Origin: Thermodesulfobacteriota bacterium
GTDB taxonomy: Bacteria > Desulfobacterota > Desulfobulbia > Desulfobulbales > SURF-16
Reading direction: 5' to 3'
DNA: 64,000 nt
NCBI GenBank assembly: GCA_039715015.1
Contig: JBDLIE010000001.1
Span: 32,001-96,000 of the forward strand
Notes under the pieces: model-generated
Database searches by the model: none
Seen by the model: the letters and a program-made list of their open reading frames with translations, nothing else
What the model was told of the DNA's origin: nothing
Translations under genes and position numbers: made by a program
Part shown: positions 1 through 64,000 of the stretch, one piece after another
How positions within the stretch are numbered: position 1 is the first letter of the stretch
Layout: every line of letters starts with the position of its first letter

Positions 1-60
1 TCCTCCAGAAAATAAAATATTTTCCCAAAAAGGAGGAGTAGGGCCGGCAGTACAATGGTT

Positions 61-864
61 CTAAATTGTATTTTTTTTAACAAGCTCGGCGCTCCGCGCT
101 GGGATCCAACATTGACGGCCATCAGCAAGTTCAATCTGAAACCAATACCCCTGTTTTTTTAGAAGAACAAACTCGGTGCCACTATGGAGAGGTGTGGCAA
201 AGGCGGGCTGGTAGTTGCGACCATCACCCTGCCGGGCCATGATCTCAGAGGCGACAATGACCCCCTCTCGGGCAGGCGGCTTGACCTTGTCCATACCCAC
301 GGAAGTGGAGGCCACTAAGGTGGCAAGAAGAAGGGTGGCCGGGATCCAGCTCGGCATGGTGATTTTTTTGAGATAGAAGAGGGACGCTGCCAGCCAGAAA
401 GCAACGTAGAGGCCGAGGAAAATCTGAGTACGCAGGGTAAGTGGTAGACTGCGATGCAGATTTAAACTGGCCAGGGACGTTTCATTGTCTGCCCTGACAA
501 ACTGATCCTGGCGTTCGGAGCGGACAAAGGCCAGGTTATGCTGGATGTTGGTGTCGCTTGCCAGCTCTTTTTCAGCTCTGCGGTAATTGACCATGGCCCG
601 GCCTAGATCTCCCAGGCGATAGTAGGTGTTGCCAATATTATAGGCCAAGCGGGCATTTGGCTGGCTACGCTGAACCTGCTCGTAGCGCAGCAAAGCCTGG
701 CGGTAAAGGTTTTGAGCCGTTTCTGCGGCTTTTTCGTCACTGGCCTGATGGAAAAGGGCATGGGCCTCGGCGACAATCTCTTGATCCGTCTGAGCCTGGG
801 CCACGGCGGCTGGGCTGAAGATAAATATGCAAAGGGTGACAACAAAGGAGAGTGATTTCATCAC
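61..864 (-). CDS. batE: BatE-like TPR protein with C-terminal SH3-like domain
   Basis: Signal peptide, TPR (AYNIGNTYYRLGDLGRAMVNYRRA), two TM helices and an SH3-like end (LHSGTEFVLL...WFQIELADGRQCWIP); last gene of the bat operon. Confidence 0.75.
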   Translation of the reverse strand: MMKSLSFVVTLCIFIFSPAAVAQAQTDQEIVAEAHALFHQASDEKAAETAQNLYRQALLRYEQVQRSQPNARLAYNIGNTYYRLGDLGRAMVNYRRAEKELASDTNIQHNLAFVRSERQDQFVRADNETSLASLNLHRSLPLTLRTQIFLGLYVAFWLAASLFYLKKITMPSWIPATLLLATLVASTSVGMDKVKPPAREGVIVASEIMARQGDGRNYQPAFATPLHSGTEFVLLKKQGYWFQIELADGRQCWIPARSAELVKKNTI

Positions 865-2690
865 AGCACCTCGCTCATTTTTTGGGCAACCCGCAGCAGG
901 TTTTTTTTGTCGAGAACATGGCCTAAGCCACCATAGAGGGCAGCTTCACCCTGATTGAAAATATCTTCAACATCCCTGGTAATATCCTGGGCTTCCCTGT
1001 GCCTGGCAAGAAGACAAAGGACATCGCCCCTGGTGATGGAACGGGCTGGCCGTCCTAGTTTGTCGCCAAGAAAATCAAGCCAGGCCTCAAATACTTCTTC
1101 ATCCTCACAGCCTCGTAGTTTCTTGCGAAGCCGTCTGTAGGCCAGCCTGCGGCGATGTCTCAGTTCTCTGGTGTCGTCATGTTGATAGTGGTCAATAGAG
1201 AACAGCAGGCCAAAGAGCAGGGGGGGCAGCAAAAGGATGGCGAGGTGGAGCAGGGTGCCGTTTCCTGCCGGTGCGGCAACATCAATTTTTTCATAGTTAG
1301 GACGGATATCCTGTTGGGCCTCACTGACAATGGCGGCATTCAAAGAGGCGGCAATGTCTTCTTTGCCAGCGCCAAGGGCATCTTGGGCCGTGATTATTCT
1401 GGTGGGATGGACAGTGAGGCCGATCTCCTTGCTGCGGGCCACCTCGTAGCGCTTTGTCTCAGGGTTGAAGAAAGGCAGACTGAGACCGGGGATCTTTGTC
1501 ACCTGATCATGGCTGGCCCGGATGGTGGTGGTGAAAGTCTTGATACCGGCTGAGAGGTTGCTTTGCGGTTTCTCTGAGGCGGGCTTAAAATCTTGGCTGG
1601 CCAGGGTGGCCTCCAGGGGTGGCAGGCTGAGGTTATCGACAAAGGTGCCACCAATAGTCACCGTCAAATTAATGGGGTCTCCAACGTTAACGGCAGTGGG
1701 GTTGGCCTCGGTAGTCATGGTGTAGTGCCCCACCAAGCCGCTGAAATGGGGAGGCCTGTCCTGACTGGGAAGTTCAAGGACTTCAAGGTTGAGAGCATTT
1801 GCCGGGATGACCACGGTACGATAGATCTTGCGGCGCCCTGAGCCGAACATATCAAAGGGGTCCCTGCCGAACTGGCCACGTCGTGACTGGCTGTAGCCGT
1901 CAAAGGCGTTAATGGCCAGAGTTCCCTGGGGAAGGCTGATTTTGCCCGGGCTTCTCGGGATAAGGGTATGACGAAAGTTGAGAGCAACATAGTCCCGGCC
2001 ATCATGTTTTACTGCCTTTTTTTGAGCGGTAACACTCTGTCCTGCCACCTCGATCTCCACGAGCTCTATCCGTCCTCGGGGTTTGCTTGGCTGGAGGCCA
2101 AAGAGCTCAAAACGGCTGTCGCTGAATATGGGAAGGTTGAATTCAAAACCCTTAAGATCCTGACCTATGAGCCAGGTGGTGGTCATGATGATGGGCTCAC
2201 CCACATAACAGCGTTCTTTAGAAAGCCTCACCAGCAGCTTGAAGTCGTCGCTCTCCTCCGGTTCTTTTACCATCATGGTGATAGGCGCGGTACTATAGGT
2301 GGCGCCGTCAATGGTCACCGGAATGGCCGGAATGGTTAGCACCCCTGTCTTGCTGGCGGTGAGCAGGTATTGATAGACGTAGCTTAAGGTCTTGGTGGTC
2401 TGCACCTTGCCGTTTAGGGAAATCTGGTAGCTCTGGCTGCGGTTGGTGCCGCCCTGGGGTTCCACCTGAAAATCTTTGAGTGTGATGGAAGGCTGCCCTG
2501 TGGCCTCAGCACCCCTAATCTCAAGCTGCAGAGTGAAGGGCTGCCCCACATAAATTTCGTTACTTGCCACCTGGGCCTGGACCGAGATGGCGTCAGCAGC
2601 CTTGACCAGGGAAGGGAGAAGAAGGGGCAACAGGGCCACTGTCAAGATGTGGAAAAGATGTTTTGCCATGGTTTTTCTATACGATGACAT
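861..2690 (-). CDS. batD: BatD family protein
   Basis: Signal peptide, repeated Ig-like BatD units (VGQPFTLQLEI, VGEPIIMT, VNVGDPINLTVTI), C-terminal TM; position in operon. Confidence 0.85.
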   Translation of the reverse strand: MSSYRKTMAKHLFHILTVALLPLLLPSLVKAADAISVQAQVASNEIYVGQPFTLQLEIRGAEATGQPSITLKDFQVEPQGGTNRSQSYQISLNGKVQTTKTLSYVYQYLLTASKTGVLTIPAIPVTIDGATYSTAPITMMVKEPEESDDFKLLVRLSKERCYVGEPIIMTTTWLIGQDLKGFEFNLPIFSDSRFELFGLQPSKPRGRIELVEIEVAGQSVTAQKKAVKHDGRDYVALNFRHTLIPRSPGKISLPQGTLAINAFDGYSQSRRGQFGRDPFDMFGSGRRKIYRTVVIPANALNLEVLELPSQDRPPHFSGLVGHYTMTTEANPTAVNVGDPINLTVTIGGTFVDNLSLPPLEATLASQDFKPASEKPQSNLSAGIKTFTTTIRASHDQVTKIPGLSLPFFNPETKRYEVARSKEIGLTVHPTRIITAQDALGAGKEDIAASLNAAIVSEAQQDIRPNYEKIDVAAPAGNGTLLHLAILLLPPLLFGLLFSIDHYQHDDTRELRHRRRLAYRRLRKKLRGCEDEEVFEAWLDFLGDKLGRPARSITRGDVLCLLARHREAQDITRDVEDIFNQGEAALYGGLGHVLDKKNLLRVAQKMSEVL

Positions 2691-2693
2691 GGG

Positions 2694-3890
2694 TTACCAG
2701 TCCTTGCCGCTGGTGGGGCGCTGTTGTCGCATGCGCAGACGGCGCATTTCGTGGAGGGCTTTTTCGCCATCAAGAATGTCGGCCAGAGTGGCGGCGGTTT
2801 TGTCGGCCTGCTGGTCCTGCTCGTCATCTGCTTGCTGGCCACTGGCAGGGGCGTTCTCTTCATGCCCTTTAGGGGTGTCACTGTTGACAGCCGGGGCTGG
2901 GGATTGTTCCGCTCCAGCCTCTTTTTCCGTATCCAGATTGGCTGCCATCTTGCTCAGGCTGTCAGCCGCCTGCTGCTGGTGTTCCTGGGCCTGGTTAAGG
3001 TCTCCTTGGTTAAGAGACTCTTCCGCTTTTTTCTGGGCGTCGATGGCCTCCTCCAGCTGCTTGCTGAGATTATCTTGGTCTTGCCCCTCTTTGTTCAAGT
3101 CCTCTTTGATTTTTTCCAGGGCCTGGCGTACGTTCTGTTGCTGGGCTGCCATATCTTGCATTTGCTCGTTGCTGGGACCGTTTTGGTTGCCGCCCGAGCT
3201 GTTCTCCTTACTCTGGTCAGCCATATCCTGCTGCTGTTGTCCAGCTTCGTTAAGTTGCTCCTGAAGGTCCTGCTGGTCATTTTTGGGGCCAGACTGGTTT
3301 TGCTGTTGCTGGCCTTGACCCTGTTGGCCTGCCGGCGGCTGCTGGTTAAGCTTGGCAAATTCCTTACGGAAATCCTCAATGCCCTTGCGGGCGGCTTTGA
3401 GGCCGGGGTCGTTACGCAGGGCCTGCTGGAAAGCCTGGTTGGCGGCCAGCAGCTGTTCTCTTTTTGGGGCCAGCTTTTGATTTTTCCCGGCCTGGGTCAG
3501 CAGAGTACGGCCTTTATTGTATTCCGTCCTGGCCCTGGTTTTTGGATTTTTGTCTGCGGCGGCACTGGCTGTAAAGGCCTGGGACGCCTCGCTAAAACTC
3601 TTTAGTTTGTAAAAAGCTGTACCCTGATTGTAGAGGGCCTTGGCGTCTTCCGGTTTTTTGGCCACCGCCTGGCTGAAAAGATCCAGGGCCTGCTCATAAT
3701 TGCCCTTTCCATAGGCTTTAACACCTTGGCGGTGCAGAGAGTCGATACTTGCTGCCAGGCCCAAGGCAGGGAAAAAAGCCATGGCAAGCGTCCCAGAGAG
3801 ACACAGAGATATAAGGTTTAAGAATGGTAAGCTTCGGCTCTCTGGGTGGGAACTAAAAACAGCTTGTCTGGCAGCAAATTTAACAATCAT
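2694..3890 (-). CDS. batC: BatC-like TPR protein with Q-rich low-complexity tail
   Basis: TPR motifs (ALYNQGTAFYK), Q-rich region, terminal KDW; ATGA overlap with the upstream gene. Confidence 0.7.
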   Translation of the reverse strand: MIVKFAARQAVFSSHPESRSLPFLNLISLCLSGTLAMAFFPALGLAASIDSLHRQGVKAYGKGNYEQALDLFSQAVAKKPEDAKALYNQGTAFYKLKSFSEASQAFTASAAADKNPKTRARTEYNKGRTLLTQAGKNQKLAPKREQLLAANQAFQQALRNDPGLKAARKGIEDFRKEFAKLNQQPPAGQQGQGQQQQNQSGPKNDQQDLQEQLNEAGQQQQDMADQSKENSSGGNQNGPSNEQMQDMAAQQQNVRQALEKIKEDLNKEGQDQDNLSKQLEEAIDAQKKAEESLNQGDLNQAQEHQQQAADSLSKMAANLDTEKEAGAEQSPAPAVNSDTPKGHEENAPASGQQADDEQDQQADKTAATLADILDGEKALHEMRRLRMRQQRPTSGKDW

Positions 3891-4906
3891 TTTCGGGCAA
3901 CTCCCTTGGCTTGCGCTCCCAGAAACATCATTTCCATAATGAGCAGGAGCAGGGCGGCAGCCAGGAAATATTGGAATTTCTCATCAAAATTTTCAATGGT
4001 TTCTTCGGCAAGTTCTCGTTTGGCATCTCCGGCAATGAGGTCAAGGTATACCTGGCCCAGGTCAATGGTGCCGGTGGCCACCGGCAGATAGCGACCGCCT
4101 GGGGTGGCCAGGGCTATCTTGCGCAGGGTACCGGCATCGAGTTTGGTAGAGACCTCTTTGCCTTCATAGGTGAGATGCTGGCGTCTGCCCTGCTCGTCGA
4201 TAAGGGGAATGGGCTGGCCCTGACGTTCGTCACCGAGGCCAATGACAATGAGACGGATACCCTCATCGCCCACCGCCTCGGCAGCATTAACCGGAAAGGA
4301 GTCATGGTCCTCGCCATCCGTAATCAGGATGATATCCTTATAGGCCTTGACTTGGTTATCAAAAACATCACGTTGGACAAGGCGCAGGGTGTCCCCGATA
4401 TTGGTGCCGCCTTTCACCTCCATGTCGGTGTTGATCTGGTCCAGCATCTGCCGAAAGAAACCATAGTCCAGGGTCAGGGGGCAGCGCACCTTGGCAGAAC
4501 CGGCAAATGCCACCAGGCTCACCCGGTCACCCTGCAGTCGTTCCACACAATCCATTATGGCCAGCTTGGCCCGTTCCAGTCGGTTGGGGGAAAGGTCCTC
4601 AGCCAGCATGGAGCGGGAGACATCAAGGAGAAAAACCACATCGCGGCCCTGCCTTTTTACCGTGGTTGGCTTTTGCTGCCAGGCTGGCCGGGCCAGGGCA
4701 ATAATAATCAAGGTCAAGGCCAGAAAGAGAATGCTGCGCTGGACAAGAACGATAAAGAGGCGGGAGAAAGTTGTTGTTTGCCCTTTACTTGCAAAGGTAC
4801 GCAGCTTTCTAGCTGATCTCTTGGCGTGGATGATCAAAACAAAGGCCAGCAGGGGCAGGGCCCAGAGCAGCAAAAGATGGTTGCCGGCCAGAAACTGAAA
4901 TTTCAT
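3887..4906 (-). CDS. batB: VWA domain protein (BatB-like)
   Basis: ALARP then MIDAS motif DVSRSM, ILITDGEDH. Start placed at ATG 4906, which overlaps the batA stop (ATGA). Confidence 0.85.
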   Translation of the reverse strand: MKFQFLAGNHLLLLWALPLLAFVLIIHAKRSARKLRTFASKGQTTTFSRLFIVLVQRSILFLALTLIIIALARPAWQQKPTTVKRQGRDVVFLLDVSRSMLAEDLSPNRLERAKLAIMDCVERLQGDRVSLVAFAGSAKVRCPLTLDYGFFRQMLDQINTDMEVKGGTNIGDTLRLVQRDVFDNQVKAYKDIILITDGEDHDSFPVNAAEAVGDEGIRLIVIGLGDERQGQPIPLIDEQGRRQHLTYEGKEVSTKLDAGTLRKIALATPGGRYLPVATGTIDLGQVYLDLIAGDAKRELAEETIENFDEKFQYFLAAALLLLIMEMMFLGAQAKGVARK

Positions 4907-5934
4907 GGCAACACCCCCAAGACACTCCACTCCAGACTGAGGCCCAGAGCCAGGAGAGCAAAGGCGGCCAGGACAAATTTGCTGAAATGCTCCTTGTAAT
5001 CCATATAGCGGATTGATTCGATCTCACTCTTTTCCAGACTGTCGATGGTCTCGTAGATCCCCTGTAAGGCCGTGCCATCGCCAGCCAGCCAGAATTGTCC
5101 TCCTGTTTCCCGGGCCAGGGCGGTGAGGGTTTTGACATCCACATTGACACTCCGGCCCAAGGAGAAAAAGGAGCGTTTTTTTGACTCGCCAATGCCGATG
5201 GTGTAGATCTTGATGCCCCAGTCCTTGGCCAAGGAGGCGGCCTGCATGGGTGTATGCTGGCCGGCATTATGAACGCCGTCCGTTAGCAGGATAATGATCT
5301 TGCTTTTGATTTCGTAGCCGTCCTCATCCCTGGTTTTTTCACCGGCAGCCTTAAGACGGGCGGCGGCCAGAGCCAGTCCGTCGCCAATGGCTGTGCCGTC
5401 CTCGTGACGCTCGTCTGGGGCCACCAACCGAACCTGTTTAACAAAGCCTTCAACTGCGCCATGGGCCAGGGTCAGAGGGCAGACGGTCTCGGCAAAACGG
5501 GCAAAGGCCACCATGCCGATCAAGTCGTTGGGGCGACCGCTTAATTCCTTGCCGTTGCCCAGGACAAAGTCATGAAAGGCAAGCTTCACCGCCTCCAGAC
5601 GGTTCATCTTCCGGCCTTGATAGACAAAGGACTCCGCCATGCTGGAAGAGCGATCAACAACGATTTCGATGGCAATGCCATGGCTGATCTGCTCGATCTT
5701 TTCGATGCCTTGCTGGGGCCGGGCCAAGCCGGTGATCAGCAGGGTCAGGGCCAGAAGGCGCAGGATAAAGGGCAGGTGGATAAGGCGCTGGCGTAAGGAA
5801 CGCCCGGCCCCAGCTGCTTCGCTCAGATCGGAAAAGGCCATTCCTGGCATGCTGCGTCTTTTGCTAAAGCGACGGAACACGAGGAGGGGCAGGATGAGCA
5901 GAGCCCAGAAGGCCCAGGGAGTGGCAAAGGTCAT
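4903..5934 (-). CDS. batA: VWA domain protein (BatA-like)
   Basis: N-terminal F..PW TM, GLARPQ, MIDAS DRSSSM, GTAIGDG, LLTDG. Confidence 0.88.
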   Translation of the reverse strand: MTFATPWAFWALLILPLLVFRRFSKRRSMPGMAFSDLSEAAGAGRSLRQRLIHLPFILRLLALTLLITGLARPQQGIEKIEQISHGIAIEIVVDRSSSMAESFVYQGRKMNRLEAVKLAFHDFVLGNGKELSGRPNDLIGMVAFARFAETVCPLTLAHGAVEGFVKQVRLVAPDERHEDGTAIGDGLALAAARLKAAGEKTRDEDGYEIKSKIIILLTDGVHNAGQHTPMQAASLAKDWGIKIYTIGIGESKKRSFFSLGRSVNVDVKTLTALARETGGQFWLAGDGTALQGIYETIDSLEKSEIESIRYMDYKEHFSKFVLAAFALLALGLSLEWSVLGVLP

Positions 5935-5983
5935 AGTCGGTCGGTCATCTTAGGGGCCATCCTCCGGATGGCGGCAGTTATTT

Positions 5984-6946
5984 TCACCAGCGGCCACATG
6001 TCTTGTCGTCTGGTTTGGCTAAGGGGCAGGGCTCCAGGCCTTTTTCGATTTGGGCCGCGATTTCCTCTGTCTTGCCCGGCGCAGGCTCAATGTTGCTGAA
6101 TTTTATCAGGTCGCAGTGCTCAAGCACGGCGAGGAAGATATCGCGGCTCTCCCTGGGGATCTCCTCACAGGCGGCAATGGTTGGCCCATACTCGTTGTAA
6201 GTCTGCTCCAGGCAGCGGAGTTCGAAGCGGCTGTCAAGATAGCAGCGCAGGATAAAGGCCAGCCCCTCCACCTGGTCACGGGGCGCGAGATCGGTAAGGA
6301 GCGCCATTTCAGCAAGGGCCCGCTCCTTGGGGGGCAGGCATTTGGGGCCTTTGTTTTTTAAGCGCATAAAGATCCAGATGGCCAGGGCGAGGATGACGAG
6401 GGCCCCAGCGGCCAGGGCCATGATTCTGGCCACAGGCTTGCCTGGGCCGGCAGGGGGGAGAATGTCGTCCAGGTCTTCATCTCCAGCCTGGATTTCCTGG
6501 GCGACCAGCTCCGGGCGAGGCAGGATCAATTCGGTGGTCATGTCACCTCGACGGGCAGTAATCAGCAACTCCGGAAGCTGGTAAGGGCCGGGATTGTAAG
6601 GCTCGATAAGCCACTGGCGCTCACTTTCAAGGCCAATCGCCGTTCTCCTGGTCTTGGCCTCTCCTTGATCCAGGAGGGTAAAGTCGCCAAAATTTGGTCC
6701 GGAAAAGGTGGGCAGGGCAACGGCCATATTTTCGGGGGAGGATACGGTGAGGGTGCAGAGGAGCTGGTCGGCAGCCGTCAGCAAGGGTTGGCCTTGGTCA
6801 TCGTTAAGCAGGGTGTCGCCGCTGATTGTAAGCCGGGCCTGCAGCTCTCCCTCGCTGCTTTGCAGATCAACAAGCATGGCGGCCTCTGTCTGAAACGGTA
6901 CGAACAGCAGCAGGCTGAAAAAACAGATGAGAAGCCGGGCCATCAA
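5984..6946 (-). CDS. Bat-operon-associated membrane protein (BatD-like / DUF4381-like)
   Basis: Signal peptide, single TM, C-terminal DLIKFS motif; lies between DUF58 and batA. Confidence 0.6.
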   Translation of the reverse strand: MMARLLICFFSLLLFVPFQTEAAMLVDLQSSEGELQARLTISGDTLLNDDQGQPLLTAADQLLCTLTVSSPENMAVALPTFSGPNFGDFTLLDQGEAKTRRTAIGLESERQWLIEPYNPGPYQLPELLITARRGDMTTELILPRPELVAQEIQAGDEDLDDILPPAGPGKPVARIMALAAGALVILALAIWIFMRLKNKGPKCLPPKERALAEMALLTDLAPRDQVEGLAFILRCYLDSRFELRCLEQTYNEYGPTIAACEEIPRESRDIFLAVLEHCDLIKFSNIEPAPGKTEEIAAQIEKGLEPCPLAKPDDKTCGRW

Positions 6947-7824
6947 TGCACCCTCCGTCTCTCCCTGGCCCGGAAGAAGCGGACCAGGTCAACCACGTAA
7001 TCGTCATCAGTGACAAGGGGGATATGGTCAATGGCCTGCTTCTTAAAGAGCTGGGCCAGGGCCTGGCGTCTTCCCTCTCCCAGGGCCTGAAATTGGCGAC
7101 GGACCTTTTTGTTTGAGGTGTCAATAACCTCCATCTGGCCGCTCTCATTGTCGATCAGGCGCAAAAGACCGGCCTTGGGCAGCTCAAGTTCAGCAGGGTC
7201 AGTGATGGAGATAGCAATGACGTCATGGCGTTTTGCTGTGGCGCGCAGGGCCTTGCTGAAATCAGGGGCCCGGAAGTCGGAGACAAGAAAGACCACGGCC
7301 CGCTTATTCTGGACCTTGGCCAGGTAATTAAGCACAGTATTGATCTCTGTTTTCCGGCCCTTGGGCTGAAGATGGAGGATGTCGCGGACCAGGCGCAGGG
7401 CGTGGCTCGTCCCTTTTCTGGGCGGGATGAACAGTTCAATCTCATCACTGAAGGCGATGAGGCCAGCCTTATCGTTATTACGGATGGCTGAAAAGGCAAG
7501 GAGGCCGCAAAGCTCAGCGGCCACGTCGTTTTTTAGTCGGCCAGTGGAGCCAAAGACGCCGGAGGCGGAAAGATCAACAAGAAAGAGGATGGTGAGTTCC
7601 CTCTCCTCCACATAACGTTTGATGTGTGGCTCCCCGGTACGGGCCGTAACATTCCAGTCAATGGTGCGGACATCATCGCCGGGCTGATAGGGGCGCACCT
7701 CGTCAAACTCCATACCTCGGCCTTTGAATACAGAGTGGTATTCACCGGCCAGGATGTCGCTCACCGCCTTACTGGCTGTAATCTGGATATGGCGGATCTT
7801 TTGCCGTAACTCATTATCGATCAT
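6943..7824 (-). CDS. DUF58 domain protein
   Basis: GEYHSVFKGRGMEFDEVRPYQPGDDVRTIDWNVTAR signature. Confidence 0.92.
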   Translation of the reverse strand: MIDNELRQKIRHIQITASKAVSDILAGEYHSVFKGRGMEFDEVRPYQPGDDVRTIDWNVTARTGEPHIKRYVEERELTILFLVDLSASGVFGSTGRLKNDVAAELCGLLAFSAIRNNDKAGLIAFSDEIELFIPPRKGTSHALRLVRDILHLQPKGRKTEINTVLNYLAKVQNKRAVVFLVSDFRAPDFSKALRATAKRHDVIAISITDPAELELPKAGLLRLIDNESGQMEVIDTSNKKVRRQFQALGEGRRQALAQLFKKQAIDHIPLVTDDDYVVDLVRFFRARERRRVH

Positions 7825-8807
7825 GGGACCTCGATGGTTGCCAGAAGACGGCCAATGAGCTCATCACTATTGATCTCCTCAGCCTCGGCCTCATAGGTAA
7901 GGAGCAGGCGGTGGCGTAAGGCGTCCATGGCAATGGTCTTCACATCCTGGGGGGTGACATAGCCGCGGCCATCCAAAAGGGCGGTGGCCCGGGCCGCCTG
8001 GGCCAGGAAGATGGTGGCCCGTGGCGAGGCGCCGAACTGGATATAGGGGCCGATGTCGAGTTTGTATTGTTTCGGGTTCCTGGTGGCGTCCACCAGATTG
8101 ACGATATACTCCTCAATGGCCGGATCAATATAGATGGTGGTGGCCAAAGTGCGGAGGCTCAGGATGTCTGCCGGGGTCATGGCCGGTTTTGCATGGTTTT
8201 CCGGGTTAGCGGCCTGGGCCCGCATAATGAGAAGCTCCTCATCTTTGGAGGGATAGCTGACCTTAAGTTTGAACATGAAGCGGTCCACCTGGGCCTCGGG
8301 CAGGGGGTAGGTGCCCTCCTGTTCCACCGGGTTCTGGGTGGCCAGGACCATGAAGGGTTCTTCGAGGTTAAAGCTTGTGTCGCCGATGGTAATTTGCCGC
8401 TCCTGCATGGCTTCAAGCAGGGCACTCTGCACCTTGGCAGGGGCGCGGTTAATCTCGTCTGCCAGGATGATGTTGGCAAAGAGCGGCCCCTTTTTGACGG
8501 TGAAATCACCGTTTTTAGGGTTGTAAATCAGGGTGCCGAGCAGGTCGCCGGGCAATAGGTCCGGCGTGAACTGGATCCGTTGAAAATGAGTGCCGGTGGT
8601 CTGGGCCAAGGTGGTGACCGCCAAGGTCTTGGCCAGGCCGGGCAGACCCTCAATGAGCACATGGTTGTTGCAAAATAGGGCAGTCAGCAGCCTGTCTAAA
8701 AGTTGCTCTTGGCCAATGATGACTTGGGCAAGTTCCTGCCTGGTCTGTTGGATGAGAGGGGCTTGGGCTTGGACCTGTTCGGTGATTTCTGGCGTTTGCA
8801 TTGGCAT
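7821..8807 (-). CDS. moxR: MoxR family AAA+ ATPase
   Basis: Walker A GLPGLAKT, RIQFTPDLLP, DEINRAPAKVQSALLEAMQE, ATQNPVEQEGTYPLPEAQ. Confidence 0.95.
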   Translation of the reverse strand: MPMQTPEITEQVQAQAPLIQQTRQELAQVIIGQEQLLDRLLTALFCNNHVLIEGLPGLAKTLAVTTLAQTTGTHFQRIQFTPDLLPGDLLGTLIYNPKNGDFTVKKGPLFANIILADEINRAPAKVQSALLEAMQERQITIGDTSFNLEEPFMVLATQNPVEQEGTYPLPEAQVDRFMFKLKVSYPSKDEELLIMRAQAANPENHAKPAMTPADILSLRTLATTIYIDPAIEEYIVNLVDATRNPKQYKLDIGPYIQFGASPRATIFLAQAARATALLDGRGYVTPQDVKTIAMDALRHRLLLTYEAEAEEINSDELIGRLLATIEVP

Positions 8808-9005
8808 ACTGAAAAGTTATAGGATGATGAAAACTGTAAGTTTCAGAAGAATAAAGAAGGGGAGGGGAGTTGTCAAGGAGGGGAAGCAGGGACTAAAAAA
8901 GGAGGGTGATTTTTATCCTCTCTAGGCAAAGCAGTGATAAAAAAGTTTCTCGATGGCAAGGTCTGCTAGACTACTTGTAGTCAACCCTAACTATGAGGTG
9001 AAAGT

Positions 9006-9527
9006 ATGAGAGTTGTACCCCTAGTAATGCTGATTTTCTTGTTGTTGCTGCCTGGATGCATACAGAGCTATCGCCTTTCTGTGGAAGGGGGAACGACTGT
9101 TGATATCTTTGCCAGCCAGAATCGAAACTCATCCTACGGTTTAGCCGGGAGTGATGGTATGGTTAGTCTGGCAGCCACTGATGTAGGCGCGGTAGAGGGG
9201 CTTGATGTAGGGATTGGTGCTGTGCGCTGGAGCGGTCCCTATTCAGATAATACCTTGGTCGGGACCAATGTTGGTTATCGTTTAGCAAACGACAATGGCT
9301 ATTTTGTCAGGGCGAGCATCGGCCCCTATTATGGCGATGAGACAGTGAGGACGTCAACTCACTGGACCTTTGGCTTCAACGCCGTGATAGGGATGGCCTT
9401 TAACGAGGGCAAGAATGAAATCTATACTGGTTTTTGGCATTTTTCCAACGGCAGCTCTTTAGGTCTCGCCGATAAGCCAAATATGAGCGAGGAGTTTTTG
9501 AACTGCGGAATTTCTTTCCTGTTCTGA
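9006..9527 (+). CDS. PagL/acyloxyacyl hydrolase-like outer-membrane beta-barrel protein
   Basis: Lipobox-like LLLPGC, amphipathic beta strands, H-F-S-N motif (WHFSNG), terminal Phe. Confidence 0.55.
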   Translation: MRVVPLVMLIFLLLLPGCIQSYRLSVEGGTTVDIFASQNRNSSYGLAGSDGMVSLAATDVGAVEGLDVGIGAVRWSGPYSDNTLVGTNVGYRLANDNGYFVRASIGPYYGDETVRTSTHWTFGFNAVIGMAFNEGKNEIYTGFWHFSNGSSLGLADKPNMSEEFLNCGISFLF

Positions 9528-9568
9528 TTAAAAAAATAGGAATCATTTCGTGCCGTTCTGGTTGTGTT

Positions 9569-9976
9569 ATGGAGAAAAAATTGTTCGTTGCTGGCATAAT
9601 TGTCGCCATGATATCTTTTGGAGTTTTTAAAACGCATGCCAGGCCGGACCAGCGCTATGATGCAGGGAATCAAACAACAAGGGATCTGCTATTAAAGAAC
9701 AGGAGAGCTGGGTATAAAATTTTCAGGAATTTTTGTAAAAGTTGCCACTATCGAGAAAACGAACAAGCTCCTTTCCTCCATACCGAATCAAAAACCATGC
9801 GCGGCTGGAATACTGTTTTTCATAAAAAACATCCCAAGTGTGCCCAACAGGGTCTTTGGAATAAATTGTCCTCTGATGATTTATTGAACCTTAACGACTA
9901 TCTCTACTATAATGCTCTTGATGCCTATGATCCCAATGATCCTTGGGACAACGATGGCATCTGGTTTTATAACTAG
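9569..9976 (+). CDS. Small periplasmic monoheme c-type cytochrome
   Basis: Signal peptide and one CKSCH heme motif; paralog of 39962..40357. Confidence 0.75.
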   Translation: MEKKLFVAGIIVAMISFGVFKTHARPDQRYDAGNQTTRDLLLKNRRAGYKIFRNFCKSCHYRENEQAPFLHTESKTMRGWNTVFHKKHPKCAQQGLWNKLSSDDLLNLNDYLYYNALDAYDPNDPWDNDGIWFYN

Positions 9977-10135
9977 TTGACTTATGCAGAATTCATTTAT
10001 TCTATAAAAGAGAGAAATCAATCGGGCCCAGACCCAATTTTTTTGCTGTCGTGGTTGCACAATTTGAACAGTGCCTTCGATGCTTAAGAGCTGTTTTAAA
10101 AGCGCTTTTGTTTCCATACTCAAAAGGAGAGCAGC

Positions 10136-10780
10136 ATGAGCCTACAAGAACAACTTGACCAGATGCACGCAAAAGTTCTGTCAGATATGCCCGACCAGGC
10201 AGCACTATTCGATGCTGACACAGAAGAACTCGTAAAACAGAGGATAGGGAGTGACGTTCCTGCTGTGGGAGGTAAATCTCCTGATTTTGAACTTCCTGAC
10301 CAACTGGGACGCCGGGTGCGCTCGGTTGATTTGAGATCAAAGGGGCCTCTCGTGGTCAGTTTCTATCGCGGCAACTGGTGACCATACTGTAATCTTGAGC
10401 TGCGGTCATTGCAGCAACACTTGCCCCAGATAACTGAACAGGGGGCCTCGCTGGTTGCTATCAGCCCCCAGATCCCTGCCGAATCATTGAGGATAGCCGA
10501 AAAAGACCATCTTTCATTTCTCGTGCTCAGTGATGTAGGGAGTGGGGTTGCCAGAAGCTTCGGTTTGGTGTTCACCCTTTCAGAGCATCTGCGGCCTCTT
10601 TTTGAAGGGCTTGGCATCGATCTAGTGAAATCCAACGGAACCGACACCTTTGAATTGCCGGTACCTGCTACGTTTGTCATCGACCCCAATGGCATAGTGC
10701 GAGCTTCCTATGTGAACGCCGATTATAAGCAGCGAATGGAGCCATCGCAAATTATTAAAGCCCTCAAAGAGGTGAACTAA
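10136..10780 (+). CDS. Peroxiredoxin-like (AhpC/TSA family) selenoprotein with UxxC motif
   Basis: ORFs 10136..10381 and 10409..10780 are in the same frame. Reading through TGA 10379-10381 gives FYRGNW-U-PYCNLEL, the usual WCPYC redox motif. RBS AAGGAG upstream. Confidence 0.85.
10395..10417 (+). promoter_or_regulatory. Putative bacterial SECIS hairpin
   Basis: GCTGC-ggtcatt-GCAGC stem-loop (10399-10415) starting 17 nt after the in-frame TGA, with G first in the loop. Confidence 0.65.
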
Positions 10781-11200
10781 TATTCGCGATGCAGATAAAT
10801 AATAGAGACATAAGTGTTTGAAGGCTACAGTGACCACCAAAAAATTCCTTTATCTAAGTGCGATACGCCAGGCAACCATACGCAGATGTGCCTCACCCGC
10901 ACCATGGATATCTCGACCTTGATGTTTTGGTGTCACTTCATCCTTGTCCACATCCCTCCTCGTTCAGGGCTGGATGGGGAGAAGCATTGGCAGGGCCAGG
11001 CTTTTTAATGATTGTCCTTGCCAACGAAACAACTCAGGAATGTTGAATGTTGGCATGGGCTGCATGCTCAATATTCAATATGCGGCAGGACTTAAATATA
11101 GATTTACAAGGCGTCTAACTTATACACGTCGGCCAAAATGAAAAATGATTCAAACTCCATCAACCAAACAGTATGACAGACCATCCCCAAGAGGAAGCTC

Positions 11201-11485
11201 ATGAAAGCAAAAACCATAATCTTTACTCTCTCTGCTCTCCTAACAACATCAACTTCCGTATTCGGCAAAGCTGAATACGTGAAACAATATCAATGCCCAA
11301 TAGAAGGTTGCAGTATTACCTGCATTACAAAATCAGAAGGCACCCTCCAAATTAAAGAAGCTAAGAGACTAACCATGTATATTTATCCAAGTGGTACAAC
11401 TGTTTACGAAGCAAAAATTTCCTTTGGAGAGAAAAAAACAATTGTTACCGGGGAAAGTGGAGTTTGCAAAATTGACCACAAATAA
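11201..11485 (+). CDS. Hypothetical secreted protein (integron cassette 1)
   Basis: RBS GAGG, signal peptide, four Cys, AT-rich; followed directly by an attC site. Confidence 0.7.
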   Translation: MKAKTIIFTLSALLTTSTSVFGKAEYVKQYQCPIEGCSITCITKSEGTLQIKEAKRLTMYIYPSGTTVYEAKISFGEKKTIVTGESGVCKIDHK

Positions 11486-11495
11486 TAAAGAAATT

Positions 11496-11613
11496 GCCCA
11501 ACAATAGGCTCAAGCACGACGCGCGAGCAAGCCAGCTTCATAGGCTTCGCCAACTCAATACAACCCGAACTTATCAACCTCCGCTAGGCGCGCGTCTTCG
11601 CTTTGCGTTAAAC
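11496..11613 (+). mobile_element. Integron attC recombination site
   Basis: Starts with RYYYAAC (GCCCAAC) plus an L''-like GCTCAAGC, has the inner inverted repeat GACGCGCG/CGCGCGTC, ends with GTTRRRY (GTTAAAC); 118 bp between two AT-rich ORFs. Confidence 0.8.
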
Positions 11614-11632
11614 AGTATAAAAGGATTATCAC

Positions 11633-12325
11633 ATGAAAGAAAAAGATAAATGGGACAAGTTCTCTATTATTTCAGGATTTTTGTCAGGTATTGTAATTGC
11701 GACAATAGGTATTGTATTTACAGTAAGTTTTTCGAGTAAACAGACTGAAATCGCTCAAAAGCAAACCGAATTAACAAGACAACAAATTCAAGTCTCTCAA
11801 ATTCAAACATTAGAAGCATTTATTCCTTATCTTGAGGACGATAATGCTGAAATGAGAAAATTTGCAGCACAGCGTATTGCTGATGCCGCCGGAGCAGACT
11901 ATGCAACTGAGCTAGAAAATATAGTGCAGAGCAACGAATTGAAAACAATAGCTGAAGACGCTCGAGCTAAAGGTCTTGGTGTAGGTCAACATCAACTGCC
12001 AGAGGCCAGGACGGTTAAGAGTGCAAATTCCAAATCAACAAAAGAAGGTTGGGTATACCTAGGTAATTTCGAGAATGGAGTATGGAAAACTCAATATCTT
12101 GATTTTGACATCAATGTTAATCCATCAACCCTTGATATGACAATTCAAACTGTCAAAAAGGAAACTGGATCACTTAATGTTAGAAAAGGTATACCGAATG
12201 TCATAGGACAATTCCCAAAAGTTATTGATGTGCTAAAGGTAGGTAGTGAGGTTGAAATATTAGACCATAAAGAATGGCTTACTAGCGGCTACATGTGGGC
12301 CCGTGTCAAGTATAGTGACAAATAA
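11633..12325 (+). CDS. Hypothetical membrane-anchored protein with C-terminal SH3b-like domain (integron cassette 2)
   Basis: N-terminal TM, coiled coil, C-terminal LNVRKG...VLKVGSEVEIL...WARV; starts 19 nt after attC. Confidence 0.7.
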   Translation: MKEKDKWDKFSIISGFLSGIVIATIGIVFTVSFSSKQTEIAQKQTELTRQQIQVSQIQTLEAFIPYLEDDNAEMRKFAAQRIADAAGADYATELENIVQSNELKTIAEDARAKGLGVGQHQLPEARTVKSANSKSTKEGWVYLGNFENGVWKTQYLDFDINVNPSTLDMTIQTVKKETGSLNVRKGIPNVIGQFPKVIDVLKVGSEVEILDHKEWLTSGYMWARVKYSDK

Positions 12326-12364
12326 TATCACTAACTAAAACTGAATAAACAAGCTAAAATACCT

Positions 12365-12445
12365 GTCCAACAATTCGCTCAAGAACGACGTGTGACAAGC
12401 CAGTTTTAACGGCTCCGGCCAACATAGTTTCATCTCGGAAGTTAT
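12365..12445 (+). mobile_element. Second attC site, truncated (left arm only)
   Basis: GTCCAACAATTCGCTCAAGAACGACGTGTGACAAGCCAG aligns with the first attC; similarity ends near 12445 and no right arm is seen. Confidence 0.65.
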
Positions 12446-12506
12446 GGGGAGATGATACAGAATTTCAAGCCCGGTTATCTTTTGTTGGCAGGGCAAAGGG
12501 CTCCTG

Positions 12507-13700
12507 TCAAGCCGTCTTGACAGGGTTTTTACGATATGTGAGGCTGGGTACGCCGTCAACGTAGATGCCTTCTAGGTAGGAGAGTTTTCTTGGCAGCTGT
12601 TTCACCGTGCCCCTGGTGATCAGGAATATTGCTTGCCGTCCGACAGTAAGCGTTCCCAGTTTCTCCATGCCGAAGAACCTGGCCCCATTTTCCGATGCGC
12701 ACCGGATGGTCTCCTCCAGTGAATAGCCAGCCTTGGTGAACAATTTCATCTCCTCGACCATCGACTCGCCATGGAGTAAGCCAACACTGCCGGCACCGGT
12801 TCCCACAGCCGTTGTCACCCCCAATTTTCTGGCAAAACGCAGTCGGGTTAGTTGTTCGGCGAGTATCTTTTTCCAAAAAGCCTCTGCGCCGGGGACCGGC
12901 TTTCCAGGAGCCACATAGCGCTGGGAGAAACGGCAACACACACTCCCGCCGGAGGCCGAACTGTCCAGGGCATTCTTGGCCCGCAGGACGCTAGGAATCC
13001 ACAACACATCCCTGTCCGCCATTTTCCTGAGATTGTCCTCGCCCATGGCGTAGCCCTGTTCGATGGCATCACACCCTGCCTCAAGCGCCTCCTCCACCTG
13101 CTGCCGGCCATTGGCCACCACCACCGCCTTTTTTTCGCCTCTGTGCTGCAGAATGCGGCACAGGTCTGCATGGTTAAGCCTAGGCTTTGGGGCTTCTTCG
13201 TCTTCGATATTGCCGGAATAAGCGATCTTGAGGAAATCACCGCCTGCCGAGCTGCCAGCTGCACTGTGCCTGCTCCGGCGAAGACGGCCGGATGTTCGAA
13301 TGTCAATCATGCTCCCCCTATCCATCCTGTGTTGATAGCGTTCCACCAGGTCGCTATCGCCGCTGTCGGCAACTCCCAGCACTCCGTGGGCATGGCAGTA
13401 GCTAATATGCTGCTCAAGCATGGCTGCCTTTTCCGCAAAGCCGGCCTCTTCAGCGGATAACCGCACCCCCCTGTCCAAGGAGGGCGATCGCGACAGGGAG
13501 ACGCTGCAGTCAACCAGCGCCGGCAAAATGGTGCAGTGCGAGAAGTCATCTATTGCAGGCCCGCCACTTTGGGGAAGGTCTGCTGCGGAGCCAATGGCGG
13601 TGATAATGGTGTCCTTCACTGCCAGAAAGACATTCCTGCGCACATCGGCGCCGCTGCCGTCGATCAGGCTTCCCGCCACAATAAATCGTGTTCCGTCCAT
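12507..13700 (-). CDS. Amidohydrolase family protein (metal ligands appear degenerate)
   Basis: LIDGSG, TILPALVDC, AVGTGAGS, LGTLTVGRQA fold motifs; the usual HxH is not evident. Confidence 0.7.
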   Translation of the reverse strand: MDGTRFIVAGSLIDGSGADVRRNVFLAVKDTIITAIGSAADLPQSGGPAIDDFSHCTILPALVDCSVSLSRSPSLDRGVRLSAEEAGFAEKAAMLEQHISYCHAHGVLGVADSGDSDLVERYQHRMDRGSMIDIRTSGRLRRSRHSAAGSSAGGDFLKIAYSGNIEDEEAPKPRLNHADLCRILQHRGEKKAVVVANGRQQVEEALEAGCDAIEQGYAMGEDNLRKMADRDVLWIPSVLRAKNALDSSASGGSVCCRFSQRYVAPGKPVPGAEAFWKKILAEQLTRLRFARKLGVTTAVGTGAGSVGLLHGESMVEEMKLFTKAGYSLEETIRCASENGARFFGMEKLGTLTVGRQAIFLITRGTVKQLPRKLSYLEGIYVDGVPSLTYRKNPVKTA

Positions 13701-13951
13701 GGTTATTTTGTTTCCTTATGTATGCGGCCGTGTTTTTGATGGGGTTTGATAAAGTAAAGAGACTCCTCTCTTGCCTCAAAGGTGACCATGAATTATTCAA
13801 AATAAAGACATTTCTCAACGTATCACAGCTCGTTGTCACGATGGAAGGAATCCTCTGTTGTGTTTGATAAACAACCTTTCCCTCCCGGACTTCAACGAAG
13901 AACCTTATTTTTTCGTTGCTCCATTCTTTATCTTTGCCCTACCATACAAGC

Positions 13952-15223
13952 ATGAAACATGTCCTTATAGTCGGCGGTGGATTTGCCGGGTTGAAGGCGG
14001 CAAAAACGCTGGGCAATAAAAAAGGCGTACGGGTCACCCTCATCGACCGTACGAACCATCATCTCTTTCAGCCCCTCTTGTATCAGGTGGCCATGGCCGC
14101 CCTGAGCCCGGCTGATATTGCCGGACCGATCCGTCATATTCTGGCCCGCTATAAAAACATCACAGTGCTCCAGGACGAGGTCACGGACGTGCATATGGCC
14201 GAAAGGCGAATCGTTACGCAAAGGGGCAGTCTTGATTACGACTATCTCATCCTGGCCTGCGGATCGCGGCACTCCTATTTTGGCAATGAGGAGTGGGAAG
14301 AGTTTGCCCCTGGGCTCAAAACAATCGAACAGGCCACTGAGATCAGACGCCGGGTGCTGACCGGTTATGAAGCGGCAGAAAGGGAGCAGGATCCCTATAA
14401 GCAACGCAGGCATCTCACCTTTGCCATTGTCGGCGGCGGCCCCACCGGTGTCGAACTGGCCGGGGCCATTGGCGAAATGAGCCGCTTTACCCTGGCCAGG
14501 GATTTTCGTAATATCGATCCCAAGCTGACCCGCATCGTCCTGATTGAGGCAGGTCCACGCATCCTGCCCTCTTTCCCGGAAAAGCTCGCCAGCAAGGCCA
14601 CCCGCGATCTTGAAAAACTTGGGGTCCAGGTCTGGCCTAATAGTCTTGTGACCACCATTGATGCCAATGGTGTGCAAATCGGCAAAGAACGGGTCGAGTG
14701 CGCAACCGTCCTTTGGGCCGCAGGGGTCCGGCCCTCAACACTAAATGAACTCCTTGAAGTGGACCTAGACAGACAGGGCAGGGTTATTGTTGAGCCGGAC
14801 CTCAGTGTTGCCGGCCACCCAGAGGTCTTTGTGGCTGGGGATCAGGTCCATTTTGCCCATGGCCTGGCAAATCCCCTTCCCGGTATTGCTCCGGTCGCCC
14901 TGCAGCAGGGACATTGGATAGCCCGCAACATCTTGCAGAGCATAAAGGGGGCAGCGTCCCGGCCATTTCAGTATCTCGACAAGGGCCAGCTGGCAACCAT
15001 TGGCCGAAGCCGGGCCATTCTCGAATTGGGCAAACTGCAACTCTCAGGATTTTTTGCCTGGCTTGCCTGGCTCCTCATCCATATCTACTACCTGATCGGC
15101 TTTCAAAATCGTGTCTTTGTCACCATGAACTGGGCCTGGTCTTTTTTAAACTTCCGCCGCGGGGCGCGATTGATCATCGGTAAGGAGTGGCGCTTTTATA
15201 AATCTCCAAAGCGCAAGCCATAA
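13952..15223 (+). CDS. ndh: Type II NADH dehydrogenase (NDH-2)
   Basis: VLIVGGGFAGL, HLFQPLLYQVA, IVGGGPTGVELAG, LWAAGV; ATG 13952 preferred as start. Confidence 0.9.
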   Translation: MKHVLIVGGGFAGLKAAKTLGNKKGVRVTLIDRTNHHLFQPLLYQVAMAALSPADIAGPIRHILARYKNITVLQDEVTDVHMAERRIVTQRGSLDYDYLILACGSRHSYFGNEEWEEFAPGLKTIEQATEIRRRVLTGYEAAEREQDPYKQRRHLTFAIVGGGPTGVELAGAIGEMSRFTLARDFRNIDPKLTRIVLIEAGPRILPSFPEKLASKATRDLEKLGVQVWPNSLVTTIDANGVQIGKERVECATVLWAAGVRPSTLNELLEVDLDRQGRVIVEPDLSVAGHPEVFVAGDQVHFAHGLANPLPGIAPVALQQGHWIARNILQSIKGAASRPFQYLDKGQLATIGRSRAILELGKLQLSGFFAWLAWLLIHIYYLIGFQNRVFVTMNWAWSFLNFRRGARLIIGKEWRFYKSPKRKP

Positions 15224-15417
15224 CAAGCATATTTAGTTGTCCGATGAGGGAAACTCTCGTTTCTAATTGATATTACTTGTCATGGATGGCCGCCTTTTTT
15301 TGACTCTTTACTCCTGGTCTATAGCCTCATTCTAGACAGCCGTGTTCGAAATAGGGGGAAGACCACGGTTTTCGACTCTACTTATCTTGCTGGACAACAA
15401 AATTTATTCCATTGTAG

Positions 15418-16070
15418 AAAACCACGTCCTGTGGGCGTGGTCAGAGTTCAGCGGCTCTGCCAGTTGAACGCTCAGATGTTACACCTATGCAAAGTTGTCC
15501 CCACAACTAAAAGCATAGGAGTAACAAATGAGTCGATTTAGAAAATTATCACATACCATTTGGCATTGCCAGTATCACATCGTTTTTGTGCCGAAGTACC
15601 GATTTAGGGTACTTGAAGGCGCAATAGCTACCGAGATTGAAAATTGTATAAAGTTGTTCAGCTCACAAAAAGAATGTGAGATTGTGGAGTTCAATGTCCA
15701 AATCGATCATGTTCATTTGCTAGTTTTTGTCCCGCCAAAGTTGTCAGTATCTGATTATGTGGGAATTATCAAAGGTCGAACAGCAATAAGAGTGTTCAAT
15801 AAGTTCAAGAGTTTGAAAACAAAGCCATATTTTGGCAATCATTTTTGGGCTCGCGGTTATTGTGTTGATACGGTTGGCTTGGATGCTGAAATGATACGTA
15901 AGTATGTAAAACATCAAGAGGAACAAGAGCGGAAAACTGAGCTAGACCAACCGAACTTGTTTTAACCCAATAAAGGGACAACTACTCCCCGGCCCCCTCA
16001 GGGGGCCAGGGCATACTCATCCCCTTACAGGGGTTAACTCAATACCTCCACCTCTGGTGGCGGTTATTTA
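15418..16070 (+). mobile_element. IS200-type element 1 (approximate ends)
   Basis: tnpA flanked by subterminal hairpins (ACCACGTCCTGTGGGCGTGGT left; GGCCCCCTCAGGGGGCC and CCACCTCTGGTGG right). Confidence 0.7.
15528..15965 (+). CDS. tnpA: IS200/IS605 family Y1 transposase
   Basis: YHIVFVPKYR, HUH motif DHVHL, HFWARGY, catalytic Tyr in IRKYV. Confidence 0.95.
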   Translation: MSRFRKLSHTIWHCQYHIVFVPKYRFRVLEGAIATEIENCIKLFSSQKECEIVEFNVQIDHVHLLVFVPPKLSVSDYVGIIKGRTAIRVFNKFKSLKTKPYFGNHFWARGYCVDTVGLDAEMIRKYVKHQEEQERKTELDQPNLF

Positions 16071-16175
16071 TTGATCAACTATGAGACAGCACTGGTTACC
16101 GATGATGATTTTAAAATCGAAGGTGAAGATTGACTCGGACAATCGGCGGAGCCGATGTAGCCGGCTTTAGTTATC

Positions 16176-16808
16176 CATAAACCCTCCACTTCTAGTGGAG
16201 GACCCGGATAGGTTCTACCGATCCGGGGTGAAAATAAAGTAGGTTCCGCCTCCAAAGAGAGCCTCACTACAGACTGAAATTGGAGAAAGAACCTATGCAT
16301 GAATGGGAAAGCTTATCCCACGTAAGGTGGGATTGCAAATATCATATAGTCATAGCGCCGAAGTGTCGGCAGAAAGTGCTATATGGCAAATTAAAACGAG
16401 ATCTTGGCGAGATACTGCGTGACTTGTGTCGGCAAAGGGGCGTTGGTCTGCTTGAAGGGCACCTAATGGCGGATCATGTCCATATGTGTTTGCGAGTACC
16501 TCCCAAGCATAGCATTGCCTTTGTTATTGGTTTTTTGAAAGGAAAGAGCGCAGTTCGTGTCCATCGTAAAGCAGGCAACAAGCGAGTAACTGGGTTGCAC
16601 TTTTGGGCAAGAGGTTATTGCGTGAGTACAGTTGGCCTTGACGAAGATACTGTTCGCAAATATATCCGCGAACAGGAAAAGGTCGATAAGCAGCAACTTG
16701 AATTGTTTGGTTAATTAACTAACAGCCCCCACGGGGGTCTCCATTATGTTAAACGCCCCCTTCAAGGGGGCTTCCTGAGGCCTCCCGCTCTGTGGGAGGC
16801 CTCACTTT
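16176..16808 (+). mobile_element. IS200-type element 2 (approximate ends)
   Basis: Hairpins CCTCCACTTCTAGTGGAGG left; GCCCCCTTCAAGGGGGC and GCCTCCCGCTCTGTGGGAGGC right. Confidence 0.7.
16295..16714 (+). CDS. tnpA: IS200/IS605 family Y1 transposase
   Basis: WDCKYHIV, DHVHM, HFWARGYCVSTVG, VRKYI; ATG 16295 after GGAG. Confidence 0.95.
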   Translation: MHEWESLSHVRWDCKYHIVIAPKCRQKVLYGKLKRDLGEILRDLCRQRGVGLLEGHLMADHVHMCLRVPPKHSIAFVIGFLKGKSAVRVHRKAGNKRVTGLHFWARGYCVSTVGLDEDTVRKYIREQEKVDKQQLELFG

Positions 16809-16819
16809 GTTTTTTCAAA

Positions 16820-16977
16820 CTTTGGTAAGATCCGCTTCAGTCCGAAGGTCAGCTGTGAACAAAACAGCATTTTTCTTGAAATCTTGACCATGTTTTCTTC
16901 TTTGAGCAGCCATTGCTTCCTCCTGCCGGTTTCATAACAACGAATTAACTGAATTTTCACTCTTGGGGGGAGGAGCA
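16820..16977 (-). pseudogene. IS3-family left end and orfA 5' fragment
   Basis: Minus strand AGGAGG + MAAQRRKHGQDFKKNAVL...; closely similar to 19089-19216. Confidence 0.6.
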
Positions 16978-16979
16978 AT

Positions 16980-17410
16980 CCTTTATTTCAGATGGTCGAA
17001 GTTCTCGTTGTCTTAATGTGATTGATGAATTTGACCACGAAGGGTTGTGTCGAGGTGGACTTTTCTTTGCCTGCAGAGTGAGTAATTCGAGTCCTTGAGC
17101 AGGTGATAGAATGGCGAGTCAAACTCCATGTGTTCCGTTGTGACAATGTCCCTGGGTATATCAGCCGCCGGACAATGGTCTGGGCAGAAAGACAACAAAT
17201 TCGTTTGGAGTTTATTCAGCCAGGGCAACCCCAACAAAATACGTATGTTAACCGGTGCAACCAGAACACTCCGTTGCCGCTGACTAGCTTGTATCTGTAC
17301 GATTCGATAAGGGAAGTCGATGAGTGTGCTACACGTTAGCTGTGGACCTTATAATGATAAACGAACCAACATGCACAGGGGGGGGGCTCCCATGCAAAAA
17401 AAACAGGAGT
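16980..17410 (+). pseudogene. IS3-family transposase orfB (DDE) remnant
   Basis: Broken frames give LSDGRS..LNVID, RVLEQVIEWR, RCDN.P.YIS, FIQPGQPQQN, with stops and frameshifts. Confidence 0.75.
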
Positions 17411-17609
17411 TTGCGGGGTGAAGCTCTACTGTTTTTCGGGTAAATTACTCTGGAATCTCTCTTGCTCTTATTGCCTTCTTTATCCTCCTTCACAACCAAA
17501 ATCCTCACTTGCAACATTGACGCTTAAGTGATACATGGTGTCAGGCAGTCAATAGAGTTGACTTTTTTTCGCTGTTTTAACGACCAAAACACATTCCAAA
17601 GGAGATTTC

Positions 17610-18629
17610 ATGAATCACTCCCATCTTAGCAGAATTATCTTTTTGTTTATTGCCTTTCAGCTGACAGGTCTTGTCTCTGTGCATGCTGACAACGATAAGT
17701 ATAAGTTGGTTGTTTTTGGAGACAGCCTGGTTGACATCGGCAATTCTCTATCTTTATCCTATTTGCAAACAAACCTGGATGGTTCTGTCGAGTCCAGACT
17801 GGTTATCCCGCCAACTACCCGTTATGACCGAGGTCATTATTCTAATGGTCCCGTGGTTTCTGATTATCTTGCCCGTAAATTTAAAGTGGATTTGAAACTC
17901 TCAAGCCAAGGTGCCGACCTCGACACAGACAGCGTCTGCTATGGATATGGAGGGTCGGAAACCGGCATATCAAATTCCAACGAAGCTCCTGATCCGCGTT
18001 TCCTTCGAGTACCTGGTCTGCGTGCTCAGGTTGACCAGTATATCTATGACGTGGAAGAACAAGGCGTAACCTTGGATGGGGCTGTTTTTTTTATGAATTC
18101 TGGTTCCAACGATTATCATGCTAATCTCGTTTTCGGCAAGATACCACCCCCCTCAATGGTTGTGGACAATATAATTCAAGCCGCAACAGCCTTAACAGAC
18201 AATGGTGCTGAACTGGTGGTAGTTGCGAATGTGCCGGATCTTGGCCAAACGCCATTCTGCAACATGGCTGGCCTATGCGATGTTTTAGGCCAACTTGCTC
18301 TTGTTCATAATCAACTCCTCGCTCAGGGCATTGCGGAACTGAACAGTATGACAGATAGCAAAGTAATTGTTTTCGATACCTATTCGCTCTTTCGCGAGAT
18401 CCTGGCCGACCCGATTAGTTTCGACCTGCCTGATGATATAGGAGCAGGCGCGGCCGGCGGTTGTATTTTTCAGCCACCGTTCGCTTTTCAGTTAAGCAAC
18501 TGCGCATCAGTACCTTTCAAGTCAACAAGCTTATTCTGGGACGAAATGCATCCCGTAACAGAGATCCATAAAATCTTCGCCAAAGAAGTTTGGAAACAAT
18601 CAATCAAAAACAACCTACCGGAAGACTGA
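17610..18629 (+). CDS. Secreted SGNH/GDSL hydrolase (lipase/esterase)
   Basis: Signal peptide, VFGDSLVD, SNGPV, GSNDY, FWDEMHP; RBS AAGGAG. Confidence 0.9.
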   Translation: MNHSHLSRIIFLFIAFQLTGLVSVHADNDKYKLVVFGDSLVDIGNSLSLSYLQTNLDGSVESRLVIPPTTRYDRGHYSNGPVVSDYLARKFKVDLKLSSQGADLDTDSVCYGYGGSETGISNSNEAPDPRFLRVPGLRAQVDQYIYDVEEQGVTLDGAVFFMNSGSNDYHANLVFGKIPPPSMVVDNIIQAATALTDNGAELVVVANVPDLGQTPFCNMAGLCDVLGQLALVHNQLLAQGIAELNSMTDSKVIVFDTYSLFREILADPISFDLPDDIGAGAAGGCIFQPPFAFQLSNCASVPFKSTSLFWDEMHPVTEIHKIFAKEVWKQSIKNNLPED

Positions 18630-18708
18630 GGATTGATTAGCTCCTGGCTGCCTTAATCCAGGCTTCGCGTGCCCAGCTGTTTGATGTGTCCTGAAGCCAT
18701 CGTAACCC

Positions 18709-18741
18709 GAGATTGCCGAGCTGACTTGGCTCGGCAATCTC
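18709..18741. repeat. Perfect 13-bp inverted repeat
   Basis: GAGATTGCCGAGC-tgacttg-GCTCGGCAATCTC downstream of the GDSL gene; no U tail. Confidence 0.7.
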
Positions 18742-18751
18742 ACTATGAATC

Positions 18752-19216
18752 TGATCCCCCCTCCCTCCGAAAAAGTGGACACCTGGTTAAGCCACTTTTT
18801 TTCATTTGTAACCATCCTGATTCAAACATTGCAGGTGATTGCAGCCATCCGATGAATGACGTCGTCTTCGGTTGTGATAGGGTCAATGTAGTTGAAGATG
18901 ACCATGGTTTTTTTTAATATCAAGCTTCATGGCGGATTCTTTCAATTTGCTCTTCTGCTCATTCCCCCTCTTCGTTACCATGGAAAGCGTATCGTCCCTG
19001 TCTTTGCTGACATTTCCAGTGCCACCGGTAGAGTATGCCTGGATCTATGAAGATTTATTAACTGTCGACCACACAGAGCGGCCAGACTCAGCTGTGAACA
19101 ACACTGCATTTCGTTTGCAATCTTGACCATGTTTTCTTCTTTGAGCACCCATTGCTTCCTCCTGTCGGTTTCATAACAACGATTAAGCTGAGTGTTCCCT
19201 CTTGGGTAAAGGATCA
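18752..19216 (-). mobile_element. Internally deleted, degenerate IS3-family element (465 bp)
   Basis: Termini TGATCC...GGATCA; minus strand carries a decayed orfA (MGAQRRKHGQDCKRNAVL) joined to an orfB C-terminal remnant (HNRRRRHS..SPAMFE). Confidence 0.65.
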
Positions 19217-19974
19217 AAGTATAGAATCCATTGCAAACGGTACTTGTGTTTATGTTTTTTGTTGGCGCTTGAACCTTAAAATCATTTCATCGCTTTTTTT
19301 ATTTTTCCCTTCTCTTGGATGTTGACTCAAAGAAGTCTTATGGTTGCTTGGTGAAATCTAACTTGACAACAAATGGAGCAGTCCGTAAAAAGCCTGTGTT
19401 TGCAGGTGTTGGCGCGATTGTGACGGGGCTTGAAATGCGCCCAGTTTGATCTGTTTCTTGTAAATGATTGAGGCAAAATGATTTGTTCTAGGATTAAATA
19501 ATTGACAGTTGTAAACAAATGTTGCTAATAGTTGTGAGGAAACAATTCAAGATTGATCAAAGTGGCGCCAAGTTCGCCAAACGAAGGCGCAGTCAGCGTC
19601 CGCCAATGTGAAAGGTCAGGTTCGGGGTGACCGATTGGTTTGCTGGCAAGAGGCGTCTGTTAAGCATGGTTAACAACTTGTTGCTTTGTAGCGTTTGTGT
19701 ACTGTCAAAAGGGATCATCTTCAGGGTGGCTTGAGGTGTCTCAAGTTTGTCTTGGAGAGTTCTGGCTGAAAGAGGCGGCGATGGTCAGACAGACCCGGCA
19801 AGCATTTTTGAGTAAAGACGATTTGCACTGAAGAGCACATAAGGTCAGGCGAATTTTCATGTGCGAATATGCGAATACGCAAAGAGTAGTAAGAAAATAG
19901 AATTTGAAAAAGTTTCCGGTTGTTTTCAGAGAGCACTGTGTTGATTTCTGCGATAAGCGTGCCTAGGTGGGTTT

Positions 19975-22900
19975 ATGAATAATGACTGTTTTGATCTGAC
20001 AAAAGAGCAAGAGGGCCTGTGGTTTGAATATAAACTGCGACCACAGGATACTTCATATAATGCTTACGTGATAACAAAGATAGAAGGCTTATTGGACCTG
20101 GAAAGGTTTCTTGAGGCAGAGTATGAATCTATAAATCACTTGTATACCCCGAGAACAAAATTACAAGAAAATGATAAAGGACATGTACAGCAGTATATTC
20201 TGCCAAAGGTGGAACAAAGGGCCTTGTACTTTGATCTGAGTGAATCAACATCTGAAGAAAGTTCGGATGCTCAGGCTAAAAAAATCATAAAAGAGATTGC
20301 TGATAAACCATTTGATCTTGAAAATGATAGGCTGCTAAGAACGGTCTTGGTCTGTGTGTCAGAAAAAAAGTTTTATTATATGACATGTCAGCACCATATT
20401 ATTTGTGATTCTTGGTCAGCTGGTATCTATCATAATGTTTTAGCGTATATTTATAATAATGGAACTGATGGCGTTCATTCCGTCTATCCTCAGAAGACTG
20501 TGAAGGAGTATTCGCAGGCGAGAGCTGAAATTGATGGCGGTGAAAGGGCTAAGGTAGACGCTGAAAAGTACTGGAGTGGCAGGCTGGATGGTGCGAAATT
20601 ACATTTTGATTTAGGTGTAAACTATGACCATCTTTTAAGTATCATGCGAAAGGAATTAAAATTTGTTTTAGGAGAAAAAATTAATGAGCAGCTGAAAGTT
20701 CTTGCACGTAAAAATAGAACAACACTGTTTTTAGTGCTGATGGCTATGATTAATGTTTTGCTCCATAGATATTGGTCAAAAAAAGATATCTGCATTGGGT
20801 ATGACGTTAACAGTAGGCCAAAGGGATTTAAAGAAGTTGCTGGCTACTTTATCAAAGTATTCCCCATGCGGATACTTGTTGAAGATGATGATACCTTTAC
20901 TAGTTTGGTCAAGAAAATAACTGAGGAGAGAAAGTCTGACTCAAAATATCAAAATATCTCCTTTCCTGAAATTGTAGAAAGCTATCGCAAAAAAGAGAAA
21001 TCAACAGGACATAATCTCAATATATTTTTGGGTCAGACTTCTTTTGAGCTAGATGGGATGAACTTGAATGAATTAGACTGTCAAACCGTAGACGTGTTTG
21101 CCGGTAGTATGAATTTGGATTTAGAGTTTACCTATGATCCAATATTAAATGAACTCCCATTTCTCTTGAGATATAACGGGAATAAGTTCTCTGATGATTT
21201 TATGTCCTGTTTAATCAAGAACTTTCAAGTATTAATTAACAGTGTCATTGATTGTCCTGATGCAAAACTTGCAAACCTTGATCTCATTGATTCAGAAGAG
21301 AAAAAAATACTTTTGGATGACTGGAATAACAATTCTGTTTATTCCCCTAGCGGTATCTCAGTTAATAAACTTTTTGAAGATCAAGTTGGTAAATCTCCCG
21401 ATAAGGTCGCGGTCATCTGTGGTGATGATGAAATTACATATGACGAGTTGAATAAAAGGTCGAATCGATTGGCGCGATATTTGTTGAGCCTGGGGGGGGG
21501 GCACACTGGTTTGGTGGGTGTCTATCTGTCGCGCTCAGTGGATATGGTAGTAGCACTCTTGGCAGTAATGAAAAGTGGAGCTGCATTTGTCCCATTAGAT
21601 CCGATATATCCACAGGATAGATTGAAGTTTGTGATCGAAAATAGTGCCCCTGAGCTGATTTTGACAGAGAGCAGTCTTGCGAAATCATTACCAGAAATTG
21701 GGCCTAATGTTGTTGTGCTGGATAATATTGCAGAAGATGCATTGTCTGGTGCCAGCTCTATAGATCTCCTTCCCGTTGCTCCTAGCGACAGGATGTATGT
21801 GATCTACACCTCCGGTTCAACCGGAGTTCCTAAAGGTGTGCAAATAAGCCATCGTAATGTTGTTAATTTCTTAAAATCCATGGAGAAGAGACCCGGGTTC
21901 ACTGGAGAAGATTCTCTTCTTGCTGTGACCACCATATCCTTTGATATTTCTGTCTTGGAGTTGTTTCTGCCCCTCATTGCCGGGGGGAGGGTGGTTGTCC
22001 TGTCGAGCGTAGATTCTATAAATGCTGAGTCAATCCAGTCAGCAATTAGTTGCCATAATATCACAGTCATGCAGGCCACTCCCTCCACGTGGCAGATGTT
22101 GGAAAATATCGGCTGGCAGGGTGATAAAGGTTTGAAGGTGTTGTGCGGGGGGGAGCCACTTCCATCGCTGTTGGCTTCTCGTTTGCTCGGGAAGGTCGGT
22201 TCGTTGTGGAATATGTATGGTCCAACGGAGACAACTATTTGGTCTACTCTGTCAGAGGTAAATGATCCTGAGCAAATATCTATTGGTAAGCCCATCGATA
22301 ACACAGAGATATATGTCCTCGACAGTAATTTGTCTTTATGTCCTGTTGGGGTGCCTGGATCCCTATACATTGGCGGTCAGGGGGTGTCTGAAGGGTATTT
22401 TAATCGTGATGAGCTAACAAGCGAGAGGTTTGTTGTTAATCCCTTCCTGGATGATCTTGGAGATATTATCTATAATACTGGCGATTTATGTCGTTATTTG
22501 CCGGATGGTAATATCGTCCATTTGGGGAGGATTGATAATCAAATAAAGCTTAGGGGGTACCGGATTGAGCTCGGCGAGATTGAGGCCGTGCTCTGTCAAC
22601 ATGAAGATGTGGAGCAAGCAGTCGTTGTTGTGTCTGGCGATACTCTCAGTGGCAGATATCTAGTCGCATACATTGTCCTTAGTCAAGATGGCCAAGGTGG
22701 TTTTCAACTTGACAGGTTGAAGGAGTTTGTTAGGGGGCGATTGCCGGAGTATATGATTCCTTTGGCATTTGTAGAATTGTTGGACTTGCCTTTGTTGCCA
22801 AACGGCAAGGTCGATAACAAAGCGTTGCCTGAACCGGACAACAAGACCGTTGCTGCTGAGACAAGCTACGTGCCACCCAAAAATGAAAATGAGAAAGTCA

Positions 22901-23199
22901 TATCCCAGATTTGGTCAGAAGTCCTCGGTAGAGATAAGATCGGCATGCATGATAATTTTTTCGACATGGGTGGGAACTCAATACTGTTAACGAAAATTTA
23001 TAGCAGGTTGCGGGGTGTATTGGATAGTCAGTTTGATCTTATTGATATGTTTAAGTATCCAACCGTTTATTCCTTTTTAAATAGTTTGAATGGTGCCGAG
23101 GCTGTTGTTCCTCTGCCAAGAAAGATGAGTGTTGGTGGCCGTAAGGCACGAATGTCTTCTATGAATCAAAAGCGTCGATCTAGAAAAAAATCCCATTAA
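19975..23199 (+). CDS. NRPS, C-A-PCP; A domain predicted to activate glycine
   Basis: C motif HHIICDSWS; A motifs YTSGSTGVPKG, NMYGPTE, YNTGDL, LPNGKVD; pocket residues read DILQLGMIWK (Gly-type); PCP GGNS. Confidence 0.92.
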   Translation: MNNDCFDLTKEQEGLWFEYKLRPQDTSYNAYVITKIEGLLDLERFLEAEYESINHLYTPRTKLQENDKGHVQQYILPKVEQRALYFDLSESTSEESSDAQAKKIIKEIADKPFDLENDRLLRTVLVCVSEKKFYYMTCQHHIICDSWSAGIYHNVLAYIYNNGTDGVHSVYPQKTVKEYSQARAEIDGGERAKVDAEKYWSGRLDGAKLHFDLGVNYDHLLSIMRKELKFVLGEKINEQLKVLARKNRTTLFLVLMAMINVLLHRYWSKKDICIGYDVNSRPKGFKEVAGYFIKVFPMRILVEDDDTFTSLVKKITEERKSDSKYQNISFPEIVESYRKKEKSTGHNLNIFLGQTSFELDGMNLNELDCQTVDVFAGSMNLDLEFTYDPILNELPFLLRYNGNKFSDDFMSCLIKNFQVLINSVIDCPDAKLANLDLIDSEEKKILLDDWNNNSVYSPSGISVNKLFEDQVGKSPDKVAVICGDDEITYDELNKRSNRLARYLLSLGGGHTGLVGVYLSRSVDMVVALLAVMKSGAAFVPLDPIYPQDRLKFVIENSAPELILTESSLAKSLPEIGPNVVVLDNIAEDALSGASSIDLLPVAPSDRMYVIYTSGSTGVPKGVQISHRNVVNFLKSMEKRPGFTGEDSLLAVTTISFDISVLELFLPLIAGGRVVVLSSVDSINAESIQSAISCHNITVMQATPSTWQMLENIGWQGDKGLKVLCGGEPLPSLLASRLLGKVGSLWNMYGPTETTIWSTLSEVNDPEQISIGKPIDNTEIYVLDSNLSLCPVGVPGSLYIGGQGVSEGYFNRDELTSERFVVNPFLDDLGDIIYNTGDLCRYLPDGNIVHLGRIDNQIKLRGYRIELGEIEAVLCQHEDVEQAVVVVSGDTLSGRYLVAYIVLSQDGQGGFQLDRLKEFVRGRLPEYMIPLAFVELLDLPLLPNGKVDNKALPEPDNKTVAAETSYVPPKNENEKVISQIWSEVLGRDKIGMHDNFFDMGGNSILLTKIYSRLRGVLDSQFDLIDMFKYPTVYSFLNSLNGAEAVVPLPRKMSVGGRKARMSSMNQKRRSRKKSH

Positions 23200-23262
23200 T
23201 TGTCTTCATTAGTAATTTTTGCCAATCAGTCAGTCTGTCCACTGTGGTTATAGGTATTGTAT

Positions 23263-26200
23263 ATGGAAGTAGAAGAAAATTCTAAAGAAGGGCATGTCGC
23301 AATAGTTGGCATGTCTTGTCGTTTTCCTGGTGCCTCTGATCTTGAATCTTTCTGGCAAAACTTGAAAAATGGCAAAGAGTCTATCGTGTCTTTTTCAGAT
23401 GACGAGCTAGAGGCAGCTGGGGTGCCTCCAGAGCTCATAGGTGATCCAGCGTATATTAAGGTCGGCTCAATATTGGATGATGTTGAAAAGTTTGATGCCG
23501 ATTTTTTTAATTTTAGCCCTAGAGAGGCAGAGATTCTAGATCCGCAGCAGCGAATATTTCTAGAATGCTCTTGGGAGGCCCTTGAAAATGCAGGTTGTTG
23601 CAGTGATTATTACGATGGGGTGATCAGTGTCTTTGCCGGTCAGGGAATTAATACCTATATGCTTGGTAACCTATCGAATTTAGATAGAACCACTAATGAT
23701 AAATTCGATTTTTTCACGGCAAATGATAAGGATTTTCTGGCAACACGCGTTTCCTATAAGTTGAACTTAAAGGGACCCAGTCTGACAGTGCAATCGGCGT
23801 GCTCTACTTCCATGGTAGCCGTTCATTTAGCATGCCAAAGTTTGCAAATTGGTGAAAGCGATATGGCGTTAGCTGGTGGGGTGTCTGTCCGAGTTCCGCA
23901 GGTTGAAGGGTATCTTCATACTGGCGGCTATCCGCTGTCTGCAGACGGTCATTGTTGTACGTTTGATGAGAGTGCAAATGGTACGGTCTTTGGTAATGGT
24001 GCCGGTGTTATCGTCTTAAAACGTCTTGAAGATGCAATTGAGGAAAACGATCATGTCTATGCCGTTGTGCGGTCCATTGCGATTAATAACGACGGGTCGT
24101 CTAAAATTGGTTTTACCGCCCCCAGTGTTCAAGGTCAGGCTTCCGTCATTATTGAAGCCCATGAGTTGGCAGAGGTTAATCCTGGGTCAATAACGTATGT
24201 GGAGGCTCACGGCACAGGTACTGAGATGGGTGATCCCATAGAGGTCTCAGCCCTCACAGAGGCCTTTCGGGCAAATACATCTGGAAAAGGCTTTTGTGCC
24301 ATTGGCTCACTGAAGACCAATGTGGGACATATGGATACTGCGGCCGGGGTGGGTGCAATAATCAAAACTGCCCTGTCCTTGCAAAACAAGATGATCCCGC
24401 CAAGTTTAAATTTTAAAAAACCTAACCCCAATATTGATTTTGAAAACAGCCCGTTTTATGTTAATGCCGAGCTACAGGACTGGAAGGTTCCAGGCGGCAT
24501 GCCTCGGAGAGCCGGTGTAAGTGCTTTTGGGATAGGGGGGACCAACTCACACCTCATCTTGGAGGAATCTCCTCCTGCTGGTTCTTCAGGGAAGAGTCGG
24601 CCATGGCAGATAGTTACCCTGTCGGCGCGTAGCGAAGCGGCTCTGGATAAAATGACCTCAAATCTGGCTTCATTTCTTGAGGGTAATGGTGCCATCAATC
24701 TTTCAGACATTGCATATACCTTAAATACAGGCAGGAAAACATTTAACTATAAACGAGTGTGTGTTGTTGATGATGTTGATAATGCCATTACGAGTTTGGA
24801 AACCCTTGATCGAAAGAGTGTTTTTACTACGTATAGCGACTCAAGTAATTCAAGAATAGTTTTTATGTTCCCCGGCCAAGATTCAATATATCTGAATATG
24901 GGGTCTGATCTATATGCCAATGAGCCGGTGTTTAAGTATCATGTCGATTATTGTGCTGACAAGTTAATGGCTCATCTCGGTGTTGATATTCGCGATATCC
25001 TCTTTTGCTCCGATAGTTCTCTTGATGACGAAGATGGTGGCAGGTTTGGCAATATTCGCTTTATGCAGCCAATTGTATTTGTTTTTGAATATGCCTTGGC
25101 AAGGTTGTGGATGGCGTGTGGTGTTAAACCTGATGCTATGGTTGGTCATAGCATAGGGGAATATGTTGCGGCATGTTTGTCTGAAGTTATGTCCCTTGAT
25201 GATGCCCTGGATATAGTGGCGTATAGGGGAGATTTGCTAGAAAAACTCCCTGATGGCAAAAATATAGCAGTTTCTCTTTCAGAGAAGGACACCCAAAAAT
25301 ATCTAACAGAAAAACTGTCAATAGCAGTTATTACAACATCATCTCTCTGTGTGGTTTCTGGCCGAGATGATGACGTCAACGCACTGGAGCAAAGGTTGCA
25401 AGGGGATGGTGTTGACTATAAGTCGTTAAACATTCCCAAGGCCGCCCATTCCATATTGATGGAGCCCATTATTGAGCCTCTTCGCGACAAATTTAAGAAT
25501 ATTGAGTTGAATCCCCCTAAGGTACCCTTTGTTTCATGCATAACAGGTGAATGGATACAACCTGAACAGGCAGTTGATCCTAATTATTGGGCTATGCACG
25601 TGAGGAACACGGTGCGTTTTGCTGACGCCATAAGGACAATAGCGGACCAGGAAGAGCAAATTTTTGTTGAGGTCGGTCCTGGCAGGGCGTTGAGCTCCTT
25701 GGTCAAATTGCATGTAGGGCGAAGATCTAAACACGTCGTCCTCACCTCAAGCCGTAACCCCCAGAGCGATGAATGTGACGACGAGTTTTTTTTGAAGAAT
25801 CTCGGTAAGGTTTGGCTGACCGGCATCAGTGTTGACTGGCGGCAGTATTATGAGGATGAAAAACGTCACCGTATCCCATTGCCAACCTATCCCTTTGAGC
25901 GCAAGCGTTTTTGGGTAGAGTCTTCTGGTTATTCTCCTGCCCCTAAATCCAAAGAAAAAAAAGCGAGTGTCGATGAATGTCTGTTTGCGCCCTCGTGGAA
26001 AAGATCTGGTCCCCTTACGCTACGAACTGACTTTGAAGGGGATGAGGGGTGGTTGGTGTTTAGTGATGGTGCTGGTTTATCTCGGCAGGTATCTGAGCGG
26101 TTGTTGGCTGGTAAGCATCATGTGATGGATGTGCGACAGGGGATTGGGTTGGCTGAAGAGCCCGTTAATGATGCATATCACTGCGATAGCAGGGATGAAG

Positions 26201-27924
26201 AAGCTTGTTGCTCGTTAATACGTGCGATTGGTGAATCGGGTAAGAAAATTGACAAGGTCCTGTTCTTCTTGAGTCCCTCAATGGGTGATGGAGGGCTGGC
26301 TGCATTATCTGGAGACAATATTAATCACTACCTTGAGCACTCTTTTTTTAGTTTACTAAATATTGTTCGCGCCCTTGAGATTTATCAAGAGAACGAAGTT
26401 CAGGTCAATGTGGTGTCACGGTGTGCATCTGTTGTTACGGGTGATGAGGATGTGGATCCATTTCATGCGGTTGTGGCATCCATGGTCAGAGTTGTTCATA
26501 ACGAATCCTTGAAAATTAAATGCCGAAATATTGACTTTAACATTGATCAAGGCCGTACTTTCTTCAGTGATCGTGAGTTGGAGCAGTTACTGCGCGAGCT
26601 GCCCTGTGAAATTGATGCACGATTGGTCGCATATCGAGGGCAATATAGGTGGACGCAGTGTTTTGAGAAGCTGACACCTCTTGGAGATGATCTGGGTACA
26701 ACTTCTGTCAAAGATGGCGGAGTGTATCTGATTACCGGAGGGTTGGCTGGGATTGGCTATATTCTCGCAAAACATGTTGCGAAGCAAGGTCGTGTGACTC
26801 TGGTTCTTGCTGAGGAGGCATGTTTGCCAAACCAGGAGGAATGGCAAGGATGGATTGACAGCCATGGAGATGACCATAAGACAAGCGTGAAAATTAAAAG
26901 AATCATAGAGCTCCAGAATCAGGGCAGTCATATTGTTGTGCATCCGGTTGATATATCAAGTTTTAAGGAAATGACAGAGGTGGTAACTCAAATAAAAGAT
27001 GAATTCGGTGCTGTGGATGGAGTTATCCATGCTGCGGGTAAACCATGTTTGTCAGGCTTTATCGGCCAGACACGAGAGGTTGCCGACAACATTTTTAATG
27101 ACAAGATCAAGGGAGCAATTGTTTTGGGGAAAGCCATTGATGGTGAATCTCTTGATTTCTTCATTCTATGTTCATCCATTTCTTCTGTGGATGGATCCAT
27201 AGGTAAAATTGTAAATAGCTCAGCTGATGCCTTTCTGGATTCCTTTGCTCATATGGGACTCTTGGGGGCTGAAAATGTCACGACGAGTGTTAACTTCGAT
27301 ACGGTTGAAGGCTGCATGCATGAGTATCAAAGCCTAAATGGATTATCTGGTGATGCAGATGCTGGAGAGTCTCAAGGGCCTGTTTCCCTAAATAGGTATT
27401 CGGAATACCTTAATCATCATATGGATATGGCTTTGAAGGAAGAAGAGGTTGGAAATATTTTCGACCAGATTGTTGGTGCCTCTTTGCCTCAAATTGTAGT
27501 CTCAACCAGAGATGTAGATCGTCGCAAGGAAGAGAACGGTAATTTTAGTAAAATTACCTCAGGTGCGGTGGAGGCGTTAGGTGACGGAAGTAGGTACGAT
27601 CGACCTCAATTGGATAATTCGTACGAGGCTCCTGAAAGTCCAACAGAGGTGCTTCTTGCCGGGATTTGGGAGGAAGTTCTGGGTATCGATAAGATTGGTG
27701 TGTACGACAGTTTCTTTGATTTGGGAGGGAATTCGTTGTTGGCGACAAGAGTAATATCCAGAATAAGAGAAACATTTGGTGTGACTGTTCCTGTGAAAAG
27801 CTTGTTTAATTATCTCTATATTCGGGATTTGTCCAAATTGATCGTAGATCAAAGGAGCCAGGGTAATGAAGAAGTTTCTGTTAGCTCTGGTATCGTGAAA
27901 CAAAAAAAGAAAATAACTGTATAG
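23263..27924 (+). CDS. Type I cis-AT PKS, KS-AT-KR(probably inactive)-ACP
   Basis: KS VQSACSTS, HGTGT, NVGH and hybrid-KS NDKD; AT GHSIG and KAAHS; KR TGGLAGIG without catalytic Tyr; ACP GGNS. ATG 23263 preferred over TTG 23257. Confidence 0.92.
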   Translation: MEVEENSKEGHVAIVGMSCRFPGASDLESFWQNLKNGKESIVSFSDDELEAAGVPPELIGDPAYIKVGSILDDVEKFDADFFNFSPREAEILDPQQRIFLECSWEALENAGCCSDYYDGVISVFAGQGINTYMLGNLSNLDRTTNDKFDFFTANDKDFLATRVSYKLNLKGPSLTVQSACSTSMVAVHLACQSLQIGESDMALAGGVSVRVPQVEGYLHTGGYPLSADGHCCTFDESANGTVFGNGAGVIVLKRLEDAIEENDHVYAVVRSIAINNDGSSKIGFTAPSVQGQASVIIEAHELAEVNPGSITYVEAHGTGTEMGDPIEVSALTEAFRANTSGKGFCAIGSLKTNVGHMDTAAGVGAIIKTALSLQNKMIPPSLNFKKPNPNIDFENSPFYVNAELQDWKVPGGMPRRAGVSAFGIGGTNSHLILEESPPAGSSGKSRPWQIVTLSARSEAALDKMTSNLASFLEGNGAINLSDIAYTLNTGRKTFNYKRVCVVDDVDNAITSLETLDRKSVFTTYSDSSNSRIVFMFPGQDSIYLNMGSDLYANEPVFKYHVDYCADKLMAHLGVDIRDILFCSDSSLDDEDGGRFGNIRFMQPIVFVFEYALARLWMACGVKPDAMVGHSIGEYVAACLSEVMSLDDALDIVAYRGDLLEKLPDGKNIAVSLSEKDTQKYLTEKLSIAVITTSSLCVVSGRDDDVNALEQRLQGDGVDYKSLNIPKAAHSILMEPIIEPLRDKFKNIELNPPKVPFVSCITGEWIQPEQAVDPNYWAMHVRNTVRFADAIRTIADQEEQIFVEVGPGRALSSLVKLHVGRRSKHVVLTSSRNPQSDECDDEFFLKNLGKVWLTGISVDWRQYYEDEKRHRIPLPTYPFERKRFWVESSGYSPAPKSKEKKASVDECLFAPSWKRSGPLTLRTDFEGDEGWLVFSDGAGLSRQVSERLLAGKHHVMDVRQGIGLAEEPVNDAYHCDSRDEEACCSLIRAIGESGKKIDKVLFFLSPSMGDGGLAALSGDNINHYLEHSFFSLLNIVRALEIYQENEVQVNVVSRCASVVTGDEDVDPFHAVVASMVRVVHNESLKIKCRNIDFNIDQGRTFFSDRELEQLLRELPCEIDARLVAYRGQYRWTQCFEKLTPLGDDLGTTSVKDGGVYLITGGLAGIGYILAKHVAKQGRVTLVLAEEACLPNQEEWQGWIDSHGDDHKTSVKIKRIIELQNQGSHIVVHPVDISSFKEMTEVVTQIKDEFGAVDGVIHAAGKPCLSGFIGQTREVADNIFNDKIKGAIVLGKAIDGESLDFFILCSSISSVDGSIGKIVNSSADAFLDSFAHMGLLGAENVTTSVNFDTVEGCMHEYQSLNGLSGDADAGESQGPVSLNRYSEYLNHHMDMALKEEEVGNIFDQIVGASLPQIVVSTRDVDRRKEENGNFSKITSGAVEALGDGSRYDRPQLDNSYEAPESPTEVLLAGIWEEVLGIDKIGVYDSFFDLGGNSLLATRVISRIRETFGVTVPVKSLFNYLYIRDLSKLIVDQRSQGNEEVSVSSGIVKQKKKITV

Positions 27925-28156
27925 GAGTGTTTGTATAAATTTCAGGGTGTGTAGTTATGTAAGTTGTCCTGGTAAATTATAATTGGTCTCTTGTTCTTGA
28001 TCAATTTTCTTTGGTTCGCATGTGGTATGTGTATTGATAGTTTAAGTCTGGTGCATATGTAATACATTAAAAAGTGATGGTTGTTTGTCGTTGTTACGTT
28101 AGTAGGTAAGAAGTTCTTGCCTGTTCTGAAATATCAAATCTTATGGAGATGCGGCG

Positions 28157-31100
28157 ATGCAGCAGTTTTTGTCAGGATTATTGAAGAAGGGAGTGGTCGT
28201 ATCATCTGTAAATCAGCAATTAGAGATTGATAGCTTTGGGGCGGAAATTGATGATGCTGATATTGCATTACTGAAAAAATATAAAAAACAAATTGTTGAT
28301 TTCTTAAGTAATAAAAAGGTGTCCATTGCTACCTATAATCAGGAAAGACTCTGGTTCTTGGATCAACTTGATGATGTAGCACGATATAATATCCCCGTTG
28401 CATATAGCATAAATGGAAGCTTTGATCTCTCCGTTTTGGAAAGATCGCTGCAGGCAATAGTAGACCGGCATGAAAGTTTTAGGGTTGGATTCCGAGCAAT
28501 AGATGGATATCCGGTTCAGTTAATTGATCCTTCGCTAACTTTCAGCGTTACGCATCATGATATTTCTTCAAAAAGTAAGGGGCAGCAGAGCCTTTTGTTG
28601 GAGAATATTGCCACGGCTGAGATTCATTCTCCGTTCAACTTGGAAAAACCGCCATTGCTGAGGGTAACGGTGGTCAAGGCGGGGACGGATGAGTATGTCC
28701 TGATTATTAATATGCATCATATCATTTCTGACGGTTGGTCTGTTGGGGTGTTTGTTAATGAGTTGGCTGCCTCGTATAATGCGGCTATTAGCGGCAAGGC
28801 AGTGAATCTGCCGGAATTGCAGCTTCAGGTTTCAGATTATGCATCTTGGGAGAGGCATAATGTGTCTGAGAAAAGCCTGGAAGAGCAATTGAGCTATTGG
28901 GTTGAAAATTTAAAAGGATATTCTGGTGTGTTGGACATGCCCACAGACTATCCGCGACCAGAGCGTCAAAGTGGGCAAGGGAAACGTGCAGTTTTTGATG
29001 TTCCTGGTGAGCTGGTTTCGAAGTTGAAAACTGTGGCTGTAGAAAATTCTGCAAGTATGTATATGGTTGTTTTTTCAGCTATATATGTGGTCCTGAGGCG
29101 GTATAGCCAGCAAAACGATATCTGCATAGGCACACCTGTTGCCAAGCGCGACAAGGTGGAGCTGGAAAATTTGATAGGTTTCTTTTCAAACACCCTTCCC
29201 GTTCGAGTCAATACACCTGATAACTGTACATTCAATAGTCTCCTTGCCTCAGTCAAAGATTCTGTCCTTGATGCCTATGGGAATCAGGAAGTGCCCTTTG
29301 ATCAAATAGTGAACAAGGTCTTGTCTTCAAGGGATTTTAGTCGAAATCCTATTTTTCAAGTAATGATAGCGTACCAAAACATTTCTAGTTCTGATTTTGA
29401 TTTAGTCGCTAATGAAACAGAATCATTGAGTGGTAAAGACTACTATAAATCTGCGAAGTTTGATCTGCTCTTCAATGTAGAAGATGATGGCGACAGCTTG
29501 GAGGTGGCTATTGAATATAGCACCGACCTGTATGCCGCTGATACCGTTAATCTTTACCAGAAAGCATTAATCTCAATACTTGAGGGATTTTGTTCGGACA
29601 TAGGTGTTGAGGTTGACAGGGTGCCTCTGGGGAGTACCTGGGGGCAGAATGAGATTTCGAGCTGTTGGTGTGGTTCAGGTGATGCTGAAGATCACGCACC
29701 TAGCTCTCAAGCATTGGCTGATTTTTTAGATATAAGAGGTGATGGGGCGGCAATTAGTGGTGGTGATGCTGACATTTCATATGCGGAATTAGATCAAAAA
29801 TGTGATGCCGTCTGTTCCGGCTTATTAAGTATGTCTGGTGTTACGGATACTACTGTCGGTATTTATGGAGAGCATGGCGTTGATGAAATAATTGCCATGC
29901 TTGGGGTTTTGAAGTCCGGCCTTTCATATGTGAAACTCAGAAAGGACATGCCCGATGCCCTTTTGCAAAAAATCATTGAGGATTCATCCGTACAAATAAT
30001 TCTGAAATCAGGTCACGATTCTGATGAAGGTCTCTTGGACGCTTTTCCTGGACTCAGCTGTTATATGATAGAAGACCTCTATGCAGGAGACATTTCTGGC
30101 AAGGTTGAGGTTCAGGCTGACACCACGTCCTCGGCCGCCGTGTATTATGGTTTTTCCGACCATGGAGAAGCTCAAGGTGTTCGATATACATATGACAATA
30201 TGTTGGAAATGATCAGTTCATATGATCATGAGATGGCAGTGGGAATGGCGGATGAGATATTTTTGGTTGATATCCATGTCTTATCATGCCTCCAAAATAA
30301 AAAAAAATATGTTATCCCCTCTAAAAATGTTGATTTCTATAAGGATAAATATGGCTCATTGATATATCACAGCCAAGATGTAGTTGAGTCATTTTCTGTT
30401 AAGCAGACTCCCGAGGAACTGCTTGAGTGTGCATCCTCCATGGGGCCGCAGGATGCAGGTGTTGACCTTGCGAATATGCCTGTCGCTTATAGCAATGGTG
30501 GAGAGCAAATAATTCCGCCGGACGCGCCGAAAACACTTATTGAGGCCTTAATCAGTGCCTCTATGAGTGATAACATGCACGGGATTTTGGCCATAGATGA
30601 GCGAGGCAATGAAAAATTCCAGAGTTATTCGAATTTGTTTCTTGAGGCTAAGAAGGTAGCAAGTGGACTGCGCAAGCATGGCATAGCGCCACGAACAGCG
30701 GCTATCTTGCAGGTGGAAAGCTTGGAACAGCATTTCTCTGCCTTTTGGGGATGTGTGCTTTGTGGTGTTATTCCCGTGACCATTGCCATCGCACCTATTT
30801 ATGAGAAGAATCAAACTGTAGTTCAAAAACTCATTAATATTTGGAAGTTGTTGGATAATCCCTGTCTTATTTCCAGCGCCACTAATCGCGATGACATTGT
30901 CAATGTGATACGGGACTCTGAGAGTAAAGAGTGCCAGGTTGTGAAGATAGATGATCTATTAAACAATGAGGAGATAGACGATATTTATCAGGCTAAACCT
31001 GATGATGTTATTTTCTATCAACTGACATCAGGGAGTACTGGTACGCCTAAATGTATCCAGGAGACCCATAGGGCGATTATCAGTCATATCTTGGCTGCTG

Positions 31101-34100
31101 CTGAATTTAACGGCTACTCTGAGGATGATGTAAACCTTAGCTGGCTTCCCATGGATCATGTGGTGCCGACACTCACGGTGCATCTAAAAGATGTATTCAT
31201 GCAGAATCTTTCGATCCAGGTGAAAACTAACTACATCCTGCAGGATCCTCTTAACTGGCTGCGGTTAATGGAAAAACATAAGGTGAATCTCACCTGGGCT
31301 CCCAATTTTGCCTATAAATTGATCACTGAAAGTCTGGAGCGAGATCCTGATTTCAGTGTTGATTTGTCAAAGGTGAGATTTTTCATGAATGCAGGAGAGC
31401 AGGTGACTCGACCTGTAATTGATGCATTCATAGAAGTAGTAAGTAAGTTTGGCATAGTTCCTTCAGTACTGCAGCCAAGCTTTGGTATGGCAGAAGCCTG
31501 TACATGCATGACATTTAATAATAATTATAACAATGTCTCCTCTGTGTTTAGGGCGAAGAAGTCTTCTCTACAAGAAACTTTTTTGAAAGAAACTGATGGT
31601 GAAGATCAGCTGTATACTGAATTTATTAATTTGGGATTACCTGTTCCGGGCATCGAAATTCGGATTACGGATGAACAAAACAATGTCGTTCCTGAACGGG
31701 TAATTGGACGATTTCAGATTCGCGGCGATGTTATTACTCCTGGATATTATAAGAGGCCTGAGGCAAATAAAGAGGCCTTTGTCGGAGATGAGTGGTTCAA
31801 CTCCGGAGATATAGGTTTTATTCATAATTCAAGCCTGTATCTCACCGGTCGCGAGAAAGAGACTATTGTTGTCCGTGGGGCAAATATATACTGTTATGAA
31901 GTAGAGGATATCGTCAATTCAGTTGAAGGAGTGTTGCCAACCTTTACTGCTGCATGCAGTATGAATGATCCGGTTACGGGTACGGAGTCTCTAGCCGTAT
32001 TATTTGTGGTAAATGAAGAGTCAATGGTCCATCAGCCACAGGTTGATTGGCATATTATTAATACTATTAAGATTGATGTCAGTAAGCGTATCGGTCTTAG
32101 CCCGTCATATATTGTTCCAATAGCTAAAGATGATTTTCTGAAGACAACCAGTGGCAAAATTCAACGTTCGCAAATGGCCATTAATCTTGCCGATGGCAAG
32201 TACAGCGGTATACAAAAAGAAATAGAGTGTTTCTTCTCCGATGACCAAACTACGTTACCGGTGTGGTTTTACAAGGAGGAACTGAGGCCAGCTCCTGTCG
32301 ATCATGTGGGTGGTCAAAATGGAGCAGGTAGGTATCTTTTATTTCTTAAGGAAGGCGATGCCGTAAATCAACTCGTGTTGGCGCAAGTGGAAAAGCTGGG
32401 AGGCCAAGCATATGTGATATATGCAGCGGACTCTTACGAAGAGGTAAGTGCTTCATGCTGGAGAATTAATCCTCGGAATTATGAAGATTACCTCAAAGTC
32501 TTCGAAGCCCTTAATCTAAGCACCCTGGATAAGGTTAAAGTTCTCCACTTATGGACAGTGGCAGAAGATGAGTTGGAGGAATACAACGAGTTATCTATGG
32601 AGAGGTCTCAGTCCATAGGATTGAATAGCATTTTAAATGTAGTTAAAAGTTGTCGAGGTCTTGGCTGTGAAGTTGATATGTCAGTCGTTTCCGTGGGCAT
32701 AAAGTACGGCAATACTGGAAAGATTGTCCCTGTCCACGCGTCGATGCTTGGTTTTGTCAAGAGTGTAAGTCAAGAGATGGCCAATATTAGGACCAGATAC
32801 ATTGAAGTAGATACCTTTGATAATATGACCGAGAAGTGTCTTGATACTATTTTCAGTGATATCAATCAGAATAAATTTGAGCATAAAGATGTTGTATATG
32901 TTGATGGCAAAAGATGTATCAGTGGCTTAAGGCCTGTTCTCGTGACCAAAGAATCAACACAAAAAGAAGTGTATGGTCGAGGGTCTACCTATCTTGTTTT
33001 AGGTGGAATGGGTGGTGTTGGTAAAGAGTTGGTTGCTGATTTGGTGAGTCGAGAAGCTGGCAAAGTTTATGTAGTCGGCAGAAAAGAAATTTCTCAGCTG
33101 GATAATGCGTCATTAAGTTTCCTCAATAGGTATTCAGGAGAAGTTACATATGTCACTGGTGACATATGTAACATTGAACAGTTGCAGTTAGTTTTTGAGG
33201 AGGTGTCTCCTAAATTTATCGACAGTATAGACATGGTGATAAATCTAGCTGGTTCTTATGAGGAGAAGTCTGCTGAGGATTATGACAACCATTCTTTATG
33301 GGAAAGTATACGAACCAAAATGGTTGGCGCCTACACCCTTCATCGCCTTTTCAGAAATTCGAAAAAGGCTAAATTTGTTCATTTCTCATCTGTTAATGGT
33401 TTTTTTGGTGGCTTTCAAGTTGGAGCATATTCTGCCTCTAATAGTTTTCTTGAGGCATTTAGTGCTTATCAACGAAATAATGGTGTGCAGAGTTATTGTC
33501 TGGCTTATTCTTTGTGGAAAAACACAGGGATGAGCGCTGATTTTTCAGCGCACGAGGCAAGTAAAAAGAAAGGGTTTTGGCCAATTGCCGCGAGGCAGGG
33601 TGTGTCAAGCACTGAGCTTATGTTGGGGCAAGAGCCGTCAACTTATTTTATAGGACTTGATGAATCAAAAGGAGCCTTGCAAGAGTATATCGTTGATCGG
33701 GATAGGCAGAGGCGTTCAACAAAGTATGCCTATCATTTGCCTGAGCGTAGCCGGTTATTGCTGAGTAAAAATTTTACATGTAGAGCTTCGCATACCTCTA
33801 TTCTTGATAGTTCTAACTTGCTGCCCAATGGCAAGATTTTTCTACGCGATAAACACTCTCAATTTTCAGACCTTAAAATGTTTGGCGATATTCTTGTCGG
33901 TGATGACCCCGGTGGCGTTAATGGAAATTGTCAACAGGTGCAGGGGAAGTCATATGCTGAAATTGGAATGAGGGGGATTTTGCGGGAGAAAAGTAGTGTT
34001 TCTGTGTGTTCCTCTAGCGGCACTGTCGATATCGGAGGTTATAGGCTCAATATAGAAAATGTAGAAAAGCTCTTAAAGTCTCTCTGGCAGAATGACGAGG

Positions 34101-35515
34101 TCGCGCTGGCTCGGCATGACTTTGCCGGTTCACGAGAGCTTGTTGTTTATGTTGTGTCTTCTGGTCCTGAACGTGAGAACGGAAAGCATTATGTGTTGCC
34201 CATGGATAATATGGCCAATTTCATAAAAACGACAGTTGTCGAAATTGATGAGTTTCCGCTTGTGGATGGCGCAATTGATTTTGATTCTCTCTTTCGGGAG
34301 AATTTTAATAAAAATAACAAATTGGTTGCGCCGCAAACACCTGAACAGAAGATGCTAGCGAAGATTTGGAAGGATGTTCTTAGTATAGACCAGGTTGGTA
34401 TTTATGATAACTTTTTTGAGGTTGGCGGAAGTAGCTTAAAGGCCATCGAGTTAATTCAAAAAATTAATACTCAATTTGATATAGAATTGCCAATCGCAAG
34501 CCTTATGACCACGCCAGTAATCGCTGAGATTGCTAAAACCATAAGTCTCATGTCAGACTCAAATTACTCAAAGAACTTAGTGCCACTCCGAGCAGATGGG
34601 GACAAGAACCCTCTCTTTGTCTGTCCTCCCGGTGATGGGAATGTCTATATCTATAAAGATATGATAGAGGGGATCGATAATGATATCCCAATATATGGTT
34701 TTGCCTTGGACAATAAAATTGTTGATGAGACAACAGGTATATCAGATCTTGCCAGTCGATTTGTCGGTGAAATCAAGATGGTTCAAAAGGATGGCCCGTA
34801 TATGATTGGCGGGTTTTGTAATGGTGGAATTATTGCCTATGAAATAGTTCGGCTTCTAGAGGCCCAGGGGGATGAGGTTGGGTCGTTATTCCTGCTTGAT
34901 AGCAGTTCCCCCGATATAGCAAAGATGGAATTGTCACATTTGCCTGAGGAGTTCCGGTTTGCAATATTTCTAAAGGTGTTTGGTGGAATACAGAACGTGA
35001 ATATTGTGGAATTATGGGAGGAATATTTCCAGAAGGGCAACTCTGCTGAATATTCTAAAATGGATATGATAGAGCATATCAAAACTATGACTGACGACGA
35101 AAGGTTATCGGTCTTGTTTAAAATTATTTCTTCCCGGGGAATATTGGATTCTGAAGACGGGTATGTTGTTCTTACGCAAGTCTATAAAATTTATAATTAT
35201 TATGTTGAGTCGTTAAGAAATTTCTCTTGTTGTGATACGAAGTTAAATACTCAAACTGTGCTCTATAGATGCACGGAAAGTATTTACGATAAGGATGATG
35301 AGAATCTAGCCGAGCAAGTCCAATATGATTTCCTAAAAAATATTTTCAATACGAATGATGATGACTTGGGATGGCGTGAATACATTAACGATTTGGGCAC
35401 TCAGAATATTGCATGTAATCATTTTGAATTGATGAGAGGCCCATATGTTCAAGATGTTACCCGAGATATCGAGAAGAATTTTGAAGAAGTATCAGAAAGT
35501 GCAGTAGTTGCTTAA
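28157..35515 (+). CDS. NRPS: docking domain-C-A(degenerate, split)-A(alpha-keto acid type)-KR-PCP-TE
   Basis: TubC-N-like start, C HHIISDGWS, dead A (YGFSDHGEAQG), active A (LTSGSTGTPK, WLPMDHVV, KTTSGKIQR), KR (GGMGGVG, GAYSASN), PCP GGSS, TE GFCNG. Confidence 0.9.
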   Translation: MQQFLSGLLKKGVVVSSVNQQLEIDSFGAEIDDADIALLKKYKKQIVDFLSNKKVSIATYNQERLWFLDQLDDVARYNIPVAYSINGSFDLSVLERSLQAIVDRHESFRVGFRAIDGYPVQLIDPSLTFSVTHHDISSKSKGQQSLLLENIATAEIHSPFNLEKPPLLRVTVVKAGTDEYVLIINMHHIISDGWSVGVFVNELAASYNAAISGKAVNLPELQLQVSDYASWERHNVSEKSLEEQLSYWVENLKGYSGVLDMPTDYPRPERQSGQGKRAVFDVPGELVSKLKTVAVENSASMYMVVFSAIYVVLRRYSQQNDICIGTPVAKRDKVELENLIGFFSNTLPVRVNTPDNCTFNSLLASVKDSVLDAYGNQEVPFDQIVNKVLSSRDFSRNPIFQVMIAYQNISSSDFDLVANETESLSGKDYYKSAKFDLLFNVEDDGDSLEVAIEYSTDLYAADTVNLYQKALISILEGFCSDIGVEVDRVPLGSTWGQNEISSCWCGSGDAEDHAPSSQALADFLDIRGDGAAISGGDADISYAELDQKCDAVCSGLLSMSGVTDTTVGIYGEHGVDEIIAMLGVLKSGLSYVKLRKDMPDALLQKIIEDSSVQIILKSGHDSDEGLLDAFPGLSCYMIEDLYAGDISGKVEVQADTTSSAAVYYGFSDHGEAQGVRYTYDNMLEMISSYDHEMAVGMADEIFLVDIHVLSCLQNKKKYVIPSKNVDFYKDKYGSLIYHSQDVVESFSVKQTPEELLECASSMGPQDAGVDLANMPVAYSNGGEQIIPPDAPKTLIEALISASMSDNMHGILAIDERGNEKFQSYSNLFLEAKKVASGLRKHGIAPRTAAILQVESLEQHFSAFWGCVLCGVIPVTIAIAPIYEKNQTVVQKLINIWKLLDNPCLISSATNRDDIVNVIRDSESKECQVVKIDDLLNNEEIDDIYQAKPDDVIFYQLTSGSTGTPKCIQETHRAIISHILAAAEFNGYSEDDVNLSWLPMDHVVPTLTVHLKDVFMQNLSIQVKTNYILQDPLNWLRLMEKHKVNLTWAPNFAYKLITESLERDPDFSVDLSKVRFFMNAGEQVTRPVIDAFIEVVSKFGIVPSVLQPSFGMAEACTCMTFNNNYNNVSSVFRAKKSSLQETFLKETDGEDQLYTEFINLGLPVPGIEIRITDEQNNVVPERVIGRFQIRGDVITPGYYKRPEANKEAFVGDEWFNSGDIGFIHNSSLYLTGREKETIVVRGANIYCYEVEDIVNSVEGVLPTFTAACSMNDPVTGTESLAVLFVVNEESMVHQPQVDWHIINTIKIDVSKRIGLSPSYIVPIAKDDFLKTTSGKIQRSQMAINLADGKYSGIQKEIECFFSDDQTTLPVWFYKEELRPAPVDHVGGQNGAGRYLLFLKEGDAVNQLVLAQVEKLGGQAYVIYAADSYEEVSASCWRINPRNYEDYLKVFEALNLSTLDKVKVLHLWTVAEDELEEYNELSMERSQSIGLNSILNVVKSCRGLGCEVDMSVVSVGIKYGNTGKIVPVHASMLGFVKSVSQEMANIRTRYIEVDTFDNMTEKCLDTIFSDINQNKFEHKDVVYVDGKRCISGLRPVLVTKESTQKEVYGRGSTYLVLGGMGGVGKELVADLVSREAGKVYVVGRKEISQLDNASLSFLNRYSGEVTYVTGDICNIEQLQLVFEEVSPKFIDSIDMVINLAGSYEEKSAEDYDNHSLWESIRTKMVGAYTLHRLFRNSKKAKFVHFSSVNGFFGGFQVGAYSASNSFLEAFSAYQRNNGVQSYCLAYSLWKNTGMSADFSAHEASKKKGFWPIAARQGVSSTELMLGQEPSTYFIGLDESKGALQEYIVDRDRQRRSTKYAYHLPERSRLLLSKNFTCRASHTSILDSSNLLPNGKIFLRDKHSQFSDLKMFGDILVGDDPGGVNGNCQQVQGKSYAEIGMRGILREKSSVSVCSSSGTVDIGGYRLNIENVEKLLKSLWQNDEVALARHDFAGSRELVVYVVSSGPERENGKHYVLPMDNMANFIKTTVVEIDEFPLVDGAIDFDSLFRENFNKNNKLVAPQTPEQKMLAKIWKDVLSIDQVGIYDNFFEVGGSSLKAIELIQKINTQFDIELPIASLMTTPVIAEIAKTISLMSDSNYSKNLVPLRADGDKNPLFVCPPGDGNVYIYKDMIEGIDNDIPIYGFALDNKIVDETTGISDLASRFVGEIKMVQKDGPYMIGGFCNGGIIAYEIVRLLEAQGDEVGSLFLLDSSSPDIAKMELSHLPEEFRFAIFLKVFGGIQNVNIVELWEEYFQKGNSAEYSKMDMIEHIKTMTDDERLSVLFKIISSRGILDSEDGYVVLTQVYKIYNYYVESLRNFSCCDTKLNTQTVLYRCTESIYDKDDENLAEQVQYDFLKNIFNTNDDDLGWREYINDLGTQNIACNHFELMRGPYVQDVTRDIEKNFEEVSESAVVA

Positions 35516-35651
35516 TAGACTGCTGGCATGATTTTGGTGGGGAGCAGGTAATAGGCTTGTTTTTTCATTTGTCCTGCATAGTGGATCTTTGTTCAGAGAG
35601 ATCTCTGTTCGTCCTTTAAAAAAGGCACATCTTTGTGTTGAGGTAAGTCAT

Positions 35652-36800
35652 ATGGGAATTTGTAAGAGTTGTGTTATGCCTGTGAAAAAAAACGGGTCAA
35701 CATGTAAAGAGTGTAATGACTTTGTTGCTTTCGATGTCGATTGGAAACAAAAAGAAATCGAATTTAAAAATGTGTTTGATAAACAAAAGGGCAAAGGAAA
35801 ATACGACTGTATGGTTCTCCTCACGGGGGGGAAAGATAGTAGTTTTGTTCTGTATTACATGACAAAGGTTATAGGGGCGAGGGTCTTGGCTTTTACCTGG
35901 GATAATGGATTTATACGAGACCAATCATGGGAAAATATGAGAAATGCTGTTGAGGCAACAGGATGTGATCATGAGGTGTTTAAATATGATCCTGCCAAGT
36001 TGAAAACATTGTTTAGATCGACGTTTAAGATGATGGGCAGTTGTTGTTTCTGCCCGACGATATCCAGCATGTCTGCGCTCAGCACTGCTGCTAAACATGA
36101 CATACCAATGATCATGACGGGTTTTTCTGAGGGGCAAAGGTTTTGCGATCACTCATATGATATGCCGACCCCTGGTGATCAGCGCAAGATGATCCTTAAA
36201 TTTTATAAACTCATGAAAAATTTCTTTATCATTCCTTTAAGAAAACATGAACCTGATCTCGCGGATGAAACCCATCGCCATATCATGGCTCCGCTTACCT
36301 CTTATGTTCAGAGTATAGATGCAGGCAAGACCTATCCTGCTTTGGTGCCGTTATCAAATTATGTTGATTGGACTTCTTCTGGAAGTCTTGAAGAGATTTT
36401 AAGTAAGAATTTGAATTGGGTAAAACCTTCCAAGGCAATTACCCGAACCAGTTGTTTTATCGAGCCCATCAAAGGATATTTCGAACACCAAAAGAAAGGC
36501 TTGAATACAGCATCCGAGATAAGTTGTTTGATCAGGATTGGCGCGGTAACAAGAGAGGATGGCCTAGCTGAGTTGAATAAGATGTATGTCGATGGAACGA
36601 GGCCAGACAGCACCACCATCGAAAAATTTATCAATTTTTTGGGTATCACCGAGGCGGAATTTGATCATTACGGCACGAAACGTGTGTCACTGTTCTCTAA
36701 GATTAAATATCTGTTTCTACTTAAAAATGCCATGGACATCATGCATTGGATTTTGGGAACCTCAAAGGCCAAGGCCAAAAGATTTATTCCTGGAATATGA
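35652..36800 (+). CDS. PP-loop ATP pyrophosphatase, N-acetyl-sugar amidotransferase (WbuX)-like
   Basis: N-terminal CKSC...CKEC, PP-loop LTGGKDSS, WDNGF, late LIRIGAVTREDGL; ATG 35652 after GAGG. Confidence 0.7.
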   Translation: MGICKSCVMPVKKNGSTCKECNDFVAFDVDWKQKEIEFKNVFDKQKGKGKYDCMVLLTGGKDSSFVLYYMTKVIGARVLAFTWDNGFIRDQSWENMRNAVEATGCDHEVFKYDPAKLKTLFRSTFKMMGSCCFCPTISSMSALSTAAKHDIPMIMTGFSEGQRFCDHSYDMPTPGDQRKMILKFYKLMKNFFIIPLRKHEPDLADETHRHIMAPLTSYVQSIDAGKTYPALVPLSNYVDWTSSGSLEEILSKNLNWVKPSKAITRTSCFIEPIKGYFEHQKKGLNTASEISCLIRIGAVTREDGLAELNKMYVDGTRPDSTTIEKFINFLGITEAEFDHYGTKRVSLFSKIKYLFLLKNAMDIMHWILGTSKAKAKRFIPGI

Positions 36801-36944
36801 AACACGATGGGCGTAATGATTTTCGATTCAAGCATGGCAAATGTAGTGCAGCAAAAAGTGCTGGATACATTTTCTTATCGTTATGACACCTTTTTGAAAA
36901 ATGTAGCAAATCGGTAGTCGGCAGGTTGATTGTTCACTTGGCCT

Positions 36945-36983
36945 CTTGTGCCCTATACCATTGTGGGGTGGGGCACAGGTTTT
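36945..36983 (+). terminator. Intrinsic terminator-like hairpin inside the cluster
   Basis: CTTGTGCCCTAT...GTGGGGCACAGG followed by TTTT. Confidence 0.5.
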
Positions 36984-37076
36984 GCTGAGAAGACACTGTC
37001 CGTAGCTTTTTTTATTGCTCTAAAATTAATTTTAAGGACCATGTTTTCGAGGAATTGTCCTTGTTGGGAGAGATGA

Positions 37077-38321
37077 ATGGGTAAAGATTTTTATGAAATA
37101 GGTGAAATTCCGGAATTGGGTGTAGTTCCAAAGTACATGTTGGCAAGCTGCCTGAGGAGGGAGCGGTATGGTAAGCCAATAAATGCCTTAAAGACCGAAA
37201 AGGTGCCTGTGCCAACAAGCCTTAAACCAGATGAAGTGCTCGTATATGTGATGGCGGCTGGTGTGAACTATAACGTTATATGGGCCAGCAATTCTTATCC
37301 TATTGATGTCTTAAAGGCCGCTAATGCACGTGGCGAAACATTTGATTATTTTATTCCTGGTAGCGATGCCTCGGGCGTGGTCTGGAAAGTTGGAACTGAT
37401 GTGGAAAATGTCAAAGTCGGGGACCATGTTATATTGCATGGTGGTCGCTGGAATGTGGATGCTGCAGATGTCAAAAAGGGGGAAGATCCTACTTTTTCGG
37501 CAAGCTATCACATGTGGGGCTATGAAACCAATCATGGTGCCCTTGCTCAATATACAAAAGTTATGAGCCATCAATGCTTGTTGAAACCTAAAGACTTGCC
37601 TTGGTCAAAAGCGGGTTGTTTTATGGTAGGTGCTGCCGCAGCATACCGAATGCTCCATGGTTGGGAACCGCACACTTTAAATGCTGATGATCCTGTTCTT
37701 GTTTGGGGTGGATCCGGGGGGTTAGGTGGTTTCGGTATTCAATTATGTAAGTTAGCTGGGGCACGAGCTGTCGCAGTAGTCTCAAGTGAAGATAAAAAGG
37801 ATTATTGCAAAAAACTCGGAGCTGTCGGTGTGATCAACAGGAAAGATTTTGATCATTGGGGAAGAATGCCCGAAACTGACGATACGAAAAACTATAGAAA
37901 ATGGCTGATCGGTGTGAAAAAATTCAGGCGTGCTTTTTGGGAGGCAATTGGTGAAAAGGTAGATCCTATTGTTGTTTTCGAGCACCCCGGCGAGGACACC
38001 ATTCCGACATCTGTGACCATGGCAGCACGAGGTGGAATGATTGTTTTTTGTGCTGCGACCAGCGGCTTTTATTCTAACTTTGACCTGCGCTATCAATGGG
38101 TGCATCAGAAACGCTTGCAGGGAACCCATTTTGCAAACACAGAGCAATGTCAGGAAGTGGTTAACTTGGTGGGGGATGGGGAAATTGATCCATGTTTGAC
38201 AAAGGTGTTTGGCTTTGAGGAAACAGCCCAGGCCCATCAGCTGATGGCAGACGGGAATAATTATTTCGGCAATATGGGCATATTGGTCAATGCTGCAACA
38301 GCTGAACAAGTAAGCCTGTAG
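37077..38321 (+). CDS. ccrA: Crotonyl-CoA carboxylase/reductase
   Basis: KDFYEIGEIPELG, VMAAGVNYN, WGYETN, VFEHPGE, DLRYQWVHQKRLQGTHFAN. Confidence 0.92.
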   Translation: MGKDFYEIGEIPELGVVPKYMLASCLRRERYGKPINALKTEKVPVPTSLKPDEVLVYVMAAGVNYNVIWASNSYPIDVLKAANARGETFDYFIPGSDASGVVWKVGTDVENVKVGDHVILHGGRWNVDAADVKKGEDPTFSASYHMWGYETNHGALAQYTKVMSHQCLLKPKDLPWSKAGCFMVGAAAAYRMLHGWEPHTLNADDPVLVWGGSGGLGGFGIQLCKLAGARAVAVVSSEDKKDYCKKLGAVGVINRKDFDHWGRMPETDDTKNYRKWLIGVKKFRRAFWEAIGEKVDPIVVFEHPGEDTIPTSVTMAARGGMIVFCAATSGFYSNFDLRYQWVHQKRLQGTHFANTEQCQEVVNLVGDGEIDPCLTKVFGFEETAQAHQLMADGNNYFGNMGILVNAATAEQVSL

Positions 38322-38441
38322 GGGGTCACGTGAGGTGCAACGGTTAGCCGGCAAGTGTTGGTTGGTCGGTGAGCGTATATATTTCGCACGAAACGGCGAA
38401 GAACATTAATATTAGTCCATCAAGCTTCAGTTTAGTAATTC

Positions 38442-39191
38442 ATGATTGCTCATTCTCTACGTGCATCTTTGGCGGAACAAGCTCATGTGTATACAATTAA
38501 CCTTGAGCAAGGTAAAGAGCTGTCAAGTTCTGTTCGCAACCGATACGAGTCAATCTTATCGTCAGATGAATTAGACAGTTGCAATAGGTTTCATTTTGAG
38601 CGTGATAGATGCAGACGTCTTATAGCACATGCTAATCTCAGAATTGTTCTTTCAAAGTATGTAGATGTAGATCCTCCAGATTGGATTTTTGAATATAATA
38701 GGTTCGGGCGCCCGGAAATAGCCCGAACGTTGGGAGTATCCGACCTCCGCTTTAACATATCATATTCGGATGACCTGCTGGTTATCTTAGTGAATAATAT
38801 AATTGACGGCGGTATTGATGTTGAGCGAACAGATGGTGTAGATGATCCCATGCAGTTGGGACAGAGCGTTTTTTCCCCTTATGAGATTGATATACTACAA
38901 AGATATCAAAATGATGGTTCGTGCCGAACGCGTTTTTTTGAATACTGGACACTCAAAGAGGCTTTTGTGAAGGCTAGGGGGGTGGGGCTTTCTGTGCCGC
39001 TAAATCAATTTAGTTTCAGTATTGATATCAATAATAAGGTGCAAATAGATTTTTCAAGTAAATTAAATAACAACCCCCTCACTTGGCAATTTCTTCTTGA
39101 ATATCCGACATCAAACCACGTAATTGGAGTGGCCCTTCGTCGCGGTTATCACCCTGATTTGTCTATAATCCTGCGAAACTTGATAATATAG
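38442..39191 (+). CDS. Sfp-type 4'-phosphopantetheinyl transferase
   Basis: FGRPEI, FNISYS, GIDVE, WTLKEAFVKARGVGL. Confidence 0.92.
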   Translation: MIAHSLRASLAEQAHVYTINLEQGKELSSSVRNRYESILSSDELDSCNRFHFERDRCRRLIAHANLRIVLSKYVDVDPPDWIFEYNRFGRPEIARTLGVSDLRFNISYSDDLLVILVNNIIDGGIDVERTDGVDDPMQLGQSVFSPYEIDILQRYQNDGSCRTRFFEYWTLKEAFVKARGVGLSVPLNQFSFSIDINNKVQIDFSSKLNNNPLTWQFLLEYPTSNHVIGVALRRGYHPDLSIILRNLII

Positions 39192-39211
39192 CGCCTGAGA
39201 GGAGGGCAGAG

Positions 39212-39886
39212 ATGGCAGAAGTTGCAGTTTATCCTATTAAGAATCGCAAAAGTGCTTTTAAGAATTTTACTTACTTAATTAAAGAGGAAAAAACTTCTGA
39301 AGCCGTAATTGTTGATCCCGCGGGCAATTTAAGACAACTTCTTGCGAAAATAGGTGATACGGGATCTGATATCAAGGCAGTTTTGCTAACGCATTATCAT
39401 GATGATCATATAAACTTGGCTGGATCCATCAGTCAGAAGTACCACATGCCAGTTTATATGTGCAAAAGCGAAGTTGATGCCTATGGATTCCGGTGTAAAA
39501 ACTTGGAAGCGATTGAAAACGAATTTTTTTTACATGTTCAAATATTTATGTAAAACCTTTATTTACGCCAGGTCACACGAAGGGCAGTACCTGTTATCAA
39601 ATTGCCGACAACTTGTTTAGCGGCGACACGCTCTTTATCGAAGGCTGCGGATTATGCAAGGGGTACGGTGCCAGCCCTGAAGCAATGTATTATAGTTTGA
39701 AGAAGTTGGTGAAATGTCTTTCGCAAGATACCCGTATTTATCCAGGCCATTCATATGGTGAGTTGCTTGGCGTATTTTTTGATTATCTTTTAAATAATAA
39801 TATTTATCTAAATATTATTAATCTCGAACAATTTGTCGCATTTCGCGATGCGAAAAGAACAGGTTGACTGCTATGATTTCAAGTAA
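39212..39886 (+). pseudogene. PksB/BaeB-like MBL-fold hydrolase with two apparent frameshifts
   Basis: THYHDDH in the first frame; after the T8 run (39524-39531) a shifted frame gives FTPGHTKGS..LFSGDTLFIEGCG..YPGHSYG; a second shift near 39847 restores the end FRMRKEQVDCYDFK*. Confidence 0.75.
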
Positions 39887-39892
39887 TTTTTG

Positions 39893-39932
39893 AACATCCC
39901 CTTTGGCACGAAACCAAGGGGATGTTGCTTTT
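39893..39932. terminator. Terminator between convergent genes
   Basis: AACATCCCCTTTGG...CCAAGGGGATGTT followed by GCTTTT. Confidence 0.7.
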
Positions 39933-39961
39933 AACTCCCAACTGGGAGCAGATGTCTAACG

Positions 39962-40357
39962 TCAGTAGTTATGGTAGGCATCCTGGCTAAAGGCGGCAAA
40001 CCGAAAGAGATAGTCGTTAAGCCTGAGTTGTTGATCAAGTGTCATGCCATCCCAGGATCCATCTTTGGCACATTTGACCTTACGTTGGGCAAACACCCTG
40101 TTCCATCCTTTAGATGTTTTTGATTCCACATAGAGAAAAGGGGCCTTGTCGTTTTTACGGTTATGACATTTCTTGCAAATTTGACTGAAGGTTTTGCCGC
40201 CTATCCCCCAAGGCCGACTGTCCCACTCCAGTTGGCCATCACCAAAATTGCGGCATTGTTTTGTTGTGTAATCGAAGCGGACTTCCGGGTTAGCGAATGC
40301 GAGCGGAACAAAGGTGAGTGAAGTCAATAATAGGACTGCCAATACTCTCGAATTCAT
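39962..40357 (-). CDS. Small periplasmic monoheme c-type cytochrome
   Basis: Signal peptide, CKKCH, APFLYVESKTSKGWNRVF; paralog of 9569..9976. Confidence 0.75.
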   Translation of the reverse strand: MNSRVLAVLLLTSLTFVPLAFANPEVRFDYTTKQCRNFGDGQLEWDSRPWGIGGKTFSQICKKCHNRKNDKAPFLYVESKTSKGWNRVFAQRKVKCAKDGSWDGMTLDQQLRLNDYLFRFAAFSQDAYHNY

Positions 40358-40509
40358 AATGTCTCCTGAGGGAAAAATCTATGATCACTGACTGTTACGG
40401 ATGACTTTACATATGTTTATACATTATCCATTGTTAATGTTTTATAAAAGTGGCAGATGCGACACAAATGGGTGGTGAATGCGCCACCCAAAGGAAAAAT
40501 ACCGGAGAA

Positions 40510-41514
40510 ATGTATATGAAACGAGTTACCATTCTTGCCCTTGACGATGCGGCAGCAACCACAATTACCGGCCCCTATGACTCCTTTTGTCTTACAGGTG
40601 TTATCTGGAATATTGGTCAAGGGCAGGATATTATGCCTGAATTTGAAGTGGAAATTGTTACTCCCACAGGTGACCCGGCCCGGTGCATGAATAATCTTAC
40701 TATTATGCCTCATCGGGCCATGGCCGAAGTGCAGGAAACTGATTTGGTTTTGGTGTCATCGGTCCTTGACATTCACAACACTCTTGCCCGCCAGGGTGAG
40801 ATTGTTGACTGGTTACGAAAACGATATGAGGCTGGCGCTATGTTGGCTTCTGTCTGTACAGGTACTTTTGCCTTGGCGGAAACAGGTCTCTTGGATGGCA
40901 AGATTGCCACAACCCATTGGCGCGCTGCCGACGAATTCAAGTCACTCTACCCCAAAGTTCAATTGAAGCCTGAGCGTCTCATTACTGATGCAGGAGATAT
41001 ATTCTGTTCCGGCGGTTTTAATTCGTCGGTTGATTTGGCAAATTATTTGATAGAGAAAATGTGTGGTCGGGAAATTGCTATTCAGTGTGCCAAATCTCTG
41101 GTTATTGATAGAGGCCGAGTCTCGCAGACTCCATACTCTGTGTTTCATTTTCAGCGGGAACACAACGATGATCAGATTCTCAAAATTCAGGACACCCTGG
41201 AAAGGAACTTTAGTAAAGATATTGATCTTGATTATTTGTCGCAAAAGCACGGGATGGGCCGACGCACAATGGAGCGAAGGTTTAAGGCTTCAACAGGTGA
41301 CACCCCACTCATGTATCTGCAAAGGGTTAGGGTGGAAGAAGCAAAAAGGAATCTTGAGTCAAAGGACATGACCTTTGGGGAGATCAGCTATCTTGTCGGT
41401 TACGAAGACACCTCTTTCTTTAGGAAGATTTTTATTAAACATACTACCATGCGTCCCACCGAATATCGTTCTAAGTTTGTCAAGGTGGTGAATTTCGGTA
41501 CCCAAATCCAATAG
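40510..41514 (+). CDS. GlxA-family transcriptional regulator (DJ-1/PfpI + AraC HTH)
   Basis: SVCTGTFALAETGLLDGKIATTHW, RRTMERRFK, VGYEDTSFFRKIF; start 40510 or 40516. Confidence 0.9.
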   Translation: MYMKRVTILALDDAAATTITGPYDSFCLTGVIWNIGQGQDIMPEFEVEIVTPTGDPARCMNNLTIMPHRAMAEVQETDLVLVSSVLDIHNTLARQGEIVDWLRKRYEAGAMLASVCTGTFALAETGLLDGKIATTHWRAADEFKSLYPKVQLKPERLITDAGDIFCSGGFNSSVDLANYLIEKMCGREIAIQCAKSLVIDRGRVSQTPYSVFHFQREHNDDQILKIQDTLERNFSKDIDLDYLSQKHGMGRRTMERRFKASTGDTPLMYLQRVRVEEAKRNLESKDMTFGEISYLVGYEDTSFFRKIFIKHTTMRPTEYRSKFVKVVNFGTQIQ

Positions 41515-41531
41515 GCACACGAATGCGGTCA

Positions 41532-42356
41532 TCAATGGTGGATATTGGCCGCCATGATTTTCTGCCGGTCATTAATCATGGTGCGGATCAGGAAAGTGCG
41601 GCGGCGGGCCTCTTCAAGATCGGCGTTAAGGGTAAGGGCTGCTTCATAGGACGCCAGGGCCTCATTGAGCCACAGGCCGTCGAAATAACTTTTGGCAATC
41701 AAAAGATAACCGGTCTCTGGTTGGTGGGGGAAAAGTTCAGCAAAAAGCTGCTCCACAGATTCACTCCACATTTCCTGGCTGATCTCAGGTTTTTCCAAGA
41801 GGAGGCGGAGGAGAAGCACGTTCTGCCCTTGGCTGGGCAGGAGCATGCGGAGCAGAAAATTGGCGCGATTAAAGAGAAAGGAGAGATTGTCCACCTGGCG
41901 CCGGGCCTCTCTGATTATTCCCCTCATGAAGTTTTTTCGGCTGACCCCGCAATGGAGGGAAGGATCAGTGCTGCCATTCCCCTCTAAGGTCGGTCCTGCC
42001 GGGCCGTAAAACTGGTACATGTAGATATTTTCCTTAAGCTTCATTGCTTCATGGAAAACAGAACCGATAACCCAGTCGAGGAGTAGGCCGTTTTGCTGGC
42101 TGTTCTCCTGGAAAAGGCGATGGCAATGGTCTTTAAGCTGCCAGAGACGCCCTTTGTGGACTTCGGTGCCTACTAAATGGACGAGTTCGTCAAAATTAAT
42201 TTTCCCGTCAGCAATATAACCCTGATAGAGGGTGACAAAGGTTGCGTAGGTTTTGAAGAAGCCTCTGTAGAGAGAACGGATGTGGAAATCCCTTCTCTTT
42301 TCAAACCATCTGTTGGCCGGTTCCGGCGTTTTGTTTTCAATCCTTACTCTTTGCAC
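41532..42356 (-). CDS. Hypothetical protein with C-terminal TPR-like helices
   Basis: GTG 42356 after AGGAGG, coupled to the glgA stop; LWQLKDHCHRLF, IGSVFHEAMKLKENIY. Confidence 0.65.
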   Translation of the reverse strand: MQRVRIENKTPEPANRWFEKRRDFHIRSLYRGFFKTYATFVTLYQGYIADGKINFDELVHLVGTEVHKGRLWQLKDHCHRLFQENSQQNGLLLDWVIGSVFHEAMKLKENIYMYQFYGPAGPTLEGNGSTDPSLHCGVSRKNFMRGIIREARRQVDNLSFLFNRANFLLRMLLPSQGQNVLLLRLLLEKPEISQEMWSESVEQLFAELFPHQPETGYLLIAKSYFDGLWLNEALASYEAALTLNADLEEARRRTFLIRTMINDRQKIMAANIHH

Positions 42357-43930
42357 AAGGCCTCCTGGTACAAGTCCATATATCGTAGCATAATTTTGTC
42401 CCAGGTGTATTGTTTTGCGATGGTCTGCACGGCCTTTTTTTGCATGGTGGCAATCTGGGCCGGTTTCTTGTGATAGGTGGCAAGAGCTCGTTTGATGGCG
42501 CTGATAAGGGCCTTTGCAGAGTGGTCTTGATAGGCAAAGCCTGTTTTGTTGTCCTCCACCTTCACCAGGCCGCCGACGTGATGGACGATGGGTAGATTGC
42601 CAAAGAGCTGGGCAATATAATCGGTGAGCCCGCACGGTTCATACTTGGATGGTATAACGAAAAAATCCCCTGCAGCATAGACCTGGTGGGCCAGTTGCTG
42701 ATCATATCCCTCAAGGACGCAGACCCGGCCATTATAGGCCTTTTCCCTGGTCAGGGAGATCAGGCCCTGGGCAATAGGCTTTTCGCCGGAGCCTAAAATA
42801 AGGGCCTGGAAATTCTTTTCCGTGGGCAGGAGAAGATGGAGGGCCTCAACAAATTTATCCATGCCCTTTTGTCCTGAGAAACGGCCAATCACCGTGAGCA
42901 GGGGCTGGTTGCTGCCGGGCTTAAGGCTGCCATGCTGGCTGATGGCCTTAAATTCTTTTTTGGCCAGTGCTTTCTCAAGCCGGTTCCGGCATATTTTTTT
43001 GCCGTCAAGGTCCCCTTTAGCCACAGAAAAAGGGGCCGGCAGGCCGAGTCTGTCCGGGTCTTTGGTGTCAAAGTCAGCGGGGTTGATGCCGTTGGTGATA
43101 CCCTCGATCTTGATATTGCGGCTCATCAGAAAATGACCGAGCCAGCCTGTCAGCTCATCGTCATCTGTTTCCCGCAACTCGCGGGCGTAATTCTCACTCA
43201 CCGTGTTGAGCTTACAGTAGCGGGAGGCGGCGACAAAGGGGTCAAAATCACCATCAAGGAGGTTCTTGTTGACAAAGCTGCGGGCCAGGCCGGTGATGGC
43301 CTGGGCATAGGGCAGGTCACCCACCTCCTGGTGATAACCCAGGCCGGCATTATGGATGGTCACCACAAAACCGGTGTTGCGGAAAAAATGGCGAAAGCCG
43401 TCACTCTCCCTGGCCATGGGCGGGATAAGGGCGGTGTGGCCATCGTGACAATGGATGATGTCCGGTCTTTCATGGCGATGCATGAGGTAGCACAGCGCGG
43501 CCTTCTGGAGCAGGATGTTCATGGAAAAATAATCATAATGGCCCTCACCGGCTCGTTTGAACGGGTCAAGTTTTTCATCGGCCTTGGTGTAGGTGTAAAT
43601 CGCCTGTTTACTCCGAAAGCGCAGGGCATCGACAAGGTAGATGGTGACCTCGCCCTTGCCCAGGGTATGGGTCTTTTTGCCCCAGATGACAACCTCTTCC
43701 TGCCGGTCCTGATTGGCATAGTTCATGGTCACCGGCAGGGTTGCCCTGACCCTGAACCCGAGAAGTTTCGGGGAAAGAAAACCGTAGCACGGGATGATTA
43801 CCGAGACCTTGGCCATTTTGCCTAAGGCTTCGGCAAGCTGCCGGCAGACGTCCTTAACGCCGCCGGCACCGGCCAGACCGTCATATTCGCGGGAGACAAA
43901 CCAGATGTTTTTTATCTTTCTTGGAGCCAT
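42344..43930 (-). CDS. glgA: Glycogen synthase
   Basis: AGGVKDV, IHCHDGH, TIHN, NTVSENYA, PSKYEPCGLT. Confidence 0.88.
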   Translation of the reverse strand: MAPRKIKNIWFVSREYDGLAGAGGVKDVCRQLAEALGKMAKVSVIIPCYGFLSPKLLGFRVRATLPVTMNYANQDRQEEVVIWGKKTHTLGKGEVTIYLVDALRFRSKQAIYTYTKADEKLDPFKRAGEGHYDYFSMNILLQKAALCYLMHRHERPDIIHCHDGHTALIPPMARESDGFRHFFRNTGFVVTIHNAGLGYHQEVGDLPYAQAITGLARSFVNKNLLDGDFDPFVAASRYCKLNTVSENYARELRETDDDELTGWLGHFLMSRNIKIEGITNGINPADFDTKDPDRLGLPAPFSVAKGDLDGKKICRNRLEKALAKKEFKAISQHGSLKPGSNQPLLTVIGRFSGQKGMDKFVEALHLLLPTEKNFQALILGSGEKPIAQGLISLTREKAYNGRVCVLEGYDQQLAHQVYAAGDFFVIPSKYEPCGLTDYIAQLFGNLPIVHHVGGLVKVEDNKTGFAYQDHSAKALISAIKRALATYHKKPAQIATMQKKAVQTIAKQYTWDKIMLRYMDLYQEALCKE

Positions 43931-43967
43931 TTTTTACTTGAGGAGATGGAGATATGTTTTTTGGGTT

Positions 43968-44078
43968 AACCACAGGGACACAAAGATACAGAGGTTTTTT
44001 GTAAGGCTTCTTTGCAGGCTTGAGTCATTCGCCATGTCTTGTGATGCCATGAAAAAAAGCATCTTTGTGTCTCTGTGC
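43968..44078. repeat. Intergenic imperfect inverted repeat (REP-like)
   Basis: CACAGGGACACAAAGAT ... ATCTTTGTGTCTCTGTG. Confidence 0.55.
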
Positions 44079-44113
44079 TGCAAAACGAAACATTTTACTT
44101 CCCCTGCGCTTTC

Positions 44114-45184
44114 TTACTCGGTGTCCGGGATCAGGTCGCCGGCTTGCTGGCGCATGAGGTGATCGGCCAGGGTCAGGCAGACCATGGATTCGCAGACCGG
44201 GATGATGCGGGGGATGGCTGAAATGTCATGGCGGCCGCCGATCTTGATCTCCACCTCTTCGTTATCCAGGTTGACAGTCTTTTGGGGTTTGCCGATGGAG
44301 GGGATGGGTTTCACCGCCACCCGGCTGACAATGGGATCACCGTTTGAGATGCCGGCCAGGATGCCGCCGGAATTATTGGAGTTGAAACCCTCGGGGCTGA
44401 GGGCGTCATTATTCTCGGAGCCTTTCATGAGACTGGCGGCAAACCCGGAGCCGATTTCCACCCCTTTCACAGCACCGATGGACATCAGGGCCCCGGCAAG
44501 ATCAGCGTCAAGTTTATTGAAAACCGGTTCCCCAAGGCCCGCCGGACAGCCGGTGGCAGTGATCTCAACAATGCCGCCCAGGGTGTCGCCCTCCTTGCGG
44601 ACCTCGGCGATGCGTGCTTCCATTTTTTCGGCCGCAGCATTATCAGGGCAACAGAGGCGATTTTCAGAGAGGGCCTCAAGCTGAAAATTTTCGGCCATGA
44701 TACCGCCCAGGGCCAGGGTGTAAGCCATGACCTTAATGCCCTGGAACTGCAAAAGTTTACGGGCCACAGCTCCAGCTGCCACTCGAGCCGCTGTCTCCCG
44801 GGCCGAGGCCCGGCCGCCACCACGGTGATCGCGGATGCCGTATTTGCAGAAATAGGAAAAGTCGCCATGACCGGGACGGAATATCTCTTTGAGATGGTCG
44901 TAGGACTTGGAGTGGGCATCCTTATTATAAATGACCAGGGTCAGGGGGGTACCGGTGGTTAGCCCTTCAAAGATGCCGGAGAGAATCTCAACCTTGTCCG
45001 GCTCCTTGCGGGGGCTGGTGGCGCCGCCCTTGCCGGGCCGTCGCCGTTCCAGGTCCTGTTGGATATCCTCCGGGCTCAAGGGAATGCCGGCCGGGCATCC
45101 GTCAATGGTAGCACCAATGGCTGTGCCGTGGGACTCGCCCCAGGTAGTGACTCTAAAGATTTGACCAAATGTATTTCCTGCCAT
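44114..45184 (-). CDS. aroC: Chorismate synthase
   Basis: TTWGESHG, RPGHGD, GGGRASARETAARVAAG, GRHD. Confidence 0.97.
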   Translation of the reverse strand: MAGNTFGQIFRVTTWGESHGTAIGATIDGCPAGIPLSPEDIQQDLERRRPGKGGATSPRKEPDKVEILSGIFEGLTTGTPLTLVIYNKDAHSKSYDHLKEIFRPGHGDFSYFCKYGIRDHRGGGRASARETAARVAAGAVARKLLQFQGIKVMAYTLALGGIMAENFQLEALSENRLCCPDNAAAEKMEARIAEVRKEGDTLGGIVEITATGCPAGLGEPVFNKLDADLAGALMSIGAVKGVEIGSGFAASLMKGSENNDALSPEGFNSNNSGGILAGISNGDPIVSRVAVKPIPSIGKPQKTVNLDNEEVEIKIGGRHDISAIPRIIPVCESMVCLTLADHLMRQQAGDLIPDTE

Positions 45185-45234
45185 GATTATGTCCTTATAT
45201 ATGTACTGGGTTATGCAAGCAGAGGAGGTTGAAG

Positions 45235-45768
45235 TTAGCTTTTTCCTTGGAAACGGGTGAGGATCTTGTCGACAATATCCTCCATGCTGCCGGTGGCGTC
45301 AAGCTCTAGATGGCAGCCATGGCGGTAAAGGGGCGTTCTCTCCTTGAGAACCTCGGCAACTTCTTGGTAGATATCCTGGCCGCTTAAAGAGGGACGTTGA
45401 CTTGATGTGGCCTTATCGGCGGCCAGGCGGCTATATATGGTTTCTATGTCCGCCTTCAGCCAGACCACAAAGGAGTTTTCTTTGATCCCCGCCCAGATAT
45501 CCTGATGCAAAATAGCGCCGCCGCCACAGGCAATGATTTGACCGGGCTTCTTTGTCAGCTCAAGAAGTATGTTTTTTTCTTTGGTCCGAAAGGCGTTCCA
45601 GCCCCTGGCTTCCACCATGGCTGAAATGCTCTGGCCTGCTTTTTTTTCAACGGCATGATCAGAATCGACAAAGGGACGGTTTAGTTTTTTCGCTATTATT
45701 TTGCCGACACTGGTTTTGCCGGTTGCCCGGTAGCCGATGAGGACGATGTTTTTATCTTTTATAGACAT
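45235..45768 (-). CDS. aroK: Shikimate kinase
   Basis: GYRATGKT, ACGGG, QRPSL, ERTPLY; could equally be called aroL. Confidence 0.9.
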   Translation of the reverse strand: MSIKDKNIVLIGYRATGKTSVGKIIAKKLNRPFVDSDHAVEKKAGQSISAMVEARGWNAFRTKEKNILLELTKKPGQIIACGGGAILHQDIWAGIKENSFVVWLKADIETIYSRLAADKATSSQRPSLSGQDIYQEVAEVLKERTPLYRHGCHLELDATGSMEDIVDKILTRFQGKS

Positions 45769-46028
45769 ATTTTTTAAGGCTCGGATTTAGCAGGGCGAAA
45801 TTTTTTAAAAAGTATGGTGGGCCGGAGGAGTACCTGTTGTACCATAAAAAATGTAATAGAAAAAACCATGGGAGAAAAAGCCCTTTTTTCTTTGCCAGGC
45901 CGGGAAGGATGGCCTTTGGCGCTTTAACCAGAGAATTCTTGCATAGCCCTCAAACATTAGGTAATTTTATTTTTGGAGTTTGTTTTTTTTGCAGTCTCTT
46001 TTAATGGTTTACATGGGTCTCTGACATT

Positions 46029-47852
46029 ATGATGCAGCCTGTTGGACATTTTTACCAGAATCTCCCCTTTGCGGAACTGTTAAGGGAAGATGAGATTGTT
46101 ATCCTTGTTGATGACGACCCCATGATTCGTGAACCCCTGGCCGAGTTCCTTGGGGAAAGTGGTCTGCCGGTGAAGGGGGCCGACTCTGCTGCGAGCGTGC
46201 AAAAACTTTTGGGCGAACATAAGGTCGGTCTTGTTCTCCTTGATATAGGCCTTCCTGATCAGGACGGCGCATCTCTGATTCCTGAGATGGTGGCGGCCCA
46301 TCCAGACTTGGCCATTGTGATGCTTTCAGGTGTTGCCGATATTAATGTTGCCATTGAATGCATCCGCAGTGGTGCCGATGATTATCTGGCAAAGCCGGTT
46401 AAGTTCAACGAGATTCTCATTGTTGTCCGCAAGGCCTTGGTCAAACGTCGCCTTATCTATGAGAACAAAAAGTATCAGGATGATCTTGAGAAGGCAAATT
46501 TCCGTTTTAAGCTTCTCCATCAGCTCTCTCTGAAAATAAACTCGGTATACCTCACCACCACAGAGCTTGATAAGGTCCTCCATGCTATTTTGGTGGGTAT
46601 TACGGCCAATGAGGGGTTACGCTTCAACCGTGCTTTTCTGGCTCTCTTTGATGATGCCCAGGAACATCTCTGGGGTCGTCTGGCCATCGGGCCCAGTTGT
46701 AGGGAAGAGGCCGGGATTATCTGGGCTGAGCTACAGGAAAAGGGAGTTGATTTTCTCGACATGGTGGAAGGCCTGCACGACTGCGCTGCCCGGGATAACG
46801 CCATAAATGATATTGTTGAAAAGTTACAGGTCCCGGTGACCAGCAAGCAGGATATCCTTATCCGTTCGGCCATCGAGCGCCGCAGTTTTTTGGTCACCGG
46901 CGGCAAGTCTAATGTGGAGGTTGACCAAAATCTCATCGATCTTTTGGGCGAGGACAGTTTTGTGGTTGTGCCTCTCTTTTCACCCCGTGCGGCCTTGGGA
47001 GTGATCATTGCCGATAATTATGTAAACCGTAATCCCATCAGCGAAAATGATGTCACCATGCTGGAGCTTTTTGCCAGCCAGGTCAGCCTGGCCATTGAGC
47101 ATAGCAAGCTCCACAATGAGATGCAGAACAAGATTGGTGAGCTGGAGCAGGTTACCCATGAACTCGACAAGAACAAGGACCTTCTTGTTGAGGCTGAACG
47201 TTATTCCGCCCTGGGTCAAATGGCCGCCCAGATGGTCCATATTCTCCGCAATCCCATCACCTCCATTGGCGGGGTATGCCGGATTCTCTCCAAAAAGATT
47301 ACCGATGAAAGTTGGCAGCGCTATCTTGATGTGATGATAAAGGAAACAGCGCGTCTTGAAGGCACCCTGGGCGATCTTTTTGATTTCGTCAGCCGGGCAG
47401 AGCCCTTGAAGACAGAGGCCAGCCTTTTTCCGGAGATAAAAAAGACCCTGCTTCTGGTGCAGCCCACCATGCTCAAGCAGAATATTACCTGGGACCTTGA
47501 TTTGAAAGGGGAGGATGTCCTGGTCGATATGGATGTTCGCCAGATACGGCAGATGTTTCTCCATATCATCCGTAATGCCCTGGATGCCATGGAACAGGGC
47601 GGCCATCTTGAGGTGAGTGGCGAGGTCCTGGATGACAAGGTCCGTATCCGCATCGTTGATACGGGCATGGGGCTGTCTGATGCCAATCTGAGTCGGGCCC
47701 GGGACCCCTTTTTCACCACCAAGACTTATGGCAGCGGCATGGGGCTTGCCATGGTTGACCGGATCGTCGAAGGCCATAACGGCAACTTCAGCTTGAACCG
47801 TAAGGAAGAGGGCATGGAGGCTGTGGTGGAACTGCCGGTGGTGAGGAAATGA
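46029..47852 (+). CDS. Hybrid sensor kinase REC-GAF-HisKA-HATPase
   Basis: VDDD, LLDIGLPD, KP; GAF region; HILRNP; DTGMG, PFFTTK, GSGMGL. Confidence 0.92.
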   Translation: MMQPVGHFYQNLPFAELLREDEIVILVDDDPMIREPLAEFLGESGLPVKGADSAASVQKLLGEHKVGLVLLDIGLPDQDGASLIPEMVAAHPDLAIVMLSGVADINVAIECIRSGADDYLAKPVKFNEILIVVRKALVKRRLIYENKKYQDDLEKANFRFKLLHQLSLKINSVYLTTTELDKVLHAILVGITANEGLRFNRAFLALFDDAQEHLWGRLAIGPSCREEAGIIWAELQEKGVDFLDMVEGLHDCAARDNAINDIVEKLQVPVTSKQDILIRSAIERRSFLVTGGKSNVEVDQNLIDLLGEDSFVVVPLFSPRAALGVIIADNYVNRNPISENDVTMLELFASQVSLAIEHSKLHNEMQNKIGELEQVTHELDKNKDLLVEAERYSALGQMAAQMVHILRNPITSIGGVCRILSKKITDESWQRYLDVMIKETARLEGTLGDLFDFVSRAEPLKTEASLFPEIKKTLLLVQPTMLKQNITWDLDLKGEDVLVDMDVRQIRQMFLHIIRNALDAMEQGGHLEVSGEVLDDKVRIRIVDTGMGLSDANLSRARDPFFTTKTYGSGMGLAMVDRIVEGHNGNFSLNRKEEGMEAVVELPVVRK

Positions 47853-47885
47853 CCCTGGCCATTTTCCGGCCCAGGAAAATCCATT

Positions 47886-49781
47886 GTGAAGATAACAGAT
47901 CTTTTTACCCGCATCCCAAAAGGAAGTGCCGACACTGATGGCGGCAAGGTTTCTCGCCTTATTCAGCCGGTGCAACCTGTTGGCCTTGCCGGCAAACTGA
48001 ACCTGGTGCCGGGCCAACTCCTCCAAGGCGAAGTGGTGGGGGAAGATAGCAATGGCCTGCTTTTACTCAAGCTTGCCGGCGAGATTATTTCGGCCCGGAC
48101 TCCCATAAAGCTTGAGCCTGGCCAGCAGTTCTGGTTTGAGGTTAAGGAGGCCGGGGACAGTCCCCTGCTGAATTTGGCCTCTGGGAAAGGGGCCATCCAA
48201 GATCTGCTAAAAGAAATTATGGCGACCCGGCCGCTTCTGGTCAAAACGCAATCCTCTGTTGATGCGTCCCCTGCTTCACCTTCTGGGCCGCAATCCTCCA
48301 GGGCGCCACAACCATCCCCTTCTCCTGCGGCTCAGGCCTTGACTGAGGCAGCTTCTCCATCGGCAACATCATTCCCCGAGTTCCAGGAGCAAGATCAAAG
48401 TAAGGCTTCTGCCCAGGCTCCTACATCTCAAGCGGTGCAGACCAGTGACCGGGGTCTGCCGCTGTTGGCACGTGATGGAACATTGCCGCCGGAAAGCGTT
48501 CGCCTGGTCAGGGCCTTGGTTTCTCTGGTTAATTCGGGAAAGGGTGATATTTTTTCTCAGCAGGAAACGGTAGGTGCGCAGAAATTCCCACCCTTGATAA
48601 AAACCATTACCACCCTGATTCGAGATGAGCAGATCCCTCCCTCCCTCCAGAAGCTTGAAGGTTTTGGGCATGTTGTCCGGCCAGGTGTCAGGCCTGGATT
48701 GGAGGCTGGGCAGCCCCGGCAGGATTCTAGACCTGGCGTCGCCGAGGCTGGGAGCAAGGATGTACAATCCCCCCCGACGCCGGAAGGGGGGCGCTCTTCC
48801 CTTGCCAGCTCTGCGGCTTTTTCGTCGGCAGAGGCCGCACTGGCTCCTGGGACTATCAAAATACTTAATGCCCTGGTGGCGATTTCCGGGATAAGGCCAC
48901 CCACAGCAGAAAATCAGGGGCCGCTCCAACCGGTCGGCAATCCAGACCAAAATCTGGCGGAGATTCTATCCGTCATAGGGAGAGAGGGGAAGATTCCCAA
49001 GGCCCTGCAGCAGCTTGCTCCTTTGAGAATGTTGATGAATCCAGCGGCAAACATGAACGAAGGGCTGCTTGCCGGAGCCAAGCAGCCCTATGCTGGTCAA
49101 GAGAGCCAACCTGTGGGTGGGGGGGGAGGTTTAAGTTCGGCAGCTTTTCCTCTTCAATATGCTGCTGCCCAGCAGGGGGCGGAGCCGTTGCCTGGCCAAT
49201 TGCGCCTCCTTGCTTCACTTATGGGATTGGGGCCTAAGGCGAGTAGTTCTGCGGCATGGCATGAGATTGAAGAGATTCTGGTCCGCATACCTGAGGGAGA
49301 AATGCCTGCAGCCACCCGGAAATTTGCCTCTTTTTTTGAGGCGCACAGCAAGCTTAATGAAGAGTTGGCTGCTCCCACAGGAGGGCAGAGTGATTTTTAT
49401 ATTATGCCATCGGTGTTTGCCGGCCAAGCCGGCTGGGGGGAGTGGCTTTGGAGTAAAGAGGGGCCGCCAGCTGGCAACGACAGAAAAAGCCAGGAAAATC
49501 TGGTGTTTTTCCTGGAAATGAGTAATTTGGGTGCATTGACCATCCAGATTCTTCTTAGGGAGAAAAAGTTGCGGGGTCAAATCATTATGTCTGACCAAAA
49601 GGGCAGTGAACTTGTTGCCTCTTTACTACCTGGGCTCCAACCGCGTCTTGAGGCGTTAGGTTACGACATGGTGGATTTCTCCTGTACGTGTCAACCGGTT
49701 AACCTCATGCAGGAGCTGAAAGAGAATCTGCATGGACAGATTGGTTCTGGAGCGGTTTCTCTTCTTGACGTTCAGGTGTAG
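47886..49781 (+). CDS. FliK-like (hook-length control-like) protein
   Basis: Pro/Ala/Ser-rich middle; C-terminal LVFFLEMSNLGALTI...LQPRLEALGY...LLDVQV. Confidence 0.55.
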   Translation: MKITDLFTRIPKGSADTDGGKVSRLIQPVQPVGLAGKLNLVPGQLLQGEVVGEDSNGLLLLKLAGEIISARTPIKLEPGQQFWFEVKEAGDSPLLNLASGKGAIQDLLKEIMATRPLLVKTQSSVDASPASPSGPQSSRAPQPSPSPAAQALTEAASPSATSFPEFQEQDQSKASAQAPTSQAVQTSDRGLPLLARDGTLPPESVRLVRALVSLVNSGKGDIFSQQETVGAQKFPPLIKTITTLIRDEQIPPSLQKLEGFGHVVRPGVRPGLEAGQPRQDSRPGVAEAGSKDVQSPPTPEGGRSSLASSAAFSSAEAALAPGTIKILNALVAISGIRPPTAENQGPLQPVGNPDQNLAEILSVIGREGKIPKALQQLAPLRMLMNPAANMNEGLLAGAKQPYAGQESQPVGGGGGLSSAAFPLQYAAAQQGAEPLPGQLRLLASLMGLGPKASSSAAWHEIEEILVRIPEGEMPAATRKFASFFEAHSKLNEELAAPTGGQSDFYIMPSVFAGQAGWGEWLWSKEGPPAGNDRKSQENLVFFLEMSNLGALTIQILLREKKLRGQIIMSDQKGSELVASLLPGLQPRLEALGYDMVDFSCTCQPVNLMQELKENLHGQIGSGAVSLLDVQV

Positions 49782-49819
49782 AGCGAAATGCTATAAATAA
49801 AGATTGTAGGTCTGTTGAT

Positions 49820-50284
49820 ATGAAATGGCTTGTTGTACTTTTATTGGTTTTAGGTTGGAGCGGGGCGGCTTATGCTGATGATGAAGCCAAGATCATCCGC
49901 ATGAAGGGCCAGAATTATAAAATTTGGACGGACAAGAATGGTATCCGGCACATTGACCCTATCTATCTTGTTGAAAAGTCAGCAGGAGCCAAGGCGGCTG
50001 ATAAAAAAGAAGCAGTAGCGGCCAGCAAGGCCAAGGAAAAAGAGAAAGCTGTTAAGCCCGAAAAGGTCAAAGAGCCAGACCCCGCCGTCACAGTGGTGGA
50101 GGAAATGACTTATGATGCCTGTCGAGAGTCTCTTGCCGCTGCCGAGGCCATGGCCTCCGTCTATAATGTGGTTTTTGACTACCCCAAAGGGCAGAAGTTT
50201 ACAGTTCTCATGGTTGTGGACGAGAAAACCGTGCAGCTGAAATGTGAGTACGGAACCAGGGTCGCCACCACCTGGGATAAGTGA
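49820..50284 (+). CDS. Hypothetical secreted protein
   Basis: Signal peptide (AAYA), K/E/A-rich linker. Confidence 0.6.
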   Translation: MKWLVVLLLVLGWSGAAYADDEAKIIRMKGQNYKIWTDKNGIRHIDPIYLVEKSAGAKAADKKEAVAASKAKEKEKAVKPEKVKEPDPAVTVVEEMTYDACRESLAAAEAMASVYNVVFDYPKGQKFTVLMVVDEKTVQLKCEYGTRVATTWDK

Positions 50285-50315
50285 GAAAGAAATCAAAGCA
50301 GTGGCCTGCATCCTT

Positions 50316-51797
50316 TTAATGTGCAGCCTCTCCCCTCTCCATTCCGTTTTTGGCGGCAGGCCGCAGGGCTGAAATCAGTACCGCCCCTATCCCAACTCCA
50401 AGAAAACAAAAATAGGATCGATGCAGGGCCTCAATGAAGCTTTGCGCGTGCTGCGGATTATAGTCCTTCATGTCCAGGCCGCCGCTTAGGTGTGAGAAAA
50501 AAAGCGCAAAGGAGAGGCTTGCCAGGGCAATGCCCAGCAGCATGCCCAAGGTGCGGGCGGTGGCCAGCAGGGCAGAGACTGTGCCGATATAGGGCTCGCC
50601 AATATTACGCAGGGCAGAGGCGCTATTTGGCGACAAAAAGAGAGAAAGCCCCACGCCAAAAAAACCTAAGCGTCCGGCAATGGGCCAAGGATTGCTGGTG
50701 ATGGAGAGGGTGGTGAAGGAGTAGAGGCCAAAGGTGCAGATAATCAGGCCCGAGGTGGCAACAATTCTGACATCGGTGAAGTCGGCCAGCCATCCGGCAA
50801 TGGGGGCGGTGATCAGGGCTGTAATAGGAATGGCCAACATAATGAGACCAATCTTTGAGGCAGGGAGGCCGAGAACCCGGTCAAGGTAAAAAGGAGTAAG
50901 AATGAGCACCGAAAAAAGGCAGAGGAAAATCATGGCTGCCGTGGCAACAGCAATGAGGAGAGATTTTTTCCGAAAGATAACAGCTGGAATGATGGCAGCG
51001 GGCTGTTCATGATCTGTGGGCGCTAGATTTGAAAGCATGCCTTCCCGCCGCACGAAGAAGAAGAGGGAGGTGAGGCAAATAGTCAAGCCTCCAGCCAGAA
51101 AAGAGGCTGAAGTTTTTGGGGCTGCAGCATGGCTGAGGACATATGAGCAGGAGATAAGAAGGCAGATCCACCAGAAGGCGCCTTGCCAGTCAAAAGGGTG
51201 GTAGGTGATGTCTTTCTGGTGGGAGCGCAGAAATATTTTTGCCAGCAGGCCCGCCGTTATACAGATGGGTGCCGGGAAAAGAAAGAGGCTGCGCCAGGAT
51301 GAGTATTCAATAAGAAAGCCCCCGAGGACCGGGCCAGTCATCAGTCCTAGAGAGGTGGCAATACCAATGAGGCCCAGGCTGCGGCCAAGTTGGTCTGAGC
51401 CAAAGGCTGTTTTTAGCATAGCTGGGCCATTGGCCATCATCATGGCGGCGCCCAGGGCCTGGACAAAGCGGAAAAGAATCATGAGCGGCAAGGAGCCAGC
51501 CCTTGAGCAGAGAAAAGAACCCAGGGCAAAAATAACCAGGCCGGAAATATAAATATTTTCCCGGCCAAGACGGTGGGAGACGTGGCCCCAGAAGAGCATG
51601 GTGGCAGAGGTGGTAAGGAGATAGATAAGCACCACACCCTCGGTGTGGGCCAGGGGGCTGTGGAACTCTGCCATGATCGAAGGCAGGGCGATGTTGACCA
51701 TGGAAGAGTCCATGGTGGCCAGAAAAACACCAGTTGCCACCAGAAAAAAAACCAGCCATTTAGCATTGTCAGAATTCATAAATAGGCGTGCAACCAC
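50316..51797 (-). CDS. MFS transporter, DHA2-like drug efflux
   Basis: MDSSMVNIALP, RFVQALGAAMM, GPVLGGFL; many TM helices. Confidence 0.88.
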   Translation of the reverse strand: MVARLFMNSDNAKWLVFFLVATGVFLATMDSSMVNIALPSIMAEFHSPLAHTEGVVLIYLLTTSATMLFWGHVSHRLGRENIYISGLVIFALGSFLCSRAGSLPLMILFRFVQALGAAMMMANGPAMLKTAFGSDQLGRSLGLIGIATSLGLMTGPVLGGFLIEYSSWRSLFLFPAPICITAGLLAKIFLRSHQKDITYHPFDWQGAFWWICLLISCSYVLSHAAAPKTSASFLAGGLTICLTSLFFFVRREGMLSNLAPTDHEQPAAIIPAVIFRKKSLLIAVATAAMIFLCLFSVLILTPFYLDRVLGLPASKIGLIMLAIPITALITAPIAGWLADFTDVRIVATSGLIICTFGLYSFTTLSITSNPWPIAGRLGFFGVGLSLFLSPNSASALRNIGEPYIGTVSALLATARTLGMLLGIALASLSFALFFSHLSGGLDMKDYNPQHAQSFIEALHRSYFCFLGVGIGAVLISALRPAAKNGMERGEAAH

Positions 51798-51950
51798 GGC
51801 AAGCGATTTCTGGTCCTGGAGCCTTCAGGTGCGGAAGTAAAATTTTTTAAGAGCATTCGGGGAATATTTTCGGTAGATTTCTCCTCATTAGATTACTGTG
51901 AAAGATCAGAAGCGTCTTTATAAAAATACAACGTAATAAGGATTTGTAAG

Positions 51951-52463
51951 ATGAAAGGATTTTCCTGGATGAGCAAAAATGCCCCCGTAGCTTTTTTGCT
52001 CTTAGTTTTGATGGCGTTTCATGGCGGAGTTGCCATGGCTGGTGCTAAAATGCCCCATTTTAGCCTGGAAGATGCAGCCACCGGTAAAGCGGTTGATAGC
52101 AGCACCTATGCTGGCAAGGCAAAGCTGGTGGTTTTCTTCGCCACGTGGTGTATGCCCTGCATGCAGGAAGTGCCGGCTTTGGTGGATCTCCAGAAAGAGT
52201 ATGGAGAGGACGGCTTCACCGTCATTGCTATCTCAGTGGACAAGCGTCTTGATAACGTTCAGAGCTTCATTAAAAAACAGCAGATCAATTATCCGGTGTT
52301 GATCTATGATGAACAGGTGATTTCTAATTTTGGCGGCATCCCCGGTCTGCCGACCACCTTTATGGTGGATAAAAAGGACAACGTGCTTAAAAAATATCCC
52401 GGTCTGGTACCCCACGCCCTCCTGGAGCGGGAGGTAAAACGTATGTTGGAAATTAAGGATTGA
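51951..52463 (+). CDS. TlpA family disulfide reductase
   Basis: FFATWCMPC, GLPTTF, signal/TM region. Confidence 0.9.
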   Translation: MKGFSWMSKNAPVAFLLLVLMAFHGGVAMAGAKMPHFSLEDAATGKAVDSSTYAGKAKLVVFFATWCMPCMQEVPALVDLQKEYGEDGFTVIAISVDKRLDNVQSFIKKQQINYPVLIYDEQVISNFGGIPGLPTTFMVDKKDNVLKKYPGLVPHALLEREVKRMLEIKD

Positions 52464-52614
52464 GAAGTGCTGCCTTCTGCTGAATAACTACTCATTTTCC
52501 CCCTTGACAACCATGGGAGGATTAAGTACTCAACTATCATCATTATGATTATGGGGGTATTTAAGAGCTCGAAACAATTTGAGTTTTTTAATAATACATC
52601 TAAAGGAGATGAAC

Positions 52615-52818
52615 ATGAAAAAAGTATTAGCATTCGCAATGGCCATGGCTTTCACCGTAAGCGCTGCATCTGTAAGCATGGCAGCCAGTGTAAAATGTAC
52701 CGTTAAAGCTGTTGATGGCAACACTGTAACCATGGATTGTAAAAAAGCCAGCAAGCTTAAGGCCGGTGATGCCGTAAGCGTGAAAGCAAAGAAAGCCAAA
52801 GCTATCGAGGGTTGTTAA
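52615..52818 (+). CDS. Small secreted protein, ExtJ-like (C-terminal EGC)
   Basis: RBS AAGGAG, signal peptide, short beta-rich mature part ending AIEGC; own terminator. Confidence 0.6.
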   Translation: MKKVLAFAMAMAFTVSAASVSMAASVKCTVKAVDGNTVTMDCKKASKLKAGDAVSVKAKKAKAIEGC

Positions 52819-52853
52819 GACCTTTCTCGATTACCTTTGAGTTTGATTTACTA

Positions 52854-52889
52854 ACCGCCTGTCCCAGATTGGGGCAGGCGGTTTTTTTT
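52854..52889 (+). terminator. Rho-independent terminator
   Basis: ACCGCCTGTCCC-agatt-GGGGCAGGCGGT followed by a T run. Confidence 0.85.
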
Positions 52890-53163
52890 ATGCCTTTATG
52901 TTATTGTTGAGTGCTGCCTTGCCGGGGGCGGCTCTGGGAGGGTAGGGGCGTTTGCCAATGTTGTTATTTTTAGAGTTTAGCCACGGAATCCACAGAAAAT
53001 ACTGAAAAAAGCCCCTGTTGTTTTTCCGTGGCCTAAAAAGAAGAGCTGCTGCTTTCTGTCCCTATCTGCCCAGCCGTAAATAGATAACCTGCCGAGTTGA
53101 CAGAAAAAATGATGTTAGCTACTCTCTGTTGAGAGATTTTTCTTTGGCCAATAACGAGATGAG

Positions 53164-54474
53164 ATGCCTGTGAAACAGAAACCGTCGGCAATAAATAGTA
53201 TCTGGTTGGCAATGGTGGTTCTTGCCACGGTGACCGCTGCCTATACCGGCAGAATGGACGAGGTGACAAAGGCCTCCTTTGATTCGGCTAAGGCCGGAGT
53301 AATGTTGGCCATCGGCCTCATTGGCCCCATGGCCCTCTGGCTCGGCATTATGAAGGTGGTTGAGGCCGGTGGTCTGATGAGGAGCATTGCCCGGGCTGTG
53401 CGCCCCCTAATGATCCGTCTTTTCCCGGATGTGCCGGCTGAGCACCCTGCCATGTCGGCCATGATCATGAATATGGCTGCCAACGCCTTGGGGCTGGGCA
53501 ATGCCGCCACGCCCATGGGCATCAAGGCCATGCAAGAGCTGGAAAAGCTGGCCCCGGAAAAGGGGACGGCCACCAATGCCATGTGCCTCTTTCTGGCTAT
53601 TAACACCTCTTCCGTGACTCTTTTGCCCTTGGGCGTCATCACGGTGCGAGCAGCGGCGGGTGCGACTAGTCCGGCAGCCATTTTGGTGCCCTCTCTGATA
53701 GCCACCATCTGTTCCACCTGTGTGGCCATTATCATGGCTAAAACTCTGGCCGCCAGAGAACAAGCGCCCTCAGTTATGAAACAAGGGGGGGCCTTGGCCG
53801 CTGATCAGGAGTTGCTCTCTCCGGAAAACAAAGAGGAGCTTTTTCCCCCAGGCCCCCTTGGCAAGGGGCTTGTTTGGTTGATGGTCGCTGCCTTTGTTGG
53901 CGGTATGGCCTATCAGACCATTCAGAATTCTCCTGCTTCCTTGTTTAATTCTAACAGTCTCAACGCCCTTTCTGCCTGGCTTGTCCCCATTCTCATTGCC
54001 GGACTGCTTATTTATGGCTACCTGCGGGGGGTCAAGGTCTATGAGACTTTAACAGAGGGGGCCAAGGAAGGCTTTAATACAGCGGTGCGCATTATCCCCT
54101 TCATGGTAGCGATCTTTGTCGCCATTGGCATGTTCCGGGCCAGCGGCGCCATGGATATCCTGATCAGGATCTGTACGCCCCTTACCTCGCTCATCAATAT
54201 GCCGGCGGAGTCTTTGGCCATGGCCTTTATGCGGCCCCTTTCCGGCAGCGGCGCCTTTGGCATCATGGGCGAAATTGTCAGCCAGGATCCGGACTCCTTT
54301 TTGTCCTTTCTGGTCTCCACCATGCAGGGCTCTACTGAAACCACCTTTTATGTTCTGGCCGTCTATTTCGGCAGCATTGGCATCAAGCGCACCCGTCATG
54401 CCCTGCCTGCCGCCCTCTGTGCCGACGCAGCAGGCGTGCTTGCCGCCGTGGCTGTCTGTAATCTTTGGTTTTGA
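53164..54474 (+). CDS. SpmA/SpmB fused nucleoside-recognition (Gate) membrane protein
   Basis: ANALGLGNAATPMGIKAM, RPLSGSGA, GSTETTFYVLAVYFGS. Confidence 0.88.
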   Translation: MPVKQKPSAINSIWLAMVVLATVTAAYTGRMDEVTKASFDSAKAGVMLAIGLIGPMALWLGIMKVVEAGGLMRSIARAVRPLMIRLFPDVPAEHPAMSAMIMNMAANALGLGNAATPMGIKAMQELEKLAPEKGTATNAMCLFLAINTSSVTLLPLGVITVRAAAGATSPAAILVPSLIATICSTCVAIIMAKTLAAREQAPSVMKQGGALAADQELLSPENKEELFPPGPLGKGLVWLMVAAFVGGMAYQTIQNSPASLFNSNSLNALSAWLVPILIAGLLIYGYLRGVKVYETLTEGAKEGFNTAVRIIPFMVAIFVAIGMFRASGAMDILIRICTPLTSLINMPAESLAMAFMRPLSGSGAFGIMGEIVSQDPDSFLSFLVSTMQGSTETTFYVLAVYFGSIGIKRTRHALPAALCADAAGVLAAVAVCNLWF

Positions 54475-54480
54475 TGAAGC

Positions 54481-54584
54481 AGAAATAAGGATTTGAGAAT
54501 TCAGGATTTGAGAAGGAGGGAGGGCCTGCGGCCCGTCTTTATTAATTTCTCAAATTCTCAACTACTTATTTCTCATCTTCTTAT
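54481..54584. repeat. Intergenic palindrome of ~7-bp units
   Basis: AGAAATAAGGATTTGAGAATTCAGGATTTGAGAA ... TTCTCAAATTCTCAACTACTTATTTCT; related element at 58472-58562. Confidence 0.55.
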
Positions 54585-55511
54585 CTACAACTCTATCTCC
54601 ATCCCTTCCCTGGCAAAAAAGATACGAAGCTCATCATCTGAACCTTCCTGGCAATAGATTTTTGCCAAGTCGTCATACTGGTCATCATTGCGCATGGGTT
54701 CGTGGTGGAAAAGGGCCATGGCTTTCACCTCGGCCTTTTTGGCCTGGGTAATGGCAAATTCGATGGAAGTGTGTCCCCAGCCCTGTTTGTCAGTCTCATA
54801 TTCTTGCTGGGTGTACTGGCTGTCTTGGATCAGAAGATCGGCCCCGGCAATGAATTGTTCAATGGCCTGGTTCTGTTCGGCAGCCACAAGCTCTCCCTCA
54901 GCCGCCATCATTTCATCATAGGAAGGATCATGGGGATCAGTAACAAAAACATTGGTGAAAGGTTCGGTGTCATAGGCCGTGCAAAATACCTTGTCGCGAT
55001 ATTCGAAACGATAGCCAAGGCAAAGGATGGGGTGGTTGAGATATTTGGTGGTGAGTTTGATGCCGTCCCCTAGGTCGAAACTCTCCTCCTTGAGCGGCGA
55101 ATAGGTAATCTCTGCCCCTAACTCAACCTCTCTGACAGGAAAATAACGGTAGGTGAGCTGGCCCCCCACAATTTTTTCCAGGGTGTCCTGCTCGTAGGAA
55201 ACCGGGCCGCATACCTTGAGTTTGGTGCCGCGAATATAGAGTGGTGCAAAAAAAGGAAAGCCCATGATATGGTCCCAGTGGGTGTGGGTGAGGTAGATTT
55301 CGGTGTCAATAGGACCATTGCCCAGGTCATGCTCCAGCATATGATTGCCAAGTTCCCGCAAGCCAGAGCCGGCATCAACGATGATCAGGCGATTAAGTTC
55401 GGGAAAACGGACCTCAATGCAGGCGGTGTTGCCGCCATACTTAATGGTGTGGGGACCAGGGCAGGGGATGGAGCCACGGACGCCCCAGAATTTTATTTTC
55501 ATGATGCTCAC
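54585..55511 (-). CDS. MBL-fold metallo-hydrolase (phosphodiesterase-like)
   Basis: FWGVRGSIP, DAGSG, THTHWDHI, GWGHTS, FHHEP. Confidence 0.88.
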   Translation of the reverse strand: MSIMKIKFWGVRGSIPCPGPHTIKYGGNTACIEVRFPELNRLIIVDAGSGLRELGNHMLEHDLGNGPIDTEIYLTHTHWDHIMGFPFFAPLYIRGTKLKVCGPVSYEQDTLEKIVGGQLTYRYFPVREVELGAEITYSPLKEESFDLGDGIKLTTKYLNHPILCLGYRFEYRDKVFCTAYDTEPFTNVFVTDPHDPSYDEMMAAEGELVAAEQNQAIEQFIAGADLLIQDSQYTQQEYETDKQGWGHTSIEFAITQAKKAEVKAMALFHHEPMRNDDQYDDLAKIYCQEGSDDELRIFFAREGMEIEL

Positions 55512-55568
55512 GCCTCACCTTTTGAATTGCCGGTGACACCGGCTCGATGGCTGTTCTCCAAAAAGGGC

Positions 55569-56453
55569 TTACCGGGCAACCTGGAGGAAGATCTGCGCCT
55601 TTTCAACCTCCATTTCCACTGTAGAATGGAGGGCTGATATCTCATGCCAGTCCATACCGCTGTCGTGGATAATCTGTTGAGCAAGGGCTGGCTCCTGGTA
55701 GTGATCTCCAGCAGAGCCGATCTCAAAAATATTGGCGTAGAGGTTGGCCAGGGCCACAGTTTTAACCAAGTTCCTGTTCTCATCCGTTGCCTTCTGGGGG
55801 GCATGGTGGTGCCAGAGAGTTTCAATCATATTATTGTTGAGCTGCCATTTGCGGGCAATGATTCGTCCTGCTGTGCGGTGGTCGAAACCGAAGATCATGG
55901 ATTCGGCCCGCACCAGGGAGCAGCGTTGTAGGTCGCATAATTCCAGAACCTTGCGGTAATCAGCAGGGAAGCAGTTACTCAAAGGAATTTTACCCAGGTC
56001 GTGGAGAAGACCGGCCACAAAGAATTCTTCGCGCTGGGCAAGGGGAACGCTGGCCTGGGTGGCAATGGCCTTGGCGGTAACTCCAACACTGATGGAGTGG
56101 GCCAGATAGTCATCCATGGAAAGACAGTCCATGCCTTCTTTGCCAACGCTGCCTAAAATTGCCGTGGACAGGGCCAGATTTTTAACGGTGTTAATGCCCA
56201 GCATGATGATTGCCCTGGTCAGGGAGGTAATCTGGTTGGGCAGGGAGTAATAGGCGGAGTTGATCAGCTTCAGGACTTGGCCGGTGAGGACAGGGTCAAG
56301 TGAAATGACACGGTTCAGGTCGTTTGGCGAGGTGGTGGGCTGATTGCAGACCTCCAGCACCTTGGTGACCGTGGTGGATAGGCTGGGCATCCGGTCAATA
56401 TATTCGCGGATTTTGTCCAGATGTTGTTGGGTAATCGGGTCTATGTCAGGCAT
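55569..56453 (-). CDS. HDOD domain protein
   Basis: DPVLTGQVLKLINSAYY, GLLHDLGK. Confidence 0.9.
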   Translation of the reverse strand: MPDIDPITQQHLDKIREYIDRMPSLSTTVTKVLEVCNQPTTSPNDLNRVISLDPVLTGQVLKLINSAYYSLPNQITSLTRAIIMLGINTVKNLALSTAILGSVGKEGMDCLSMDDYLAHSISVGVTAKAIATQASVPLAQREEFFVAGLLHDLGKIPLSNCFPADYRKVLELCDLQRCSLVRAESMIFGFDHRTAGRIIARKWQLNNNMIETLWHHHAPQKATDENRNLVKTVALANLYANIFEIGSAGDHYQEPALAQQIIHDSGMDWHEISALHSTVEMEVEKAQIFLQVAR

Positions 56454-56623
56454 GGATTGTTTTTATATTCGTAGCAAATTCGTTTTATTCTAATATGCTT
56501 GTGAAAGAGCGGTCAAGGAAAGGAAGAACAAGGAGGAGCAATAAAAAGGCTTTGCCTTGCCACCTCTTTACGGTAAAGAAACCCTGAAACTCTTTCCCAC
56601 CAAAATAAATTGAAGAAAAGATA

Positions 56624-58270
56624 ATGGCTGATAAAAAATATGGCATAGGAATCGACACCGGAGGAACTTTCACCGATGGCGTTTTAATCGATCTTGCCGA
56701 TAATTCCGTCCTGGCAACAGCAAAGAGTCCCACCACCCATTTTGAATTAAGCCAAGGCATCTCCATATGTCTGCGTGATATTCTGGTTGCCAGCAAGGTT
56801 AAGCCGCAGGATGTTGATCTTGTAGCGGTTTCCACCACTCTGGCCACCAATGCCGTTGTGGAGAACAAGGGCGATAACGTTGGCCTCATAGTTGCTGGTT
56901 TTGCCAAGCATTTCAGCCTGCCGGTGGTCTCCACCCTCTATGTTGACGGTGGCCATAATCTCCAGGGCGAGGAGGAAACCCCCCTTGACATGGAGGCGGT
57001 TATTCAGGCGGTCAGTGACCTGAAGGATCATGTCGACGCCTATGTGGTGTGCGCGGCCATGAGTATCAAGAACCCGGCCCATGAGCAGGTGATGGCCAAG
57101 GCCGTGAGTATGATTGATCCCCAGCCTGTTTTTATGTCCCATCAGGTCTCCCAGCGTCCAGGCGTCAAGGAAAGGGCGGCCACGGCGGTGTTAAATGCCC
57201 GCCTGCGCCCGGTGATGGAGGATTTTCTTATGGGCATGCAGGATTCCCTGGTGGCTTTGACCCTGGCCCATAATGTTATGATCATCCGCGGCGACGCCAC
57301 CCCCATGAATATTGTAGATACGCCACGTCAGGCCGCTTCCACCGTGGCCTCGGGGCCGGCGGCCACGGCATGGTATGGCCTGAGCTTTGCCCCGGATGAT
57401 GACGCGGTGATTGTTGACGTGGGTGGTACTACCACAGATATCACCATGGTTCGCGGCAGAAAACCAAGCATCACCGAGGATGGGAGTCTTATTGGCGAGT
57501 GGCAAACCCATGTTGACTCAGTGAAGATGTCCACTGTGGGGGCAGGCGGCGACAGCCATGCCGCCCTGGATGCCCGGGGTGAGTTAACCGTGGGGCCGGA
57601 TCGTGTATTGCCTCTGGCCATGGCAACAGATATTGCTTCTCCCAAAGAGTGGCTCGGCAAAGGGCTCAAATCCCGTCTTGTTGCTGTTTCTCCGGATCTC
57701 ACCGAAGAAGAGGCCAGTCATGATCTGGTGTTGGAGCATCTTTACAGGCATGGCCCAGCCACCCCCGGCATGTTGACCAGCCATTTCAAAATGGCTGAGA
57801 TTACCCTGGTCAGTCACCTGCGGGACCTGGTCAAGATGCAGCTTGCCTTTGAAACGGGTTTCACCCCCACCGATGCCCTCCATATCTTGGGTGAGCTTGA
57901 CCTTGGCAACAGGGACATGGCAAGGCAGGGGGCCGAAATCCTGGCGGATGAGTGCGGTATGGGCGTTGACGAGTTTGCCAGAGAGGTCCTTGCCCGCCTT
58001 GGTGAAAAGATTGAGGTCGCTATTCTTGATCATATCCTCGCTGAAGAGACAGGAAAGACCTTGTCCGGCTTCTATCCCAGTTACCTGAAGAGCCCGGTGC
58101 TTGATCTCCGTTTTCAGGTCAAGCTGAGCCTTGTTGGCATTGGCGCCGCTGCCCGCTTTATTCTGCCCCAGGTTGCCGAGCGTCTCGGCACAAAGGTGGT
58201 TTTCCCGGATCATTTTGAGGTGGGCAACGCCTTGGGCGCCATTCTCATGGCCAGTGACAGCAGGGCGTAA
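56624..58270 (+). CDS. Hydantoinase/oxoprolinase family protein
   Basis: GIDTGGTFTD, STTLATNA, SGPAA, DVGGTTTD, GGDS, EVGNALGA. Confidence 0.88.
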   Translation: MADKKYGIGIDTGGTFTDGVLIDLADNSVLATAKSPTTHFELSQGISICLRDILVASKVKPQDVDLVAVSTTLATNAVVENKGDNVGLIVAGFAKHFSLPVVSTLYVDGGHNLQGEEETPLDMEAVIQAVSDLKDHVDAYVVCAAMSIKNPAHEQVMAKAVSMIDPQPVFMSHQVSQRPGVKERAATAVLNARLRPVMEDFLMGMQDSLVALTLAHNVMIIRGDATPMNIVDTPRQAASTVASGPAATAWYGLSFAPDDDAVIVDVGGTTTDITMVRGRKPSITEDGSLIGEWQTHVDSVKMSTVGAGGDSHAALDARGELTVGPDRVLPLAMATDIASPKEWLGKGLKSRLVAVSPDLTEEEASHDLVLEHLYRHGPATPGMLTSHFKMAEITLVSHLRDLVKMQLAFETGFTPTDALHILGELDLGNRDMARQGAEILADECGMGVDEFAREVLARLGEKIEVAILDHILAEETGKTLSGFYPSYLKSPVLDLRFQVKLSLVGIGAAARFILPQVAERLGTKVVFPDHFEVGNALGAILMASDSRA

Positions 58271-58273
58271 GAG

Positions 58274-58462
58274 GTGAGACCTGAATCTGAACGTCATGAC
58301 GATTCTGTCCCCGCCTTGGCAGAGTTAAAGCTCAAAATTCATCCAGACCTCTATCGGGCCTTTCAGAGATGCACCTGGATTCTTGTCCATGAGACTGGTC
58401 GTACTCAGATTGATGTCATGGATGAAATGGTTGAAGATTTTCTGCGCAAGCACGGTTGTTAA
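58274..58462 (+). CDS. Small hypothetical protein
   Basis: 62 aa, begins 3 nt after the preceding stop. Confidence 0.55.
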   Translation: MRPESERHDDSVPALAELKLKIHPDLYRAFQRCTWILVHETGRTQIDVMDEMVEDFLRKHGC

Positions 58463-58471
58463 AGAAGTAAA

Positions 58472-58562
58472 AAGTTGAGAAATAAGAATTTGAGAAGGTG
58501 GTGTTTTTCTTGATGAAGAGCCCTGTCTCCTCCTTATTTCATAAATTCTTATTCCTCAACTT
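58472..58562. repeat. Intergenic palindrome of ~7-bp units
   Basis: AGTTGAGAAATAAGAATTTGAGAA ... TTCATAAATTCTTATTCCTCAACTT. Confidence 0.55.
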
Positions 58563-58658
58563 CATCACCCCTCCCCTCTCCATTCTCAAAAAAAAATTAT
58601 CAGATTGTCATTCCTGCCGATGGGGAAAGTATCGGGGAATTATTTTTGAGGTGGTGTC

Positions 58659-59725
58659 ATGAAAATAGAAGCAAGTTTTGTCCGGCAGGAATCCCAACAT
58701 CTGTATCGCCAGGAAAGCGTTAAAAAGGAGTCTTTATTCGCCTGGGTTGGCGATGAACGTCCTGATCCTGAAGGTCAGCGGGCCCGTCGTGCTGATGGGC
58801 TAACTATTTCAGCGGCGTCTCGCAAGCTGGCCGGTCAGGGAAAAGGACTTGCCTTGGCCAAGATGAAAGATGCTGAGGGCTGTCAGAAATGTGAAAGTGC
58901 CGAAAGTGGTGATCCTAAATTAGAGGCCATGCGCCTTGTCGTAGAGGCGATTACCGGTCGGAAAATTGTTATCCGGAAGGTTCGGCTGGATGTAGGGGTT
59001 GAGGTCAATGTGGCGGAGGCAGATGCAGCCCAGCAAAACAAAGGAGCTGAAAGGGAAGGCTGGGGCCTTGAGTATGATTATTTCAGGGTTATTCTGAAGA
59101 GGAAAGCCTGAGCTATGCCGCCTCAGGAGTAATCGTCACCGCGGATGGCCAGGAGATTTCTTTTTCTCTCGATATGGCCATGTCCCGCTCTTTTTACGAA
59201 TCCACAGAAATCCATATCCGCGCAGGGGATGCCAGGCTGGTTGATCCCCTGGTGATTAACTTTGCTGGCAAGGCGGCTGAGCTTGCCGATGCCACCTTCA
59301 CCTTTGATCTTGAAGGAGACGGCCAGGAGGAAGAGCTGCATACCCTTGCTGCGGGCAGTGCTTTTTTGGCGCTGGACCGGAATGGCGACGGGGTAATTAA
59401 TGGTGGTAAAGAGCTCTTTGGGCCCCAGTCAGGCCATGGGTTCTCGGAGCTGGCCGCCTACGACGAGGATAAAAACGGCTGGATTGATGAGAATGACGCA
59501 GTTTTTAAAGAGCTTGTGGCCTGGATTAAGGATCAGGATGGCAATGATAAGCTGGCGCCGGTGATGGATCTTGGTATCGGCGCCCTCTATCTTGCTGGTT
59601 TGGAAGGAGAGTTTTCCCTCACCGATGCCAATAACGAAATGATGGGCCAAATTCGCGAGACCTCAGTTTTTGTCAAAGAAGACGGTGGGGTGGGGACCAT
59701 CCAGGAGCTTGATCTTGTCGTCTAG
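58659..59725 (+). pseudogene. Hypothetical protein with Ca-binding-like DxNxDG repeats, one apparent frameshift near 59083
   Basis: Adding one base at ATTATTTCAG joins both ORFs: EYDYFQGYSEEESLSYAASGVIVTADGQEISF...DPLVIN...LALDRNGDGVIN. Confidence 0.6.
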
Positions 59726-59754
59726 CTTGTCACTACCTCTTCTAGAAAAATGAT

Positions 59755-59789
59755 GCCCCAGTCTTCTGCAGGCCGGGGTAGTTTTTTTT
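59755..59789 (+). terminator. Rho-independent terminator
   Basis: GCCCCAGTC...GGCCGGGGT followed by a T8 run. Confidence 0.6.
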
Positions 59790-59871
59790 GTTCTGCTCTT
59801 TACGGCAACTTTCGCTAGAATTAACTTGGTGATTAGGTCGAGAAACCTGAAAAATATTTGGCGGAGAGGTT

Positions 59872-60438
59872 ATGACGAGACTTGTGACGAATATGCTTGT
59901 GTTGGCAGCCGTGCTTGCCTGTGGTGGAGGCTGCGCCCGGCACGTTATGGTGGATTATGATAAATCCATCAATTTTGCCAGCTACCATCGCTATGCCATT
60001 CAAGCAAAGGCGGCAGAGTCCAGTAAAGATCCTCGCCTAGACAGTCACCTTATCGATAAACGCATCACTTTGGCCCTTGAAAGAGAGCTGGCCGGGAAAG
60101 GATTTGCTCTTAGTCAGGATGGCCATGATTTTCAGGTCAGCTACCAGCTCAACCTCAACCAGGAAATCGCTGCGGATCAAAACGGGGTGAGTATGGTTTT
60201 CGGAACAGGGGGAAGAAGAAGCAGCTTCGGGCTCGGCTATCACTTCCCAAGCGGGGATGTGGAATCGTACGAAAAAGTTTTGCTCACCATCGATATGATG
60301 GCGGCCGAGACAGGCCACCTTGTCTGGCGCGGCACTGGAACCAAGAGGTTTATGAGTGAAGCGAACCCCGGCCAGCTTGATTCCTTTTTTAACGGTCTGG
60401 TCCGCAAGGTGTTACGCTCCTTCCCTCCCACCAAATAA
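59872..60438 (+). CDS. DUF4136 domain lipoprotein
   Basis: Lipobox-like Cys, DYD...YHRY, LTIDM, LVWRG, end SFPP. Confidence 0.8.
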   Translation: MTRLVTNMLVLAAVLACGGGCARHVMVDYDKSINFASYHRYAIQAKAAESSKDPRLDSHLIDKRITLALERELAGKGFALSQDGHDFQVSYQLNLNQEIAADQNGVSMVFGTGGRRSSFGLGYHFPSGDVESYEKVLLTIDMMAAETGHLVWRGTGTKRFMSEANPGQLDSFFNGLVRKVLRSFPPTK

Positions 60439-60476
60439 ACGAACTCTAAAATCTATAAAATAAATTGCGATCGCTT

Positions 60477-62246
60477 CTATAGTAAGAAGAGCAGGAGCAA
60501 AAAGGCTATGGTGAAGATGGCCGTAGAGGCCACCGAAAAATTGCCCAGCCTGAATTTGACAAGAACCTTTTCCTCGCTTTCAGCCAGCTGTTGTTCTGTC
60601 ATGCCATGCAGTTTGCAGAAAGGTCTGCTGGCGGCCAGGACGAGGCGGGCCGGACCGTCTTTGCAAAAATGGGCCAGCCAAGTGGTAAAGTCTTGGGCAA
60701 TGAGGCGATTGGTCAGTCTGTTAATTCCATTGAGGCTGAGATCAAAGGCCTGATAAATCAAACGACCGCCTTTGCGGTAGGTCCAATCAAAGTCGAGGTT
60801 CACCGAACGCATCTCTGCCGGATAGATACCGGCAAGCAGCAGCAGGGTAAAGGCCATGGCCGAGAAGAACAGGAGCTGGGTCTGACCCATGACATGGTCA
60901 TAGGTATAGGGCTGGTAGGCCACATCGTAGGGCAGCAAGTCATAGAGAAACTTCGGAAAGCTACCGATAAAGATACAACCAAAGGCGGCCAGGCCCATGG
61001 CCAGCAGCATGTTGAGCGGCGCCTCTTTGACACGGTGGCCTGCATCGTGACCGTAGAAGGTGAAAAAAGGTATTTTGATACCGGCATGATGGAAAACACC
61101 GGCTGCGGCAAAGAGCAGAGTGAACCACACCAGCCAAAGATGCTCGTGGGCCGCCGCCGACATCACCAGCGACTTGGAGACAAAGCCGGAAAAGAGCGGG
61201 AAGGCCGAAATAGAGGCCGCCCCGACAATACAAAACAAGCAGGTCCACGGCATGCTTTTGTAAAGACCGCCCAGATCTGTGGCGTTAACCTTGCCGGTCC
61301 GGTACATCACAGCACCCACGGACATGAAGAGCAGGCCTTTAAAGAGGATGTCGTTAAAGGCATGGGCCACAGCTCCGTTTACGGCTAATTCGGTGCCGAT
61401 ACCAATTCCCACCACCATAAAACCAACCTGGTTGATGAGACTATAGGCCAGTACCCGGCGCAGGTCGTTTTCAATAACGGCAAAGAAAATCGGAAAGGCG
61501 GCCATGGCCGTGCCAATCCAGATAAGAGCAGGTTCGCCTTCAAAGGCGCGGGCCAGAACGTAGACAGCTGTTTTGGTGGTAAAGGCGGACAGAAAAACAG
61601 CTCCGCCGATGGTGGCCTCCGGATAGGCATCAACAAGCCAGGTGTGGAGTAAAGGCCAGGCACAGTTAACTCCAAAGCCCAGAAAAATGAGGATGGTGCC
61701 CATGCTGCTTAAGCCAAGATGGCCAAAATCAAAAGAGCCGACTGTCTGACCGTGGATGACAATACCAGCTAGGAGCAGCAGGCCGCCCACGGCATGGACC
61801 AGAGTATAGCGGAAGGCTGCAGCTGTGGCAGCCTTTGTCTTCCGTGCCAGGATGAGGAACATGGAACTCACGGTCAGCCCTTCCCAGAAGAAAAAGAGCG
61901 AAATCAGATCACCGGCAAAGATCACGCCGAGAGCACAGCCGGAATAGATAAAGCCTGCTACATACTCCACATCGTTCTTGAAGTTGAGAACAAAAAGGAT
62001 GGTTATAAAGGCAATGATGTGAAAGATGATACCAAACAGCCTCGATAGCCTGTCTACCTCAAGCAGGTCAAGTTGATATCCAGCAAATTGCAAGGAGCAG
62101 AGACTGCCCTCCGGCAGGCCCAATACGTTCCACAGTCCTAAAAGAGGCAGGGCCAGGATGTAAGCGCTCTTAAAGCGGCCAGGCAGAAAGGGGATGAGCA
62201 GGGCACCGGCAATAAAGATGAGAGCTGGGATAAGTGCGTTACTCAT
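60477..62246 (-). CDS. mrpD: Mrp-type Na+/H+ antiporter subunit D
   Basis: FFFWE, LHTWLVDAYPEAT, ENDLRRVLAYS, HAFNDILFKGLLFM; ATG 62246 overlaps the upstream stop. Confidence 0.85.
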   Translation of the reverse strand: MSNALIPALIFIAGALLIPFLPGRFKSAYILALPLLGLWNVLGLPEGSLCSLQFAGYQLDLLEVDRLSRLFGIIFHIIAFITILFVLNFKNDVEYVAGFIYSGCALGVIFAGDLISLFFFWEGLTVSSMFLILARKTKAATAAAFRYTLVHAVGGLLLLAGIVIHGQTVGSFDFGHLGLSSMGTILIFLGFGVNCAWPLLHTWLVDAYPEATIGGAVFLSAFTTKTAVYVLARAFEGEPALIWIGTAMAAFPIFFAVIENDLRRVLAYSLINQVGFMVVGIGIGTELAVNGAVAHAFNDILFKGLLFMSVGAVMYRTGKVNATDLGGLYKSMPWTCLFCIVGAASISAFPLFSGFVSKSLVMSAAAHEHLWLVWFTLLFAAAGVFHHAGIKIPFFTFYGHDAGHRVKEAPLNMLLAMGLAAFGCIFIGSFPKFLYDLLPYDVAYQPYTYDHVMGQTQLLFFSAMAFTLLLLAGIYPAEMRSVNLDFDWTYRKGGRLIYQAFDLSLNGINRLTNRLIAQDFTTWLAHFCKDGPARLVLAASRPFCKLHGMTEQQLAESEEKVLVKFRLGNFSVASTAIFTIAFLLLLFLL

Positions 62247-62487
62247 AATAATCCTCATCCCGTTTGACCCGGGGCCGTAAGACGTATTTGGAGACCAGTA
62301 CCAAAATGACACAGGCCACGAAACCGTAGATGGCATAAAAACCGGGCCACTCCTCCCAAGGCATGTGGGCAGGCCGTTTTATCACCAGGTCAACGGCAAA
62401 GAGCAGCACACAGCAGATGAAGAACACCTTGAGCAGTTTTTTGACGTTATCGATGTTATCCCAAAGATGTTTTTTTTCGTTAGCCAT
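62239..62487 (-). CDS. Small membrane protein of Mrp operon
   Basis: Two TMs, PGFYAIYGFVAC, KRDEDYYE. Confidence 0.75.
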   Translation of the reverse strand: MANEKKHLWDNIDNVKKLLKVFFICCVLLFAVDLVIKRPAHMPWEEWPGFYAIYGFVACVILVLVSKYVLRPRVKRDEDYYE

Positions 62488-62692
62488 GGTGATCGCTCTC
62501 CTTACTCTGGCTCTCCTCGTGATGGGCTGGGGGAGAGTCATGGCTGCTGGCCCCAGAGTCTACTTTGCCAAAGGATAAAAAGAGCAGTAGCCCCAGATAA
62601 ACACAGGCCAGGCTGAAGATGATCCAAAAGGCCTTGGCAAAGCCGGGCCACGCCTCGTGGGCCAGTACCATTATTTCTTCATGTTCCTTCAT
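62480..62692 (-). CDS. Small membrane protein of Mrp operon, His-rich tail
   Basis: HEAWPGF, one TM, coupled to neighbours. Confidence 0.6.
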   Translation of the reverse strand: MKEHEEIMVLAHEAWPGFAKAFWIIFSLACVYLGLLLFLSFGKVDSGASSHDSPPAHHEESQSKESDHHG

Positions 62693-62705
62693 CTAGGCCC
62701 CCTTG

Positions 62706-64000
62706 TTACGCAGCCAGAAAAACGTTAACGAAACCCAGGAAAATTCCAGGCCAGAAAAATAAAATCATAGATGCCACGGCCGTGATAACCGGAGGCAGCA
62801 TGGCACAGGGAGGCGCTTCCTTCATTGGTCCCTGGAACAGAGCCTCTTCCTCTGTGCAGAAAAATGCCTTGTAAACGATGGGCAGAAAATAAGCGGCATT
62901 GAGCAGCGAGCTTATCAGGTAGACCGCCAGTACCCAGAGCAGATCAGCCTGCAGAGCGCCCTGGACCATGAAAAGTTTGCTTATAAGACCGCCGGCCGGC
63001 GGCAGGCCGATGACGCTCAGCGAGCCGATAAAAAAAGCGGCCATGGTAAGGGGCATGCGACGGCCAATACCAACCATTTCACTGATATACTTTTTGCCGG
63101 TGGCCACGAAGATAGCGCCGGCGCAGAAAAACAGGGTGATTTTGCCAAAGGCGTGCATGGCGATATGCAGCATGCCGCCTTGAGCACCAAGCTTTGAGGC
63201 CAGACCGACGCCCAGGACAATATAAGAAAGCTGGCCAATGGTGGAAAAGGCCAACCGTCTTTTCAGGTTGTCCTGGGATAGGGCGATGAGCGATGAAATC
63301 AGGACGGTGATACTGGCAATAATGCAGACAATGGTATTGAGTTGCAGGTCGGCCATGAGGTCCAGGCCGAAAATACCGGTGAACACCCGGACGATGGAAA
63401 AGACACCCACCTTGACAACTGCCACGGCATGGAGCAGGGCGGAAACCGGAGTAGGAGCCACCATGGCACCGGGCAGCCAGGAGTGAAAGGGCATAATGCC
63501 GGATTTTGCAAAGCCAAAGACAAAGAGCAAAAGCAGGCAGGTAAGCAGGGTCGGCGAGGTGTCGGCGGCAAAGACGCCAACGTTGCTGAACTCCAGGGAG
63601 CCGGTGGTCACATAGGTGATGATCATGGCCGGCAGGGCAAAACCGATGGAGGTGGAAAGCAGGTAGGTCAGGTATTTACGGCCGCCACCCCGGGCCTCCT
63701 TGTCCTGGTGATGGGTGACCAGGGGAAATGTGGAGAGCGACAGCATCTCGTAAAAGAGGTACAGGGTAAAGAGGTTGCCGGCAAAGGCCACGCCCATGGT
63801 GGCGGACAGGGCCAGGGCAAAAAAACAGAAATAGCGGGTTTGGGCATGCTCCTCCAGAGCGCGCATATAGCCAATGGAGTAAATGGAAGTGACGATCCAT
63901 AGCGATGAGGCCACCAAGGCAAAGAGCATCCCAAAACCATCGACCTTAAAGCGAATGGCCAGGCCGGGCAGTACCTGCCAGATGTCGTAGGTATGGGTGT
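62706..64000 (-). CDS. Monovalent cation/H+ antiporter subunit D family protein (5' end outside window)
   Basis: YLFYE, PFHSWLPGAMVAPTPVSALLHAVAVVK, DNLKRRLAFST; frame remains open to the window edge. Confidence 0.85.
   Translation of the reverse strand, partial: THTYDIWQVLPGLAIRFKVDGFGMLFALVASSLWIVTSIYSIGYMRALEEHAQTRYFCFFALALSATMGVAFAGNLFTLYLFYEMLSLSTFPLVTHHQDKEARGGGRKYLTYLLSTSIGFALPAMIITYVTTGSLEFSNVGVFAADTSPTLLTCLLLLFVFGFAKSGIMPFHSWLPGAMVAPTPVSALLHAVAVVKVGVFSIVRVFTGIFGLDLMADLQLNTIVCIIASITVLISSLIALSQDNLKRRLAFSTIGQLSYIVLGVGLASKLGAQGGMLHIAMHAFGKITLFFCAGAIFVATGKKYISEMVGIGRRMPLTMAAFFIGSLSVIGLPPAGGLISKLFMVQGALQADLLWVLAVYLISSLLNAAYFLPIVYKAFFCTEEEALFQGPMKEAPPCAMLPPVITAVASMILFFWPGIFLGFVNVFLAA

Follow-up and report, generated by a model that had tools for sequence, protein, structure and literature searches.

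Oxazole formation in the oxazolomycin, conglobatin and phthoxazolin pathways has been assigned to free-standing N-type ATP pyrophosphatases of 360–380 aa with a [ST]GGKDS motif (OzmP, CongE and PtxD), which are proposed to cyclodehydrate N-acyl-glycyl β-ketothioesters (PMC4504003, PMC5764310); reports from 2015 to 2020 describe this closure as unproven (PMC4504003, PMC5764310, PMC9057759). In the corresponding cassettes (OzmO-P-Q, CongA-E-B and PtxE-D-C), a Gly-loading NRPS that receives a formyl starter from an F domain is followed by a ketone-retaining, malonate-extending KS-ACP step without KR, the PP-loop gene lies between the NRPS and KS genes, and a long polyketide is built downstream (PMC4504003, PMC5764310, PMC9057759); curromycins bear a 2-methyl oxazole (PMC9057759). 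A homologous PP-loop domain, AMDH, is fused into the Asn-specific A domain of CysH/AlbIV, where it dehydrates a T-bound amide to a nitrile, and is the sole family member with demonstrated NRPS chemistry in the literature compared (PMC7966384). Acyl lactate esters, on the other hand, are the products of the chlorosphaerolactylate cly/noc clusters, in which a halogenated fatty acid, supplied in cly through FAAL-ACP and a dead PKS, reaches the terminal C-A(keto)-KR-T-TE protein ClyF/NocQ; 13C-pyruvate feeding supports pyruvate as the substrate of ClyF, the only line with a pyruvate-type pocket for which the literature compared gives feeding evidence (PMC7923214). A dead A domain with a degenerate A3 motif precedes the keto-acid domain in the C-Ax-KAL-KR-T modules Dol15D-M2, HctF-M1, HapC and PyrG, whose named substrates are branched or aromatic keto acids (PMC13643306), and the Cys thioesterases of ObiF1 and SulM, known for strained rings, make unusual ring systems (PMC11298585).

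The cluster described here occupies ~20 kb of a window of 64,000 nucleotides (the whole stretch of DNA analyzed) and combines elements of all these systems in a three-module line (Table 1). Precedents exist for each of its parts; their combination did not turn up in searches outside MIBiG, nor was a matching pathway found in the open-access literature. The domain combination had been called unfamiliar in an earlier note on this DNA; this is too broad for NRPS2, whose architecture is known both as C-A-KR-T-TE (ClyF/NocQ, PMC7923214) and as C-Ax-KAL-KR-T with a dead A (PMC13643306); the three-gene order with its tailoring set was not encountered elsewhere in these searches. The cluster is, as had been stated, AT-richer, with a GC content of 40–46% against 50.2% genome-wide, and the three-module line was probably acquired horizontally; at its ends, neither a tRNA nor an Rfam match nor a terminal repeat was detected.

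Table 1 Features of the cluster, with positions in the window, strand and basis of assignment
Feature	Position	Strand	Basis
NRPS1, 1074 aa: divergent N-terminal C (HHIICDS), A(Gly), T (Ser1002), basic C-terminal tail	19975..23199	+	Pfam, A-domain code
Hybrid PKS, KS-AT-KR0-ACP	23263..27924	+	Active-site residues and PDB matches
NRPS2, 2452 aa: TubC_N-like dock, C, degenerate A (Ax), keto-acid A, KR, T (Ser2093), TE	28157..35515	+	Pfam, PDB match, pocket residues
Free-standing PP-loop (AANH) ATP pyrophosphatase, 382 aa, WbuX/AMDH/OzmP superfamily	35652..36800	+	TIGR03573, fold, HH
Crotonyl-CoA carboxylase/reductase (Ccr)	37077..38321	+	TIGR01751
Sfp-type phosphopantetheinyl transferase	38442..39191	+	Family profiles
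SolJ/PksB-like MBL-fold hydrolase gene, frameshifted at T8 run 39524-39531	39212..39886	+	NF041804
Terminator-like stem-loop closing the operon	39899..39921	+	Consensus match only

The C-A(Gly)-T organization first proposed for NRPS1 is borne out by the Gly code DILQLGMIWK, and the basic tail is present. The HHxxxD motif of its C domain is intact, and the domain is at most 31% identical to any fetched sequence, this value being reached by a C-A-T-R NRPS on a Cysteiniphilum plasmid, which was rejected as a related cluster for its unrelated gene context; a profile search with NRPS1 was uninformative, its matches being dominated by multimodular NRPSs. The PKS likewise has the predicted KS-AT-KR0-ACP order and the hybrid-KS NDKD motif. 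Its ORF opens at TTG 23257, with a better ribosome-binding site at ATG 23263. The KS residues Cys182, His318 and His358 are intact, and the AT carries Ser632, Arg657 and the motif KAAH, whose Lys is unusual, its best PDB matches being ZmaA 4QBU (GAAH) and 5YDA (AAAH). The catalytic Tyr and Asn of the KR are replaced by Asn1320 and Asp1324, and the domain is, judged from these residues, redox-inactive.

The Ccr assignment stands, with 491.5 bits for TIGR01751 (cut-off 378.55), and this Ccr is the only one in the genome (G000). Its best PDB match is AntE (E 5e-141), and it has Phe in place of AntE Val350, the single position to which the specificity comparison is limited; a scheme based on three residues was set aside, as PMC10176493 did not bear it out. 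The Sfp-type PPTase, also as predicted, is the only match to its query in G000. The antimycin/splenocin systems (AntC-D-E, SpnD) resemble the cluster in having a keto-acid module, a broad AT with xAAH (5YDA) and a dedicated Ccr, but differ in their formamidosalicylate starter, absent here, in the Ccr residue just mentioned, and in the module order (amino acid, lactate, then alkylmalonate), which is reversed here.

NRPS2 was confirmed as C-A0-A(keto)-KR-T-TE(Cys), with StsA 6ULW as the best PDB match (E 1.8e-171); its proposed TubC-N-like start is a real match (E 4.4e-5), although the score of 23.9 bits lies under the cut-off of 26. Like keto-acid depsipeptide synthetase modules of the StsA/CrpD/ClyF type, the keto-acid A domain has a hydrophobic residue, Val1002, at the Asp235 position and the motif Gly1110-Met1111, spaced exactly as Val1007/Gly1115/Met1116 in ClyF, and its pocket, VVLWMAS, is nearly that of P0040 (VVLWMAA; WP_016949098, the ClyF-type protein of Anabaena PCC 7108), as opposed to VGVW in CesA/CesB. 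The two proteins are 33% identical over 1949 aligned positions, and their keto-acid A domains fall in the same clade (support 0.91, 55 of 85 tips). The KR between A and T is catalytically intact by motif (GGMGGVG and GAYSASN; GAYAAAN in P0040). Because NRPS2 is built like the ClyF/NocQ lactylate synthetase, following a PKS and sharing the Val replacement, the Gly-Met motif and the pocket (PMC7923214), lactate is most likely the hydroxy acid by this analogy; against this call, the pocket VVLWMA(S/A) is common, on a hand count, to ~60 of some 85 listed domains, most of them uncharacterized. Unlike cly, the cluster places a Gly module before NRPS2, together with a KS-AT whose catalytic residues are intact; it contains Ccr and PP-loop genes and lacks FAAL-ACP-halogenase genes (PMC7923214). 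NRPS2 shares its degenerate A domain with the C-Ax-KAL-KR-T modules, but looks pyruvate-type and ends in a Cys-TE (PMC13643306). This TE (GFCNG) has the putative triad Cys2221-Asp2248-His2422, in contrast to the Ser TE (GWSLG) of the PCC 7108 protein, and was the only one with Cys among 67 TE matches (52 Ser, 14 unread). Its nucleophile is that of the ObiF1 and SulM thioesterases, and it carries the Cys-Asn pair noted for SulTE. In those two enzymes the catalytic Asp has moved to position II, after β7; here an Asp, Asp2248, is present at the usual position I, in a domain whose single-sequence model is poor (pLDDT 44).

The backbone proposed in the earlier note, an N-acyl-Gly extended by an alkylmalonyl unit and esterified to an α-hydroxy acid, has support and can be specified further, with lactate as the hydroxy acid and ethyl as the probable branch; this chain, considered without the azole step, is in our judgment a probable product. 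In the predicted pathway, the C domain of NRPS1 would N-acylate Gly-S-T with a host acyl-CoA or acyl-ACP (step 1), and the PKS would then add a short alkylmalonyl-CoA made by Ccr, most likely ethylmalonyl-CoA, the ketone being retained because the KR is dead (step 2). After action of the PP-loop enzyme (step 3, below), NRPS2 would, by analogy with ClyF, activate pyruvate, reduce it to lactyl-S-T and esterify the chain (step 4).

The PP-loop protein, to which the earlier note assigned no function, is the product of the gene with the greatest likely bearing on what class of compound is made, via azole formation. This protein (from ATG 35652; TGGKDS motif and a conserved Cys set) scores 151.9 bits against TIGR03573 (WbuX N-acetyl sugar amidotransferase), under the cut-off of 203.2, and its top-ranking matches, by family as well as by fold, are N-acetyl sugar amidotransferases (model pLDDT 90.5; 8WEX, Z 23.2, rmsd 4.4, 318 aligned residues). 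Its subfamily aligns with an OzmP-type profile (HH 98.9%, E 1.3e-17, 255 columns) with the PP-loop and Cys positions kept, and the protein is homologous to OzmP/CongE-type proteins and to the AMDH domain. On the subfamily profile, however, OzmP-type sequences, recognized by gene order and size rather than by name, score only 47–58 bits, against 101–152 bits for AMDH-fused domains. A tree of 116 sequences places the subfamily (support 0.98) among generic WbuX-like proteins and not as sister of the OzmP-type clade, with deep nodes weak, and identity to OzmP-type proteins is 26–30% over the N-terminal half. Of 162 fetched loci, 70 have the homologous domain built into an A domain, 63 of these with an Asn code, as in the AMDH architecture of CysH/AlbIV. 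AMDH resembles the present enzyme as a homologous domain acting on a carrier-bound amide, but sits within an Asn-specific A domain, whereas the PP-loop protein is free-standing and the cluster has no Asn code (PMC7966384). The closest relatives with context (L009/L010, L011, L012/L013, L123 and L206/L207) have FabF-type, chorismate-binding or B12 radical-SAM genes as neighbors, and no Gly module was found at these loci, suggesting that the subfamily usually does something else.

In a Streptomyces-like genus, the subfamily profile matched in 15 of 401 genomes. Nine of the 15 matches are free-standing genes immediately followed by a KS with 51–58% identity to the cluster KS, and a Gly-type A domain, 44–52% identical to that of NRPS1, precedes them. 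Six OzmO-like NRPSs were scanned: four have a formyltransferase domain (ozmO-P-Q order) and two a C domain, only 22% identical to that of NRPS1; the latter two show that Gly modules initiated by a C domain can accompany the PP-loop family. Like the cassettes, the cluster has an NRPS for Gly, a PKS step that keeps the ketone and a pyrophosphatase of similar size and motif, but its starter would enter through a C domain, its extender would be an alkylmalonate, its PKS module contains a KR0, and its PP-loop gene follows NRPS2 (PMC4504003, PMC5764310, PMC9057759). The Gly module and the redox-dead KR would together yield the substrate class proposed for CongE/PtxD (PMC4504003, PMC5764310). In step 3, the PP-loop enzyme may thus use ATP to activate the amide oxygen of the α-acylamino ketone, and ring closure would give a 2,5-disubstituted oxazole, the reaction put forward for OzmP/CongE/PtxD; in step 5 the Cys-TE may free an acyl lactylate hydrolytically or perform a Dieckmann-type closure to a 3,3-disubstituted 5-methyl-furan-2,4-dione. 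This complete five-step reading, in which an unusual Cys thioesterase releases lactate esterified with a 2-substituted oxazol-5-yl-(ethyl)acetate, is put forward tentatively, being weakened by the position of the PP-loop protein outside the OzmP clade, by closest relatives without a Gly module and by the lack of a starter gene.

The best-surviving alternative, which we consider unlikely, keeps the backbone and omits the azole: the product would be an open N-acyl-glycyl β-keto ester, with the PP-loop enzyme acting elsewhere with ammonia (giving a WbuX-type amidine of the N-acyl amide, or a C-terminal amide or nitrile) and the Cys-TE hydrolyzing the chain, forming a tetronate or, with a 3-hydroxyacyl starter, closing a 12-membered depsipeptide of hapalosin size. 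The amidotransferase matches and the tree position of the PP-loop protein fit such a role, as do the conversion of amides into nitriles by AMDH (PMC7966384) and the unusual rings made by the ObiF1 and SulM thioesterases, with the latter of which the NRPS2 TE shares its Cys-Asn pair (PMC11298585). However, glutaminase, AsnB-like and sugar-pathway genes are all missing from the cluster, as is an Asn module, and a dead KR kept beside a Gly module fits a ketone-dependent ring closure.

It is improbable that the cluster is a decaying passenger giving little or no product in its host. The earlier description of seven co-oriented genes holds for six intact ORFs (19975–39191); the seventh, for the PksB-like hydrolase, is not an intact ORF, its frame changing at the T8 run after 113 aa, and both halves match SolJ-type NF041804. 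A gap-free 24.6-kb contig from sequencing run X1 covers 20600–40500, including this frameshift, at depth 63, which counts against an assembler slip but does not represent an independent isolate, as X1 may be the source sample; the only run carrying the cluster is a marine metagenome, and no RNA run carrying it is listed. The operon includes no starter-supplying gene (FAAL, ACP or other), transporter or dedicated regulator, and IS200 genes lie upstream. The relatives sampled lack it: cluster DNA was found in none of seven same-genus genomes, the A-KR module in none of 400 and Ccr in none of 200 same-order genomes. Against decay, the other six genes run uninterrupted over 19 kb with catalytic residues intact, and the sole break, in one homopolymer run, is also readable, from the sequence only, as a T-TTT-TTA slippery heptamer, with no significant downstream fold (z -0.25). 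Beyond the order, no full-length NRPS2 orthologue was present among 82 matches (best 37–41% over ~55% of the searched region), none of 667 plasmid records covered 80% of NRPS2, and neither Ccr nor the three-gene order occurred in 174 PP-loop-anchored loci. A Spirochaetales pair, P0071 (sister keto-acid A) and P0110 (PP-loop subfamily), was rejected as one cluster, lying on contigs that differ in length.

Sulfur transfer by the PP-loop enzyme, converting the N-acyl-Gly amide to a thioamide that may condense with the ketone to a 2,5-disubstituted thiazole, is quite improbable. After 8WEX, the next folds are the thiolases NcsA, TtuA and LarE, but their Z values (10.2–10.8) are at superfamily level, equal to those of NAD synthetases and TilS; Cys124, Cys126 and Cys260 (numbering of P0001, the PP-loop protein) are retained by all subfamily members compared (32 of 32), but equivalent Cys residues occur in AMDH and OzmP-type proteins; and a subfamily copy in genome G016 adjoins a ThiF gene, with a rhodanese ~5 kb away, whereas ThiF, ThiS and cysteine desulfurase genes are absent from the cluster. 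Least probable is a line without an N-acyl starter, in which the C domain of NRPS1 has a purely structural role and the Cys-TE joins the free glycyl amine of one unit to the lactyl thioester of another to give a cyclo-oligomeric depsipeptide: the missing starter gene and the far closer similarity of this C domain to SrfAC-type C (E 6e-31) than to 7C1H/7C1K (E 1e-8 to 3e-9), which we take to be a starter C domain, speak for it, but the HHxxxD motif has been preserved, free 4-amino-3-oxo thioesters are known to undergo self-condensation or cyclization, and the PP-loop enzyme would be left without a role.

Returning to the oxazole reading, the cluster may represent a minimal, independently assembled azole line, in which a new WbuX-derived PP-loop subfamily, recruited separately from OzmP, converts an acyl-glycyl ketone into a 2,5-disubstituted oxazole (a thiazole if sulfide is used), needing neither Ser/Thr/Cys nor a Cy domain, and the Cys-TE closes a quaternary-carbon tetronate onto lactate. 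This extended version is rather doubtful; if true, the scaffold would be new and the small size of the line would make it a tractable system for proving the OzmP-type mechanism, and if the PP-loop enzyme acts otherwise, the locus is an orphan hybrid cluster of known parts, one among very many. As an OzmP-homologous enzyme here meets the same substrate type within three modules, one in vitro assay could test the family chemistry, and an uncultured marine lineage would contribute a further small-molecule scaffold. With an acetyl starter and an ethyl branch as an illustration, the oxazole acid would be C11H15NO5 (241.095) and the uncyclized product C11H17NO6 (259.106).

The seven co-oriented genes of the cluster (see the table) would encode an assembly line that quite probably joins an acyl-glycine, an alkylmalonyl unit and a lactate ester; the same backbone with an oxazole closed by the PP-loop enzyme at the expense of ATP is proposed more tentatively. 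Domain order, Gly code, dead KR, keto-acid signature, Cys thioesterase and homology of the PP-loop enzyme can be read directly from the sequence, and from these the starter, extender, pyruvate, PP-loop reaction and mode of release are predicted. The domain combination, described as unfamiliar in the earlier note, was not found in genome, plasmid, protein and open-literature searches (MIBiG lying outside their scope), and the cluster is so far a singleton, whereas each of its parts is precedented in the cly, ozm/cong/ptx, ant/spn or cys/alb systems.

Features of the cluster and its surroundings (window positions)
Feature	Position	Remark
Bat operon	61-8807	MoxR-DUF58-vWA-TPR-BatD
Repeat, ~100 nt	11480-11615
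IS200-family transposase genes	15528-15965; 16280-16714	tandem pair
Direct repeat, 130 nt	16849-16978; 19088-19217	86% identity
GDSL lipase gene	17610-18629	hydrophobic N-terminus
Whole cluster	19975-39886	all (+)
NRPS1	19975-23199
Two adjacent bases differing in run X1	23034-23035	T-domain region of NRPS1
PKS	23263-27924
NRPS2	28157-35515
PP-loop enzyme	35652-36800
Ccr	37077-38321
Sfp	38442-39191
Gene 7 (SolJ/PksB-like hydrolase)	39212-39886
T8 run in gene 7	39524-39531

Stachelhaus rules are the established basis for reading A-domain codes, and by them that of NRPS1, DILQLGMIWK, reads as glycine. The preceding C domain retains HHIICD, yet is divergent (at most 31% identity to any fetched sequence), and lies nearer to SrfAC-type C domains than to 7C1H and 7C1K, which we take to be starter C domains. 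No FAAL or free ACP occurs among the cluster genes; the acyl donor may be a host acyl-CoA or acyl-ACP. The PKS has kept its active-site residues in both KS (the triad) and AT (Ser and Arg), while Asn1320 and Asp1324 replace the Tyr and Asn of active KRs, so that the β-ketone left by this module should survive. Among PDB entries, ZmaA (GAAH) and 5YDA (AAAH) match the AT best; the cluster AT has KAAH, with an unusual Lys, and Ile at the usual Gln site, these three positions being described as governing bulky extenders (PMC6164871). The Ccr is nearest to AntE, with Phe, as in the Ccr of 4GI2, at the position of Val350, whose V350G replacement gives the widened AntE (PMC6164871). The extender would carry a short alkyl branch, probably ethyl.

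NRPS2 aligns with StsA across A-KR (E 1.8e-171) and has a dead A domain ahead of the keto-acid domain, like C-Ax-KAL-KR-T modules (PMC13643306). Its keto-acid pocket is VVLWMAS, against VVLWMAA in P0040 (WP_016949098, Anabaena PCC 7108) and VGVW in CesA/CesB. An unannotated Tistrella module, presumably the pyruvate-loading DidB, has VVLWIAE. P0040 is taken as the orthologue of the lactylate synthetase ClyF from its size, an accession three numbers off that of a listed ClyC homologue, and the clyA-F genes described for this strain (PMC7923214). Resembling P0040 and the Tistrella module, and unlike CesA/CesB, the pocket makes lactate, from activated pyruvate, the best call for the hydroxy acid, although it is common to ~60 of some 85 listed homologues, mostly uncharacterised. 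The thioesterase, with the triad Cys2221-Asp2248-His2422, is the sole Cys enzyme read among 67 matches (52 Ser, 14 unread); it shares a Cys-Asn pair with SulTE but has Asp at the usual position, as does the uncharacterised AB3403 (PMC11298585). Since lactate offers no β-nucleophile, ObiF1-type β-lactone release is unlikely.

The PP-loop enzyme is a free-standing AANH protein of 382 aa, under the cut-off for the N-acetyl sugar amidotransferase WbuX (TIGR03573), and its predicted model has the fold of 8WEX (Z 23.2). Elsewhere in the phylum, its tight subfamily (~33 sequence clusters) was found in a single genome out of 400. Of 162 fetched loci, 70 instead have a homologous domain fused into an A domain, 63 of them with an Asn code; this is the arrangement of the CysH/AlbIV amide-dehydrating domains (AMDH), for which dehydration or rearrangement of an amide bound to a carrier has been demonstrated (PMC7966384). 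If the cluster enzyme performed amidine, amide or nitrile chemistry, the backbone would stay open and macrolactone or tetronate release would be possible; we regard this as rather unlikely. For the preferred oxazole closure, the N-acyl-glycyl amide, the only one of the line, would lie beside the preserved ketone, and on this ground the enzyme may work like OzmP. OzmP-type proteins (OzmP, CongE, PtxD) have been proposed, without demonstration, to close an oxazole from an N-formyl-glycyl ketide (PMC4504003, PMC5764310), and the cluster thus gives one testable link to an unsolved mechanistic question. In nine of 401 genomes of a genus judged Streptomyces-like by its genome size and SsgA copies, a free-standing homologue has a Gly-type NRPS on one side and a hybrid KS on the other, matching ozmO-P-Q in gene order and sizes (1196, 382 and 842 aa; PMC9057759); eight of these loci were fetched wider, and the six NRPSs scanned have a formyltransferase domain (four) or a C domain (two). 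Profiles of the two groups align at HH 98.9%. The enzyme nevertheless appears not to be orthologous with OzmP: the subfamily is not sister to the OzmP-type clade in the tree, that clade scores lowest on the subfamily profile (47-58 bits), and the nearest members lie in FabF-type or other clusters without a Gly module.

Several relatives have settings of their own. An orphan cluster has two subfamily copies together with ThiF, several FabF-type KSs, FabZ, FabG, an AT-less PKS and an adenylate-forming enzyme, a rhodanese being close by (L009/L010, contig G016:C31). Oxazolomycin-like clusters whose Gly module opens with a C domain, not a formyltransferase (L233/L234, G1421:C12; L227, G1298:C4), are candidates for 2-methyl-oxazole (curromycin-type) pathways. 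AMDH-like domains are fused into A domains with the non-Asn codes DARHLALMV, DAQDIGVVD and DAQDLGVVD (L148, L196 and L199), L148 having two such modules after a KS-KR. In Methanosarcinales (L032, L059, L066-L068, L071, L075, L088) a free-standing homologue directly follows an adenylate-forming enzyme, and on a Bacillus cereus-group plasmid (L096) one accompanies three ACPs, two adenylate-forming enzymes, FabF/FabZ/FabG, AsnB, a PPTase and a radical SAM protein.

Six of the seven genes reported in the earlier note are intact; overlooked there was the broken frame of gene 7 at the T8 run, where the SolJ model NF041804 is matched by the first ORF (113 aa) at positions 2-104 and by another frame at 112-212. 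A gap-free contig (24.6 kb, depth 63) from the marine metagenome run X1, possibly from the source sample itself, has identical letters there. The T8 run doubles as a slippery heptamer, which may allow low-level read-through. A decaying cluster appears improbable. Thionation by the PP-loop enzyme is quite improbable, and a free-amine cyclo-oligomer is the least credible product.

Horizontal acquisition is the simplest reading of the cluster's origin. The intact genes have 40-46% GC, against 50.2% genome-wide, and with a tetranucleotide distance of 0.288 the cluster departs further from the genome than any fixed 20-kb window does (n = 104; maximum 0.241, median 0.096), a comparison tilted somewhat toward an outlier because those windows are unaligned to the cluster. 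The cluster holds the sole NRPS, modular PKS, Ccr and Sfp-type matches of the source genome (completeness score 99.99%), and its DNA was found in none of seven further genomes from the same genus, which are 84-99% complete. Within the order, the A-KR didomain was found in none of 400 other genomes, with two candidates scored in each and the A part alone matching in 56 at 26-33%. Ccr was found in none of 200 other genomes of that order. In another genome (G004) the flanking Bat operon and AraC gene are ~5.6 kb apart, against ~32 kb in the window; the operon, kept across the genus, forms the left boundary of the variable region. The ~100-nt repeat, which has several copies in genomes of the genus, had no Rfam match. 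Upstream of the cluster, between the transposase pair and NRPS1, the 130-nt repeat on either side of the GDSL lipase gene looks like a transposase remnant. A lipase also adjoins the cly cluster (PMC7923214), and by this analogy the lipase gene is possibly linked to the cluster.
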